56,260 bases of DNA, filler included, from Stramenopiles sp. TOSAG23-3 (GCA_900128585.1; 4 parts of 4 records of this genome joined end to end with filler, not necessarily neighbours in it); one strand, 5' to 3'. Shown: positions 1 to 56,260, counted from the first letter of the whole stretch. The notes: generated from the letters alone by a model not told the origin. Made by a program: numbers and translations.

Positions 1-396
1 ATTTAAATAATAATAATAATGTACATTACAACATTACAACGTACCCGTTCCAATATATAAAATGGAATCTAAAGTATTATTAGACACCTATAATAACAAC
101 CCATATATTTCTTTAAGTACAAGTATTTAATAGGTAATTTTAGTATTGTCCAAAAATATCAAAAAAACAATAATAATACGACAACAAATACAAGGAGAGG
201 AAAACAACCGTTATTATATCTATTTATTTAATAGTCCAAAATCATTCATCGAAGTAACAAACAAAGTTCAGGAAAGCAAAAAAGGGAGGGGTAGATTTGA
301 TTTAATAAAAGAAGTTAATCAACAAAGTGAGATTTAGAAAGAAAATTGAAAGTGCGGATAATCTTGTTGTTCGGTCGTTCGTTCCATTTTGTTTAA

Positions 397-1212
397 ATGA
401 GCGGAAGTGAAAGTGCTGGTTATGTGAGCGGGTCGAGTGCCGTTGGCCCACCCCTGCCGTCCCCGAGGCTTATGCCGGCAGGGTGTACCTGTTACTTGAA
501 TTTAGTTAGTACGCAGGGAAAATACGTCCCAAAACGGTGTTCTCTGCACAGTCCTTTGGAATTTGATGAGCATAGACCATCTATTCAAGAAGTTATAAAG
601 GAGGTGAAGGCGTTTGACGTAAATGACGTAGACGATTTGACCCCTTTGGGAGTGGATCCAGTCACGATACCGTACGACTTGGCTGAAGAGATGGCGCAGC
701 AGTTTACTTTGCTGCTAGACCGAGTCGGAGTAGACAATATCTCACAGGACGATTGCGCGGAAATTTTGGTTAGACGGGCGACCCTATACAGTGGAATGAA
801 GGATCACGACCGTGCCTACAATGACTGCAAGAAAGCAATCGAGCTACGGAGCGACTATACCCCCGCAATGTTTCGCGGGGGTCACGCTGCGTTCAGGAAA
901 GGCGACTTTGTACAAGCCATTCGCATGTTTCAGCGTGGCTTAAAGCTTTCACCAAATAATAGTGCTTTGCAAAAAGCTTATAGGTGTGCAGTTATAACGG
1001 GGATAAAATCCTTGAAACAATCGACTGCCGTGGGTTGGAGGGAGAACAACATCGAGGGTTTGATCGAAAACTTGATTGAGAACACGCAAAATAATTTACC
1101 CTCGTTTGACCCCGAGAAGAACATTTATAGCGCCCCTCCCGCGATCCCGCCCACTAGCCCAAACGCCAAAGGCGACGCGTTCCAGGTCGCGCCGGAGGAG
1201 CCAAGTAATTGA
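397..1212 (+). CDS. TPR-repeat protein
   Basis: 271-aa ATG ORF. Central helical repeats with TPR signature (ILVRRATLYSGMKDHDRAYNDCKKAIELRSDY; AMFRGGHAAFRKGDFVQAIRMFQRGLKLSPNN). Confidence 0.8.
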   Translation: MSGSESAGYVSGSSAVGPPLPSPRLMPAGCTCYLNLVSTQGKYVPKRCSLHSPLEFDEHRPSIQEVIKEVKAFDVNDVDDLTPLGVDPVTIPYDLAEEMAQQFTLLLDRVGVDNISQDDCAEILVRRATLYSGMKDHDRAYNDCKKAIELRSDYTPAMFRGGHAAFRKGDFVQAIRMFQRGLKLSPNNSALQKAYRCAVITGIKSLKQSTAVGWRENNIEGLIENLIENTQNNLPSFDPEKNIYSAPPAIPPTSPNAKGDAFQVAPEEPSN

Positions 1213-1365
1213 GTCAATGGCTGAACGCATTTAGCTTTGTACATAATTGGTATAATATTAGAGAGTCCTTGGAACGTCGTTGCGCGCCTGTTTTGTGGTA
1301 TGTGAGAATAAGTAGGCTTAGAGATTAAAAAAATAAAACTCTTGAAATCCTTTGTTGCTTTAAAT

Positions 1366-1900
1366 TAAAAAAACGAAAAAATGGCTGTTATCGAAGTAAT
1401 TTAAATAAGAACAGAATACTGGCTGTTATTTATGTTTTTAAATTATGTAATGAAAAGAAAAAAGTAGGTGTCAGTTGTCAGTTCAAATTTTACAAAAAGC
1501 AGTCGGTCTACTCTCCCTAAATTTGTAAAACAGCCATAATTTTGTGTTAATAAAAACAAAGTATATCAACTAGTAAAACCAAAAGAGCAAAGATAAGTTC
1601 GCAGTTCATGAAGGATGCAAACCTAGAATGTCTAAATCTACATTTCATTTCGCAGTTCATTAATTTTAATAATTACTTAAATAACAGCCAATTTTCCTGT
1701 ATAATAAAAACAAAAAATTGGCTAAAGTAATTAAAATTTACTAGTAACATACGTTATCTGGACAAAAACTAATTATATTGTAAAAAGGAAGGATTAATTG
1801 GAAATTTCAAGAGGTAAATTTAGTAGTCATATTTAACTTTAAGAATTTTTTGATTAATATATATATCGCAATTATATAACAGCCATTATTTTGTTTTTAC
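1366..1900. mobile_element. Cluster of degenerate copies of the TA-AAAACAAG...AATT inverted-repeat family
   Basis: Forward motif copies near 1366, 1408 and 1704; reverse copies near 1527, 1662-1700 and 1877-1899. Segment 1561-1700 is the reverse complement of about 8660-8800. Confidence 0.75.
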
Positions 1901-2051
1901 TCTTTTTCTCTTTTTTTAAACAGTTCTGTTGAAACAAATCGCAGTACATTGAAGGACGTAAAACTTTACTGGGCAAAAACAAACTTCATTGTACGGAAGG
2001 ATGAATCGGAAATTTCAAGAGGGTAATTTAAAGAATTCTTACTCTTGCCGC

Positions 2052-2873
2052 TTACATTCCGGTGGGAATGTCAGCAGTGCGTAAAATGGCTTGCATCGCA
2101 GCTGCCATGTTATGTTGAATCTCTGGGTCGGCCATATTTTTCATCATTTCAGCTTGCAACAGCACGTAGCCTTCTTCCCCTGGCATTCCGTAAGCCTCTG
2201 TAGTTTTCATTTGCAATGGAACAAGCGCCGCCATCAGGGCCGGCTGCTTCTTCTCGATATCCAATGGCTTTACGTTATTCTCCACCTCCCTCAAAAACTC
2301 AGGGTTTTGCATATTCTGACTAATTTCCTTTGCCATTGCCCTCAATTGGTCCACAGGAATACTCTTTTCCCCAAGGTCCACACCAAACGCATTATTCAAG
2401 AGTAAGGTCCAACTTTCGCTCGAAAGCTCCTGCAACTCCTTGATTTCGGGAGTATCTTCCATCCCTTGAAGTGCTTGGCCAATTTCCATTGTGTAGGTCT
2501 GAAGGCCAAGTTGGTCCCCTGTAAAACCGAATGGTACGATCACGTGCAAGCTTACACCAAAATAAACATCCAACATAGACTGCCAGCGGACAGAAAGAGC
2601 AACATCTTTCTGTTCGTTGATTTCCTGCAGACGCACCAGAGCGTTCGATGACTCCAGGTACATGTTGATCGTTTCGACAATGTTCAAGGCTTTGTCAACA
2701 TTTAGGTTAGGCGCCCCTCTCCACATTCCCGTTGTCTGGGCAGAAAACGACACTTTCTGCTGCATTCCATACCTCTCTGGTTGGAACCCTGAGACAGCAC
2801 CCTTCCTGGCAAGTTGGAAGCGACTGGCTACCACCCCGCGTGCGGCGGCAGTTCTGAACACTCTAGAGATCAT
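2052..2873 (-). CDS. Probable mitochondrial protein with two tandem C10 (C12orf57)-like helical domains
   Basis: 273-aa ORF. Arg/Ala/Ser-rich, acid-poor N-terminus (MISRVFRTAAARGVVASRF). Two internally similar halves (VIVPFGFTGDQLG / TTEAYGMPGEEG...DPEI) that recall the C10 family from memory. Confidence 0.6.
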   Translation of the reverse strand: MISRVFRTAAARGVVASRFQLARKGAVSGFQPERYGMQQKVSFSAQTTGMWRGAPNLNVDKALNIVETINMYLESSNALVRLQEINEQKDVALSVRWQSMLDVYFGVSLHVIVPFGFTGDQLGLQTYTMEIGQALQGMEDTPEIKELQELSSESWTLLLNNAFGVDLGEKSIPVDQLRAMAKEISQNMQNPEFLREVENNVKPLDIEKKQPALMAALVPLQMKTTEAYGMPGEEGYVLLQAEMMKNMADPEIQHNMAAAMQAILRTADIPTGM

Positions 2874-3845
2874 ATCGGTTTTAAAACGTTTATATGTAGG
2901 CTTGATTATGTTATTACTTTGTTATTGAAACGGTTTTTGTATTCTCACGAACACCTTGAAGTGTTTCTCACTTTTAAAAATGAATCGATATTATCAACAA
3001 TAGCATATAGTACATACATTCATTAAAATGTCTTGTTTGGTGATTTTCGCGTCACTTCATCTCTTTTGGTTCTTTTGGGTGGTTGGTATGGGGGCGCGAG
3101 GAGGAGGAGGAGGAGGAGCGCAATTTAAAACTGTGTGGTAATACATAATATTATTATTTTATTTTTTAATAGTATAGATCGATGATTTTATCATCTATTA
3201 ATAATGGACAATATCGTATAATACAATGCTTTTTTTATTTTGTTGAAGAAGGCCTCCTTGATTAATAAATCTAAGATTTTGCATTATTCATATTAGACTA
3301 TCTAGTATTATAATAACTATAACTGGTGGTAGACTAATAATATTTGTTAGTAGTCTATTATATATTTGTTATATTTATTATTTAATGAGTTTATAATAAT
3401 GTGGATTTGATTACACCAACCACACCACAACACCGTAGTAGATGAAGAATGAAGATGAGATACGACGACTAATATTATAACAACACAACTACCGTACGAA
3501 TAATAATAATAATAAAAAAAAATTATTAAAAAAATATAATAAAAAAATTATAATAATTATTTTTTATTTTATTATATTTAATATCATCAGTGATGATGAC
3601 ACCAAAAAGTGCGCAATGAAACAAAATCAGAAATCGGGTCTTCGGCGGGGTCGATATCGCACGAAAACGTCACTTTTCATAAGAAAGCATCAATTGAAAA
3701 GTATCTTTAGCGGACGTTAGAATTTCCCTGCAATGATTTGCCACTCGTAGTTGTCGACGCAGTGCTAGTTTCAACTGGACGGGGGTGTGCATATATAGTT
3801 GTCCGTCCGCCCTCTCCACCGAAAACGAGGGTAACTTTTAGAATT

Positions 3846-5351
3846 ATGACGCTGGCGTCAAAGCGGGGGAATAGGTGTCCATTTCTTCACAATGCGGTGT
3901 TGAAAAGTTTTCTCTGCTCTATTTTATTTTTTTACTTTTTTGCGCGTCAAAATAAAGAAAAGAGAGTGCGTCAACACCAGCAGGCTGTTGTTCGACTTGC
4001 GGCTCGGGCGATGCCTCCGAAGAAAGTCTCGGAACAAACAAAGGATACTCCCACCGAAAAACAGTTTTTGAGGGCCGAGGACAGCGATGAAGGCACCTCC
4101 GGTGACGTTCAGAAAACCAGGATAATAGCACAAACCACCAATGTTCTGAAAAAGTACGCAAGAGCTCCCGAAAAAACGCACAACGCGTTTTATTCTCGCC
4201 CGGAGAATGGAAAAGTCGCCCAGTACTTGTTGTCGAAAGGTTGGACGTCTGCGTCAGAGGCCGAAGACGCGTCCATCATTTGGTATCAAAAGAAGCAGAA
4301 TATACCGTGGGCGGATCTTTCAAGATGGCACCGAGCAAATCACTTCCGGAGAGAACGTGAACTAGGCCACAAAGGCCGCCTGCTGCATTATTTAAAGGAC
4401 TACGAGGCCTCTGAGAATGTCAAATTGCCATTTGTCCCAGAATCCTACCGGTCGTGGAATGAAAACGAGCGAAAAGCGTTTCTTGAAAAGGTATCGGACC
4501 CCAGCGATAACACGCCCTGGATAACTAAAATCCCTCACAAAGACGGGGGAAGGGGGATTTCTTTGATCGAACCAAAATCTCCGGAGCTGGAAACCCTAAA
4601 GTCGGTGTTGAAAAATTACGCAGTGGACGAATCCGAATTAATTATCCAAAAGTACGTTCAGAACATCATGCTGTACAAAGGCAGGAAGTTCGACTTGCGG
4701 ATATATTGGGTAATTGCGTCGTGGAACCCCTTGCTTGTGTATTACCACGATGGTACGTTGCGTGTGAGCATTGACAAGTACAACCAAGCGAACTATACGG
4801 ATTTAAAAGTTCATTTAACCAATGCTGTTATGCAAAAATCAAGTGTACATTACGAAAAAAAAGTGGAGAGCACGCGGAAAACGATGGGTGCGTTTGAGGA
4901 GTACCTAGCAGAGCAGGATGCTACCCCAAATGGAAACGTTCCCAAGAATTACGACGATGCGCTTCTGCGTGCAAAAAGTTTGAAAGGAACGTCCCCCTTG
5001 GATCACGTCAAATGCCGGATAAAGAAGGCGTTAAGAACAATAGTTAGAGCCACGGCCACGGCTATCTTAGACAAGCGAGACACGGAGCCTGAAAACGGAT
5101 TTTCACTTTTGGGCGCTGATTTTATGGTTGATAGACAGTTGAATATCTGGCTGACTGAAGTGCAATCAGGCCCTGGGTTGCCTCACAACACACAAGCTGT
5201 GGCCGGGGTAATGTCCGAGATGATACCGCAACTGATGAACATGGTACTGGAGATAAGGAAGAAACAGGAAGCGGGAATGCCTCTGTTGCCGCTAAAGTAT
5301 GTAGGGAATTTTGAGCCGGTCGTTGTCCCTGGATTTGAATTGTCTTGTTGA
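3846..5351 (+). CDS. Tubulin-tyrosine-ligase (TTL/TTLL)-family ATP-grasp ligase with N-terminal hydrophobic anchor
   Basis: Motifs WITKIPHKDGGRGISLI, IIQKYVQN, GRKFDLRIY, HLTN, FSLLGADFMVD and WLTEVQSGPGL. First in-frame ATG is 3846; the track start at 3738 is TTG. Confidence 0.85.
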   Translation: MTLASKRGNRCPFLHNAVLKSFLCSILFFYFFARQNKEKRVRQHQQAVVRLAARAMPPKKVSEQTKDTPTEKQFLRAEDSDEGTSGDVQKTRIIAQTTNVLKKYARAPEKTHNAFYSRPENGKVAQYLLSKGWTSASEAEDASIIWYQKKQNIPWADLSRWHRANHFRRERELGHKGRLLHYLKDYEASENVKLPFVPESYRSWNENERKAFLEKVSDPSDNTPWITKIPHKDGGRGISLIEPKSPELETLKSVLKNYAVDESELIIQKYVQNIMLYKGRKFDLRIYWVIASWNPLLVYYHDGTLRVSIDKYNQANYTDLKVHLTNAVMQKSSVHYEKKVESTRKTMGAFEEYLAEQDATPNGNVPKNYDDALLRAKSLKGTSPLDHVKCRIKKALRTIVRATATAILDKRDTEPENGFSLLGADFMVDRQLNIWLTEVQSGPGLPHNTQAVAGVMSEMIPQLMNMVLEIRKKQEAGMPLLPLKYVGNFEPVVVPGFELSC

Positions 5352-5844
5352 ATTTTTGAAGGAGGGAGGGTGCATCACCTTATTGGTGAAAATTGAAAAA
5401 TAGGGAAGTTTAAAAGAACGAACTAGAACGTCGTGTGTAAGATTCTAAAAAAAAAAAATTATATAGTAATGTTTTAAGACTCTCATTTGTGTAAGATTCT
5501 TAACGCAATTTTCCCATTTTTTTGTTGTATAAGGTATAAGCTAAAGTCTATCTTTGCAGAGACATGAAATTAGTGTGCGGAAATGGGTATTATATCTTTT
5601 ACTGTTTCAGAAACTTACGTTATTTATTTTTGAGGTATAATTTGTTTTTTTAAAGAAGAAGAATTTTAAATATCTTTTTTAGAAACAGTTTTAAACTGTT
5701 CCTGTACACTTTTTTTAAGATGAATATTTCGTACACGTATGTAGAGTCGACTATTAGTTTTTCAATTGGGCATTGCTCCCCTCCTGGGTTGACCTTTGTC
5801 CTTGGGTGCCCCTTTCTGATATCCGAAAGGCAGTCGGTGGATCT

Positions 5845-6597
5845 TTACAGGCCCCCCTTTTCCATTCCTACAGCACGTACTTGCTTGACAGTTTGGGGGG
5901 ATGAAGTTTTTGCAATTTGATTTGCAGTTTTCTCTCGCAACGGGGATTTGAAAGAAAGAGTTTTGTGCACCTTCCTTTTGTGAGCTGTTTCCTCAAAGAA
6001 GCAAGTGCGGCACACGGGTCGGTACATTTCTGCCCCACCAATAAGCTCGACACGAGTATCCGATATTGTGCGCTGGGTGAAAGATGCGCTGTGGTTTTTG
6101 CAGCTAGCGCAGACAGCTGTTAACTTGGTGACTGACTCTGCCATGGGGATAAGCTGACAGATTTTCCCGAAGGGTTTCCTCTGGAAGTCGCCGTCTAGCG
6201 CCGCAATAACTACTACTACGCCCATATTTGCAACGCGTTCAGCAAATTCTTCTAGATCATCGAAAAATTGACCCTCGTCTATCCCAACCACGTCGTACTG
6301 GCTGTCCGGAGTGATCTCGACGTCACTCAGCCTCACTACGTTCTGTGCTGGGAGGCTGTTTGACTTGTCGTGGGTCATGACCGTGTCGTCCGAGTACCTT
6401 TTGTCTTTTGCATATTTCAGCACCAGGCAACGCTTACCAGCATATTGGTAGCGCCTTACTCGCCTCAACAACTCCGTGCTCTTTCCACAGAACATAGGGC
6501 CAATGATCAGATCAATTCGCCCTCGCCGTTTTGACCGCCCGTCAATGGAACACGTACGGGCGAAAACTTTCGAAGGAGATTCCTCAATGTAATTCAT
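5845..6597 (-). CDS. TK1: Thymidine kinase (TK1 type)
   Basis: P-loop IIGPMFCGKSTELLRR, VVGIDEGQFF, AALDGDFQRKPF, and Zn lasso CASC...IGGAEMYRPVCRTC. First ATG at 6597. Confidence 0.95.
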   Translation of the reverse strand: MNYIEESPSKVFARTCSIDGRSKRRGRIDLIIGPMFCGKSTELLRRVRRYQYAGKRCLVLKYAKDKRYSDDTVMTHDKSNSLPAQNVVRLSDVEITPDSQYDVVGIDEGQFFDDLEEFAERVANMGVVVVIAALDGDFQRKPFGKICQLIPMAESVTKLTAVCASCKNHSASFTQRTISDTRVELIGGAEMYRPVCRTCFFEETAHKRKVHKTLSFKSPLREKTANQIAKTSSPQTVKQVRAVGMEKGGL

Positions 6598-7654
6598 ATT
6601 TGTCCACTTGTTTCGTTGTCCGGTATTCACGTGGGGTCTTTTTCAAGTGTTTAATGCCGAAAATTAAATACCTAGCGTATCGAAGCGCTTCTAAAAATTA
6701 ATTCTCTCCCTTCTTTTTCAGGATCACGTACGAGAGCTAAACGAAGAGCTATTCTAAAAAATAATATACAAAGTAAACATTTTTTAAACTGACTTGTGCC
6801 ATAATAGTGCAATAGTATTATATTTCTTTATTTTTTTATTGAAAAAAGTGCGCGTTATAAAAAAATACATCCACACAGTATAAAGAGAAGTTGAGCGGGA
6901 ATCTCTTTCAATGATATGAATACGTAAATAGACCGACAGACAGAACGACTACTACGAGGTACCTAACTTGGTAGTAATATAACTACGTAACTATGAGGAA
7001 GTGCGTTTGAATTTTTATATTATTATCTACCAAGAGTGGTATTAGCTACCTTGGTATTTATATATAGTCTTAAATATATATGGAATGTATTAAAATCCTT
7101 AGCTATAAACTTATAAAAATAATTAAATATCTTAAATTCTTCGCCTCGTACACAGTACCGGTATAATAGTAATAGCTGTTGTTGGTATTAATATTTATAT
7201 AATATTGTGGGGGGGGGGGGATTATATTAAATATAATAAATTATGCAGTCGATCTTTTTTCGATCTTCTCCTTCCTTCTTCAGTATTAAATACCGTAGGG
7301 TACCCGCCCGTAACCAACCGAAATTGGTACGGTTGTTCGGTACCGGTACCCAGGGAGGTATTCTAATATTTCAGTTAGAGATACACACCATCATCGAACT
7401 GGTATAAATTATTATAATTAAAAAAATAATACCGACCTACTTGGTACGACGACGATGGTTCGTTCATCGCGAGTTAATTAAATATAACGACTTTAAATAC
7501 TGCAGCAGCAATCATTTTTGAATGAAGTCCTCATCGTCGTCCGTCCAAATTATTATGCACGATTCATACAAATTTTAAAGGAAAGGAACAGCAATTAAAG
7601 GAACATCGCAACGTACATTTGTTGAGATTGCCGGCAGAACGCACTTGCTTGAAG

Positions 7655-8515
7655 ATGTCTGGAGCAGCTTGGCACGAGTCGTTCGCGGGAACGGTTGCTG
7701 GAATCAGCGGGCTGTCCATAATGTTTCCGCTTGATACAATCAAGTGCAGGCTGCAGACCCGACCCCAAGAGTACAACAACAAAGCGAGCCTGGTACTCCG
7801 GCGCATGGTGCAGAAAGAGGGTTTGCTGTCGCTATACAGAGGGTTGCTTTCCCCCGCTCTTGGCTATGGAGCAATCAACTCTACCGTCTTTGGAGTGCAA
7901 AGTGCTGGTTCAAAGATGTTGAAAGGGAATAATTCAGATAGAAAGCTTGCGCTCTGGGAAGAATTGGCTGTAGGGGCAAATGCTGGGCTGTTTAGCAGCT
8001 TCGTAAGATCGCCAATTGAGCGAGTGAAAACTGTTATGCAAATTCGAAATGCTAGTGTAACCCAGGCTCCTTATTCAAACAGCATTTCGTGTGCGTTCAA
8101 CTTGGTAAAGACTCACGGCGTTCGTGTGGGTTTGTACGAAGGCGTAGGTTCGACTATCGCCCGCGAAGTTCCGCAGTATTTGTTTTACTTCATTGTTTAC
8201 GACAATATTAAGACTGCGCTGAATCCCCATTTGGGCGACATTCCGAGCCAGGCCATTGCGGGCGGGGCAGCTGGTGCGTTCACGTGGCTGCCTCCTATAT
8301 TTTGCATTGACGTGGTAAAGACGAAACTCCAGAGTGCACCAGCAGGTACGTATACCGGGATGATCGACTGCTTTCAAAAGAGCTTGAAGCAAGAAGGGTG
8401 GCCTGTATTTTTTAGGGGGACTGGGGTTGCGCTCCTCAGAGCGTTTCCGTTGCATGGAACTATTTTTGTCGTGTTCGAGGGCGTTATGAAGTTCTTGCGT
8501 GATGGTGGGTACTAG
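7655..8515 (+). CDS. Mitochondrial carrier (SLC25; carnitine/acylcarnitine or basic amino acid-like)
   Basis: Three carrier repeats PLDTIKCRLQ, PIERVKTVMQ and CIDVVKTKLQ, plus LYRGLLSP and LRAFP motifs. First ATG at 7655. Confidence 0.9.
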   Translation: MSGAAWHESFAGTVAGISGLSIMFPLDTIKCRLQTRPQEYNNKASLVLRRMVQKEGLLSLYRGLLSPALGYGAINSTVFGVQSAGSKMLKGNNSDRKLALWEELAVGANAGLFSSFVRSPIERVKTVMQIRNASVTQAPYSNSISCAFNLVKTHGVRVGLYEGVGSTIAREVPQYLFYFIVYDNIKTALNPHLGDIPSQAIAGGAAGAFTWLPPIFCIDVVKTKLQSAPAGTYTGMIDCFQKSLKQEGWPVFFRGTGVALLRAFPLHGTIFVVFEGVMKFLRDGGY

Positions 8516-8657
8516 AACAGGGGCTGGGGAGATAGTGTGTGTGTACTCTATTGGTTACGCATGGCATTTGAAAAATCAAGGAACAATTTTTGGTATTTTT
8601 AATTTTTTAGAAAATATTATACAGTTTATTAACTCGTGTAAGATCTTAGGGTTTTTT

Positions 8658-8972
8658 TAAAAACAAGAAAATTGGCTGTTATTTAAGTAATTAAAATTAG
8701 TGTACTGCGAACTGAAATCTAGATTTAGACATTCTAGGTTTGCACTCCTTCATGAACTGCGAACTTATCTTTGCTCTTTTGGTCTTACTAATCGATATAC
8801 CCTTGTCCCTTAGTCTTGACTATCATTCTCTCAGATGTACTCCATTTATGATCTGAATCAGTGGGTGGATTAGCACTGCTAAATTAAAAGGAGCAGATTC
8901 ATTTTCGTGGTAATACATGTGAGGAAGATAAATTTTAATTACTTAAATAACAGGGCCAATTTTTTGTTTTTA
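8658..8972. mobile_element. 315-bp MITE-like element with ~41-bp terminal inverted repeats
   Basis: Left end 8658-8698 is TAAAAACAAGAAAATTGGCTGTTATTTAAGTAATTAAAATT. Right end 8931-8972 is its near-perfect reverse complement. Both ends are TA-bounded, and internal parts recur near 1561-1700, 33680-33710 and 38365-38515. Confidence 0.75.
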
Positions 8973-9064
8973 TTTAATTTTAACATTTAAAAAGGAAAAA
9001 TAGAGGACAAAATTTGCTCCTCCAGCTCCCTAACTTCCTGTACTCAGTGCCACCCCATAGCTTT

Positions 9065-10483
9065 TTACTGCTCGTACACTTTTCCAATCGCTTTAACCTC
9101 AAAGCCAATTTCAATCAGCTTTTGGTGGTCGAGGATATTCCTTCCATCAAAAATGAATGCCGGCTTCGTCATGGCGTCATAAATTTTTTGGTAGTCGTAC
9201 TCTTTGAAACAGTCCCACTCGGTCATAATTGCAATAGCGTGGGCTCCCTTGACAGCATCAAGGTAGTTGTCTTCCAGTTTGATCAAGTTCGACAACCCGG
9301 GCAAGGTGTCCTCGGTCAAATTAAGCGTGTATTTGAACTCCATGAACATTTCTTCCTTTGTGACTTGTGGATCGTACACAGATAATTGAGCGCGCTCTTC
9401 CAACAAATACTTGGAAACATAAGCGGCGGCAGTTTCCCTTGTATCACCCGTATCCTTTTTAAAGGCAAAACCGAACACAGCAATTTTTTTGCCAGACACG
9501 CTGTTGAACATGGTGCGAATCATCTTTTGTGCAAACCTCTTCTTTTGCCAATCGTTCATCGTTACAACGCTCCGCCAGTAATCAGCAACTTCTTGCAGCC
9601 CGAAACTTTCGCACAAATATACCAAATTCAAGATGTCCTTTTGGAAGCATGATCCTCCAAATCCAACACTGGATCTCAAAAATGCCTTACCAATGCGACG
9701 GTCGGTCCCGACCGCTCTTGCTACTTCGTCAACATCCGCCTTTGTTGCCTCGCACAAAGCACTGATAGAGTTTATGCTGCTAATCCGTTGTGCTAGGTAT
9801 GCGTTGGCAACGAGTTTGGACAGTTCGGAGGACCACACGTTTGTTGTGATGATGTTTTCGCGAGGAATCCACTGAGCATATACTTCGGCAAGCAATCGCA
9901 TTGCACGCTGGCCGTCTTCGTCTTGGTCTCCACCAATAAGGACGCGGGATGGGTCTTCCAAGTCCCTGATCGCAGTTCCTTCTGCTAGAAACTCCGGGTT
10001 CGACAGGACTTGGAACTTGCAAAACTCAGAGTTGGCTGCCAAGACCCGCTTCATGGCAGATGCCGTCTGCACTGGAACAGTACTTTTCTCGACGATGATT
10101 TTGGAGTGCTTGGACACTTTGGCAATGGTCCTTGCGCAAAGTTCGATGTTTTTAACGTTCGATGCACTGCCTGCCCCGATACCGTACGTCTTAGTTGGCG
10201 TGTTCACCGCAACAAAAATTACGTCGGCAGCGGCAATTTCTGGCTCAATGTCTGTGCTGAAAAATAGATTTTTGCCCCTGCATTTTTCAACAACGTCTTT
10301 CAGTCCCGGCTCATAGATAGGCAAGCTGTCGCTGTTCCATGCATCAATGCGAGGCTGGCTAAGGTCCACGACGCATACACGCACAGTCGGGCAGTGAGAG
10401 GCAAGGACTGCCATAGTTGGACCGCCAACGTACCCGGCGCCGATGCAGCAAATTTTTAGGCCGTCAAGAGTTAAGCTTGTCAT
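9065..10483 (-). CDS. UGDH: UDP-glucose 6-dehydrogenase
   Basis: [32 protein letters not shown], catalytic [22 protein letters not shown] and FDGRNILD. Homology begins at ATG 10483; an upstream in-frame ATG exists at 10591. Confidence 0.97.
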
Positions 10484-11431
10484 GATCGTTTGTGAATAGT
10501 TTGATTGCTGTTTTTCGATAACTGGTTTTTTTGAGTTTCTTTGATGTTTCTGAGATTGTGCGTATCTGCTTATTCGTAAACGAGAAAACATTTTTCCATA
10601 GACTACACTGTACAGAAACTAATGAATCCATTTCACTTGGACAAAGTGTGAGAGGAGGAGCAGCATTTTTTTCTTCTTCCTATGCTCTTGTCTTGTGTTT
10701 TGTTTGAACCAGATCCGTTGTTGCTTCTTTTTGCTTCGATGATGTGGTATTTTTGGCGAAGAAGAAAGATAAGTTGTTTGTTAATTAAGGGCATATATTC
10801 CTGTGATGTAATAATTTGTACATTATAATTATTTTATTGTGATTGTATGTATATATATTTACCTTAATAAATGATGTAATATCGTCTTCTCATCCGCCCA
10901 TTCATTGTTTGATCTTCATACTATAAAATATTGGTCTACACGGTGGTACAGGTAACCGGTATAATACAGGTATAATATTAATAATAGCAAGTCGTCTTCA
11001 TTGATTGCACATCGCACATCGCCCCCATTCTTCTTCTTCTTCCTTCTTCTCTCCTTTTTTTTGTATAGTGACGACTAGTCCTATTATAGCCTAATTGTTT
11101 ACGAGGAGTACACAATACGAGGAGTCCTCGGAGGAAGGGAAGGACACCACACCTCCTCAACAACAAAAACTCAGCTGGTTGTTCGAAGTTGTTCTTTGTA
11201 TTGTGTACCTCAGTAGTAGGTGCCATATTACGAGTACATAGAATATCAAGCTATTTAACACGATTTATTACTAGACTATCTAGACCCGTAGTTATTAATT
11301 TTAATAAGAACTCAATCCCCTATGTACGCAGGCGTCGAGAAGTTATTGTACTATTATTCAATTATAATAATATTTTTTCACACAGAAGATCGAGGGAAGA
11401 AGAGAATTCGACTTTCTCTCTTCTTTTTTTC

Positions 11432-12790
11432 TTATTCCAACACAAAATAATCCAAAGCAAACGAAGCTATGCCCTCCTCGTTTCCTGAAAATTGAAGTCT
11501 GACGTTCAAAATATTGCCATATTGAGGAAGTTTGCAAACTTTAGCTGCGAGGCCAGCGCGTACGGTGCACGCATACTGACTATTTACTTCAACGCGGACG
11601 CTTCCAGAATTGAAGTTCCCAAGAAACCTGATCGTGGGCTTCTTGGAGGGGACCATAATATTTGGGTAAAACAGATAACTGTCGTTTTTATCGACTTTGA
11701 CATGGAACCCCTGTGAACTGACGCTGGATTCTTCCTTCAAAACACCACTTGCTTTGAAAAAGTTCTCGGCTTCGATTCTGCTTCTAGCATCGTAGCTTCC
11801 AACACCAACTTCATCAATTTTCACAGGAGCAATTGAGCCATTCTTGAAATAGTGCACGTAACCGGCGACGACATCTCTAAAATAGCTTGGATGCTTCAAG
11901 TCCGTCGAGTGGCTAATATCACAGCCAAACCAATACCACTGGTTATGAAGGTGCAGGAAACTACCGTGCCTGTTCTGGGTGTCCGGATTTTTCCACCATG
12001 GGGCCGACTTGTTGTAAGCCGATGGTTTTGATCGAAACCGCGGGCTAATTGCCTCCGTTGCAACAAAACTACCGACGAAATTATAGGGGCCGTATGGACC
12101 GCTTTCACTAATGCTATAAAACGATCCGTACGACAAATAGAAACTCCCATCGTGCACATGAAGAAATGGTTTATCATCAGTTTTTCCTGGTCCGTAATTG
12201 CCTAAAGCATTGCGGACTTGGACGAGCCGGGGATGTTCCGCAAGGGACATCATGTCCTCCCCCAACTCGGCAATGTAGTACGTAAATGTCCCAAAAATAA
12301 TATAGCGTTTTCCTCGGTACGCTAAGATCGAAGGGTCCCTTATTTGGGTTTTTAGCTCATCTCCTAGTTCAGCCGACAGTAGCGGTCTCTTCAGTACATC
12401 ATTCCAAGGACCCGCAGGATCTCTTTCACTCTTTAAAACAGCAACCGAAGTCGGGCCAACGGATAAGTACCAAAAATAATTGCCCGCTTTTTCTCCTGCG
12501 TCGGTGGCCCAGCACGAGTGGCGGGTCGAAACGTTCGTCCACTTCATAGAAACACTAGGGTTCAGCACACTCACTTTCTCGTACGATAATAAATCTGTAG
12601 TTTTCCAAATCCACCAATCGTCCATTCGGTAATCCGTGTTCAGATTTGAGTAGTCATGCGTCGCATAAATATAAACAGAATCGCCAAAGGCACGTGCGTG
12701 AGGATCAGCCATACCCACATTTGAAACTATTGGGTTTCTTGCCCCCGCACAAACCCAGAACACGAATAGAAGTGCCACACGAAAAAACAT
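11432..12790 (-). CDS. Secreted glycoside hydrolase family 43 with C-terminal CBM6-like module
   Basis: Signal peptide MFFRVALLFVFWVCAGA. GH43 motifs NPIV...ADPH, YIYATHD, WATD, IRDPSI and NRHGSF. C-terminal IEAENF beta-sandwich start. Confidence 0.85.
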   Translation of the reverse strand: MFFRVALLFVFWVCAGARNPIVSNVGMADPHARAFGDSVYIYATHDYSNLNTDYRMDDWWIWKTTDLLSYEKVSVLNPSVSMKWTNVSTRHSCWATDAGEKAGNYFWYLSVGPTSVAVLKSERDPAGPWNDVLKRPLLSAELGDELKTQIRDPSILAYRGKRYIIFGTFTYYIAELGEDMMSLAEHPRLVQVRNALGNYGPGKTDDKPFLHVHDGSFYLSYGSFYSISESGPYGPYNFVGSFVATEAISPRFRSKPSAYNKSAPWWKNPDTQNRHGSFLHLHNQWYWFGCDISHSTDLKHPSYFRDVVAGYVHYFKNGSIAPVKIDEVGVGSYDARSRIEAENFFKASGVLKEESSVSSQGFHVKVDKNDSYLFYPNIMVPSKKPTIRFLGNFNSGSVRVEVNSQYACTVRAGLAAKVCKLPQYGNILNVRLQFSGNEEGIASFALDYFVLE

Positions 12791-13384
12791 TTTGTCGACG
12801 AAATAATTAAGTGTCAGTTTTCGAGTCCGCTGTGATATTGTCCAGCCTTCTGGCTTTGAATAGTGCCCCTTCGTTTAAAATGCGGCACCGCCGGACTTTT
12901 TGGTTTACACAAGGGGGAAAGAGAAAAAAAGAAGAAAATATAGTCGTCAATATTAATATTACTGTAATAAAAAAAAAATTATTATTATTATATTATTAAT
13001 ATTATTATTTTTTTCTTCTTCTTCTTCTTGCTTCTTTCGTCGTCGCGTCGATCGGGGGGGGGACGACTGAGTAATTATTATCGTACGGTACAGGTACCTG
13101 TACCTATATTGGCAATTTTACCCGTACGTTACCTGTATAATATTAATACCACAGTGTCAATAAAATTCTACGGTATCTCTTTACTTTTTTTCTGAAGTAG
13201 TAGTAGTGTTAAATACAACAATATTTAATACCTAGTAATGATGGTGCCGGGTACTAATCAGAAGAAGTTCGATACCGAGGAGTACCGACCGGTACGGAAC
13301 GGGACTACGAGTACGACCGTCGCGTGCAAAAATGAAACACGCAATTATTTTAAATTAACCACTAAACCTATTATAGAATATATA

Positions 13385-15289
13385 TCAAAGGAAGCTGGGA
13401 TCGCTCTTCCCGCGACTGACCTGATGCTCTGGGCGCACAGCTCCCCACGGCGCCGGCAAAGACCCTATCACCGGGTCAAACATTGTGCTATTCGACCTCC
13501 CGCCCGTAGACTGAAAAGGGGGGCTTAGAGGGACAACAAGTTTCCCGTAGTGCCGTTTCGCATTAAATGGGGATCCTATCGCCATACGAACAGGTACTTC
13601 ACCGCTACTCTCGACGGAAGATAGAGAGCCATGGGCTGAAATTCTTGAATTTGCACTCTGGACCCGCGACCATGACAGTGCTTGAGGGGAAGGCTCCATT
13701 GGTTCCCAACCTTCCGCGTCTGGGCCTTCAATGGGCATTGTGGCCGAGTTATCTTTTGCACCTTCCAACCCTTCGTTTCCAATGCTAAACGCCCCGGTTA
13801 ACCTTGGAATAGAGATAGGACGGCTTTGAGAGCTTGAAGCGGATTTTACGCGGCGGTCGCCAGGGTAGACTCCTCCCCACGGCTGCATCCTACCATAATG
13901 CTGTTCGACAGGTGTTTGGGAGTTCAAACGCCTGCTAGATACCGGCTCCCCGAAACCTGGGTGTTCAAGAGCGCTGCTAGTGCTGGGTTGGTAAGAAAGG
14001 CTGGAGTTATTGAATTGGTTCTTAATTGCAGAATTACGTGAGCCATTACCGCCTTGATCGAGGGTTACTGAGTTCATGATTTCGCTTGAATTCAAATACC
14101 GAGCTCTCTCTTCTGCGAACTCGTCATCATCGTACAGTGTGAATCCATCAACGCAGATACTGGACGTGTTCAACACGCCCCTTTTCAAGGTTTTCCCAGT
14201 GTTTCCTTTCTTACCCAACTTTGGTAAGTACGTATCCCTTGATCGACCGTATTTATCTACAATTTTGGCCATTACAAACCCAGGTTTTGACGTTGTTCTA
14301 AGTATTGTCTTTGACGACTTGATCTTATGCAACCGATAGCTTTCTTTCGAGTAATTTTTTTGCAGCAATTTGTCTACATTTCGTTTGGTGCGCTGAAACT
14401 TCAATTGCTTTTCTTTCTTTTGGCGGTTATGAAACAGGTTCAAGCGGTTCTTAAGGTACCTTCGATGGCGCCGCAGCTGATCGGCATCGTTCGCCGCTTG
14501 CCGATACTGTTGCATCTTTACATGCCTGACCTTTTCTTCTGCAACTTGCTGGCTAATCATATTCACGCTGTTGCTCAACAGTGTCGCAACCGATCTATTC
14601 TGTGCTAGCCTTTCCCTCCGCCGACATTTTTGAAGTCGGTGCGCTCGAATCTTTTCCCTCTTTTCACTAAGCGTTTGGTACATATCAGGGTGAGATGCTT
14701 CTGCAACTACTTTACACTCTTTTCTAGTTCTATACAACCTTTCAAAATTGGGCTTAATGCGATTATTTACATCCCGCATTGATCTATTTGTAATTCTAAC
14801 GCTGGCAATCACCTCGTTCGTGTCTTCCGGAAGTTGCGGGATTTGGCTACTTCTCATTTCTTGCGGGCTCGCCAAAGACTCGTCATAAGCATATCTTCCC
14901 GCTTGCGTGTTCATTTGGGACAACATTGCAAAAGGTTTTTTAGGCTTGCTTTTGCTTTTAGAGCTTTGCAGATGCCCTGGTAAAATCGCAGAACCGCCAG
15001 GGTGGTACGGATTTTCGCCGTCCGAACTTGATGAAGATAATTTTTTCGACGTAGGCAAATTAATAAGACTGGGGCTACTTCTATAGTTTCGGGCTTTTCC
15101 CTGGGCTTCTTGCCCTTTTAACATTTTGCCGACAGACCGACTGACGCATTTAGCAATTGTTGACACTGTTGCGCTGCCTTCATGCAGTAAACTTCTTGTC
15201 TGTTCATTTACTTCATACCGTATTCTATTAGTCCCGCCTTCTAAAGAAATGTCCTGTCTTGACGGTGGACGGTAACCGCTGGCCCTCAT
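13385..15289 (-). CDS. Hypothetical protein, low-complexity with basic coiled-coil middle
   Basis: Long uninterrupted ORF of about 634 aa from ATG 15289 with coding-like GC. No recognisable domain. Confidence 0.7.
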   Translation of the reverse strand: MRASGYRPPSRQDISLEGGTNRIRYEVNEQTRSLLHEGSATVSTIAKCVSRSVGKMLKGQEAQGKARNYRSSPSLINLPTSKKLSSSSSDGENPYHPGGSAILPGHLQSSKSKSKPKKPFAMLSQMNTQAGRYAYDESLASPQEMRSSQIPQLPEDTNEVIASVRITNRSMRDVNNRIKPNFERLYRTRKECKVVAEASHPDMYQTLSEKREKIRAHRLQKCRRRERLAQNRSVATLLSNSVNMISQQVAEEKVRHVKMQQYRQAANDADQLRRHRRYLKNRLNLFHNRQKKEKQLKFQRTKRNVDKLLQKNYSKESYRLHKIKSSKTILRTTSKPGFVMAKIVDKYGRSRDTYLPKLGKKGNTGKTLKRGVLNTSSICVDGFTLYDDDEFAEERARYLNSSEIMNSVTLDQGGNGSRNSAIKNQFNNSSLSYQPSTSSALEHPGFGEPVSSRRLNSQTPVEQHYGRMQPWGGVYPGDRRVKSASSSQSRPISIPRLTGAFSIGNEGLEGAKDNSATMPIEGPDAEGWEPMEPSPQALSWSRVQSANSRISAHGSLSSVESSGEVPVRMAIGSPFNAKRHYGKLVVPLSPPFQSTGGRSNSTMFDPVIGSLPAPWGAVRPEHQVSRGKSDPSFL

Positions 15290-15320
15290 ATTCAAGTGCG
15301 AAGAAAACGCTCGTTTGGAT

Positions 15321-15323
<3 letters not shown>

Positions 15324-15352
<29 letters not shown>
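15324..15352. repeat. (CT)n microsatellite
   Basis: Directly visible dinucleotide run just upstream of the 15289 ORF. Confidence 0.9.
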
Positions 15353-15969
15353 AAATCAATTTCAGAACCAAATGTAACAAATTGTGTAATTTAACACGCA
15401 TAAGATAATTAAATATCATTTACAAAGGACCGTCCGCTTCTTCGAGAAACGAAAATTGTCGATCGTATTTGCCTTTGATCGTTGGTGACAGTACGAGGTA
15501 TGCTTGAAGCTTCCAATTACTTCGTATTTTTTATTATTAATAATAATATAATAATAATAAATAGACGACTAATAAATAATAATAATAATATTTTTTTATT
15601 TTTATTGAACCACCAACAAGGAAGAAGAAGAGAAGAAAAAGAAGAAGAAGAAGAAGGGTGGTGGTGAGATGGCCGACGATTCTTAAATTAAGGGAATAAT
15701 TTTATAATATTCTATCGCTTCGCGAGTATGTATTTATTATATCTATTCAGTATTACGAAGAGATGTGCATATTTATCACAAAATTGTATACCTTAATTAT
15801 AGAAGAGACTGTAACGTCTACAACATTACTACAGCATGGGCAAAAGAAATAGATCCGTTTTTGGGTTGAAAAGCAACTTCAGGTTTTTGTTGTTTCAAAT
15901 GTTATTTATTTTCCTTAAATTTGATATTGTAGACACATTTATAATTTAACTCTTCTGATATTTTGTGGG

Positions 15970-17094
15970 CTATGGGCATTGCTCTATGTTGTATCTGGCA
16001 GGGCCTGGAACGCTTTTGGCTCGGTATATAATCCATTCCAATTCTGTTTTAGGGTTTGCATCGGAGAACTTAACACCACCGTCTAAGTTAAGAGAGGACT
16101 TTAACTTGTACTCGGCAGGACCCGGGGTCTTTTTGGAATTATAAATTATCCAGTCCACGTCGCTCTTGGGGTTTGCATCAGAGAATTTAATGCCTTTGTT
16201 AGGCTCGACAAGTTTTGGTCTGTAATGGCTGGGCCCCGGAATTTGCTTTGATCGGTATATGATCCATTCCACGTCACTTTTTGGCCTTGAATTGCTGAAT
16301 CGTCCGCCTTGACTACCTTTCCAGCGCCCACTGGCTTCGCATAAAATGTTTGAAGGCGGTGGCGGCGGCATTTTTTTTCGGGGGGCGGACAGTCTGGCAA
16401 GGGTTGACTTGGACATGAATGGGGGAGGGTCAACATGATCGATAAAGTTGAACAACTTTTTTCCCTTCCTCCTCGATGCCCTCGATCCTTGAGAAGTTCT
16501 TGACGACCGAGAACGAGAGGTTCCCAACCGCTTGTGTTTTGCCGCAGTTTCAAACGAGGCTGCTGAACGATGCTGCCATTTTTCCTCGTATTTCAACATT
16601 TCTTTTATTGATGAACTATTGCTTCGCCTTTTTCTAGTACTTTGGCGGCTTTGGGATCTACGAATGCTTCCTCTATTTTTTTGCTTGATAGGCGACAACT
16701 GAAAGTCTCTTTGCTTTTTTGCCCGAGACATCCCACTCGGTGCTGTAGAGGATCTAGCCATTGGATTACTTAATGTTCTCAACTTTCCTTCGTCTTTTAC
16801 GCTATGCGATATGTGCAATGGCTTTCCCACGCATAATTTGTAGGCAACTTCAGCGAGGTCCCAATTATAGTTTTCGACAGCAACCCTTCCCAGCTTCTTC
16901 GCCTCGGCCGGCGTCAAGTCTAGCTTCGCGACCGTCTCCAAATCCTTCGGTGTTGTATTTCTAAAGCTTTGCAAGCAGTATTTTTTCAGTAGGTGTTTTT
17001 TAGTTTTTTCTGTCATTCCATTACCATGAGAGGTTTCGGGGTCAGACGGTGTCGACTCCCCTGGCCGCAAGATCTTGCCCGAGCTGTTTGACAT
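15970..17094 (-). CDS. PGP/SHIPPO-type repeat protein (probable ciliary microtubule-associated)
   Basis: Three ~38-aa repeats [RK]FS..[RN]PK....WIIY..K..PGP..Y at the C-terminus. Confidence 0.75.
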   Translation of the reverse strand: MSNSSGKILRPGESTPSDPETSHGNGMTEKTKKHLLKKYCLQSFRNTTPKDLETVAKLDLTPAEAKKLGRVAVENYNWDLAEVAYKLCVGKPLHISHSVKDEGKLRTLSNPMARSSTAPSGMSRAKKQRDFQLSPIKQKNRGSIRRSQSRQSTRKRRSNSSSIKEMLKYEEKWQHRSAASFETAAKHKRLGTSRSRSSRTSQGSRASRRKGKKLFNFIDHVDPPPFMSKSTLARLSAPRKKMPPPPPSNILCEASGRWKGSQGGRFSNSRPKSDVEWIIYRSKQIPGPSHYRPKLVEPNKGIKFSDANPKSDVDWIIYNSKKTPGPAEYKLKSSLNLDGGVKFSDANPKTELEWIIYRAKSVPGPARYNIEQCP

Positions 17095-17863
17095 GCTTTT
17101 ATGTAAAGGCTAGATCAGTTGCAAAAAATGTGTCAAGTGAGAACGTCTGGATGAGCGCACGTGTCTAGGCGGTGCAAGTCCAGGTAAATATAACAGTCTC
17201 CCCTGGATCACCAAACTGCACTTGATCTTGTTTATGAGGCAAAGTTACGAATGTGGAAAGTGGCACGTTTCTTAATAAGTAGAAAGGTCAGGTCACCACC
17301 CAGCGACATTAAAACCAGCCGGGGGGATTCTCCAATTATACAAAACGAGAAGACGACTATTAGAAATAAAAACTAAGCAAATAATATAATTAATAGTCGT
17401 TCTTCTAGGAAATATTTAATACCAGTACCCTGTATTAATAATACCGTAAGGTTAAGCACGTAACGAATAAGAAGGTTGAACCAATTAAGCGAATAAGGTT
17501 GTAATACGAAGTAAATTATTCCCCTAATTAATAAAGTCTACTCCGCTTCGATTTTGCCTTTTTTTTGCTACTGCTACTACCGGTATTAATATAATCTACA
17601 TTATACCTGTAGCGGTTTCTTCCCCTCCTTCTCCCCTCCTCCCACCACCTCCCACGTGATTTTTTTCAGTATATTATATATTATATTATTATTGCATCTC
17701 GACGAGACACACGTTCCAGGAGCATTGGTTCTGACTTTCGTCAAATCAAGTTAAAGATTTTCATGCGCCTGTTCCATCGGTAGCTCAAAAACTCAAGTAG
17801 CGTTTCCGAGCACCTTGGCACTTAACCTCAAAGCCGGACACTGTAATATAGCCCAACGTACTA

Positions 17864-20800
17864 ATGTCCTTGGAAGGTATACGCGGCGCTCCTGGTGAAT
17901 TCGCGGACGAACTCCCGGGCACAAAACATCACCGCCACAAGCACCGTGACAACGCTGATGCCGAAAGCTTGGAGCTTGCCCGTATCTCTAAATTACGACG
18001 TCATGAACAGCATGTTTTGAAGTCTAAACAAAAGAAGACTAGAAAGCGACAGAAAGAGTTGTACAAGGTTGTTACCGCGCAAGACGTTGCTCCTGCGACT
18101 GGCCGGTCCCTGGCTATGCAGGTTGTCGCGAACACGGCAAAAGCGGCTTTGGAGGGCGACCATCACGTCCACAATGGTGAAGATAGTGATAGCGACAAGG
18201 GCTTTAAACCCTCTGGTAGAAGGCCACTGCCTGACTTGCCTAACTCCTTGGACCCTAAGAATTCTCCGTGGGGTTTTACAATAGGCTTGCTGGTTGCAAC
18301 GAAAAAGTTTCTGCTTACTCAACAGATGAAGCTAGTAATAACCAAAGTAAAGGGGGGGCAATTGGTATTTTCTCTGATCGACCCCCAGTTTCGAGAATTC
18401 GGTCTACTGCGCACAGAATTGCAAATTTTTGAATTATTCTCTTTGCGAGAACAACACCGAGTGAAGCAGCTGGAAAGGGAGAAGAAAATTAAATTGATAG
18501 TGGACTGTGTGAACTTTAGTATAATAAAAGGAAGAAAGACGATGTGTTTAACCTTGCCCTCGGTCGCCTCCAGGAACCTCCACTTTATGGGAACGTCCGA
18601 CAATTTTGACAAGAAAGAGGAGCGGAAGATAGTAAAGGTTAAATTGAAGTTTAAGGCGGCAATCAGAAGCATGAGCAGCTCGAAAGATTTGTTCGAGAAA
18701 GCACGGGCAAAGTCGCACCTGCAGTTTCTGCTTGAACATTCTTCGAGGGTGCACGGCGACACCGTTGATATCGAGCCAGCCCGGTTGCCGGTGAGCATTG
18801 GAGGTTCGAAATTTGTTTGCAACATGAAGCTTGTGAGGGGGGAGTTAGATATCGCAGCCGTAGATTCAACTAACAATGTGTGGCTGCTCTGCGCGCCACT
18901 GCGAGACGTTCTTGCTCTCGCAGTGGAGCAAAAAATCCTGCAAATTGACCCGCCCGTTATCCTTAGCAAAGCAGAAATTTTCACGATGGTGGCAGACCAA
19001 ATGCTCTCGTTTGACAAATATTCGGACGGGATCGGGGCGGGCATCAGATTCAAACACGAAGGCGCAGAGAGTACCATGGACAATGAGAGCAACGCGACGC
19101 TAGACATTAAAATCGAAGAAAAGACTTCTCACAAGGGACACAGCGGGTGGATGAAAGCTAAGTTGGTCGCAAATAAAATTAATGAAAGCAAATACGCCAA
19201 CATGATCCGTAGCGAGCCATTCAATCCTGCCGGGTACGTGGCTTTGGGTAAAATGAGGCTGAAACGGGGCCAACGGCGTAAGGGGCTTGCGTTGATACAG
19301 GCCGCGCTCCGATTACCGCACGTTGATTTGCAAAAGAAACCATTCGATGGGCTTTTCTGGAAAATGTTTGTGAACGTCCTGTATCGGCCTCGGCCTGGAG
19401 CGATACTGGATGACGTGGACTTGGACGAGGCAAAAAACGCATTCGTGTATTCTCTTCGATTTTTCCAGAACTTGACCAATCCCGATTACCTGTTGATGGG
19501 AGGGAAAATCATGGAAGAACGTGGAGACATAACAAACGCACTGCAAGTGTACTCAAAAGTCATTCAAAACTTTCCTTCGTATGAGAAATTGACGGAAGTC
19601 GTGTTCAGAGCGGCAACGTGCTCTTTGCACAACGGAAGCTTCAAGCAAAGCGCATCGTACTTTGAGTACATTTTGATGGACCCCCTCCCGCCCTACACGA
19701 AACTGGAACTTATCCTGCTAGCATCGTCCTGCCTGTGCCTGGACGGCCAGTCGCAAATTGGGAACAACGGATACAAGCATGTGTTCCAAGAAATGAGAAG
19801 GAAGCATGGAAAGTCGAGCGTGTACAACTTTCAAGGGTGGGAAGAATGGGCAGGCTGCCGTGACGTATGGCTGGATTTGATAAAGAAGAGCACTGCAAAC
19901 AAGCACTGGCTTTTGGCAAATGATTTGTACAGAAAGTCCATGTCATTTCCACCCGCATTGGGCAAGGTGAGCAATTTAAGTGAAGCAAATTTGTGGTGGA
20001 GCGCCGCGCAGACGGCGTACAAAAGCAGGGACATGCACTTTGCCCTCGAGTGCTGCAGGACGTCACTGCAGTACGACTCGTCCAATGCGGCCGCCATCGA
20101 GGCCGGGAGGATATGGACGCGGGGAAGATCAGGCACGCCGCACCACGATTCTCACGATGTCAAATACAACGTTCTTGAAGAATTTTTTGATCCGTTAGAG
20201 ATGCCCGTATCGATAAAGTCGGGACGAGCACACGTTAGGTTAAAATTTCCACCGAAAAACATGAAACGGCCCTCGACCTCCCCGGATACAAGACGAAATC
20301 AAGAGAAATTGATTGGGATTGGTTCGTCTACGACCACCCACATCCACGCTGGGTACCGACACAACTTTCGCCCATTGTCTGCTTCTGAAAATCACATCGT
20401 CCAGAGGCTTTTTGAAGGTGCAAGTCATAACCGGTTTGACAGGATCGTAAAAAAGCAGCTCCAGACGCAAAAGGCGAAATTCGAGCAAATACTTTCTTGT
20501 GCCCTTGAAGTGAAAACCCACTCGTGGGGTGCGGGCGAGTCGCGCCGATCGTTTTCTGGCACGTCCAGCCTCGGCGGACGCCCGCATACCACAATGGGCA
20601 GAACGCGACAAACGTCAAGGGATTCGGGCAGGCAATCGCAGAGACCCAAGACTGCCGAAGCCACCAGCAGACTATCGCCGATCGAGGGCGTCATGTCTCC
20701 AGAGGAGAGCGCATCCCCTTCGAAAGCTTTTGGGAGAGAGAAGATGAGAAAGGTCGATCTGTGGGGCTACGGTCCGAACACAACGGGCACTAACTCAGCA

Positions 20801-21175
20801 ACTAGCACCGGGACAAGCAGCAATGCGAAGTCAAAACAATCGCGAAGGAAGTCGGCGCGCGAAACAAAGTCTTCCTCATCAACCAATCTTCACTCGGTGT
20901 CGAAGGAGCTCAAGAAGGGCAAATCGAAACGGCCCATTCGTCGCCGAAGAAAGAAGACCAAGCGGAGAATTCTGGCGAGCTCTCTGGGAGTCCCCGTCGC
21001 GTACACGAAGGGGTCCGTCTCTGGCATTATCCCCGACAGCGTGTTTGCAAAACCAAACGTATCGATCACGCAGCAGCGGGAAGCAGAGGTAAAATTTTTC
21101 AAGCGTCTGAACCGACAGTCAAGAGAAAAGCGGAAAATGGCTCTGAACTATTTAAAGACAATACCGAAAGACTGA
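17864..21175 (+). CDS. Large protein with central TPR-like helical repeats and basic disordered tail
   Basis: 1103-aa ORF. TPR-like segments (YLLMGGKIMEERGDITNALQVYSKVIQNFPSY; LWWSAAQTAYKSRDMHFALECCRTSLQYDSSN). Confidence 0.75.
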   Translation: MSLEGIRGAPGEFADELPGTKHHRHKHRDNADAESLELARISKLRRHEQHVLKSKQKKTRKRQKELYKVVTAQDVAPATGRSLAMQVVANTAKAALEGDHHVHNGEDSDSDKGFKPSGRRPLPDLPNSLDPKNSPWGFTIGLLVATKKFLLTQQMKLVITKVKGGQLVFSLIDPQFREFGLLRTELQIFELFSLREQHRVKQLEREKKIKLIVDCVNFSIIKGRKTMCLTLPSVASRNLHFMGTSDNFDKKEERKIVKVKLKFKAAIRSMSSSKDLFEKARAKSHLQFLLEHSSRVHGDTVDIEPARLPVSIGGSKFVCNMKLVRGELDIAAVDSTNNVWLLCAPLRDVLALAVEQKILQIDPPVILSKAEIFTMVADQMLSFDKYSDGIGAGIRFKHEGAESTMDNESNATLDIKIEEKTSHKGHSGWMKAKLVANKINESKYANMIRSEPFNPAGYVALGKMRLKRGQRRKGLALIQAALRLPHVDLQKKPFDGLFWKMFVNVLYRPRPGAILDDVDLDEAKNAFVYSLRFFQNLTNPDYLLMGGKIMEERGDITNALQVYSKVIQNFPSYEKLTEVVFRAATCSLHNGSFKQSASYFEYILMDPLPPYTKLELILLASSCLCLDGQSQIGNNGYKHVFQEMRRKHGKSSVYNFQGWEEWAGCRDVWLDLIKKSTANKHWLLANDLYRKSMSFPPALGKVSNLSEANLWWSAAQTAYKSRDMHFALECCRTSLQYDSSNAAAIEAGRIWTRGRSGTPHHDSHDVKYNVLEEFFDPLEMPVSIKSGRAHVRLKFPPKNMKRPSTSPDTRRNQEKLIGIGSSTTTHIHAGYRHNFRPLSASENHIVQRLFEGASHNRFDRIVKKQLQTQKAKFEQILSCALEVKTHSWGAGESRRSFSGTSSLGGRPHTTMGRTRQTSRDSGRQSQRPKTAEATSRLSPIEGVMSPEESASPSKAFGREKMRKVDLWGYGPNTTGTNSATSTGTSSNAKSKQSRRKSARETKSSSSTNLHSVSKELKKGKSKRPIRRRRKKTKRRILASSLGVPVAYTKGSVSGIIPDSVFAKPNVSITQQREAEVKFFKRLNRQSREKRKMALNYLKTIPKD

Positions 21176-21240
21176 GAGGACGGTGGGAATTAATTGTGAG
21201 TGGGCTGCCAACCGAGCCCCCAAAAATAAAATAAAAAAAT

Positions 21241-21750
21241 ACCAAGATTTACTAAGAAAGATGCCTGTGCTATTCCTATGTAATTCGTACCATTTTTGTA
21301 AAAAAGTAAAAAGACGACCGTCGTAGTTTTTCTTGAAGTAAAAGGCCATACTGTTCACCTGTTTAATAAAGTGTTCAATGTCCTTGGCGCGAAAAAAAAT
21401 CCGACTCGATTTTCAAAGTATGGAAGCGTTCGGACAGAAAATGGCCCTCCATTGACTTGGAATTACGGTTCCTAGGGACAATTTTTTGTGAAATGGACGA
21501 TTTGGACCAAATATCGCCGGGACAAACACTTATTCATTTGTGGGATTGGGAAAACAAGTCATGGGGTCACAACATAATATATCTAAAAGGGCATTTGACT
21601 GTTTAAAATCATGAAAATTATCTTTTTTTCATAAAGATCTCTTCGTTTCAAATAGTTAACACAAAGTGGTTTGCCATTTTTCAATTCTGCGCCAAAGATA
21701 CTCGTCAATCGCAAAGCCACGGTCTTTGTTTTTACTTATGCTGTGTTAAT
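21241..21750. repeat. Dispersed repeat family B, copy 1
   Basis: Colinear reverse-complement similarity to about 50300-50880. Shared blocks include AATGTCCTTGGCGCGAAAAAAAATCCGAC, GGGACAATTTTTTGTGAAATGGA, TTTTTTCATAAAGATCTCTTC and AGATACTCGTCAAT. Confidence 0.85.
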
Positions 21751-21822
21751 ATAAATAAAATACATATACACAGCATTTAATACATTTCTTATTTCTGATT
21801 GCTATTTCCTCACTCGTCACCG

Positions 21823-23037
21823 TCACAAGGATTTGGCGTACATTTCAGATTTGACAGCAGCAGACCGCTCTTCGACGGCGTTTGCCCGTGGGGCGCGGTT
21901 TGCACCTGGAATCATCCTTGACCCGCTCGACGTCATTACGACTGTATTGTATTTGTTACGGAAATTCTTCTTTTCCCCTAGCGACCGCAACGCAAAGTAA
22001 TACTTTGCATACACGCTCCCAGATATAAAAAGGCTATACCGCAGATATTTCAAAAATGCCCGTTCTAGTTTGTTGATGCTCTTCAAAGGAAAATCGGGCA
22101 GGACACTAGCAAACTCGACGTTCCAACAATTCAAGTCTTGCCAAACCTTCGAGGCGAGAAGCAGCCCACACAGCATAATGGGCCTCCAATTGTTCGCGAG
22201 CAAGTCGATGCCGGCGGTTTCCATGAGCCTCTCTACATATACAAGGCAGACGACACTACACTCGGCACTTAATTGGCATTTAACAAATATGCCTTTCAAA
22301 AATTGATAGATTTTTTCCGTATTCGGAACATCACAAACGGGATTGACCTTCTCGAGACTGTAAGACGTCACAAACAAACTGGTGGTTTCTATGAACGAAT
22401 ACTTCCACCTTGGCTTGCAGTAAAGGACTTCGTTGAAATCTGCAGTTGCTTGCAAGGCGTACTCCCTCGCCATTGTTGCATCTTCATCGTACTCGCCGAC
22501 ATACGAAGCCTGCCCTTCCTCGTTCAAACTGGTCTTCTCGTTCCCTACACTACCGCTAACCCCCGGCTGCGTCCGGTACCCGTTCAGACTGCCGTTGCCG
22601 CTCTTTTCCAGCGGCGGCGGCGCTGCGATTGCTGCAGCTTCCAACCTTTTCATTTTTGCAATGTCTCGTCGCTTTTGCCTTTCACCCCGAGCCACGTGCT
22701 GCTGAACCACAACGCTGACGCGCCTGAGAGTATCGTCATAATTCAAGTCCACCACCGAGGACGACCCTGGAGCCAAGATCGAGTCCTCCCGTTTGAAGCT
22801 GCTGGGCTTTCGATATTGTATCTTCTTATAGTTCGACTCCACGGGGGCAAATACTTCATCAGTAGACATAAAACGTTGCGATATATAGGATTCTTCGCCA
22901 TCCTTCTCTTGACCCAAGTCTGCATCGATCTCTGCAAAAGTAACCCTTTTTTTTTTGTCGTCCGACTTCTTGATAGACATGGGGGAGATCTTTTTGTCCA
23001 CCCCGTTGACGGGTGATTCCAGGAGAGTCCCTGACAT
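21823..23037 (-). CDS. CCNY: Cyclin Y-like cyclin
   Basis: Cyclin box QLSAEC...LVYVERL...NWRPI...LLLASKVWQD...WNVEF...INKLER.FL..L.Y and SVYAKYYFALRSL. Confidence 0.9.
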   Translation of the reverse strand: MSGTLLESPVNGVDKKISPMSIKKSDDKKKRVTFAEIDADLGQEKDGEESYISQRFMSTDEVFAPVESNYKKIQYRKPSSFKREDSILAPGSSSVVDLNYDDTLRRVSVVVQQHVARGERQKRRDIAKMKRLEAAAIAAPPPLEKSGNGSLNGYRTQPGVSGSVGNEKTSLNEEGQASYVGEYDEDATMAREYALQATADFNEVLYCKPRWKYSFIETTSLFVTSYSLEKVNPVCDVPNTEKIYQFLKGIFVKCQLSAECSVVCLVYVERLMETAGIDLLANNWRPIMLCGLLLASKVWQDLNCWNVEFASVLPDFPLKSINKLERAFLKYLRYSLFISGSVYAKYYFALRSLGEKKNFRNKYNTVVMTSSGSRMIPGANRAPRANAVEERSAAVKSEMYAKSL

Positions 23038-23609
23038 CGAGAAGCTTGTGTGCAGGTATTTCTATGGCCTTCCTATCGTTTCTTCCGTTTCGAATATCTC
23101 TATGTTTGTCAAAGCTTTCCATGCAACATATTGCATGCACCCTAAAATGAAAATTACAATAATTCTTTTTGTAATATATTCTAAATGAGAAATCATCCAA
23201 CTCTAAAATTGAAAATTCAATTTTTTTTTTATTATTAATAATAATATTATTACATTTTTTTGTTGGTGGTGGTGGTTGTTTGATTAAAAAAATAGAAAAA
23301 AACAATTAATAATAATGAACATTTTAAATTATATGATGATTTTATTTTATAGAGTAGAATCAAATATNNNNNNNNNNATCTAAAAAAATAAAGAATCATC
23401 ATCTTCTCCTCTTCTTCTGGCGACTATTATTAGACACTATTTATTTCGATACTCTTAAAAAAAACTAAAATGCACAAATAAATAGTAGTCTTAATGTATG
23501 TTTTTTATAATTTTGTATTTAAAGAAATATAAGTGAAGTGAAAACGAGAAGAACACTCAACAGCGGCAACGCACGCCGATCCCGCCCTTACTTCTACTAC
23601 CGTCTTGGC

Positions 23610-24770
23610 TTACTGTGCACGTTTCTGACCAGTCCAAGCTAGCTTACTGTAACCGTACAGCATTCCGGACGCAATGCCGACAGCGATAAACATTAGTTTT
23701 CGCCCAGTCATCATGTGCATTTCTCCTTTTGCAAACAGGAGCATGCCCAAGCCTACCAGAACAACTTTGTTGGCAGCCCCAACTACGCAGTACGTCGTCG
23801 CGGACGTTTCTCGAATACACCACATGGAGCTCAAGCTCAAAAACATACCACCGAGACCGGTCCCCAACAGGGTAAGCAAAAATTTGAAGTTTTGGAATGC
23901 TTCATGCCCCAGTTGATGGGAGAGGTCCCCGTTTGCGATTAGAATAATAAAGATGAGTGGCAGCGACAATAGATTATTGTAGTACGTCGCTTTCAGTTTG
24001 GACAGTTGGGTCGATTTCAGGGCATAGCGCAAATACAGAACATAAGATGCCGTAGAGATACAATTAAGCACCATGTAAGCGTACCCCTCTGCCCTCTCCC
24101 CGGAGGAAAAATCGTCACTCGCAGTATATATTGTAGAGACCAAAGTCAAGACGAAACTGAACATTCCAAGCGCGTTCGTGGTCGTGCTGAAAAACATATA
24201 GTCCCCCCCCGCGATAATGATGTTTGTCGTATTTTTAAATATAGTAACGACGGAGAGGGGCAGCCCGTGCAGACTTGCGCTTCCTGTGAACAGCATCAGA
24301 AGAAAGAATACGTTCACCGGGGACCAGGATATGGCAGTCTGAGGTTGGACCGAACAATCCAGCTTTACAACGCCCAGAAGCTTTAGGGTTAACATGCTGA
24401 CCAAGGACAAGGCGTTTTGCATACAGACCAACAGCAAAAAATGCCGAAACTTGAAAGTAGTGACTAGCGTTTTATTCGCAAGCACCATAAAAACGGACGC
24501 GCAGCAGTAGGCCACGCTGGACAAGATGGCGGTAGTACGCACGTTCTGCCGCGATTTTTCTTGTTCTTCCGCTTGTATTTTTGCAACGCATTCCTTACAA
24601 ATTGCAAACATATCCGAAGACTCAATTGCCTTTTTTACTTGGGCCTTGGAAAAATACATTGCACTTAATCGTTTCCGACGACATATCTTACAGCTGAAGT
24701 CTCCTGCAGAGCGTGTCCAATCCGTGTTCGACTCGGAAGTCGCGCCCTTTGCCAGTGCCAGTGATGCCAT
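23610..24770 (-). CDS. Nucleotide-sugar transporter (GDP-mannose transporter/SLC35D-like) with N-terminal Cys4 zinc module
   Basis: AYCCASVFMVLANK, WSPVNVFF, VTIFKNTTNI, YYNNLLSLP and TSATTYCVVGAANK, with about 10 TM segments. The N-terminus has CKIC...YFSKAQ...CKEC. Confidence 0.85.
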   Translation of the reverse strand: MASLALAKGATSESNTDWTRSAGDFSCKICRRKRLSAMYFSKAQVKKAIESSDMFAICKECVAKIQAEEQEKSRQNVRTTAILSSVAYCCASVFMVLANKTLVTTFKFRHFLLLVCMQNALSLVSMLTLKLLGVVKLDCSVQPQTAISWSPVNVFFLLMLFTGSASLHGLPLSVVTIFKNTTNIIIAGGDYMFFSTTTNALGMFSFVLTLVSTIYTASDDFSSGERAEGYAYMVLNCISTASYVLYLRYALKSTQLSKLKATYYNNLLSLPLIFIILIANGDLSHQLGHEAFQNFKFLLTLLGTGLGGMFLSLSSMWCIRETSATTYCVVGAANKVVLVGLGMLLFAKGEMHMMTGRKLMFIAVGIASGMLYGYSKLAWTGQKRAQ

Positions 24771-24992
24771 GATTAATTAACGGGGGCTCTAGCCTATTTA
24801 CGTCGTTTTGCATCTTCCACAGTAGCGTTTCTGTTCCATTCTCTTTAATTTCTTAAATAATAATAGTACACTATACATCGTTGTTGGAAAGATCCTGAAG
24901 AAGCGCAGTATGTCTTAATTCAACAAAGTTCTGAAAAAATAATAAATAATATTATTATTAGTCGTCTATTATATACATTGTTCGCCACCACC

Positions 24993-25152
24993 GCCCGGAA
25001 GCGCTCGGCCGACGAAATTTTTTGTTGTTGCCCTCCCTATTGCACGCTAGCAGCATGCAATAGGCCCGGGATTAAAAAAAAAATTCGTGCCCGGAAGCGC
25101 TCGGCCGACGAATTTTTTTTTTGTTGCCCTCCCTATTGCACGCTAGCAGCAT
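24993..25152. repeat. 96-bp-period GC-rich tandem repeat with internal hairpins, running into a gap
   Basis: GCCCGGAAGCGCTCGGCCGACGAA...CCCTCCCTATTGCACGCTAGCAGCAT at 24993 and again at 25089. Confidence 0.8.
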
Positions 25153-25252
25153 NNNNNNNNNNNNNNNNNNNNNNNNNNNNNNNNNNNNNNNNNNNNNNNN
25201 NNNNNNNNNNNNNNNNNNNNNNNNNNNNNNNNNNNNNNNNNNNNNNNNNNNC

Positions 25253-25412
25253 TTGTTTTCATCTCAAAAGATGCGACCATCAAAACGGTCGCATGTTTTT
25301 TCTTGAATTTTACCTATCAAAATCGCACCTTGGCGTACTTATCGATCCCCTCCAAATACTGTTGTTTTCATTTCAAAAGACGCGACCATTTGGATGGTCG
25401 CATGTTTTTTCT
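25253..25412. repeat. Pair of ~50-bp direct repeats each containing a GCGACC...GGTCGC hairpin
   Basis: TTGTTTTCATYTCAAAAGAYGCGACCAT-N-GGTCGCATGTTTTTTCT at 25253 and 25362. Confidence 0.8.
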
Positions 25413-25765
25413 GAGAAGAAATAAATAAATAAGTTTGCTATTTAATAATAATTTAAAAAAACTTTTAAGGCAACATTTATTATGTTATTGTTTAGGTCGC
25501 ATAAAACAATCTTTCTATGATGCCTTTTGTGTTGCAGATCGTATTATTTCCAATTTATTCCCTATCATATTTGTATTCTGTTGTCATTCAAGTAGGAAAA
25601 CAATCCATGGTTCTGTTACCACTCAAAGCAGTAACACAACAGTCCCTTAATAAAACATTTATTATTTATTATTTTATCGTCATCATTCATCTTCTTCATT
25701 ATTATTAATATTTATTAATATTTATTTAGGCCTCGTATATATACCGTGTGCCGTGAAACATTTTT

Positions 25766-25933
25766 AACAAAAGAAAGAAAGAAGAAAGAAAGAAATAGCA
25801 AATAATGATATTTTTTACCACCGTGCTGTGCAAGGTTAAACAAAAGAAAGAAAGAAGAAAGAAAGAAATAGCAAATAATGATATTTTTTACCACCGTGCT
25901 GTGCAAGGTTTAACAAAAGAAAGAAAGAAAGAA
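25766..25933. repeat. 73-bp tandem repeat at contig end
   Basis: Unit AACAAAAGAAAG...TTACCACCGTGCTGTGCAAGGTT starts at 25766, 25839 and 25912; the third copy is cut by the gap. Confidence 0.85.
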
Positions 25934-26033
25934 NNNNNNNNNNNNNNNNNNNNNNNNNNNNNNNNNNNNNNNNNNNNTTAATTAATTAANNNNNNNNNNN
26001 NNNNNNNNNNNNNNNNNNNNNNNNNNNNNNNNN
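25934..26033. other. Artificial contig-joining linker
   Basis: 44 N + TTAATTAATTAA (stops in all six frames) + 44 N. An identical structure occurs three times in the window. Confidence 0.95.
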
Positions 26034-29000
26034 AAAAACAAAAAGATCGAAGAAATTGGTTCGTACGTAATGTCTCTAAAACGCCGTGAACACGAATTAA
26101 AAACTTTGTTAGTAAATATGGAAGAGAAGCATCATCAGTTGAAAGTAAATTATGCGATTTTAGGTTCAAAAGCCCGATTTTGCAAGTCGAAGCTAGAATC
26201 TTCTGTAATGTATGCAGCCTCTTGCGAAGAGAAAAATCTGGCATTGAAAATTTCCATGGAAACGCTAAAGACTCAAATTGTTGAGCAACAAGATAATATG
26301 AACAATGACATGTCTTTGCTTCGTAAAAAGCTCTTCCTTGCAGATTCTCATCGGACTGCGTTAGAAAACAAAATCAAAGATGAGAAGGTCATGCACTCGG
26401 AAACTCAAACAAAAGCTGAAAGCATGAAGGAAAATGCCATGGCTCATGTACAAGCTAGTAAAAGCATCATTGAAGAACTGAAGCTTCAAAACCAGAAGCT
26501 GAAGAAATTTAAGTCAGATGAGCAGGTAGCTTGTAACAAACGAGTCATAACTCATGTTAACACAATAGAATCTCTCAACGATATAGTGCTACAATTGCGC
26601 GGGGAACTAGCAAGTGCAAAAGGTGAAATTAAATCTTCGGAAAATCTCCTTGTTGAGAAAGATGAAGAAAATCAAAAATTGGCAAGGTTGCTGCTAGAAA
26701 CGCGGCAAGAGCAAGGGAATGATAAATTAATTCACCAAAGAAACGTTACAGCCATCAATTCCATGTATAAAAAACAGATTTCACTGCTGGACGAATCTGT
26801 GGAGAACTACAAAGCTTTACTTTTGGGGCAGGAAGAAGAAACGGAGTTCCTCGCTCGAAAACAAAATGCAACTTTAAGGATTGAAGTTCAGCAGTTAGAA
26901 AAGTTGTGTCGAACTCAGGAGGCAAAACTTCGAAAGCAAGAAGATGTCATTTCAGAAATTAAAATTGATTTGAAGTCTCAGCAATCGCGATATGAAAAGC
27001 AGTTGGAACACCGCGATCGATCTCATGATCAGCAACTCGCAGAATTAGTAACGAATGCGCTAGATCAGAAAGATATCTTGGTAACTGCTTCGGTAGATCG
27101 ATTCGATAAGAACGCCATTAAGGCTTCTCCAGACATAGAATCGACAAATCATAAAATCACAGAAGTGCTCAGACACTTACAAAACAGTTCGACAACCACA
27201 GTATACACTGACTTAAGTATGCTGCTGGAAGACCTCAGGGAAATGTACCATACGCAATCTCATAGTTTAATTAATGCGGTGCGGCTTTTGCAAGCAAAGG
27301 CTCAACACGATTTAAAATCCCGTCGAGAGCTATCAACGAAGGTGAATTCTTTGCAAGATAATATTACTACTTTAAAGGCAGAAAAAAGGGACTACTTGCT
27401 GAGTATGACAAAACGTAAAGTTGAAAACTCTGCTTTTCAAACAAAATACTCAAATATTTTGGACGTAAACGCAGCGATTGAACTTCAAGTAAGTACCATC
27501 AAGACCGAAAAAAAGGAAGTACAGAAGACTCTTGATGATTTGTCCGCAAAGCATAAGAAGTTTGTGGTAGACCATGAGGCAATTATTATCCGATACAAAA
27601 TGGCTCAAAGCAAGGTTGAGGAATTGAAGAAGGAAATTAGAACTTTTTTGCCTACAAAAAAGCGTTTGGAAGAGGAGTGCATAGAGGCCGAAATGCGTGG
27701 GGCCCATCTAAAGTCAGATATCAAAACATTTCAACAAAAACTCCGGGTTACCGCTGAAACGAACGTAGAATCTGAAACCATGTTCAAATCCAGCATGAAG
27801 GCGCTAAAGAAAGAAAAGGAAGAGATTTACAAAGCGATGATTACAGCACAAGCAAAAATTCGAGAGCTTAAGCATCAATTAACCAGTAAAGAAACGGTAA
27901 TTCAAAATTTTGAAGTCGAATCTTCTAAGGTGAAAGAAAATTTTAAAAACTTGCGGTTAAAAGAGTCTGAAAATAAAAGAATTTTGCGGCTAAAATTAGA
28001 GGCGTTGGAGAAAAAGAATAACATGTTATACAACGAAAAGGAAGTTTTGCACGAAGAGCTAAATCGCTGCGTAGAGGAAATGTCTCAAAAATCCCTAGAG
28101 TTAAAACAATTTCTAGTTGAGAACAACAAGAAAAACATGGAGTTAGAAAGTCTAATAATGGAGCTTCAAGAAACTTCTTCGTTACAAAATGCTGAGATTG
28201 GCACATTGCACTTGCTGAAAATTGACCAACATGCAATACAGAAGAGAAGTCAAAAATTTTCTACAGAGAGCTACAGAGTCCTGCAAAATGCTAATGAAGA
28301 ATTCAAAAATCAAATAATATGTCTTCAGCTCAAAGTTGAAGGACTGAATAATTTACATGGTTTGTCTCGTGCATCTCTTGTTGAGTCTGAACTACAAAAC
28401 AAAAGTCAGGGGAAATGGATATCAAAATTAATGCGCGAAAGAGACTACTGTATGACAGAAATGGCTGATGATATATTTTCTCTTTTTTCATGTATTGCAA
28501 ATGCATCTCCAGTAGAAAATACGACGGAAAAGCAAACGAATGACATGTCAAGTAAAGCGCAAATTCTATACCTGTCAACACAATTGCAAAACAAGAGTAA
28601 AATGTTAGCTGTTCTATTAAAGAATCATAGAGCGACGCTGGATACGCAGAAGCGATCCAGGATGGGATATTTGGTTAATACCGATTCCATGTTTCAAAAA
28701 CTAGACGAAATGTACACGTCAAGTCTCAAACAATACCAAATGTACTGTGGCAATCGTGTTGATTCGCTGCGTAATCAGTTACAGCTATGCAGACAGCACA
28801 GGTTGACAGATCTCGGTGCTAACCGATTTCAATGTGAGGTACTCGGTGAAAGCTACACGCGTTTCATTAAGTTAATAAAGAGTCACAACTCCTCTTCATC
28901 TGGTCAAGAATCGTATAGAAACGTAATGGCCGCAGTCGATGAAGAACGGCAAAAATGGAAGGAAATATATATTGATCGAGAAAATAGCCTGTTAAACCAA

Positions 29001-31541
29001 ATACAAAAATTACAAAATGAAATTGAGGGTTGGCGTACAAAAAATGAAGCTTTACAAATTGCAAATGTAGCAAAAGGGGAAACCCATGAAGGATTGCCTA
29101 TTGGGCAAACTTTTGATTATGATGACCTTAAAAAGTTTCACTTAGGTATGAATGATCAGTTAAAACAAGCATTCAAAAAGATGAAATTAAAATTTCAAAA
29201 TCGTTTGGTTTCATTGGAAGAAAATTGTGACGAAACCATCAGCAGTGTTCACGGGGAGTGTGAGGCCCAAGTGAAACGTGCTAATGAATCTCATGAGAGA
29301 GACATTCAGAAACGCCAAGAAGCTTTCCAGGCAACTATTGAAGCGCTCAAATCGTCCGTGGTGGCCAAGTATGAAAACATGATTTCGAAACATAAATCGG
29401 TTATTCAAGTTTTAACAGCGAAGATTAAAGACATTTCTATTGACAAACAGAAACAGCTTGAAGAGGCAGATGCAAAGTTTGAGAAATTTGAGGAGGAAAA
29501 CAGTGAGTTGAGAGCCTTAGTTATTGCTTTGAAAGGTTCATCCCCACCGCTTTCTGCAGATGTTGGGATTCTCCATGCAAAGCTCAAGCATTTAGAACAA
29601 CTCAATCGCAGACTGTATACTGAAAGCTCTCGCCAGCTTAGTGATAAAGAATTAGCCCTTGTTGCTATGAAAGAGAAGTACGAATCTAAAATAAGATCGT
29701 TGAAGCAAAATGAAGAATTGTCTGTAATTAAGAGAGCCTCTGAACTGTTGAAAATGGGTCCGGACGGTAAAACTAGCGTAATTATCAAGAAAATTATGGT
29801 CAAAACAGCGAAAGTCGCAAAATTATATGAGGAAGAACGAAAGCGGTGTGATGAAATAAGAATTCAGCAATTGACATTTATCAAAGAATTTGAAGATGAA
29901 AAAGATAAGATTATAACTGCTGCAGTCGATGAAGCCGTTCTGAAAGAAAGAGTAGAAAATACCCCCAACTATTTACGTAGTGCGTTGGATAAGAGCCAAA
30001 GGGCTCATGCAAATCTGGGAGTAGATTTTGAAAAATTGAAAGGAAAAATGAAACGTTTGAAAATTAGATTAGGCAACATGGAATTGGATAAGAGTTCCTT
30101 AGCAGATTCTATAACTCTCCAAGAACAACTCAATTTTGAAGATCAGTTGAATACGATTAAAATTAAAATGGAAGAGGGCTTCCGAATCGATCAAGAAACC
30201 AGGCAATCCAAGCATCAAGATGAACTACTAAAGATGAATAAAACAATTCTTGAACTTGAAAGGCGGATAAACGTCAAGCACTTGTCCGAGGACCATGATG
30301 AAAAGGCAGTTTTTCTAACTAAAATGCAAACTGAAGGTTTTGAACCTAGCCTTGAGCTAACAGAAGGAGAAGCGTGGGCATCCGCCTTTGATAAACTGTA
30401 TAAAAAATTTGTTAAATTGGAGTCACAAGTATTTTCGCAAGCAGGACAGCCCGAGCCGGCGAAAATCATTTTTTCAGAAACCTTTAAGAAAAGGCTTTTC
30501 GAGGCGTTAACGGACAACGCAAATGAAGCTAGTGATATTGAAAAAAAAGGGGCACTTGGCGTTTTAAATAATACAGTGCAAAGACTGAAAGATACAATAT
30601 CCCAACAACAAGAGAAATTGACCAATTATTCTTTGGCTGTCAATGCAAATGATGAATTGAGATCTTGGGTAAAGATGGACATCTTGTTGGAAGATTGGGT
30701 GTCGAAGGACATGCCCGGCCTGTTTTCTCGTCTGTTTGGCGTCGATGTGGAAGAATCCGCGAAAAATGAAGTCCATGAGTCTCTGAAACGACTCTATGCT
30801 ACTCGTCCAAATCATTCAAAGCTATTGGTGATGGTGGAGGAAACGGTTGCCGACAAGGCCATCGTAGTTGACAACAGCACACAGACCGTAGTAGATGCGG
30901 ACAAAGATATAGCCGCCTATGTGGGGACATCGGTTGATGTTCCCTTGACTCCTCAACAATCTAAAAACGCGTTAAATAGTGATGCCGACATATCAATAAC
31001 ATTAGAAAATACTGATGCACTTCAGCCGTCACAATTTTATGCCGGGGAAGTTGGCATTGAATTGCCGACGGAAGAGCATAATAGTTTCAAGACTCGGAAC
31101 CAAGAAAATACAAAACAAAAAATGCTGTTTTCGGACGAAGAGACGAAAGAAGAAAGAGATTCTGCTGTTCCAGACTTTGGAGATCTTGGTTTAGAACGCA
31201 GCAGTATGCACTGGTTAAAAAAGCTCCAGAAACTAAGGTCCGAGCTAAACGAAGAGAGAGAGAAAAATATTGTAAGCAACATGAGAGTCAAGGACTTAGA
31301 GACCAAACTGCGGCTTGGTGGTAACAGAGGCATTCCTGACAGTTTGAGTGCCGGAGACAGTAGTCATACAAGTGCATCCAGGAAAAACGATAGAAGGAGA
31401 GGTGGTTCCACGCCGGATAACTCGAAGCATTACTGGTATGGCTGTGGCAGATGCCAACGTCAAATAAAAGAAATGGAGGCGCAACTACAACGCTGCTTGT
31501 CAGAGAAGAAGCAAAGTGCGGGACTATTCTTAACCAAGTGA
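26034..31541 (+). CDS. Very long coiled-coil protein, probably 5'-partial
   Basis: More than 1820 aa of E/K/L/Q-rich heptads. The frame is open from the contig edge (KNKKIEEIGSYVM), so ATG 26070 may not be the true start. Confidence 0.85.
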   Translation, partial: KNKKIEEIGSYVMSLKRREHELKTLLVNMEEKHHQLKVNYAILGSKARFCKSKLESSVMYAASCEEKNLALKISMETLKTQIVEQQDNMNNDMSLLRKKLFLADSHRTALENKIKDEKVMHSETQTKAESMKENAMAHVQASKSIIEELKLQNQKLKKFKSDEQVACNKRVITHVNTIESLNDIVLQLRGELASAKGEIKSSENLLVEKDEENQKLARLLLETRQEQGNDKLIHQRNVTAINSMYKKQISLLDESVENYKALLLGQEEETEFLARKQNATLRIEVQQLEKLCRTQEAKLRKQEDVISEIKIDLKSQQSRYEKQLEHRDRSHDQQLAELVTNALDQKDILVTASVDRFDKNAIKASPDIESTNHKITEVLRHLQNSSTTTVYTDLSMLLEDLREMYHTQSHSLINAVRLLQAKAQHDLKSRRELSTKVNSLQDNITTLKAEKRDYLLSMTKRKVENSAFQTKYSNILDVNAAIELQVSTIKTEKKEVQKTLDDLSAKHKKFVVDHEAIIIRYKMAQSKVEELKKEIRTFLPTKKRLEEECIEAEMRGAHLKSDIKTFQQKLRVTAETNVESETMFKSSMKALKKEKEEIYKAMITAQAKIRELKHQLTSKETVIQNFEVESSKVKENFKNLRLKESENKRILRLKLEALEKKNNMLYNEKEVLHEELNRCVEEMSQKSLELKQFLVENNKKNMELESLIMELQETSSLQNAEIGTLHLLKIDQHAIQKRSQKFSTESYRVLQNANEEFKNQIICLQLKVEGLNNLHGLSRASLVESELQNKSQGKWISKLMRERDYCMTEMADDIFSLFSCIANASPVENTTEKQTNDMSSKAQILYLSTQLQNKSKMLAVLLKNHRATLDTQKRSRMGYLVNTDSMFQKLDEMYTSSLKQYQMYCGNRVDSLRNQLQLCRQHRLTDLGANRFQCEVLGESYTRFIKLIKSHNSSSSGQESYRNVMAAVDEERQKWKEIYIDRENSLLNQIQKLQNEIEGWRTKNEALQIANVAKGETHEGLPIGQTFDYDDLKKFHLGMNDQLKQAFKKMKLKFQNRLVSLEENCDETISSVHGECEAQVKRANESHERDIQKRQEAFQATIEALKSSVVAKYENMISKHKSVIQVLTAKIKDISIDKQKQLEEADAKFEKFEEENSELRALVIALKGSSPPLSADVGILHAKLKHLEQLNRRLYTESSRQLSDKELALVAMKEKYESKIRSLKQNEELSVIKRASELLKMGPDGKTSVIIKKIMVKTAKVAKLYEEERKRCDEIRIQQLTFIKEFEDEKDKIITAAVDEAVLKERVENTPNYLRSALDKSQRAHANLGVDFEKLKGKMKRLKIRLGNMELDKSSLADSITLQEQLNFEDQLNTIKIKMEEGFRIDQETRQSKHQDELLKMNKTILELERRINVKHLSEDHDEKAVFLTKMQTEGFEPSLELTEGEAWASAFDKLYKKFVKLESQVFSQAGQPEPAKIIFSETFKKRLFEALTDNANEASDIEKKGALGVLNNTVQRLKDTISQQQEKLTNYSLAVNANDELRSWVKMDILLEDWVSKDMPGLFSRLFGVDVEESAKNEVHESLKRLYATRPNHSKLLVMVEETVADKAIVVDNSTQTVVDADKDIAAYVGTSVDVPLTPQQSKNALNSDADISITLENTDALQPSQFYAGEVGIELPTEEHNSFKTRNQENTKQKMLFSDEETKEERDSAVPDFGDLGLERSSMHWLKKLQKLRSELNEEREKNIVSNMRVKDLETKLRLGGNRGIPDSLSAGDSSHTSASRKNDRRRGGSTPDNSKHYWYGCGRCQRQIKEMEAQLQRCLSEKKQSAGLFLTK

Positions 31542-31579
31542 GTGTAGAACGAGAGACATAAGATATATTAAATTCATTT

Positions 31580-31635
31580 TAAAAACAAATAACTGGCTGT
31601 TACTATTTAAGTAATTAAAATTTATCTTCCTTCAT
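31580..31635. repeat. Solo degenerate end of the inverted-repeat family
   Basis: TAAAAACAAATAACTGGCTGTTACTATTTAAGTAATTAAAATTTATCTTCC matches the reverse complement of the right end of 8658-8972. Confidence 0.75.
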
Positions 31636-31744
31636 ATTTATTTCTTTAGAAATATCATTACGTGGGTGAACTTTCAAACCTTTTGACCGCTTACGCACAC
31701 AAATTCTCCTGTATGTTCTTGGTGCAATGAGGGAGTTTTCTTAT

Positions 31745-32407
31745 TTACGTAGTACTAAGGCATTCTTGGAACTTCGAGACATCTGCAAAACTAGAAATGT
31801 TTTCGACGCTTATCTGTATTGCAGGACACAACCGTTTCGCAGCAAATATAAGTGAATTTATATCTTGCTGAGTCACAGATGGCATACAATTAACGCTTGA
31901 ATCAGATGTATCGACAGATGAAGGGTCATCGTATTGCCCCTGAAGGCCATATGTAACGAGAACCAAAGGTATATTTTTTGCCAGATCCTCCATGATGGTG
32001 ATCAGCTCCAAAAGCTTAGTCCGGAACATTGGAAACCGTAATGGGTCGTTCATATCTATTACAGTGATAACTTTTATTACTCCCCCAAAAGTATATATCA
32101 TAGGCCAGGAATTCCGCTCTTGTGAAGTTCCAGGGATTTCGATCATAGTTGCTGTTCCAAACTTGGTGACAAATGGAGATTCTACGTTCGGCGGTGTCGG
32201 TAGAGTACACGCTTTGCCTGGCTCCGCATCAGACTTGTACAATCTCTCACGTATCAATGATTCCACAAGAATACTCTTTCCGCTATAATCAAGACCAAGA
32301 AATATTATTTTTGGTTGCTGGGAATTGCCAGTGTCAGAGTTTAAAAAATCTATAATGCTGCTGCTGTTTTGGGGTCGAACCCCATTGACACTACAAGCAC
32401 CTCCCAT
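31745..32407 (-). CDS. Divergent Arf/Arl-like P-loop protein
   Basis: N-terminal MGGACS acylation-type motif, Arf-type P-loop IIFLGLDYSGKS, degenerate switch II (IEIPGTSQERNSW), and VIDMNDPLRF. Confidence 0.65.
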   Translation of the reverse strand: MGGACSVNGVRPQNSSSIIDFLNSDTGNSQQPKIIFLGLDYSGKSILVESLIRERLYKSDAEPGKACTLPTPPNVESPFVTKFGTATMIEIPGTSQERNSWPMIYTFGGVIKVITVIDMNDPLRFPMFRTKLLELITIMEDLAKNIPLVLVTYGLQGQYDDPSSVDTSDSSVNCMPSVTQQDINSLIFAAKRLCPAIQISVENISSFADVSKFQECLSTT

Positions 32408-32457
32408 TGGCTGTTATACTACGAAGCCAAACGGTTGTTCACGGCGGGTGAGGCTAA

Positions 32458-32964
32458 CTAAAGGCGGTGTTTCGTTGGACTACCACTTCGCGCAACGCAC
32501 TGCTCGTCGTAACAGGCTTCCGTTAGTTTAAAGCTGAACGGTGTGTAACTTTTGCCAATTTCTTGCAGTTCGTATACAGTGACTGCCTTGTCCTTATCTA
32601 AGTCTAATTTTTTTAAAATACGATTTATCCACTTTTTTCGCAAGAAGTACTTGTCCAGTTGTGATAAAGTCAGAAGAGTATGGACTTCAGGAAAATCGGC
32701 TATACCGTTATTATTCTTGTCAAACGTATCAAAAGTTTTCTGGATATCACCTTCGTATCTTTCCCGAATTAGTTTATATATCGCTTCCAATGCGATCTTC
32801 TCCTTCGGGGTTATCGCTTCTGCTCTTGGAAGGTGAGCGAAACAAAGCACGAGCACGACAACTATTGCAAAGAAAGCTGAAGTGAAGTGACCACTACTGA
32901 CGTGAAAACCGGTAAGAACTGCCCCTTGCGAGCTAGATAAAGATTTCTTGTTCAAATTCCTCAT
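32458..32964 (-). CDS. EF-hand protein with N-terminal signal/TM segment
   Basis: EF loops DKNNNGIADFPE and DLDKDKAVTVYE. Hydrophobic stretch AFFAIVVVLVLCFAHL. Confidence 0.75.
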   Translation of the reverse strand: MRNLNKKSLSSSQGAVLTGFHVSSGHFTSAFFAIVVVLVLCFAHLPRAEAITPKEKIALEAIYKLIRERYEGDIQKTFDTFDKNNNGIADFPEVHTLLTLSQLDKYFLRKKWINRILKKLDLDKDKAVTVYELQEIGKSYTPFSFKLTEACYDEQCVARSGSPTKHRL

Positions 32965-33454
32965 GCAGACTGTAACTCGATATCATCCCTCCGCAAAATC
33001 TCCTATTGGAGATCTTCGTAACTTAGTCAAACAAACAAATACTTAGATATTGATTCGCCCCAACTTACATGTTCAACTCCTCTGGTGTTCAATTTTCATT
33101 ACCGGTACAGTAGTAAAATAATTGAAGAGACGCGCGGTCCTGTACGAGGAAGAACAACCGGTTGGTGTAAAAATTTTAATAATAATATAATAATACTAAA
33201 GAGCATGAAGACATTTTTTATTTTTTTTTAATAATAATAATAATTTCAAAAAGAGAAGAAGAATAGAAGGAGGAGAGAGATGATTATTAGACTACTAGGA
33301 CTTATAGCTATTTTATCCGTACAGGTACCAGGTACGGTACACGTACGAACCGTTATCCGGGTATTAAAATGGTATTATTTATGTATTAATATTAACTGGC
33401 CACATCATCCGCCTAAAAAAATATTTTTTATTATTTATTATTATATTATTTTCA

Positions 33455-33712
33455 TAAAAAAAACAAAAAATTGGCTGTGATGATATTTATAATATTATTT
33501 AAGATTTAAGTTTTAAATAAGAAAATTGGCTGTTATCTTCTAATTAAAAGATTTAAGTAAGGTACCGGTACCTGTACCAAGGTAGTTAAAATTTTATCGT
33601 CTTCACAAAAACAAAAAATTGGCTGTTGTTATTTAAAAGTAAAATTAAAACAAGAAAATTGGCTGTTATTAAAATAATATATTCCTCATGTACCGCGAAA
33701 ATGAATGTCCTT
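33455..33712. repeat. Cluster of four or more same-orientation partial copies of the inverted-repeat motif
   Basis: AAATTGGCTGT cores near 33468, 33523, 33616 and 33656. CCTCATGTACCGCGAAAATGAAT resembles the reverse complement of 8897-8925. Confidence 0.75.
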
Positions 33713-33937
33713 CATTATGAATATTGCAAATTTATCTCTGTTCCTTAGATTTTACTAAAACAAAATACCCTTGTCACATTATTCATAAATAATAATAGAC
33801 GACCTAGTTAGTTGACGCCGTCGTCTGTTGATAATACACACAGATGGTTGTTGCTACATTATTTTAAACTATTATTTTCAAAGAAGAAGAAGAGAAGAAA
33901 AAATACTATTTAATAATTCGACCCGCAGTTCGTCGCT

Positions 33938-34975
33938 TCATTTTTCTCTTTTGAGAGGGACAACCCCATTTTTCTTCATGGTTTGAAACAGTTCCTTTAG
34001 CGCTTCATGCACTGGCAAAAGCTCTGCTCCGACCTCTTTACAAGCTGCAATCAGCTTGGTCGAATCCAGCTCATTGTTCGACCGTTTGGCAAGGATTACC
34101 TTATTTTGCTCTTCCAAAGTAAAATTAGTCCACGTAAAGTCGGCATCAATACTCTCTTTAAACATCGACAAAAGTTCGTTGTGAGATACTGCTCCTGGGC
34201 TCGTGAAATTAAATATTCCCACTTTTCCGTGTTTAGCCAACTCGATCATGACAGGCAGCATGTTCGGTAGGACAGTTATTGAGTTCTTGATGTTGACAAC
34301 CTTTTCGTACTTGATCAGCTTCGTGAGAAGGCTCCTGTGATGCAAGTCCTCGGATATTGGCATGCGGAAGCGGAGGTTTAATACATTTTCCAAATATCCT
34401 GCTGATACCAGTAGATCCTCCACTATAGCTTTGGTTTTCGAATAATAGCTCCCAATAAAGTTAGGGGCGTCTGTCTCTTTGAAACCTCTGTTGCTCCCTT
34501 CATAAATCACAGACTCGTTTCCCCTCGCTTCTTCACCTTCTGGCTTTTCGTGGTAGTGGTATATGCACCCAGTCGCACAGTTTGTGAGATGAACTCCGTG
34601 TTGGAAACAAATGTCCACTAGGTTAAGGGTACCCATTACATTAACACGAACTGTATCTTGTTTGTGCAATTCACACCAGTCTACGTTAGGGCGCCCTGTG
34701 AGACCAGCAGCGTTGACAACGTGAGTCGGGTGAAGGCTCTCGAATTCAGCAATAATATCTTTTCGATTTTCGAGCCTGGAAGTTGCAGCAAATACTTGCT
34801 CTTTCCCAGAACTCAGTAGATCTACGATCATTTTACCTACCCATCCCGTACCACCGCCAAATATAAGCCACCTTCTCGGCCCTTTTGCATCAACCTTCAA
34901 ACGCTTAACAGGCCTGGGATTGTCGTAGACATGGTATTTCTCGGGACCATTACTGGTATCTTTTGTGGCGCTCAT
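33938..34975 (-). CDS. NDP-4-keto-6-deoxyglucose 3,5-epimerase/4-reductase (NRS/ER, UER1-type; rhamnose synthesis)
   Basis: WLIFGGGTGWVG, PTHVVNAAGLTGRPNVDWCE, ATGCIY, PNFIGSYYSKTK, LRFRMPIS and AKRSNNELD. Confidence 0.93.
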   Translation of the reverse strand: MSATKDTSNGPEKYHVYDNPRPVKRLKVDAKGPRRWLIFGGGTGWVGKMIVDLLSSGKEQVFAATSRLENRKDIIAEFESLHPTHVVNAAGLTGRPNVDWCELHKQDTVRVNVMGTLNLVDICFQHGVHLTNCATGCIYHYHEKPEGEEARGNESVIYEGSNRGFKETDAPNFIGSYYSKTKAIVEDLLVSAGYLENVLNLRFRMPISEDLHHRSLLTKLIKYEKVVNIKNSITVLPNMLPVMIELAKHGKVGIFNFTSPGAVSHNELLSMFKESIDADFTWTNFTLEEQNKVILAKRSNNELDSTKLIAACKEVGAELLPVHEALKELFQTMKKNGVVPLKREK

Positions 34976-35177
34976 ACCACCCTTTGACTGTAGTTCTAAA
35001 CAATGAAAACAATTGATAGAAATAATTCAAGACGAACAGCAGTATCCGCTTTCCTTTATTAGTTCAACAACAGAAACGTTATCAATTTTAATTAATATGT
35101 CTTAAGGTGAGGAGAAAGAAATAATTACGTTATAGGAATAATAGGTCTATGTACATGTGAGAAACCAAAAACCAAGA

Positions 35178-35308
35178 TAATAGTTGTCGTCTATTAGTAG
35201 ATGAGTGGAATGAGAAGAGAAGAGAAGAGAAGAGAAGAAGAAAAATAGTTGTCGTCTAATGTGAGAAGAGAAGAGAAGAGAAGAGAAGAGAGGAGAAGAG
35301 AAGAGAAG
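35178..35308. repeat. (AGAAG)n tracts with duplicated ATAGTTGTCGTCTA
   Basis: Directly visible. The 14-mer occurs twice, each time followed by pentamer runs. Confidence 0.8.
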
Positions 35309-35754
35309 CGGGAAAAAAGGAGGAGGAAGAAGCAAGCGTGCGGTGGTGCGGTGACCAAGTGTTGAAATTTTATAAAAGAATAATGGCTGTCAGTCAGTGG
35401 AATCATTTTGTGTTATAATTAGGGTTCATAAATTAATATTTAAGGTTAATATAATTTAATTAGTAATTATGGTTTTGTTTTTATTATATGATATTAATTA
35501 GTAAATATTATAATTTTTACTATTTGTAATATATTCATTCCTTAATATAATTCATTGTGTGGGGCAACACAAGGCCATCGATTATTTTTCCTCAACTACG
35601 ATCGTAGTCCTACGGTACTTCCTTGTGCAGATGAACTTGTACTCTAAATATAATAATAAAAAAAAAAGAAGAAGATGATATTTATTTTTTCAGTAAAACA
35701 AAGGGCACACAGGGACGATAGACGACTAAGTAAATTAGCCACCACCAACAAAAA

Positions 35755-35808
35755 AAGAAGAAGAAGAAAAAGAAGAAGAAGAAGAAGAAGAAGAAGAAGA
35801 AGAAGAAG
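35755..35808. repeat. (GAA)n microsatellite
   Basis: Directly visible trinucleotide run. Confidence 0.9.
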
Positions 35809-36410
35809 ATAGAACTTTTTTTTTTTTAAATGCAAAAAACAAACGGAAGAGCGGTAGTTCATGAGAAAGAAGTAATTGAACTCTTCAATGACTGATGGTT
35901 TCCAATTCTCGCAGGGTCTATCAACAGGCCAACTAAATATGATCTAAAACAGAGTGCCTAACTCCACACAGATCTGGTGCAATTCTGTAACAATTACTTG
36001 TGTGAGAGTCCGTGTGTTGTATTTGTAAGTTCTTCTTATACTTTATCAATTGTGTGCTCTCTCCTCTCTCTCTCTCTCTCTCTGCGTGTGTGTGTCTCGC
36101 TCTCGCCCTCGGACCGCAACGAGAAATAAGGGCAGCTTAATAGTTGGTGTATGTTTATTCTTGTAATTTACACTCGTTCCCGCTGCCAAGATCAACAGCT
36201 TTATTGCTAGGGACTGAACATCCCGGCGAGAATACAGAGTTTTGGGCCTTCTCTTTGCCGCAAAACCAAAAAACTCGGTACAAATATTGTGATGTCCGCT
36301 TCCTCACTTCTTCGTTTCACTTCCTCTACAAACTGTCGCTAATTAACAACCTTTGTTCATTTGTAAAGTTGCTAAAAGATTAGCTTACTTCCCTGAAATA
36401 TTACTTGAAA

Positions 36411-36833
36411 ATGAGATTGTTCGTCTATGTGCTGTTGCTGGCTTTAGCCTCTATAGGCTTTGCGGACCAGTTTACGACGAACCACCGGCATGCACACGCC
36501 AACCATATTTTGGTCAAGACCAAACAGGAGTGTGAAGATCTTAAATCAAAAATTGACAACGAAAACGCTGATTTTGAACTTTTGGCAAAGGAGTACTCCA
36601 CTTGTCCGAGCGGTAAGCGCGGGGGTGATTTGGGGACATTTGGTCCTGGGCAGATGGTTGCACCATTTGATAAAGTAGTTTTTAGTGCAGAAGTTGGCAA
36701 AGTGCACGGGTGTGTGAGGACCCAGTTTGGGTACCATCTCATCTGGATCCGAAAGCGCGACGATTCCGGTGATGGGCTGGCGGCAGTTGGTGGGCATGCC
36801 CATTTAGCAGAGGAAGATTTAAAAGAAATCTAG
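36411..36833 (+). CDS. Parvulin-type (PpiC-like) peptidyl-prolyl isomerase with signal peptide
   Basis: HILVKT, FELLAKEYSTCPSGKRGGDLGTFGPGQMVAPFD and TQFGYHLI. Signal peptide MRLFVYVLLLALASIGFA from ATG 36411. Confidence 0.92.
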   Translation: MRLFVYVLLLALASIGFADQFTTNHRHAHANHILVKTKQECEDLKSKIDNENADFELLAKEYSTCPSGKRGGDLGTFGPGQMVAPFDKVVFSAEVGKVHGCVRTQFGYHLIWIRKRDDSGDGLAAVGGHAHLAEEDLKEI

Positions 36834-37274
36834 GCTGTTGTCTTTTACAAAAAGATGTATTGTTTGGTTTGCCTTGAGTGGTATGTAACATTTATTAGTC
36901 AACTTGCGGCATTTAGAGGACTTCCAAACCAATATATGTCAAACATTAAATTTAGGATAAAAGATTAATGTTAGAATTTAAGTTAAGTTAAATATAAAAA
37001 CAAGAAAATTGGCTGTTATTTAAGTAATTAAATTTAGCTTCGTCGTACCCTAATCCTCTTAAAAAAAAGTGGGGGGGGCTTCTTTCCTCGTTTATATTTT
37101 TATCGAGGATAATCTTCTTTTACTTTTTAATAACATTACACAGCATATAATTTCAGCACATTTGTGGTTTCCCTTCTAATTAATTTCAGCACGCATCAAC
37201 ATATATATGTATTGACTAGTTTAAATATTTAAATAAAACTTGAATAGATATAATATACAATATCGAAACTTCTT

Positions 37275-37535
37275 TTAATAAATAGTGTCTTCTAATGTTC
37301 CCGTTATTTGGTCACACGTCCCTTTATTGCACGTACATTTGTCAACTGTGTTATCCGTTTGCCCATCTTCGTATTCGCAACGTTTTATGTCCCAACTGTT
37401 GCCAGTAACTTTTGTTAACAGCGAGTCGGAACACGAGTGTGAATCCCACAGGCAGTATTTTCCAGTAGTTTCGCTGCAAAACATACCATTACATTGGCAA
37501 GATAGCAAATTAACATCTTGTCCTTTAATGTATCT
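37275..37535 (-). pseudogene. Fragment of a Cys-rich repeat (surface-protein-like) gene
   Basis: Minus-strand frame NLLSCQCNGMFCSETTGKYCLWDSHSC...CEYEDGQTDNTVDKCTCNKGTCDQITG shows two N...CxC....C...TG units. It has no credible start of its own, and the second unit is cut off. Confidence 0.5.
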
Positions 37536-38256
37536 ACATGCAGACACAGAGCCCGGTACCTTGTTTGTGCCTGGACATTGCAACACGTTGAAGGAGGCGG
37601 TGGAGAGGGTGCACGGGGACGATGGGTTGACCACCATTGTGGTGGGGAAAGGGGAACACCAGATCGACGGTGATTGTTTGGAGCCTGCTTCCGTCATGAA
37701 CATTGTGGGTGATCCGGGGGTGCCGAAAAGTGAGATTGTGGTCGTGGGTGGGATTAGGTTCAAGTACGGGATTCCAGGGAATTGCCATCTGCAACACCTG
37801 ACACTGCACCAAGCCAAGGAGCATGGAGTGTATGGGTATTCCTCTTTTACGATGGAAGATGTCCTTGTGGAACAGTGTTGTGAGTGTGGTGTGGTTGCGG
37901 AGGGTACTGGCGTCGTCGGAAGATGTACCAACGTGGAAGTGCGCCAATGCGGAGCGACTGGAGTGGTTGCATTCAATGATGCCTCCATCACATTGATCGG
38001 TGCCAAGACGACGGTGCACCACAATTGTACAAAAGGAGGGAGTCATGATTACGGGTTGCAAGTCTGGGGTGCCTCTTCCACCATTCAACTGGTCTCCCCC
38101 TTGATCAAAGAGGAAGTCTCCCTCGACAACGGTGGGGGTGGCAATTGGGGGGCGGAACGTGGTGCTGACATCAATCAAATCAATAAAACAAGAAAATTGG
38201 CTGTTATTTCAGTAATTAAAATCAATATGAAAAACATTATCAAAAAAAAAATTTAA
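37528..38256 (+). pseudogene. Right-handed beta-helix (pectin-lyase-like fold) gene or gene fragment
   Basis: GC-rich island: TLFVPGHCNTLKEAV...TTIVVGKGEH followed by helix coils (VLVEQCCECGVVA, VEVRQCGATGVVA, TVHHNC). The frame reads straight into the repeat motif at 38184. Confidence 0.6.
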
Positions 38257-38848
38257 AACCCTAATTTAGTTTATCTAAATAGTAAGTAAATGTTTCACAA
38301 ATTAGAAATTATTTTTATGATATGCAAGAAAAATTTTTGAGGAAGAGTTGATTATGGGTCTGTGGAAGCAGTGTTAATCCATCTACTGATTCAGATCATA
38401 AATTGAGTACATCTGAGAATGATATTTAAGTTCGCAGTTCATGAAGGAATGCAAGCCTAGAATATCTAAATCTAGATCTCAGTTCGCAGTACATTAATTT
38501 TAATTACTTAAATAAAAACAAGAAAATTGGCTGTTATTTTACGATCAAACTCAATACCGATCATTATTTCATTGAGCAGTACCACAGACAACGAGCCCCT
38601 TTAAAACATTTATGCCGCTAATTTTTCTTGATATCATATAATTTGTTTTTCATATTTAAGTAATTAAATTTAGCTTCCAATAAATAGCAGCCAATTTTCT
38701 TGTTTTAAAATTACTATAAAAAATAACAGCCAAATTTTTCTTGTTTTTAAAAGTTATCATAAGATACTTTGTTTTTTCATATACTTCGTATTTATGAGTA
38801 ATAACAAATTCGTATGATAACATACGACACTAGTTTTCTTTTCTGCAA

Positions 38849-41499
38849 TTATGCTTGGCTATTCTTCTTCCCGTCCGCATACAGTTGTCCGTACAGTTCA
38901 CCGGTGCTGTTAAACATACGCAACTTCCACATTTTTATGTTTATCTCATGCGCCATAGCGGCTCTGACAATTCCGCGGTGCCATTTCGGTAGCGATAAGG
39001 AGTGTTTCATACTAGCTCCTTCCAAATACATTAACTCACTTGGTCTCTCTAGGCCACCACCCCTACTTTCGTCAACTCCTTCTCTGCTTTGATAGGCATC
39101 TATGAGAAAAGCAACCAGAACATTCATAACGCAGACAACGCAGACCAAATTAAAAGAAATGAAATACACAACAGCCCAACCTGACGTGGCAGCAACTGCC
39201 CCCTCCATTACTATCGGCCAATTGTTGACTACCATCTGTTCAAAAAGAGTAACTAGAGCCCGTGGAAAGGTGTCAAAATTGTTGGCGTAGTAATCGAGGC
39301 GGTGGTACGAACTTTGGAAAAAATCCATGTTGCCTTCATTGCTCTTCCCCGACATACGGTTGCCGAATAATTCCATGCCAAGAATTGCGTACATATAAAT
39401 GACAACTAACAAAATCATAAAAAAGCGAAATACTGCAGGTAAAACGGTAACGATTGTGCTGATAATCCGGTTGTACTCTGGGAACGATTGCAGTATACGG
39501 AGCACTCGAACCATACGCAGCATCAACGCGCAGAAAGCAAGATAGTTTAGGTTCGATGAGTGTGACGTATCCGCAGCATCAACAATGTATACGGTCAAGC
39601 CAATTGTGATGGTAACGAAATCAATGATATTGAACCAACTATTGCGGAAAAATTTCTTTATTCCCATGCCAAGACATTTCATTAACACTTCGACAATAAA
39701 TAAAAACAGCATTACGGTTGCGACAACATCAAATCCATCTTTTAAGGGCGCGCTCAAGCTCAATTCTTCCTCCATTACCAGTGTGACTACGACGGCGGTA
39801 TTTAGTAGAATCAGGAAGTCAAAAACTCGATCCCACCACTTTGAAGAGATTATATCCATTATTCTGGAGCGAACATAGAAACGCTTTGCCAACAGCTTTT
39901 GAAAACGAGTTTCAGCTGAAATGTTACTCTCTGGTCTGGAAACTTTCTGCACCTTGATCATGGCGTATTTCATAGCCTGTCGGAACACCTCCAGCGTCAT
40001 TTCCAATTCTGGTCGTTCGTCTTTCGAACGTGCTCGGCCTTTGCTTTCGAAGCCATCATCACAAACCCACCAATATATAGCGTGGGCAACATCTTGGTGC
40101 ATTGTTTTGTTCATAGACATGAGCATGTCCGTCCATTCGTTTATCGAAATGGCCGTGAAAATGCGGCGAGCAGTGCTATCTTCGGCGCCAATTATGGCCG
40201 GACTGGACAAGTCCCTCGCGCGACAAAGCAAGGAATGGGCGTATGCAAATGCGTTCTCCCTTGCGGCAAAAAAGGACCTGTATTTGTGTTTTGTTTGGTT
40301 TGAAAAATGTGTGTAAATTACAGCCAACACCAGACTCATCAAAAAGTACAAGCCAACCATTAAGTAAACAACGAAAAAAAGTGAATAGTATTGTTGACAA
40401 CGGTAAACTGGCATCATAATGTCCGGAAAGTTCGCAGTTGTTAACAAAATGAACATTTGCAGCAAAGAACTGCCTAGGGTGGCAAAATAATCTTCGCAAA
40501 TTCCGTTGTATGTTGAGCAGTATCTATGCCCTTCAAGCGTCCTATTCATTAGATCTCTCTTAACTTCAGGATGTTTTGAAAGAATATTTGCCGTATTGTT
40601 GGTTTTCATCAAGGAACCAGCAAACGTGCAAGAACCAGAGGCTGGACCAGTCATGCCGCGGAACATCACATGCCCCAGCACGCCGAAAAAAGTAACATGC
40701 AGTGCTACCAAAACTAAAACGTTCAGTATTTTGGGGGCAGACTTCACAATCGCAGATGCAATCTTTTTAACGTTGCGCAGTCTTTCGACGACTATTAATG
40801 GTCTTAACACCCGCGAAACGTGCCAAAGGCTTGGAAACAATATACATAGAGCGGTGTTAAAAACCATCATGACTATCAAAGCAATCCTAAGCCTTATGGA
40901 GGTGACCGATAAAGCGTCTTTTTTGAAACGGTACAATAGCACAATGTCAATAAAGAAGATAAAAATGCATACCAGGTCTAAGCACAGCATAAGAGTTTGC
41001 ATGCTGCTGTTTGTTGCTCCAGAAGTGACAGTTGAGGTTTCTTCCCAAATTGCAAGAGCCATATTGAGAAGCGCTGTGGCCAGGTAAAAGGTTCCTGCGA
41101 AAAAAAGAAAAGATCGTTAGCACATAGCACGGGTGCGGTGGAAGGTGGGAAACGTATTGATCTGTACTTACGCCAAAGCGAGCTATGGTAAAACTTCCCT
41201 ATTCGAAGTCCCCATAGATCGGGTAGTGGGCCTTCTGAGTGCTGCCGGCCGTGAACGCCTCCGTTCGCTACGAAACCAGCGTAGGATATGAGACGATAAC
41301 GCTTCTCGCCTTTGGCGTGTTTTTCGCCTACGAAAGATACAGGTTCCTCGAACGGGTTTAATGTACTACGTTGCAACTTATTTATCTTTACAGGCGATGT
41401 ATTAAGTTGCAAATTTCCTACTGATAATGGCAGTCCCTCAGGTTCCGAACTAGTAATTCTGAGCTCTAAAGAAGGCGGCCGCACATTTTTCTGAGGCAT
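38849..41499 (-). CDS. TPC: Two-pore channel (TPC family), two exons
   Basis: Two 6-TM repeats with pore motifs LLTTANFPDIMMP and EQMVVNNW, and S4 segments SRVLRPL and LRMVRVLRIL. Exons 41499-41172 and 41094-38849 join in frame (HSSLW-R-TFYLATALLNMALAIWE). Confidence 0.9.
41095..41171 (-). other. 77-nt spliceosomal intron in TPC
   Basis: Minus strand reads GTAAGT...TGCTAAC...TCTTTTCTTTTTTTCGCAG. Removing it fuses the two ORF-track frames. Confidence 0.9.
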
Positions 41500-42719
41500 A
41501 GTAACTAAAGAAAAACTGGCGTTGCAGATAGCGAGATAAAAATGACTAACTCCACCAACTAAATAAAACAAAGATTGGGTGGGTGTTCCAGTTGTCTGTA
41601 AAGTGAAGGTTTGGATTAACTTCTCCTCCCGGGTGTGGATATCTACTTCTAGCTCAAGAGAACTTTAGCACGTACAGTGTTTGTGCGATTTGGTGGAACA
41701 AAGAAAAACTGTATAGATAAAAGGCAGCATTTCAATATTTCAAGTTTTACGTAGTAGTTGTAAATAATAAGAAGTACGCGAAAAAAAAAAGAAAAAAGCT
41801 TTTTTTTTTCTCTTCTTCTCCTTGTTCTTTCTTCTGCTGAGGAGGAGTCGTCGTGACCGGCGTGACGGTGTGACGGTAGATAATTGTAGTGTCTAGTAAT
41901 TTATTGAAATACAGGCACGCAGTATGTGCTCATTTTTAATTTTATATTCTTAGAATTTATACAAGTATAAAATTCAACCGACGAACTTCATTTTGATAGC
42001 TATAATAATGTGACACTGTACCGTACTTGTTATTCTAATAATGCCATTACAACATCCATCCATAACTGTCCACTTTTTCTCCGAGCTCATTCAGTATTAT
42101 TTTTTTATTATTTTACGTTAGTCTAATACAGCATTAAATAAATAATAAAATGTGCAATTACGAGTACTACTGTATTATAAAAATAGGACTATTAATCCAC
42201 TGTGGATTAGCTAGACTATTTACTACGTAGTCGTTCTAATAAAAAATGTGAACGTTAGCGCTTGCCTTGCTGGATCAAAAACTGGAAAATAAAAATATCT
42301 TCTGCTGTGTTAATGTTGATAATTAATTAAATTTTTAAAAAAAAAGAAAACAATTAGAGATGATTGATATCAATATTAAGTACGTAGTTGAAGAAAAGAA
42401 AGAAAGACAGAAATTGAGAAAAGAGAAGATCGATTTGACGATTCGCTTCGTTGGTTCAACGAAATGACATCATTACAGCATTGGTTCCTTTTCAATTCCA
42501 AATTGATTTGTGTTTGTTTCATTGATCGTTCGAAATTAAATAAATAAATAACTTCATCAAAAAATAAATAAAAGGCTATTACAGGATTACAGGGTAGGGT
42601 CTTCTTGCATACAGTTTGGATTATTCTTTGGTCTTCCTTCTCTTCTCTCTCTTTGCTGTTGTTATAGTAAATTTCATTGTGTTGTTCTTTTTTCTTCTTT
42701 TTTAGTTTTAACCCCCCCA

Positions 42720-42775
42720 CACCCCACACCCCACACACACACACACACAACACACACACACACACAACACACGCG
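42720..42775. repeat. (CA)n-rich microsatellite
   Basis: Directly visible. Confidence 0.85.
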
Positions 42776-43132
42776 CGCGACCATCATACTACTACTGTAA
42801 ATCTCATTTGTTGAATTTTATTTTTCCTAATGGTAATTACCTGTCTAAAAAAGAAAAGATGATGGTGGTGGTTTCATTCGCAAAACTTTTTTTATTTTTT
42901 GGTCGGTCAAATAATACGTACTTGTAATACATTAGAAGGGATGTACAAGTTTGGGTTTAATTTCATTACCGTCGTTAACTTTCCCGATATAAGTTCTATA
43001 GATTCTGGTAAAGCTGTTTATATTTTGCAAAACAAATACTCAAACAGCTTATTGTAGACACTCTATAGACCGACAAAAAGCGTTTACTGCTTCGTCAGGA
43101 TTCAAGTACTGACTCGAGTGTCATTGAGAACA

Positions 43133-45109
43133 ATGGAAACAGTTCAGGGGAAATCAGGACATCCCGTTCACGTCATTCATGATTCCACCTTATCGTGTGA
43201 GCAATTATCAGAACATTTTGAAGAAAACCGAGCGACCTGTGCAATCATTGGTAAAGAGGCCAGCGCGATCATAACAGAGAAGGACATAGTTCGACTTGTG
43301 GCGGATCCAAACTCAAGGCACCCGTCAGAGGTTACCATTGGTGACATTGCAACCCCCCGGCCAGTCTGCGTTGATGCTGATTCAAAACCTTCAGACATAC
43401 TTACTATAATGCACAATGCTCATTTTCGCCACGTACCATTACAAAATGCTGTTACAAAGGAAATCGAAGACGTCACGGACATTGTCACAGTAGCAAATCA
43501 GCTGTTTAACGCGAATTCTAAGAATGAATCCATGGGCGCTGCCTTGTCGCGCCTTATGACAAACATCTTCTCTGTGTTTGGAAGCGATGACAACACAAAC
43601 GCTGGGGACGATGAATGGACAAAAACGCTGTTTTCGAACGACAAATCGGCTAGGAATGATAGTGACTCGTATAAAATTCACAGGAACATGAGCGTTCAAG
43701 ACGCTGCTCAAAAAATGATTCGTCAGAACACCAGTGCTTTGCTTGTGGTCGATCAAAGTTCTGGAAAACTCCTAGGCATATTTACAGAGTCCGACATCGT
43801 AAGGAAGGTTGTATCTCGCGGCAGCAACACGGTCTCCACAAAGGTGAGAAGCGTGATGACAAAAAATCCTATAACCTTCTCTTCGCGAGCTGTAAAGCCT
43901 GTGGAAGCACTGCACATGATGCTTCATAGAGGATTTAGACATTTGCCAATAGAAGACCCAGACACAAAGAAAGTGTGCGGTCTCCTAAACGTTTTGATGC
44001 TAACGTTTCATGCCCTGGGGTCCCGTTTGCGGGATGTAGAACAGTCCGATGCTGAAAACATTGTTTCTCGTGGGTTATCATCTTATGAAGCACGAAAATC
44101 TGCAATTTTTCATCAAATACATACCGAAGTGACCTCAACGGAGAGTCTGAAAATGCCGGCGAACGTAGGTGACTCGAGCACTACAGCGCCGATTAAGAAT
44201 GACGTAGCTGCGAAAGAGGAAGAGGAAGAGAAAGGTACTGCTTCTGCGGCTGAAAAGAAGTTTATGTCCTCTATGATATTGGCCCATAATCACCGGGGAA
44301 AAGGCGATGGTATGATTCGAGGGTCCCAATTTAATAAAGCCAAGCAAGCCTTTTCAAGAGCGTTACTTCACGTGGAAAGAGCAAGTCAGCGATGTCCAGA
44401 AAGTGACACTGACAAGTACACCAGCGTGGTGGCAAAGGCAAGGGCAGATTTATACTTTAAACGGGCTGAGATTTTGTCCATATTAGGAGAGTTTTCCGAC
44501 GCTTTGCAAGATTACAAACACGTACAGAGTATTGCCGAATCACAGAGCAATTCCACCAGTAGTGCTTTCAGCAGTTGGCTAAAAGAACTAGGAATTAAAC
44601 CGCAGCTATTCTTTGGCTCTGTGCTCGACACGCTGTTTGAATTAGATAGGTTTGAAGAAGCAGTGCAGAATTTGAAAATCTTCCAGGGATATTCTTGTTC
44701 AATAGAACCGCTGGTGGCTAAATTTGTGGCACATTCGTCCCGCTTTGTAAAGTGTGGCAACGAATTGCTTGCTAGCAAGGAAAAAGAAGACGCACGTACA
44801 CAGTTCGTTAGTGCCAAACGTATCGTTAAAGCTATGCTGGACTCTTCCCTTAGTGCTGTTCGGGAAGCTTCAGAGATAAAATTTTCATTGGCCCAAATTG
44901 CTAGCTTGATTGAGAGTACAAAAGCCGTTGATAATGCTCGAGATAAAGAAAATAACGGAAATGTGACTGGTAAAGTGGTGGCTTGTGGCGGGGAAAAAAA
45001 GAAAATTGCTAATATGGAAGACATCAAATTGTTGGGGCAACTGATGATGAATTTTTCTGCCCCAAATGATAATGCTGAGGAGAACTGCACCGAATCTGTT
45101 GAAGTGTGA
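43133..45109 (+). CDS. Four-CBS-domain protein with C-terminal TPR-like region
   Basis: Two Bateman modules (AIITEKDIVR...MHNAHFRHVP; GIFTESDIVRKVV...VMTKNP...MLHRGFRHLP), then YFKRAEILSILGEFSDALQDY. First ATG at 43133. Confidence 0.85.
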   Translation: METVQGKSGHPVHVIHDSTLSCEQLSEHFEENRATCAIIGKEASAIITEKDIVRLVADPNSRHPSEVTIGDIATPRPVCVDADSKPSDILTIMHNAHFRHVPLQNAVTKEIEDVTDIVTVANQLFNANSKNESMGAALSRLMTNIFSVFGSDDNTNAGDDEWTKTLFSNDKSARNDSDSYKIHRNMSVQDAAQKMIRQNTSALLVVDQSSGKLLGIFTESDIVRKVVSRGSNTVSTKVRSVMTKNPITFSSRAVKPVEALHMMLHRGFRHLPIEDPDTKKVCGLLNVLMLTFHALGSRLRDVEQSDAENIVSRGLSSYEARKSAIFHQIHTEVTSTESLKMPANVGDSSTTAPIKNDVAAKEEEEEKGTASAAEKKFMSSMILAHNHRGKGDGMIRGSQFNKAKQAFSRALLHVERASQRCPESDTDKYTSVVAKARADLYFKRAEILSILGEFSDALQDYKHVQSIAESQSNSTSSAFSSWLKELGIKPQLFFGSVLDTLFELDRFEEAVQNLKIFQGYSCSIEPLVAKFVAHSSRFVKCGNELLASKEKEDARTQFVSAKRIVKAMLDSSLSAVREASEIKFSLAQIASLIESTKAVDNARDKENNGNVTGKVVACGGEKKKIANMEDIKLLGQLMMNFSAPNDNAEENCTESVEV

Positions 45110-45350
45110 GAATATAGAACTTAAACTTTAATTCGCTTTAAATCGCACAACGCATTTTGATTATATTTATAAGTACTTAAAATTTAGGAGCAGAGCCAAT
45201 TTTTTGTTTTTAATTTAGACGTGGGAGTAATTCGTCAGTGTGTGGGGGGATAGTTTTTGTACATCACTGATCCGTACGTAACATATGTCGTGCGTAAGGA
45301 AAAACAAATTATATAGTATGCTTCGTACGTAAGATACCACCCATTCATGT

Positions 45351-46787
45351 CTATGATTTTTTCAAACGTGAGCTAGCACGACGAAGACAAGAGCACGTGG
45401 ACTTATCGCTTGTATCCCTACAACGCAACAAACTGAAGCAAAGAACTACGATAAATGGCAACATCAAAGGAATGCGATGTAACCAGGTTAATTGAACAAA
45501 CAACGAATAAGCTGGTCTAACTTTGGTCAAGGAGCTGGAACCAATTGTAGGAAACATCGTGGTGAGTCGATATTTTTTTGAAGTGCTGAAGAAATCTGCA
45601 GCAGCAGGCCAAGAGCTGTGGCGATCTTGTCCGTTCCTGGGCTGCAGGAAGCCCTGAAATATTGAAGTTACTGGATTTTCGGCGTAGGTCATACCTTTCC
45701 CTGGCAATTGCGTCACACGTGGAATATCTGGTACAAAAATCTTATTACCTTGGAGCATCCATTCCAATACATGGTCGTAACAGTATGGTTCGCAAAAATT
45801 ACAGTCCTCGTAGTTGAATAATTTTTCATTCTTCGAGGAAAACGGCGATTCAACCGATTTACCGGTTTCCTTTGAGTTCCCGGCCCCTTCCTCTAAGGCT
45901 TTGCTTGCGTCTACGACACCTAAATACTGCTTGAATTTTTCCGCTGTCGCGCGTCTAAGAATGTAATTAAAAGTTTTGATTACGGTACGAGGCTGAACCT
46001 CCATCAGGTTTATGCGACGCGGATTAGACGGGTAGAAAAATTCCCCTAACAGTTCGTCGTTATGCCCGACGAGCAAAGAAGGTCGGAAAAGAGCATGGAG
46101 CGACCCTCCAGCAATATTTCTCGTGTCGTGAGATTTCCATGAATTACGCATGGCTTGATACATAGAAAATGCATCACAGCTCATCCGAGCATCATCTTCG
46201 ATGATCACGACGTCTTGCGTAAGGGGAAATCGATCCAATGCTCCGGCAAGGCCGCTTTTCAAATTACGCAAAGCATTCCGTTTGCTTCCGTACAACTTCT
46301 TGCCATTGGAAAAACTTGTGTCTGTCAACAACAAAGGTGTCTCTATGTGCGTTATGCTAGAAAAAATAGAGCTTGATGAAACCTCTGAGACTATGCGCTT
46401 TACTTCGCTCACACTCTTTGGATCGTTCAGGTCAGCGCTCTGGGCAACAACAATATTGCTTTCCGACGCAACCAACAAATTTTCTAAACTTCTACCTACA
46501 GCGTTCAACATTTTTTGAAGTCTAACGCTTCGTTTATAAGTCATAATGATTATCACGAACCCTTGTCCGGGATTATGAAGCGTTTCCTTATTCCCAATAT
46601 CACAAAATGGTTCCTCTGTACTTACTTTGAACGTTGCCATTGATATGGTCCTTAATTTTTTGCTCTGTGGTGCAGTTCCGCTAGTCCATGACATAAAAGA
46701 CCCCTTTGCAAATATTTCACAGCTACTGGGACACGGTAAGTACGAGGGAAGTGTGTGTTTTTTTTCTTTCGTATTACGATTGCTCAA
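45351..46787 (-). CDS. GT-A fold glycosyltransferase (GnT-I/GT13-like EDD motif) with C-terminal TM
   Basis: IIIMTYKRSVRLQKMLNAV, IVVAQS, VVIIEDDARMS and FVPDIPRV. C-terminal IPLMLPFIVVLCFSLL. The start is uncertain because the ORF opens on TTG. Confidence 0.65.
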   Translation of the reverse strand: MSNRNTKEKKHTLPSYLPCPSSCEIFAKGSFMSWTSGTAPQSKKLRTISMATFKVSTEEPFCDIGNKETLHNPGQGFVIIIMTYKRSVRLQKMLNAVGRSLENLLVASESNIVVAQSADLNDPKSVSEVKRIVSEVSSSSIFSSITHIETPLLLTDTSFSNGKKLYGSKRNALRNLKSGLAGALDRFPLTQDVVIIEDDARMSCDAFSMYQAMRNSWKSHDTRNIAGGSLHALFRPSLLVGHNDELLGEFFYPSNPRRINLMEVQPRTVIKTFNYILRRATAEKFKQYLGVVDASKALEEGAGNSKETGKSVESPFSSKNEKLFNYEDCNFCEPYCYDHVLEWMLQGNKIFVPDIPRVTQLPGKGMTYAENPVTSIFQGFLQPRNGQDRHSSWPAAADFFSTSKKYRLTTMFPTIGSSSLTKVRPAYSLFVQLTWLHRIPLMLPFIVVLCFSLLRCRDTSDKSTCSCLRRASSRLKKS

Positions 46788-47340
46788 TCACTTGGAGCAT
46801 ATGATTAAAGCTGTGCGAGGGAGGCTTGTTTTGCCACTACCGAAAGATCTCTTTGCGTTTGAACGTTGTGCGTGTCTTGTATGCTTATTAATTCACCGCC
46901 AACAGCAACAACAAAGGTGAAAAGAAAAGAATATTCTGTTGGCAGTATGATTTCATTAATAACAAATATTAAAAGCAAAACAAAAAAGTAGACGACCAGT
47001 CTGATAATAATAAATAAAACAAAAATAAAAAATAATTTAAATTATTATTATTATAGAGACGACGACTATTATAGATTAATAATTGAAAGAAATGTTTTTT
47101 CATCATAATGTCATTATTAGACGACTGTAGAAGACCGACTAATTATTGTCATTAGAAGAAGACGACTACTATTATTTTTATTATTAAATATTAATATGGT
47201 GGTGGTGGTTTCTTGTTGTTGTAGTAGTATTATACTGTTTTTTCTTCGGTATTTTATATAGACACAGCATTCATTCGAATAAATTAACATTCGCTCTTCT
47301 TCGCTTTTTTTTTATTTATTATTAGACTATTACAGTAATA

Positions 47341-47538
47341 TTATTATTTTTTTATTAGGAAATATTTCAACACAACTCTTCTTCATTTTTTGCATTTTTG
47401 TTTTTGTTTATTATTATTTTTTTATTAGGAAATATTTCAACACAAACTCTTCTTCATTTGCATTTTTGTTTGTTTATTATTATTTTTTTATTAGGAAATA
47501 TTTCAACACAAACTCTTCATTTGCATTTTTGTTTGTTT
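47341..47538. repeat. Triple ~68-bp tandem repeat
   Basis: TTATTATTTTTTTATTAGGAAATATTTCAACACAA...TTGCATTTTTG occurs three times upstream of the OB-fold gene. Confidence 0.9.
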
Positions 47539-47677
47539 CTTGTACGTACTGTACAGAGCAAAGACGGGAGCAAATCAATCGAGTACACACAAACATGCAG
47601 ACCTCGCAAGATTTTCTTTCCGTTGTTATCGTCAGGTAACGATTGCGGCGTGAGCGTACGTACTTTTTCCCTCGAAT

Positions 47678-49381
47678 GTGAAGCCAAATATTTCTTGCGA
47701 GGAGGTTATGTTGAAGCTTGGTGAATTGGAACAGTCATTGAACGTGGCAATAAAGCCTCCGAGGGACTACGTCGTTGTAGGGATGGTCATGTTTGCAAGC
47801 ACAAACAAACGTGTTGTGAAGAAAGATGGTACTATTGCGTACGTTCGTTCTGTTATGCTCACAGACCAGTCTACCCGTACTGTTAGATTCTCCCAGTGGT
47901 TCAACGGTGACCCTTCTAAATCCTTGCATCCTTTGGTCGCCGGAGATATTGTTATCTGTCGGAACGTGAGACTGAGGCGTGGCTACAAATCCATCGAAGG
48001 GCAAATCTCAACGAACAGATGTAAAAACATCTACGTAGCGTACAGACACGGTGCTTTCGTGCCAACGCAGGAGACCAGTCCGACTGGAAGTGCACCATTT
48101 CCGAGCCAAAAGGCGGTTCTTGCTGCTCAGAATCTGCATGCCTGGGCTCGCGGTGCCTTTCCTACGTTGCAATGCGAAAGAAACTTGTCCTCCGCTCCTG
48201 ACGAGAGCAGCGATAATGCGAAGGCACCCGAAGCGTGCAGTAGTACTAATCGTTCAGGGTCGCAGAAAAGCGACTCTGTCCCTTCACCCAACATGCTCCA
48301 CCCGCAAGGCGCACTGCGCACAAATAGAGCGGGTGCATTCGAGCAACTGGGTGCCAATCGCAACGTTATAAACAGGGACGAAAGTTGCTTGCTGCCACCA
48401 TTAGGTAAGTGCAATGCGTTTGCGGGGATTCTGAAGCAAGTGATTGCTCCGAGACACAGCCAGACTGTGGCCATCGCCAGCGGACGTGGGAGAACCCCAG
48501 TACCGGTCACGACAAGGCGGTCGAAGTCCAAGCTGGGGTTGCTGCTTGTTTTCAGTACAAACAAGGATAACGATGAGCTGATTGTATCGTGTGTACAAAA
48601 GTATTTTGAACAAGAGCACGTTGTAAATAAGTTAAAAACCTTTATAGGGAAGTATTGCTTCGTTAGCGATGTTGAAACAGCATTTATGCCAGGACTTTCG
48701 AGCAGCGATCCTGTGTACAATCTGTCCACACCAAGACGCGTAGTTTTCGTCACGCGACAGCGCTCGTCCATTGAGGTAGTATCGCACAAGTCGGAGGCTG
48801 TCTCAAAGTTTCGTCCGACTCTTCCAATCCATTTTTTCTCATGCTTCATTCATAGACTAGACGTTCTAGGAAAAATTTCGGACGCGAAGAATGCCGACGA
48901 GGGGACAGGGAGAATCCATGAAAAGCTGAAGAACACACCCTCCCTGAGCGTTGCCTCAGTCGTTAGAAAAGAGGCTTGGGGGATTTTTTACAGACCTTGC
49001 AAGCTAACAGTCGAGTTATGCGCGAGTGCAAATTCTCTACAAGGTGAAGGGATTGGTGAAGTTGGCGCGAGAGACAGCCCATACAATCGGGATGCTCATT
49101 CGCAATCATCATACCACCGTCGCCGAGTCTCCTTGTACGTCAACAATGCTGGGATGGAGAATCTTCTTGGGGGCATGTCTGCCGAGACTCTAGTTGCTGG
49201 AAGCTCTGTTCACGCTGTTGGGAATGCCGGGGGCGTTCAAATGCTGAAATGCCTTTTGAACGGCCAAAGGATGAATCACATATTGACAGTTGCCGCACAG
49301 CAGGTAGATGACGTATCATTACAGTTGGAAAGCCCTTCCGCATTCGACCGGCCGCTTCTGTTCCTGGACTTGTTCTGTTGA
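47678..49381 (+). CDS. Multi-OB-fold ssDNA-binding protein, SHLD2/FAM35A-like
   Basis: N-terminal OB fold VVGMV...VMLTDQS...FSQW...LVAGDIVICRNV. C-terminal YRPCKLT...MENLLGGMSAETL...FLDLF. Exact start is uncertain. Confidence 0.6.
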   Translation: MKPNISCEEVMLKLGELEQSLNVAIKPPRDYVVVGMVMFASTNKRVVKKDGTIAYVRSVMLTDQSTRTVRFSQWFNGDPSKSLHPLVAGDIVICRNVRLRRGYKSIEGQISTNRCKNIYVAYRHGAFVPTQETSPTGSAPFPSQKAVLAAQNLHAWARGAFPTLQCERNLSSAPDESSDNAKAPEACSSTNRSGSQKSDSVPSPNMLHPQGALRTNRAGAFEQLGANRNVINRDESCLLPPLGKCNAFAGILKQVIAPRHSQTVAIASGRGRTPVPVTTRRSKSKLGLLLVFSTNKDNDELIVSCVQKYFEQEHVVNKLKTFIGKYCFVSDVETAFMPGLSSSDPVYNLSTPRRVVFVTRQRSSIEVVSHKSEAVSKFRPTLPIHFFSCFIHRLDVLGKISDAKNADEGTGRIHEKLKNTPSLSVASVVRKEAWGIFYRPCKLTVELCASANSLQGEGIGEVGARDSPYNRDAHSQSSYHRRRVSLYVNNAGMENLLGGMSAETLVAGSSVHAVGNAGGVQMLKCLLNGQRMNHILTVAAQQVDDVSLQLESPSAFDRPLLFLDLFC

Positions 49382-49656
49382 AAAGCAGAGTGGGCCAAAA
49401 CTTTGGTGAAAACAGTGAATGTTAGTTTTGCTGTCATTCATGTATGATCACATTAGGAAAAACATAATAAGAATAAGATTTACGCGGACAAAAAGTTCGT
49501 AGCGTATAACTTATAAATGAGAGGCCAGGCGCATGGCCAAAAAGCAAAAGTTTGAAACTGAAACTTTAAATAATAAAACCGTTTACGACTTAAAAGGATA
49601 TACGTTTTAACTCTAATCAATGGAAGTACTACCCAATTGAAGGAAAGACAATTCCT

Positions 49657-50160
49657 ATGATAGGTTGCGAAACTTGGGACGCTACGACTTTGGGGCAAGG
49701 TACCTATGCGGCAAGCATCAATTTTCCAAGGCCTGACTTCGAGTATTCATATTCCAGTGCTGGCAGTTGTCGGGTAAATAACTATGGAGGTGGATATGGT
49801 TGCCAATGTGTTGACGACAAACCGGCAATGGTTAATCTTTGGAAGGAGTTTGTAGGAACATCAGATTTGTGTCTTCCCTTTAAAGAAAATAGTCCATTTC
49901 AATGCACAAAAACTGAGGTCACCTCCAAGTCGTCACTGGAGATTTTGTCTCTCTCGATTGCCAACACTCAGCTCCTGTTCGGGGTACTGACGGCCTTCTG
50001 TGCGTACATCTTCTACAAGATGAAGAAAAACACTGAAATTTCACCGGCAGGCGAGGCTGGATGGCAAGAGGCTGCTGAGAAACTTGAAAAATCACTACGA
50101 GAGGAATTTCAACAAGCTTTAAAGAAGAAAGCAGACAAGTCAGAGCAGCAGACAGTATAG
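49657..50160 (+). CDS. Small Cys-containing membrane protein or C-terminal gene fragment
   Basis: 167-aa ORF with a Cys-spaced N-terminal part, one TM (LLFGVLTAFCAYIFY) and a short coiled tail. No signal peptide. Confidence 0.45.
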   Translation: MIGCETWDATTLGQGTYAASINFPRPDFEYSYSSAGSCRVNNYGGGYGCQCVDDKPAMVNLWKEFVGTSDLCLPFKENSPFQCTKTEVTSKSSLEILSLSIANTQLLFGVLTAFCAYIFYKMKKNTEISPAGEAGWQEAAEKLEKSLREEFQQALKKKADKSEQQTV

Positions 50161-50299
50161 TTCTTCATAAGATAAACATAGCATTACAAATTTGTTTACA
50201 CAATCGTTATTCTCATCAGATCATCGTCGATTTCCTACTTTTTGTCATTAACATAAACACAGCATTGATCACGAGGAATTAAAACAGACACAATAATAT

Positions 50300-50880
50300 A
50301 CACAGCATAAGAAAACACAGAGACCGTCGATTTGCAATTGACGAGTATCTGTGGCGCGGAATTGAAAAAGTACCATGGGAAGAGATCTTTATGAAAAAAG
50401 CTTTTTATTTTTAATTTTAATGACTCAAAAGTGGTTTTAGATAAATAAAAATATCCCTGTACGGCTCGTTTTACCAACACAATCGATTGCAAAAGTGTTT
50501 GTTTGGGCGGCACTTTGTCCAAATCCTCCATTTCACAAAAAATTGTCCCTTGGAACCACAATTCCAAGTCAATTGAAGGCAAACAATTTATAAACGTTCG
50601 TTGAGGATCGGAAGCCGTGACTGGAACGATCACCTGACCTAAACTTATGCCGTTAGACATCGTCCTTGCTTTCTTTTGTTAGTTACTGACCGTACGCTTC
50701 CATACTTTAAAATTCGTGTCGGATTTTTTTTCGCGCCAAGGACATTTAACACTTTAGTAAACAGGTGCCTATCATAGCATTTTACTTAAAGAAAAAAAAC
50801 GTCGTTTGTCTTTTTCTTTTTTAACAAAATGGCACGAATAACATAGGAATAGCATTAACATTTTTTTTATTAAATCTTGG
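50300..50880. repeat. Dispersed repeat family B, copy 2 (inverted relative to copy 1)
   Basis: Reverse-complement match to 21241-21750. Carries about 100 bp (roughly 50580-50685) absent from copy 1. Confidence 0.85.
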
Positions 50881-51017
50881 CACTTGGCAATAATTAATCG
50901 TGTATTTCCTGTTTTTTATTCAGTATTTAAAATAATTTATCTATAGGATTTTTTCTCTTGATAAACGTTTTTAGCATTAAAAGCTTCACAATTTAAAGTT
51001 TGCGTTTTGGAATCGGC

Positions 51018-51950
51018 TTAAGTTCCTTGCATGTCTGAAATAAATGCATCGCTAAACCTGGACGACTTGCTCCCAAAGGCAACGTTCTTCGCTTCCGGTC
51101 GAGTCTGGTACTGACCAGACTGGTTCTCCGCGTCACTGGTATCCGACTTGTCACCTGGTGGGTAGTCTTTTGCACGTAAGGCTGGCGGAGTTCGCTTGCT
51201 GATGATGGACAGCATTGAAACCATACTTTTGCCGCCCAGCCTTACAATTTCAGCTTTAATGGGCCCAAACTTGGCTAGCCTTGCCAACGTACTAGCAGCG
51301 GCAGCGGTTGTCTCTTCGTCCAGATCACTTTCAAGTGCGAATATTAGCGCGTCGATCGTGTTCGATTTGACGAACGCATCGACAGGCATTATATCTTGGC
51401 ACGAGTTTGTTTTTCCGGGGGATTCTTCTTCCCAATCAACAAAAAGCGATAAATTTTCAAGCATCCTGATTGCGCCCGCCCGCGCCGAATCAGACACTGT
51501 CTTGCCCTTGCTCTTTATCAGCGTAGCAGCGAGTTCCAATGAAACTGAGTTTCCTAGTAGGTGCAGTGAGGCATATTCTTGTACCGCCAAGTTCCGGAGG
51601 CAGATTGTGCAAGATTCTGTCACATCACTGTATGCTGCGTCGTTCCTAAGAAACACTGCTCGATTTCTCCCATCTTTCGCTTTGGAACCTTTATCGTGCC
51701 CCTTAACTGCATTTCGCAGGACGTTAAGAAGCAAATCTGTTGCGCCGTTGTCAAACAAAAACTTGTCCCACTTTTCATGGGTGGACAAATTGCGCAGAGT
51801 GCCAAGGGCATCCTTGAACGCGGCTTCGGAGGCAATCACTTCCACGCCGGGCAGTGCGTCAGCGCAAGAAAAAACAGACGATGGCGAGCAGCCCCCTTTT
51901 TGGTAGTTGAATATGATCGCCATCATCAGCAAAATTGCTTCCCCAACATC
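51018..51950 (-). CDS. Armadillo-repeat protein, 5'-partial
   Basis: ARM-like units ALGTLRNLS, CTICLRNLA, AIRMLENLS and AASTLARLA...IVRLGG. The frame is open to the contig edge at 51950. Confidence 0.8.
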   Translation of the reverse strand, partial: DVGEAILLMMAIIFNYQKGGCSPSSVFSCADALPGVEVIASEAAFKDALGTLRNLSTHEKWDKFLFDNGATDLLLNVLRNAVKGHDKGSKAKDGRNRAVFLRNDAAYSDVTESCTICLRNLAVQEYASLHLLGNSVSLELAATLIKSKGKTVSDSARAGAIRMLENLSLFVDWEEESPGKTNSCQDIMPVDAFVKSNTIDALIFALESDLDEETTAAAASTLARLAKFGPIKAEIVRLGGKSMVSMLSIISKRTPPALRAKDYPPGDKSDTSDAENQSGQYQTRPEAKNVAFGSKSSRFSDAFISDMQGT

Positions 51951-52050
51951 NNNNNNNNNNNNNNNNNNNNNNNNNNNNNNNNNNNNNNNNNNNNTTAATT
52001 AATTAANNNNNNNNNNNNNNNNNNNNNNNNNNNNNNNNNNNNNNNNNNNN
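51951..52050. other. Artificial contig-joining linker
   Basis: 44 N + TTAATTAATTAA + 44 N. Confidence 0.95.
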
Positions 52051-54104
52051 CCGTTTTCTAAATACGCGGACTGATATAAGTGAAGTCGTCTAGATTTGCG
52101 GACTTTTGTGATCATACTCGCATACTCCCGCTCCTGCTTCTTTTTTCTTTGCTTCGCTTCTAGCAAACTTTCATTAAATATTGGTTGGGGGGTTTGGACC
52201 CTCCATTGTTCCTGAGTTCCCTGTTTTGTTCGTTCTTCAAGGCGTACTATTGGAGACAATTTGATAGGACTCTTTAGGACTACTTCCGGGTCATATGTAA
52301 CCTTTTGTTTCGTCTTTGGGGTTCTTAACCTTTCACGACGCTCCAAGGAGCGTTCCCACTTATTCAGTTCATATTGCAGGGATTCAGTTTCCAGTTTTGC
52401 AACGAGGGATCTTAGAGTCTCCCCTGTCCTGTGGATTGTCTGGACTGCCCCTGCAATTAGGCGCCCTTTTCTTTTCCCCGTAGGGACTGGAGATTGCCTA
52501 CCATTTGTCAAAATCAAGGGCTCATCTTCATCAGAGAACGTCTGGTTTGGATCATCGTCTAGGTCAGAGTGAAGTCCGTCAAACTCAAGGGTGGAGGGAT
52601 GTTGATGAGAAGTTTGCGTCCATTCAAATATGCTTTGAACGTTTTGTGCCATTTCTGCTTCATAGATTTCACGCATTTCTTTCTTGTTACCCACCATATT
52701 GCCACGTTTCCCCCTTTTTTTCTTCCTTCGTCGCCGCACAATCTCTTTTTCAAGCGAAGAGACGTTTTTGTTCAAAGAGTTCAATTTTTCCTTCATTGAT
52801 TGAACACCTTTTTCCTTATCGACCGCTTTTTGTCGCTTTTTGCCCCTCTTCATATTCTTAATTTTCATTTTCTGGTTGAACTCAGCCAACCGTTTGCGTT
52901 TTTCATCGACTCGCATTGATTGCGGAGGCGACACTGTTGTTCTCCGCTTTTTGTACCGTTTTCGTTTCGTTTTGTTTCCAGCAGAGCCTTTTTCTTCATT
53001 TTTCTGGACTGTTGATACGGTAAGACTTTGGGGCGAAGACTCAATGGCACGACCTACTGAAAAATTTAAAGTAGATTCAATTTCTGAAACAATTACTACC
53101 TTTTCTCGTTCTTTGTCGAAGGAGGATAGCCCTGAAGTTCGCACCGATGAAGTGTCCAGTTCAGACCCGAAAATGTCGTCACATGGGAGCAACTTGATCA
53201 TGTGGTGCAAACGTTGAATCAACCGTTCCAATTTTTGTGCACTTACATCAATAACACTGCCGGCGGGAAGCAATGTAGCGCGGACAATAGCTTTTATGAC
53301 TTTTCGCTGGATTATGATTTCAGGATCTTTATTGGAACAAACGTCTTCTGGCAGCAGTTTTTTGCGGGCTGATCGCCGCCCTTCGACCCTGTCCGCTGGC
53401 AGCAAGTGAGACTTTTGAATCCACCTGCGACGTTGCTGGGCAAAGTATAATCTTTGGTACCCCACAGATGACTCCCTTAACCTTTTTCTGGCAAGAAACA
53501 ATGCCCCCGGGCTTAAGGCATTAGGCTGAATCTTGGAAATCCCATTGTTCGTCAACCTAAAACTGATTTTGCGATGGGAGGAAGGTGTCACCATCCAACT
53601 ACGATCTACAGGTAGTAGCTCGAGTCTTGACGGTGTTATGGGTCGATTGAAATACATTTCTTCATTAGTTTGTTCGGAATATTGCCCCATGGAAACGTAG
53701 TTTACAAACAGCTCTTTTGATATGAATCCTGTTTTTGGGAGATCGATCAAACTGAACGTTGATTGGTATCGCTTTGGGTAGAGCAGGCCTATCAGAGGAG
53801 CAACCAACAACGAACATTTCAATATGCTCTTCCGCAAGGACTCGTATCGTTCGTCGTCTTCTAGCGCGCTTTGCATTCGTTGAAGGATGGATTGTTTCGT
53901 AATCCACTTCTGCCCGTTATATGGGTGACACAAACACTCAAATATTTTTTCGCCTTGGGTGACTGCTTCTGAGTAGTTCGGCTTTTCAAGAAACTCTTTG
54001 GCCCAATATTTTTTTATTTTCGCTTTTCTTAGCATCTTTCGCCAATGCAAAGCTCGGAGTGCCATTGACCTTCGCATAGCTCTTTGTATAACAGAAGCAG
54101 CCTC
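52051..54104 (-). CDS. Internal fragment of a large basic protein with IQ-like and EF-hand-like motifs
   Basis: The frame is open across the whole 2-kb contig. EAASVIQRAMRR (IQ-like) at the edge and FSLIDLPKTGFISKELF (EF-hand-like). Confidence 0.7.
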
Positions 54105-54105
54105 G

Positions 54106-54205
54106 NNNNNNNNNNNNNNNNNNNNNNNNNNNNNNNNNNNNNNNNNNNNTTAATTAATTAANNNNNNNNNNNNNNNNNNNNNNNNNNNNNNNNNNNNNNN
54201 NNNNN
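54106..54205. other. Artificial contig-joining linker
   Basis: 44 N + TTAATTAATTAA + 44 N. Confidence 0.95.
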
Positions 54206-54381
54206 AAGAAGAAGAAAGAAGAAAGAAGAAGAAGAAGAAGAAGAAGAAGAAGAAGAAGAAGAAGAAAGAAGAAGAAGAAGAAGAAGGAAGAAGAAGAAGA
54301 AAGAAGAAGAAGAAGAAAGAAGAAAGAAGAAAGAAGAAGAAAGAAGAAGAAAGAAGAAAGAAGAAGAAGAAGAAAGAAGAA
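54206..54381. repeat. Long (GAA/GAAA)n simple repeat at contig start
   Basis: About 175 nt of pure purine repeat. Confidence 0.9.
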
Positions 54382-54748
54382 TTTTAAAAGAACAAGGTAG
54401 TACCAGTACCAATAAAATATACACAAAAAAAAATAGAAGGAAGAAGATGGAAGAAGAAGAAGAAGAAAAAATAAACCGGTGCGTTATAAAAGTCTACTAC
54501 TAAAATATAATAATAAATTGAGTGGCACAATGTATAGTCGTCTAGGGAATAAATATGTTCAATCCAGAAAGAGAGAAATATACAACGATAAGTTGTTTTG
54601 TAGATAGCATCAGAAGTAGGTTTTTCCGACTTTAATTTTTTAGATCAATTTCACGTTGTCATCATTAATAGCAGGTATTAATTTTTAGGTGTTCATTCAC
54701 ACACTCACTCGCTCATTTACTCACTCGTTCGCGCCAGCGTTGGACTCT

Positions 54749-56260
54749 ATGGCTTCTAAAAACAATAGCGTTAGTTTGAATTTTTCAGTGGGTCTTTCCA
54801 CTGGTGTTCTGGTCGGTGCGGGGCTTGGCTACTTCTTGTTCGGGGGCAGCGAGAGCCGCGCGGGGAACGGGGGTGTTCGTTTTGACAAGAATGCGATAAC
54901 AAAGCTGGCCAAGAGCTACCCGAAACCGGTCACCAAGAAACCGTTCTCGTACGGAACCGCGGGGTTTAGAATGAACGAAAGTCTCCTGGACTCGGTGTGC
55001 GTGCGAATGGGAATGCTTGCAGTGCTGAGGGCTTTGAAAACCGGGGTTCCGGTGGGAATCATGGTCACGGCTTCCCACAATGGGGCCCAAGACAACGGTT
55101 TGAAGTTGACAGACCACGACGGTGGGATGCTGACCGCGTCGTGGGAGTCGTACGCTACGAAACTAGCCAACGCGGCCGAAGGGGACGTTTTCGCGGTTAT
55201 CGTTAGCATTCTGAGGGACGAAAACATGCAGTTCTGCAGCAGCAGCCTGCAGGCTTGCGGGAGCCCCATGATCTTCCTGGGGCGCGACACCCGGACGCAT
55301 AGCCCACGCCTGGCGGAGTGTTGCCGGATCGGCGGGAGGGTGCTTGGGGCAACCGTCAATGACGTGGGCATCGTCACCACCCCCCAGCTGCACCATGTCG
55401 TGTACACGCACAACCGGGGCCTGACGGGGTGCCACTCGAAATGGGCGGGCGTCGGCGGGTACTACAAAAAGGTGGAATTCTACTTTCGCTCGTTGATCCG
55501 CTCCGTGGACCAGTCCCGCCTTCGCGCATTGCGCGGCCCGCTCGTTGTAGACTGCGCCAACGGCGTGGGTGCTCAGCAGATCGTGCCGCTGACAAAGAGC
55601 CTGAACGACATCCTTGAAATCCAACTTCGAAACGGTGGCGATGGGGAATTGAACCGAGACTGCGGGGCGGAACACGTGCAAAAGAAGCGCTTGCCGCCCC
55701 AAAACTTCAGCCCCGAGCATGACCGAGGCGTTCGAGTGGCAAGCTTCGATGGCGACGCTGACCGCGTGGTGTTCTGGTACTTTCGGAAGGAAGATGGAGA
55801 GTTCCGGCTCTTGGATGGGGACAAAATCGCAGTGCTTACGGCAAGGTGGCTCAACAAGCGGCTGGTCGCCGCGGGCTACAAAGAAGGCGAGATCAAGCTG
55901 GGCATCGTGCAGACTGCCTACGCCAACGGGTCGTCCACGGCAGTCATCAAAGGGGACGGTATTCCCGCGCCGTACGCCAAGACAGGTGTCAAGTATTTGC
56001 ACCACAAGGCCCTTGAGTTTGACATCGGCGTGTATTACGAAGCGAATGGGCACGGGACTGTTCTTTTCAGCGATCGAGTAATGGACCTGTTCGAGGGAAG
56101 AATGAACGACTCAACGCTGAGCGCCGCATCCCAGGAAGCAAACAAAGACTTGTTCTACGCATCCCAGCTGCACAACCAGGCCGTTGGCGACGCAATTTGC
56201 GATTCTCTCTTCGTAGAGGCATTGCTCATCTTAGACAACCAAGACGTTGTTTCCTGGGAC
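54749..56260 (+). CDS. PGM3: Phosphoacetylglucosamine mutase, 3'-partial (absent from ORF track)
   Basis: Manual translation from ATG 54749 gives FSYGTAGFR, GIMVTASHN, GRDTR, VTTPQLH, VDCANGVG, CGAEHVQK, SFDGDADR, LLDGDKIA, VQTAYANG, TGVKYLHHKA, GVYYEANGHGT and NQAVGDA. Confidence 0.95.
   Translation, partial: MASKNNSVSLNFSVGLSTGVLVGAGLGYFLFGGSESRAGNGGVRFDKNAITKLAKSYPKPVTKKPFSYGTAGFRMNESLLDSVCVRMGMLAVLRALKTGVPVGIMVTASHNGAQDNGLKLTDHDGGMLTASWESYATKLANAAEGDVFAVIVSILRDENMQFCSSSLQACGSPMIFLGRDTRTHSPRLAECCRIGGRVLGATVNDVGIVTTPQLHHVVYTHNRGLTGCHSKWAGVGGYYKKVEFYFRSLIRSVDQSRLRALRGPLVVDCANGVGAQQIVPLTKSLNDILEIQLRNGGDGELNRDCGAEHVQKKRLPPQNFSPEHDRGVRVASFDGDADRVVFWYFRKEDGEFRLLDGDKIAVLTARWLNKRLVAAGYKEGEIKLGIVQTAYANGSSTAVIKGDGIPAPYAKTGVKYLHHKALEFDIGVYYEANGHGTVLFSDRVMDLFEGRMNDSTLSAASQEANKDLFYASQLHNQAVGDAICDSLFVEALLILDNQDVVSWD

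Follow-up and report, generated by a model that had tools for sequence, protein, structure and literature searches.

The 41-nt motif that recurs in the window (the whole stretch of 56,260 nucleotides that was analyzed, which consists of four joined contigs from an uncultured marine stramenopile, a protist) most likely corresponds, as reverse complement, to the 3' tail (the final ~41 bases) of a non-LTR, LINE-like retroposon family. The most likely explanation of its distribution is that copies of the motif, mostly tiny truncated ones, are piled up directly past gene stops. That these are 5'-truncated non-LTR retroposons is suggested by one sharp and one variable end, by target duplications and by an ORF on the opposite strand. 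The strand on which the motif had been described as TA-initiated is therefore the antisense strand, and the element reads on the other one.

The 41-mer occurs exactly at 8658-8698 and with one mismatch at 36995-37035, and the full 41-mer has only these two window matches at up to 3 mismatches, with none in shuffles. The core 10-mer TGGCTGTTAT at up to 1 mismatch has 21 window matches as against 3.7 +/- 2.0 in shuffles, a number that was reached in 0 of 100 shuffles. An nhmmer profile made from 138 copies found 17 window copies at E<=1. One of these 17, at 32393-32418 (E 0.45), is apparently due to chance. The original prediction that the motif occurs about 20 times is thus right for partial and degenerate copies and not for the full 41-mer. 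Copies were found at each of the sites that it named (1367-1900, 8658, 8931-8972, 31579, 33458-33791, 36995 and 38183-38749, plus a degenerate copy at 45166-45212), and the positions of the linkers between contigs, N44-TTAATTAATTAA-N44 at 25934-26033, 51951-52050 and 54106-54205, bear out that the motif lies on two contigs. A metagenome scan gave 132 further motif-bearing loci. The copies fall into subfamilies, alpha, beta, gamma and delta, whose bodies differ and whose tail is common. Those in the window are given below with the strand of the motif.

1367-1404 and 1405-1447, motif + and element sense -: pair of degenerate tail copies that adjoin each other (nhmmer E 0.046 and 0.019), 155-235 nt past the stop of a TPR gene (1212).
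1561-1705, -: truncated alpha copy of 145 nt, tail and part of the 3'UTR (nhmmer E 2.4e-06), with 84% identity to 8620-8800 and 86-92% to copies in loci L015, L076, L091 and L074.
1706-1740, +: short tail copy with an internal deletion, found from the sequence (B part with 4 mismatches) and joined end to end to the 1561-1705 copy, at that copy's outer end.
1861-1900, -: degenerate tail copy (nhmmer E 0.18; core 10-mer exact at 1876-1885), ~150 nt past the stop of a C10-domain gene (2052, - strand).
5446-5487, +: 42-nt copy of a second tail family, whose start resembles the first family and then diverges, flanked on both sides by TGTGTAAGATTC, a 12-nt direct repeat (5434-5445 and 5488-5499), 95 nt past the stop of a TTL gene (5351).
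8658-8880, +: alpha copy of 223 nt with the exact 41-mer tail and 3'UTR (exact match), which extends into the end of the element reading frame (- strand), has 85-96% identity to copies in 12 loci and lies 143 nt past the stop of a mitochondrial-carrier gene (8515).
8887-8972, -: gamma-like copy of ~86 nt, opposing the alpha copy (nhmmer E 6.6e-4).
31579-31635, +: short copy, tail and first gamma-type 3'UTR bases (nhmmer E 0.64; B part exact at 31604-31622), 38 nt past the stop of an 1823-aa ORF (31541).
33458-~33500, 33512-33547, 33606-33644 and 33645-~33791, +: array of four direct copies (nhmmer and sequence) past the stop of an epimerase gene (33938, - strand), with 65% identity to 8660-8822; the second copy is flanked by the 11-nt duplication AAGATTTAAGT (33501-33511 and 33548-33558, offset 0) and the fourth, of 147 nt, is gamma/alpha-like.
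36995-37062, +: beta copy of ~68 nt, the 1-mismatch 41-mer and a beta-type 3'UTR (nhmmer E 1.6e-12), whose beta continuation is common to L019, L022, L040 and L055, 162 nt past the stop of a parvulin gene (36833).
38183-38218, +: tail copy of 36 nt (nhmmer E 1.8e-10) with AAATCA at 38177-38182 and 38219-38224, a weak duplication of 6 nt.
38367-38512, -: alpha copy with 90-94% identity to 8679-8880, whose A part looks inverted because a later insertion splits the tail in its B part; comparable nesting, with duplicated target, is seen in L029.
38513-38619, +: delta copy, tail and a different body, inside the 38367-38512 copy (nhmmer E 6.2e-09); bases 38541-38619 have 99-100% identity to L030, L102 and L130.
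38709-38749 and 38653-38708, -: two direct tail copies (nhmmer E 7.5e-05 and 2.3e-06), 100-196 nt past the stop of an ion-channel gene (38849, - strand).
45166-45212: degenerate composite of an A part (-) at 45192-45212 with 4 mismatches and a B-like piece (+) at 45166-45184 with 3 mismatches, with no profile match at E<=1.

In 143 unique copies from the 132 loci conservation begins abruptly 5 nt ahead of the seed and tapers off over ~40 nt toward the opposite side, and coverage of a natural 395-nt copy drops away from the tail from 118 to 99, 60, 41 and 17. All copies share one precise 3' end and are variably truncated at the 5' end, as non-LTR retroposons are. The sequence that abuts the sharp end is repeated exactly over at least 9 nt at a distance of 12-650 nt downstream in 54 of 160 copies, as compared to 15 and 12 of 160 in two controls. 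After filtering, direct repeats of 8-16 nt (mostly 8-12) bound 32 copies, which span 24-496 nt with nearly all lengths different, and these are target-site duplications of the kind that non-LTR retroposons make; in the window, 33512-33547 and 5446-5487 are examples. Since the repeat directly contacts the tail in 28 of the 32, there is no poly(A). At 18 of 32 empty sites the duplication is followed by a T, and the next positions are A/T-rich. No empty and filled allele pair was seen.

One fixed end, variable length and tandem arrays are also what would be seen if the motif were the common end of a rolling-circle (Helitron/Helentron-like) element whose other end varies, and the protein of a relative has cysteine-protease-like parts, domains of a type that occurs in some Helitrons. 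However, Helitrons are not known to create target duplications, against which stands the excess of repeats over the controls. Moreover, no Rep/helicase was found among the loci and window ORFs, no hairpin was predicted near the end, and the motif ends are by eye unlike Helitron termini. A rolling-circle origin is extremely unlikely.

Another explanation would be that the motif is the terminal inverted repeat (TIR) of a non-autonomous cut-and-paste MITE, possibly a Mutator-like one with ~9-10 bp duplications, and that lone motifs are decayed remnants of it. Units with inverted ends do exist: 8658-8972 resembles a 315-bp element with 41-nt inverted ends (arms 93% alike), L001 (391 nt) and L029 (349 nt) have ~55-nt inverted ends, and in L046 (191 nt) an inverted pair is enclosed by a duplication of 9-10 nt. 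In addition, the duplication lengths, being mostly 8-12 nt, could represent a fixed ~9-10 bp that is blurred by chance matches, which would fit a Mutator-like DNA transposon. However, the 103 neighbour pairs within 2 kb comprise 65 direct, 25 inward and 13 outward ones, and the gaps of inward pairs run from -10 to 487 nt with no preferred size. The flanking duplications of 43 inward pairs were no longer than those of shuffled pairings, and only L046 and L131 stood out. A TIR transposon has two inverted ends at a characteristic distance and a flanking duplication of fixed length, and neither was found here. The 32 duplication-bounded copies have one motif end and cut-and-paste transposition cannot yield such copies, and the inverted repeat of L029 consists of an older inverted copy and a later one that inserted in it and duplicated the target. 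We read 8658-8880 and 8887-8972 as two separate truncated copies and not as one unit because no common flanking duplication above control was found and because the interior of 8887-8972 is unlike alpha. In line with the earlier claim, the domain search of 31 + 9 window ORFs detected neither a transposase nor an RT domain, and no transposase was found in the ORFs of the loci. A MITE is very unlikely. The original prediction of an uncharacterised mobile element whose end survives in, or targets, terminator regions is supported by the target duplications and the concentration past stops, with the correction that the motif is not a terminal inverted repeat of a DNA transposon.

The retroposon reading accommodates the arrays and nested copies as well. 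L021 has two insertions in succession at one site, and tiny nested insertions that retain only the outer tail end (18 nt in L030, 12 nt in L045) have each duplicated 5-7 nt of known sequence. We read the tandem arrays as repeated insertions at one nick site.

Of 19 aligned copies (77-100% DNA identity), 14 have one frame without stops on the strand opposite to the motif, and stops abound in the two remaining frames. This open frame ends ~110 nt short of the tail in beta and ~170 nt short of it in alpha; as in non-LTR retroposons, the sense ORF gives way to a 3'UTR that runs to the common terminus. The frame is part of a larger repeated protein family that includes 21 longer proteins and 147 representative clusters, nearly all of them fragments. 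Copies of ~1.3 kb and longer are present in L057 and L029, and the longest copies end at contig edges or are themselves truncated. P0286, the longest relative (747 aa), contains a stretch rich in Cys/His and then a region with a PD...D...K-like pattern, with the end of which region the window family frame aligns, and its final part is weakly Ulp1 protease-like (1euv, E 0.13). A CCHC / PD-(D/E)xK-like pattern was seen by eye in P0286, P0246 and L057. The P0286-type region may resemble a nuclease, as judged by eye, and no specific match to it came from Pfam, a PDB profile search, Foldseek or VIA-align (Foldseek best E 1.2; VIA-align best Z 5.6, helix only; model pLDDT 58). P0286 is without an RT, and Pfam had no match to the element's own protein fragments. 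In 108 + 60 = 168 loci/window ORFs no RT (RVT domain), known endonuclease, transposase or Rep/helicase was detected, the search for RT covering ~430 kb of short contigs.

From the appearance of the insertions the following mechanism can be proposed. The element RNA would terminate in the tail without poly(A), and a nuclease encoded by the element would nick the target, preferably directly 5' of T(A/T)(A/T)A, so that the freed DNA end could prime reverse transcription at the extreme 3' end of the RNA. Copying would usually stop early and leave the tail alone or the tail with a partial 3'UTR (24-500 nt), and a staggered second cut would produce a direct duplication of ~8-12 nt (up to 16) on each side. 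The new copy would start with TAAAA and would thereby regenerate favourable nick sites, both at its outer edge and within its own tail, which would account for direct tandem arrays with spacers equal to the duplication and for copies nested in older ones; nested copies would mimic inverted terminal repeats. We take it that the enzyme recognises the tail sequence because several subfamilies with different bodies have a common tail. The sharp and variable ends, the duplications, the reading frame and the position bias are seen in the sequences, and reverse transcription itself we infer, because no RT gene was found.

With respect to genes, the ORF map of the window places the motif in the convergent spacers 1212-2052, 8515-9065, 31541-31745, 38256-38849 and 45109-45351, in the tandem spacer 32964-33938, past the epimerase gene stop, and in the spacer 36833-37285, past the parvulin stop, and there are no clusters in divergent window spacers. 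This map upholds the earlier observation that clusters lie downstream of stops, mostly convergent, and in no divergent spacers. An automatic map of ORFs of at least 150 aa typed one motif-bearing window spacer as divergent; we think that this is 36833-37285 and that it was mis-typed because the 142-aa parvulin ORF is absent from that map. The 53 seeded spacers between two ORFs in the automatic map are 40 convergent, 12 tandem and 1 divergent, and in tandem spacers the upstream stop is the nearer gene end for 18 of 19 matches. Since TAAAA sites per kb are similar across the three spacer types (16.2, 12.0 and 10.5), as is A+T (0.66-0.68), target availability alone is insufficient to explain this position bias.

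The strength of the bias, together with the presence of the repeat in many RNA-library contigs, which are assembled contigs in which transcript ends are not visible, would fit a host signal at gene 3' ends, for example for transcription termination, polyadenylation or protein binding, that is selected and not transposed. However, copies are bounded by duplications and carry pieces of reading frame and 3'UTR, and so they arrived by insertion. For a termination signal, a fixed orientation and distance to transcript 3' ends would be expected. Both orientations occur: the element sense strand is that of the genes in 11 of 19 matches in tandem spacers, and in convergent spacers the nearer gene is the one upstream in motif orientation in 40 of 61. 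Moreover, many convergent spacers of the window are without the motif or have only the different tail family. A host signal is therefore very unlikely, and the suggestion of a recombination or 3'-processing site found no support, copies being in both orientations relative to genes. For copies of a retroposon, persistence almost only within a few hundred bases past stops could be due either to selection in a compact genome or to targeting.

Among known systems, MITEs are similarly short, non-coding-looking, A+T-rich and gene-adjacent, and some units here have inverted ends, but there is no characteristic length, direct pairs prevail and single-ended copies have their own duplications. SINEs that share a tail with a partner LINE likewise have several bodies and one tail. 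However, the alpha and beta bodies here are the end of a protein-coding frame with its 3'UTR, and therefore they are truncated copies of the coding element itself. A head of the SINE type, of tRNA, 5S or 7SL origin and with a Pol III promoter, was not found (ARAGORN, 0 tRNA genes in the window; Rfam, 0 families in the window and 7 loci) in the copies seen, none of which shows the true 5' end of a full-length element. R2/NeSL/Utopia-type LINEs, which have a restriction-like endonuclease and are often site-specific, resemble this family in having no poly(A) and possibly in the P0286 combination of a Cys/His-rich stretch, a PD...D...K-like pattern and a weak Ulp1-like part; a figure legend in PMC4640811 gives an Ulp1-like protease among the Utopia domains. 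Insertion in a single specific target was not seen here, since targets differ between copies with only a weak T(A/T)(A/T)A preference.

Some LINE enzymes recognise a specific 3' tail ("stringent recognition") and not poly(A), and tails recognised by their enzymes can form a stem-loop. Unlike in those LINEs, no stem-loop was predicted in the tail RNA here (MFE 0 kcal/mol, z +0.8 to +1.7), neither an RT nor an endonuclease domain was recovered, and copies are extremely short, down to 24 nt. On the other hand, this family shares with them a precise common 3' end, 5' truncation at variable points, target duplications on both sides, a coding strand that leads into the 3'UTR and tail, subfamilies that share only the tail, and tandem insertions. 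Passages in PMC4640811 likewise describe LINEs with a restriction-like endonuclease as having a precise 3' boundary and a variable 5' one, duplications whose length is family-specific (0-20 bp), and insertions that are occasionally in tandem.

The genes of the window are eukaryotic and mostly intron-poor, and include those for tubulin-tyrosine ligase (TTL), thymidine kinase, a mitochondrial carrier, UDP-glucose dehydrogenase (UGDH) and a two-repeat ion channel. UGDH gave one match of 99% and matches of about 70% to the best named relatives, which are from Nannochloropsis, Triparma, Spumella and diatoms, and on these matches the source of the window is an uncultured marine stramenopile. The repetition of a ~41-nt TA-initiated motif (the 41-mer), which had been predicted from the sequence, was borne out. 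Apart from one exact and one single-mismatch copy, the window has no further match to the 41-mer at up to three mismatches. Its core 10-mer, with at most one mismatch, occurs 21 times vs 3.7 expected, and a profile search of the window found 17 copies at E<=1, one of which is probably due to chance. On the ORF map the clusters were indeed found downstream of stop codons, for the most part in convergent spacers, and on two contigs. We estimate that the window carries about 20 truncated copies of the element.

Features of the window
8658-8698: exact copy of the 41-mer
36995: copy of the 41-mer with 1 mismatch
8658-8972: 315-bp unit of MITE-like appearance
33512-33547: copy flanked by an 11-nt repeat (33501-33511, 33548-33558)
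5446-5487: copy of a second tail family, with a 12-nt repeat
5630-5661 (-): copy of the second tail family
38620-38652 (-): copy of the second tail family
45294-45330: copy of the second tail family
37275-38256: two long ORFs overlapping on opposite strands (+ 323 aa, - 249 aa)
21237-21752 and 50293-50885: separate dispersed repeat of ~500 bp, inverted to each other, 72-84% identical, also matched in three metagenome loci (L002, L064, L076)
35212-35835, 54206-54390, 25763-25929 and 24993-25152: between them, these stretches hold long microsatellites of GAA/GAGAA, a tandem repeat with three 73-bp units (99-100% identical) and a direct repeat spaced at 96 bp that adjoins an N gap
25934-26033, 51951-52050 and 54106-54205: linkers, N44-TTAATTAATTAA-N44, between the four contigs that make up the window (56,260 bases)

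Metagenome contigs were scanned with a 20-mer of the motif (the seed), which gave at least 132 loci (376 kb) with 143 unique motif copies among those listed. Next to the listed copies lie 159 distinct ORFs with a length of 150 aa or more. These are ordinary host genes, for example, MCM7, dynein, kinesin, Sec24 and RNA polymerase II subunit 2, and neither a reverse transcriptase (RT), a transposase or an integrase nor a multi-copy ORF family was found among them. Conservation of the motif starts abruptly 5 bases before the seed and on the other side fades within ~40 nt, and the sequence behind it is either one of the alternative bodies alpha, beta, gamma and delta or is unique (222 copies: alpha 49, beta 24, gamma 7, other or solo 142). 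Along a natural copy of 395 nt the coverage drops steadily from 118 to 17 away from the motif. Neighbouring copies are arranged directly in 65 cases, mostly 0-100 nt apart, inward in 25 and outward in 13, and flanking duplications of the inward pairs did not exceed the control. Our first hypothesis was that the repeats are MITEs, and it was dropped on this pair geometry, on the pair-duplication control and because the duplications described below are single-ended. The 315-bp unit is read as an alpha copy facing a gamma-like copy. Five loci (L028, L029, L033, L046 and L065) have 5 extra bases, TGATA, TCATA or GACTA, at one identical place in the tail. These resemble mariner-type excision footprints (TA + 3 nt) and may instead be subfamily variants.

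The sequence abutting the sharp end is repeated exactly downstream over at least 9 nt in 54/160 copies vs 15/160 and 12/160 in controls. Filtering of 46 candidate copies removed motif-internal repeats, two loci that were duplicates and four 8-mers at long range, and left 32 copies of 24 to 496 nt that are flanked by direct repeats of 8-16 nt (8 nt in nine copies, 9 in five, 10 in six, 11 in five, 12 in three and longer in four). Since the duplication directly abuts the terminal bases in 28 of the 32, the copies carry no poly(A). Tiny insertions of 18 and 12 nt within known repeat sequence consist of the outer end of the tail only, with 5-7 nt duplicated. Copies with one constant end, a cut of variable position at the other and a duplication of their own are the expected product of target-primed reverse transcription, and cut-and-paste transposition cannot give rise to this combination. 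The best explanation of the element is a family of non-LTR retroposons. An orthologous empty-site comparison found no gene flanks common to a locus and the window or another assembly, overlapping pieces aside.

Reconstruction of the empty sites puts a T right after the duplication in 18/32, followed by three positions of mostly A/T, and the copies themselves start with TTAAAAC (10) or TAAAAAC (7). Because of these starts each insertion re-forms such a site at its own edge, and another site lies inside the tail, which explains why copies form tandem arrays and are so often nested. Locus L021 has two successive insertions at one site with the duplicated target between them, and in L029 a later copy lies within the tail of an older inverted copy, again with the target duplicated. 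Nesting of the latter kind explains what look like inverted repeats of 55 nt and also, at 38490-38540, the 'inverted A part'. The second short tail family begins with the same A-run followed by ACAA and then diverges from that of the 41-mer. It numbers 55 copies in the window and the loci, is sharply bounded on its outer side and shows repeats of at least 9 nt in 9/55. Its architecture is that of the first family, and it occupies convergent spacers that are without the 41-mer, such as 5351-5845.

On the strand opposite to the consensus, one frame of the alpha and beta bodies is open throughout in 14 of 19 aligned copies (DNA identity 77-100%), and the remaining two frames are full of stops. 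From the end of this frame to the terminus there are ~110 nt in beta and ~170 nt in alpha. Given the direction of the frame, an ORF and its 3'UTR precede a 3' tail, of which the motif is the reverse complement. Twenty-one longer proteins in the databases extend the frame, and a search of 1.84 billion representatives gave 147 related clusters, nearly all of them short fragments, as expected because the repeat sits in fragmented assemblies. Longer copies of ~1.3 kb and more are found in L057 and L029. The distant relatives P0246, P0244 and P0286 (the last with 747 aa and 88 members) extend the protein upstream and have a Cys/His stretch and a PD...D...K-like region, and their downstream part is weakly Ulp1-protease-like. 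No RT was seen in the ORFs and family proteins searched, and over ~750 residues of family protein no RT, endonuclease or other Pfam domain was recognisable. The AlphaFold model of P0246, from an alignment of 20 rows, has a pLDDT of 58. An open frame of 454 aa in L023 (4659-6020, +), stopped by the end of the locus, shares 28% identity with the protease-like part of P0286, has by eye a second, OTU-like Cys...His pattern, and has no Pfam or PDB match. In another database protein, P0175, a truncated domain of the fatty-acid-elongase type (FAE1, E 5e-80) is fused to part of the element frame, which suggests an insertion in or beside a host gene that was read through by the gene caller.

The position of the motif relative to genes was examined in the window and the listed loci. 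The 53 seeded spacers between two ORFs are convergent in 40 cases, tandem in 12 and divergent in 1, where random gene orientation predicts 25/50/25%. In tandem spacers 18/19 hits are closer to the upstream stop (median relative position 0.21), and the median distance from the upstream stop to the copy is 122 nt. The original prediction of a mobile-element end enriched at terminator regions was right in outline, with a non-LTR retroposon as the best explanation of the element. The three spacer types are alike in A+T (0.66-0.68) and have 16.2, 12.0 and 10.5 TAAAA sites per kb, and since these values are similar, site availability does not explain the bias. It may reflect either selection against insertions in promoters or true targeting. 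Orientation relative to genes (11/19 in tandem and 40/61 in convergent spacers) shows a weak bias at most. One could also propose an undescribed retroelement lineage that is aimed at gene termination zones instead of being tolerated there, with a protein that combines the Cys/His stretch, a nuclease-like region and protease-like parts, and with thousands of tail copies co-opted into the 3'UTRs or terminators of a very compact genome; we consider this unlikely. At 37275-38256, where neither overlapping ORF has a Pfam match, the 323-aa + frame traverses a 36-nt tail copy (38183-38218), and for this reason the true gene and its end are ambiguous there.

Fourteen DNA runs contain at least half of the words of this region. 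Six RNA-library runs share part of the region, and four of them, all as assembled contigs, were examined on 300-10700. The summed contig depth at 8628-8974 was 41-431 vs 0-20 in adjacent bins, which reflects only the many repeat-bearing contigs in RNA libraries. Since repeats break assemblies, the contig ends, as listed here for three genes, cannot be used as transcript ends.

Ends of RNA contigs
C10 gene: 1913, 1954, 1972
UGDH gene: 9028, 9031, 8958
TTL gene: 5433, 5446

For the assembled contigs of these four runs, no poly(A) evidence is listed at the motif. A TTL contig from a poly(A) library (run X20) stops at 5446, which is the opening base of the 42-nt insertion, with 14 letters unaligned, and could be from an allele without the insertion. 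Folding of the tail RNA was no better than that of shuffles, and an Rfam scan of the window and seven loci and a tRNA scan of the window gave no families or genes.

With these results, what had been an unexplained 'signal' downstream of genes becomes an ordinary, though instructive, case of retroposons. In this uncultured marine grazer with a compact genome, nearly all that is visible of the retroposon consists of 24-300 nt tails that follow stop codons, and annotators of such genomes could misread these tails as MITEs, terminators or 3'UTR motifs. The common tail is also a handle for locating the active element, and the 40:12:1 convergent bias, at equal A+T and similar nick-site density, makes selection vs targeting testable.

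The passages of PMC5778133, on single-cell genomics of uncultured stramenopiles, contain no description of these repeats, and a limited literature search, which does not establish novelty, found none either. The Cys/His stretch, the PD...D...K-like region and the weakly Ulp1-like part of the distant relatives resemble the layout of R2/NeSL/Utopia-type LINEs, a tentative assignment for which Pfam, PDB sequence and profile searches, Foldseek, VIA-align and the ESM Atlas gave no usable class match on the family proteins. The passages of PMC4640811 describe a PD-(D/E)xK-type nuclease, an Ulp1-like protease domain, boundaries that are precise at the 3' end and variable at the 5' end, duplications of 0-20 bp and tandem insertions.
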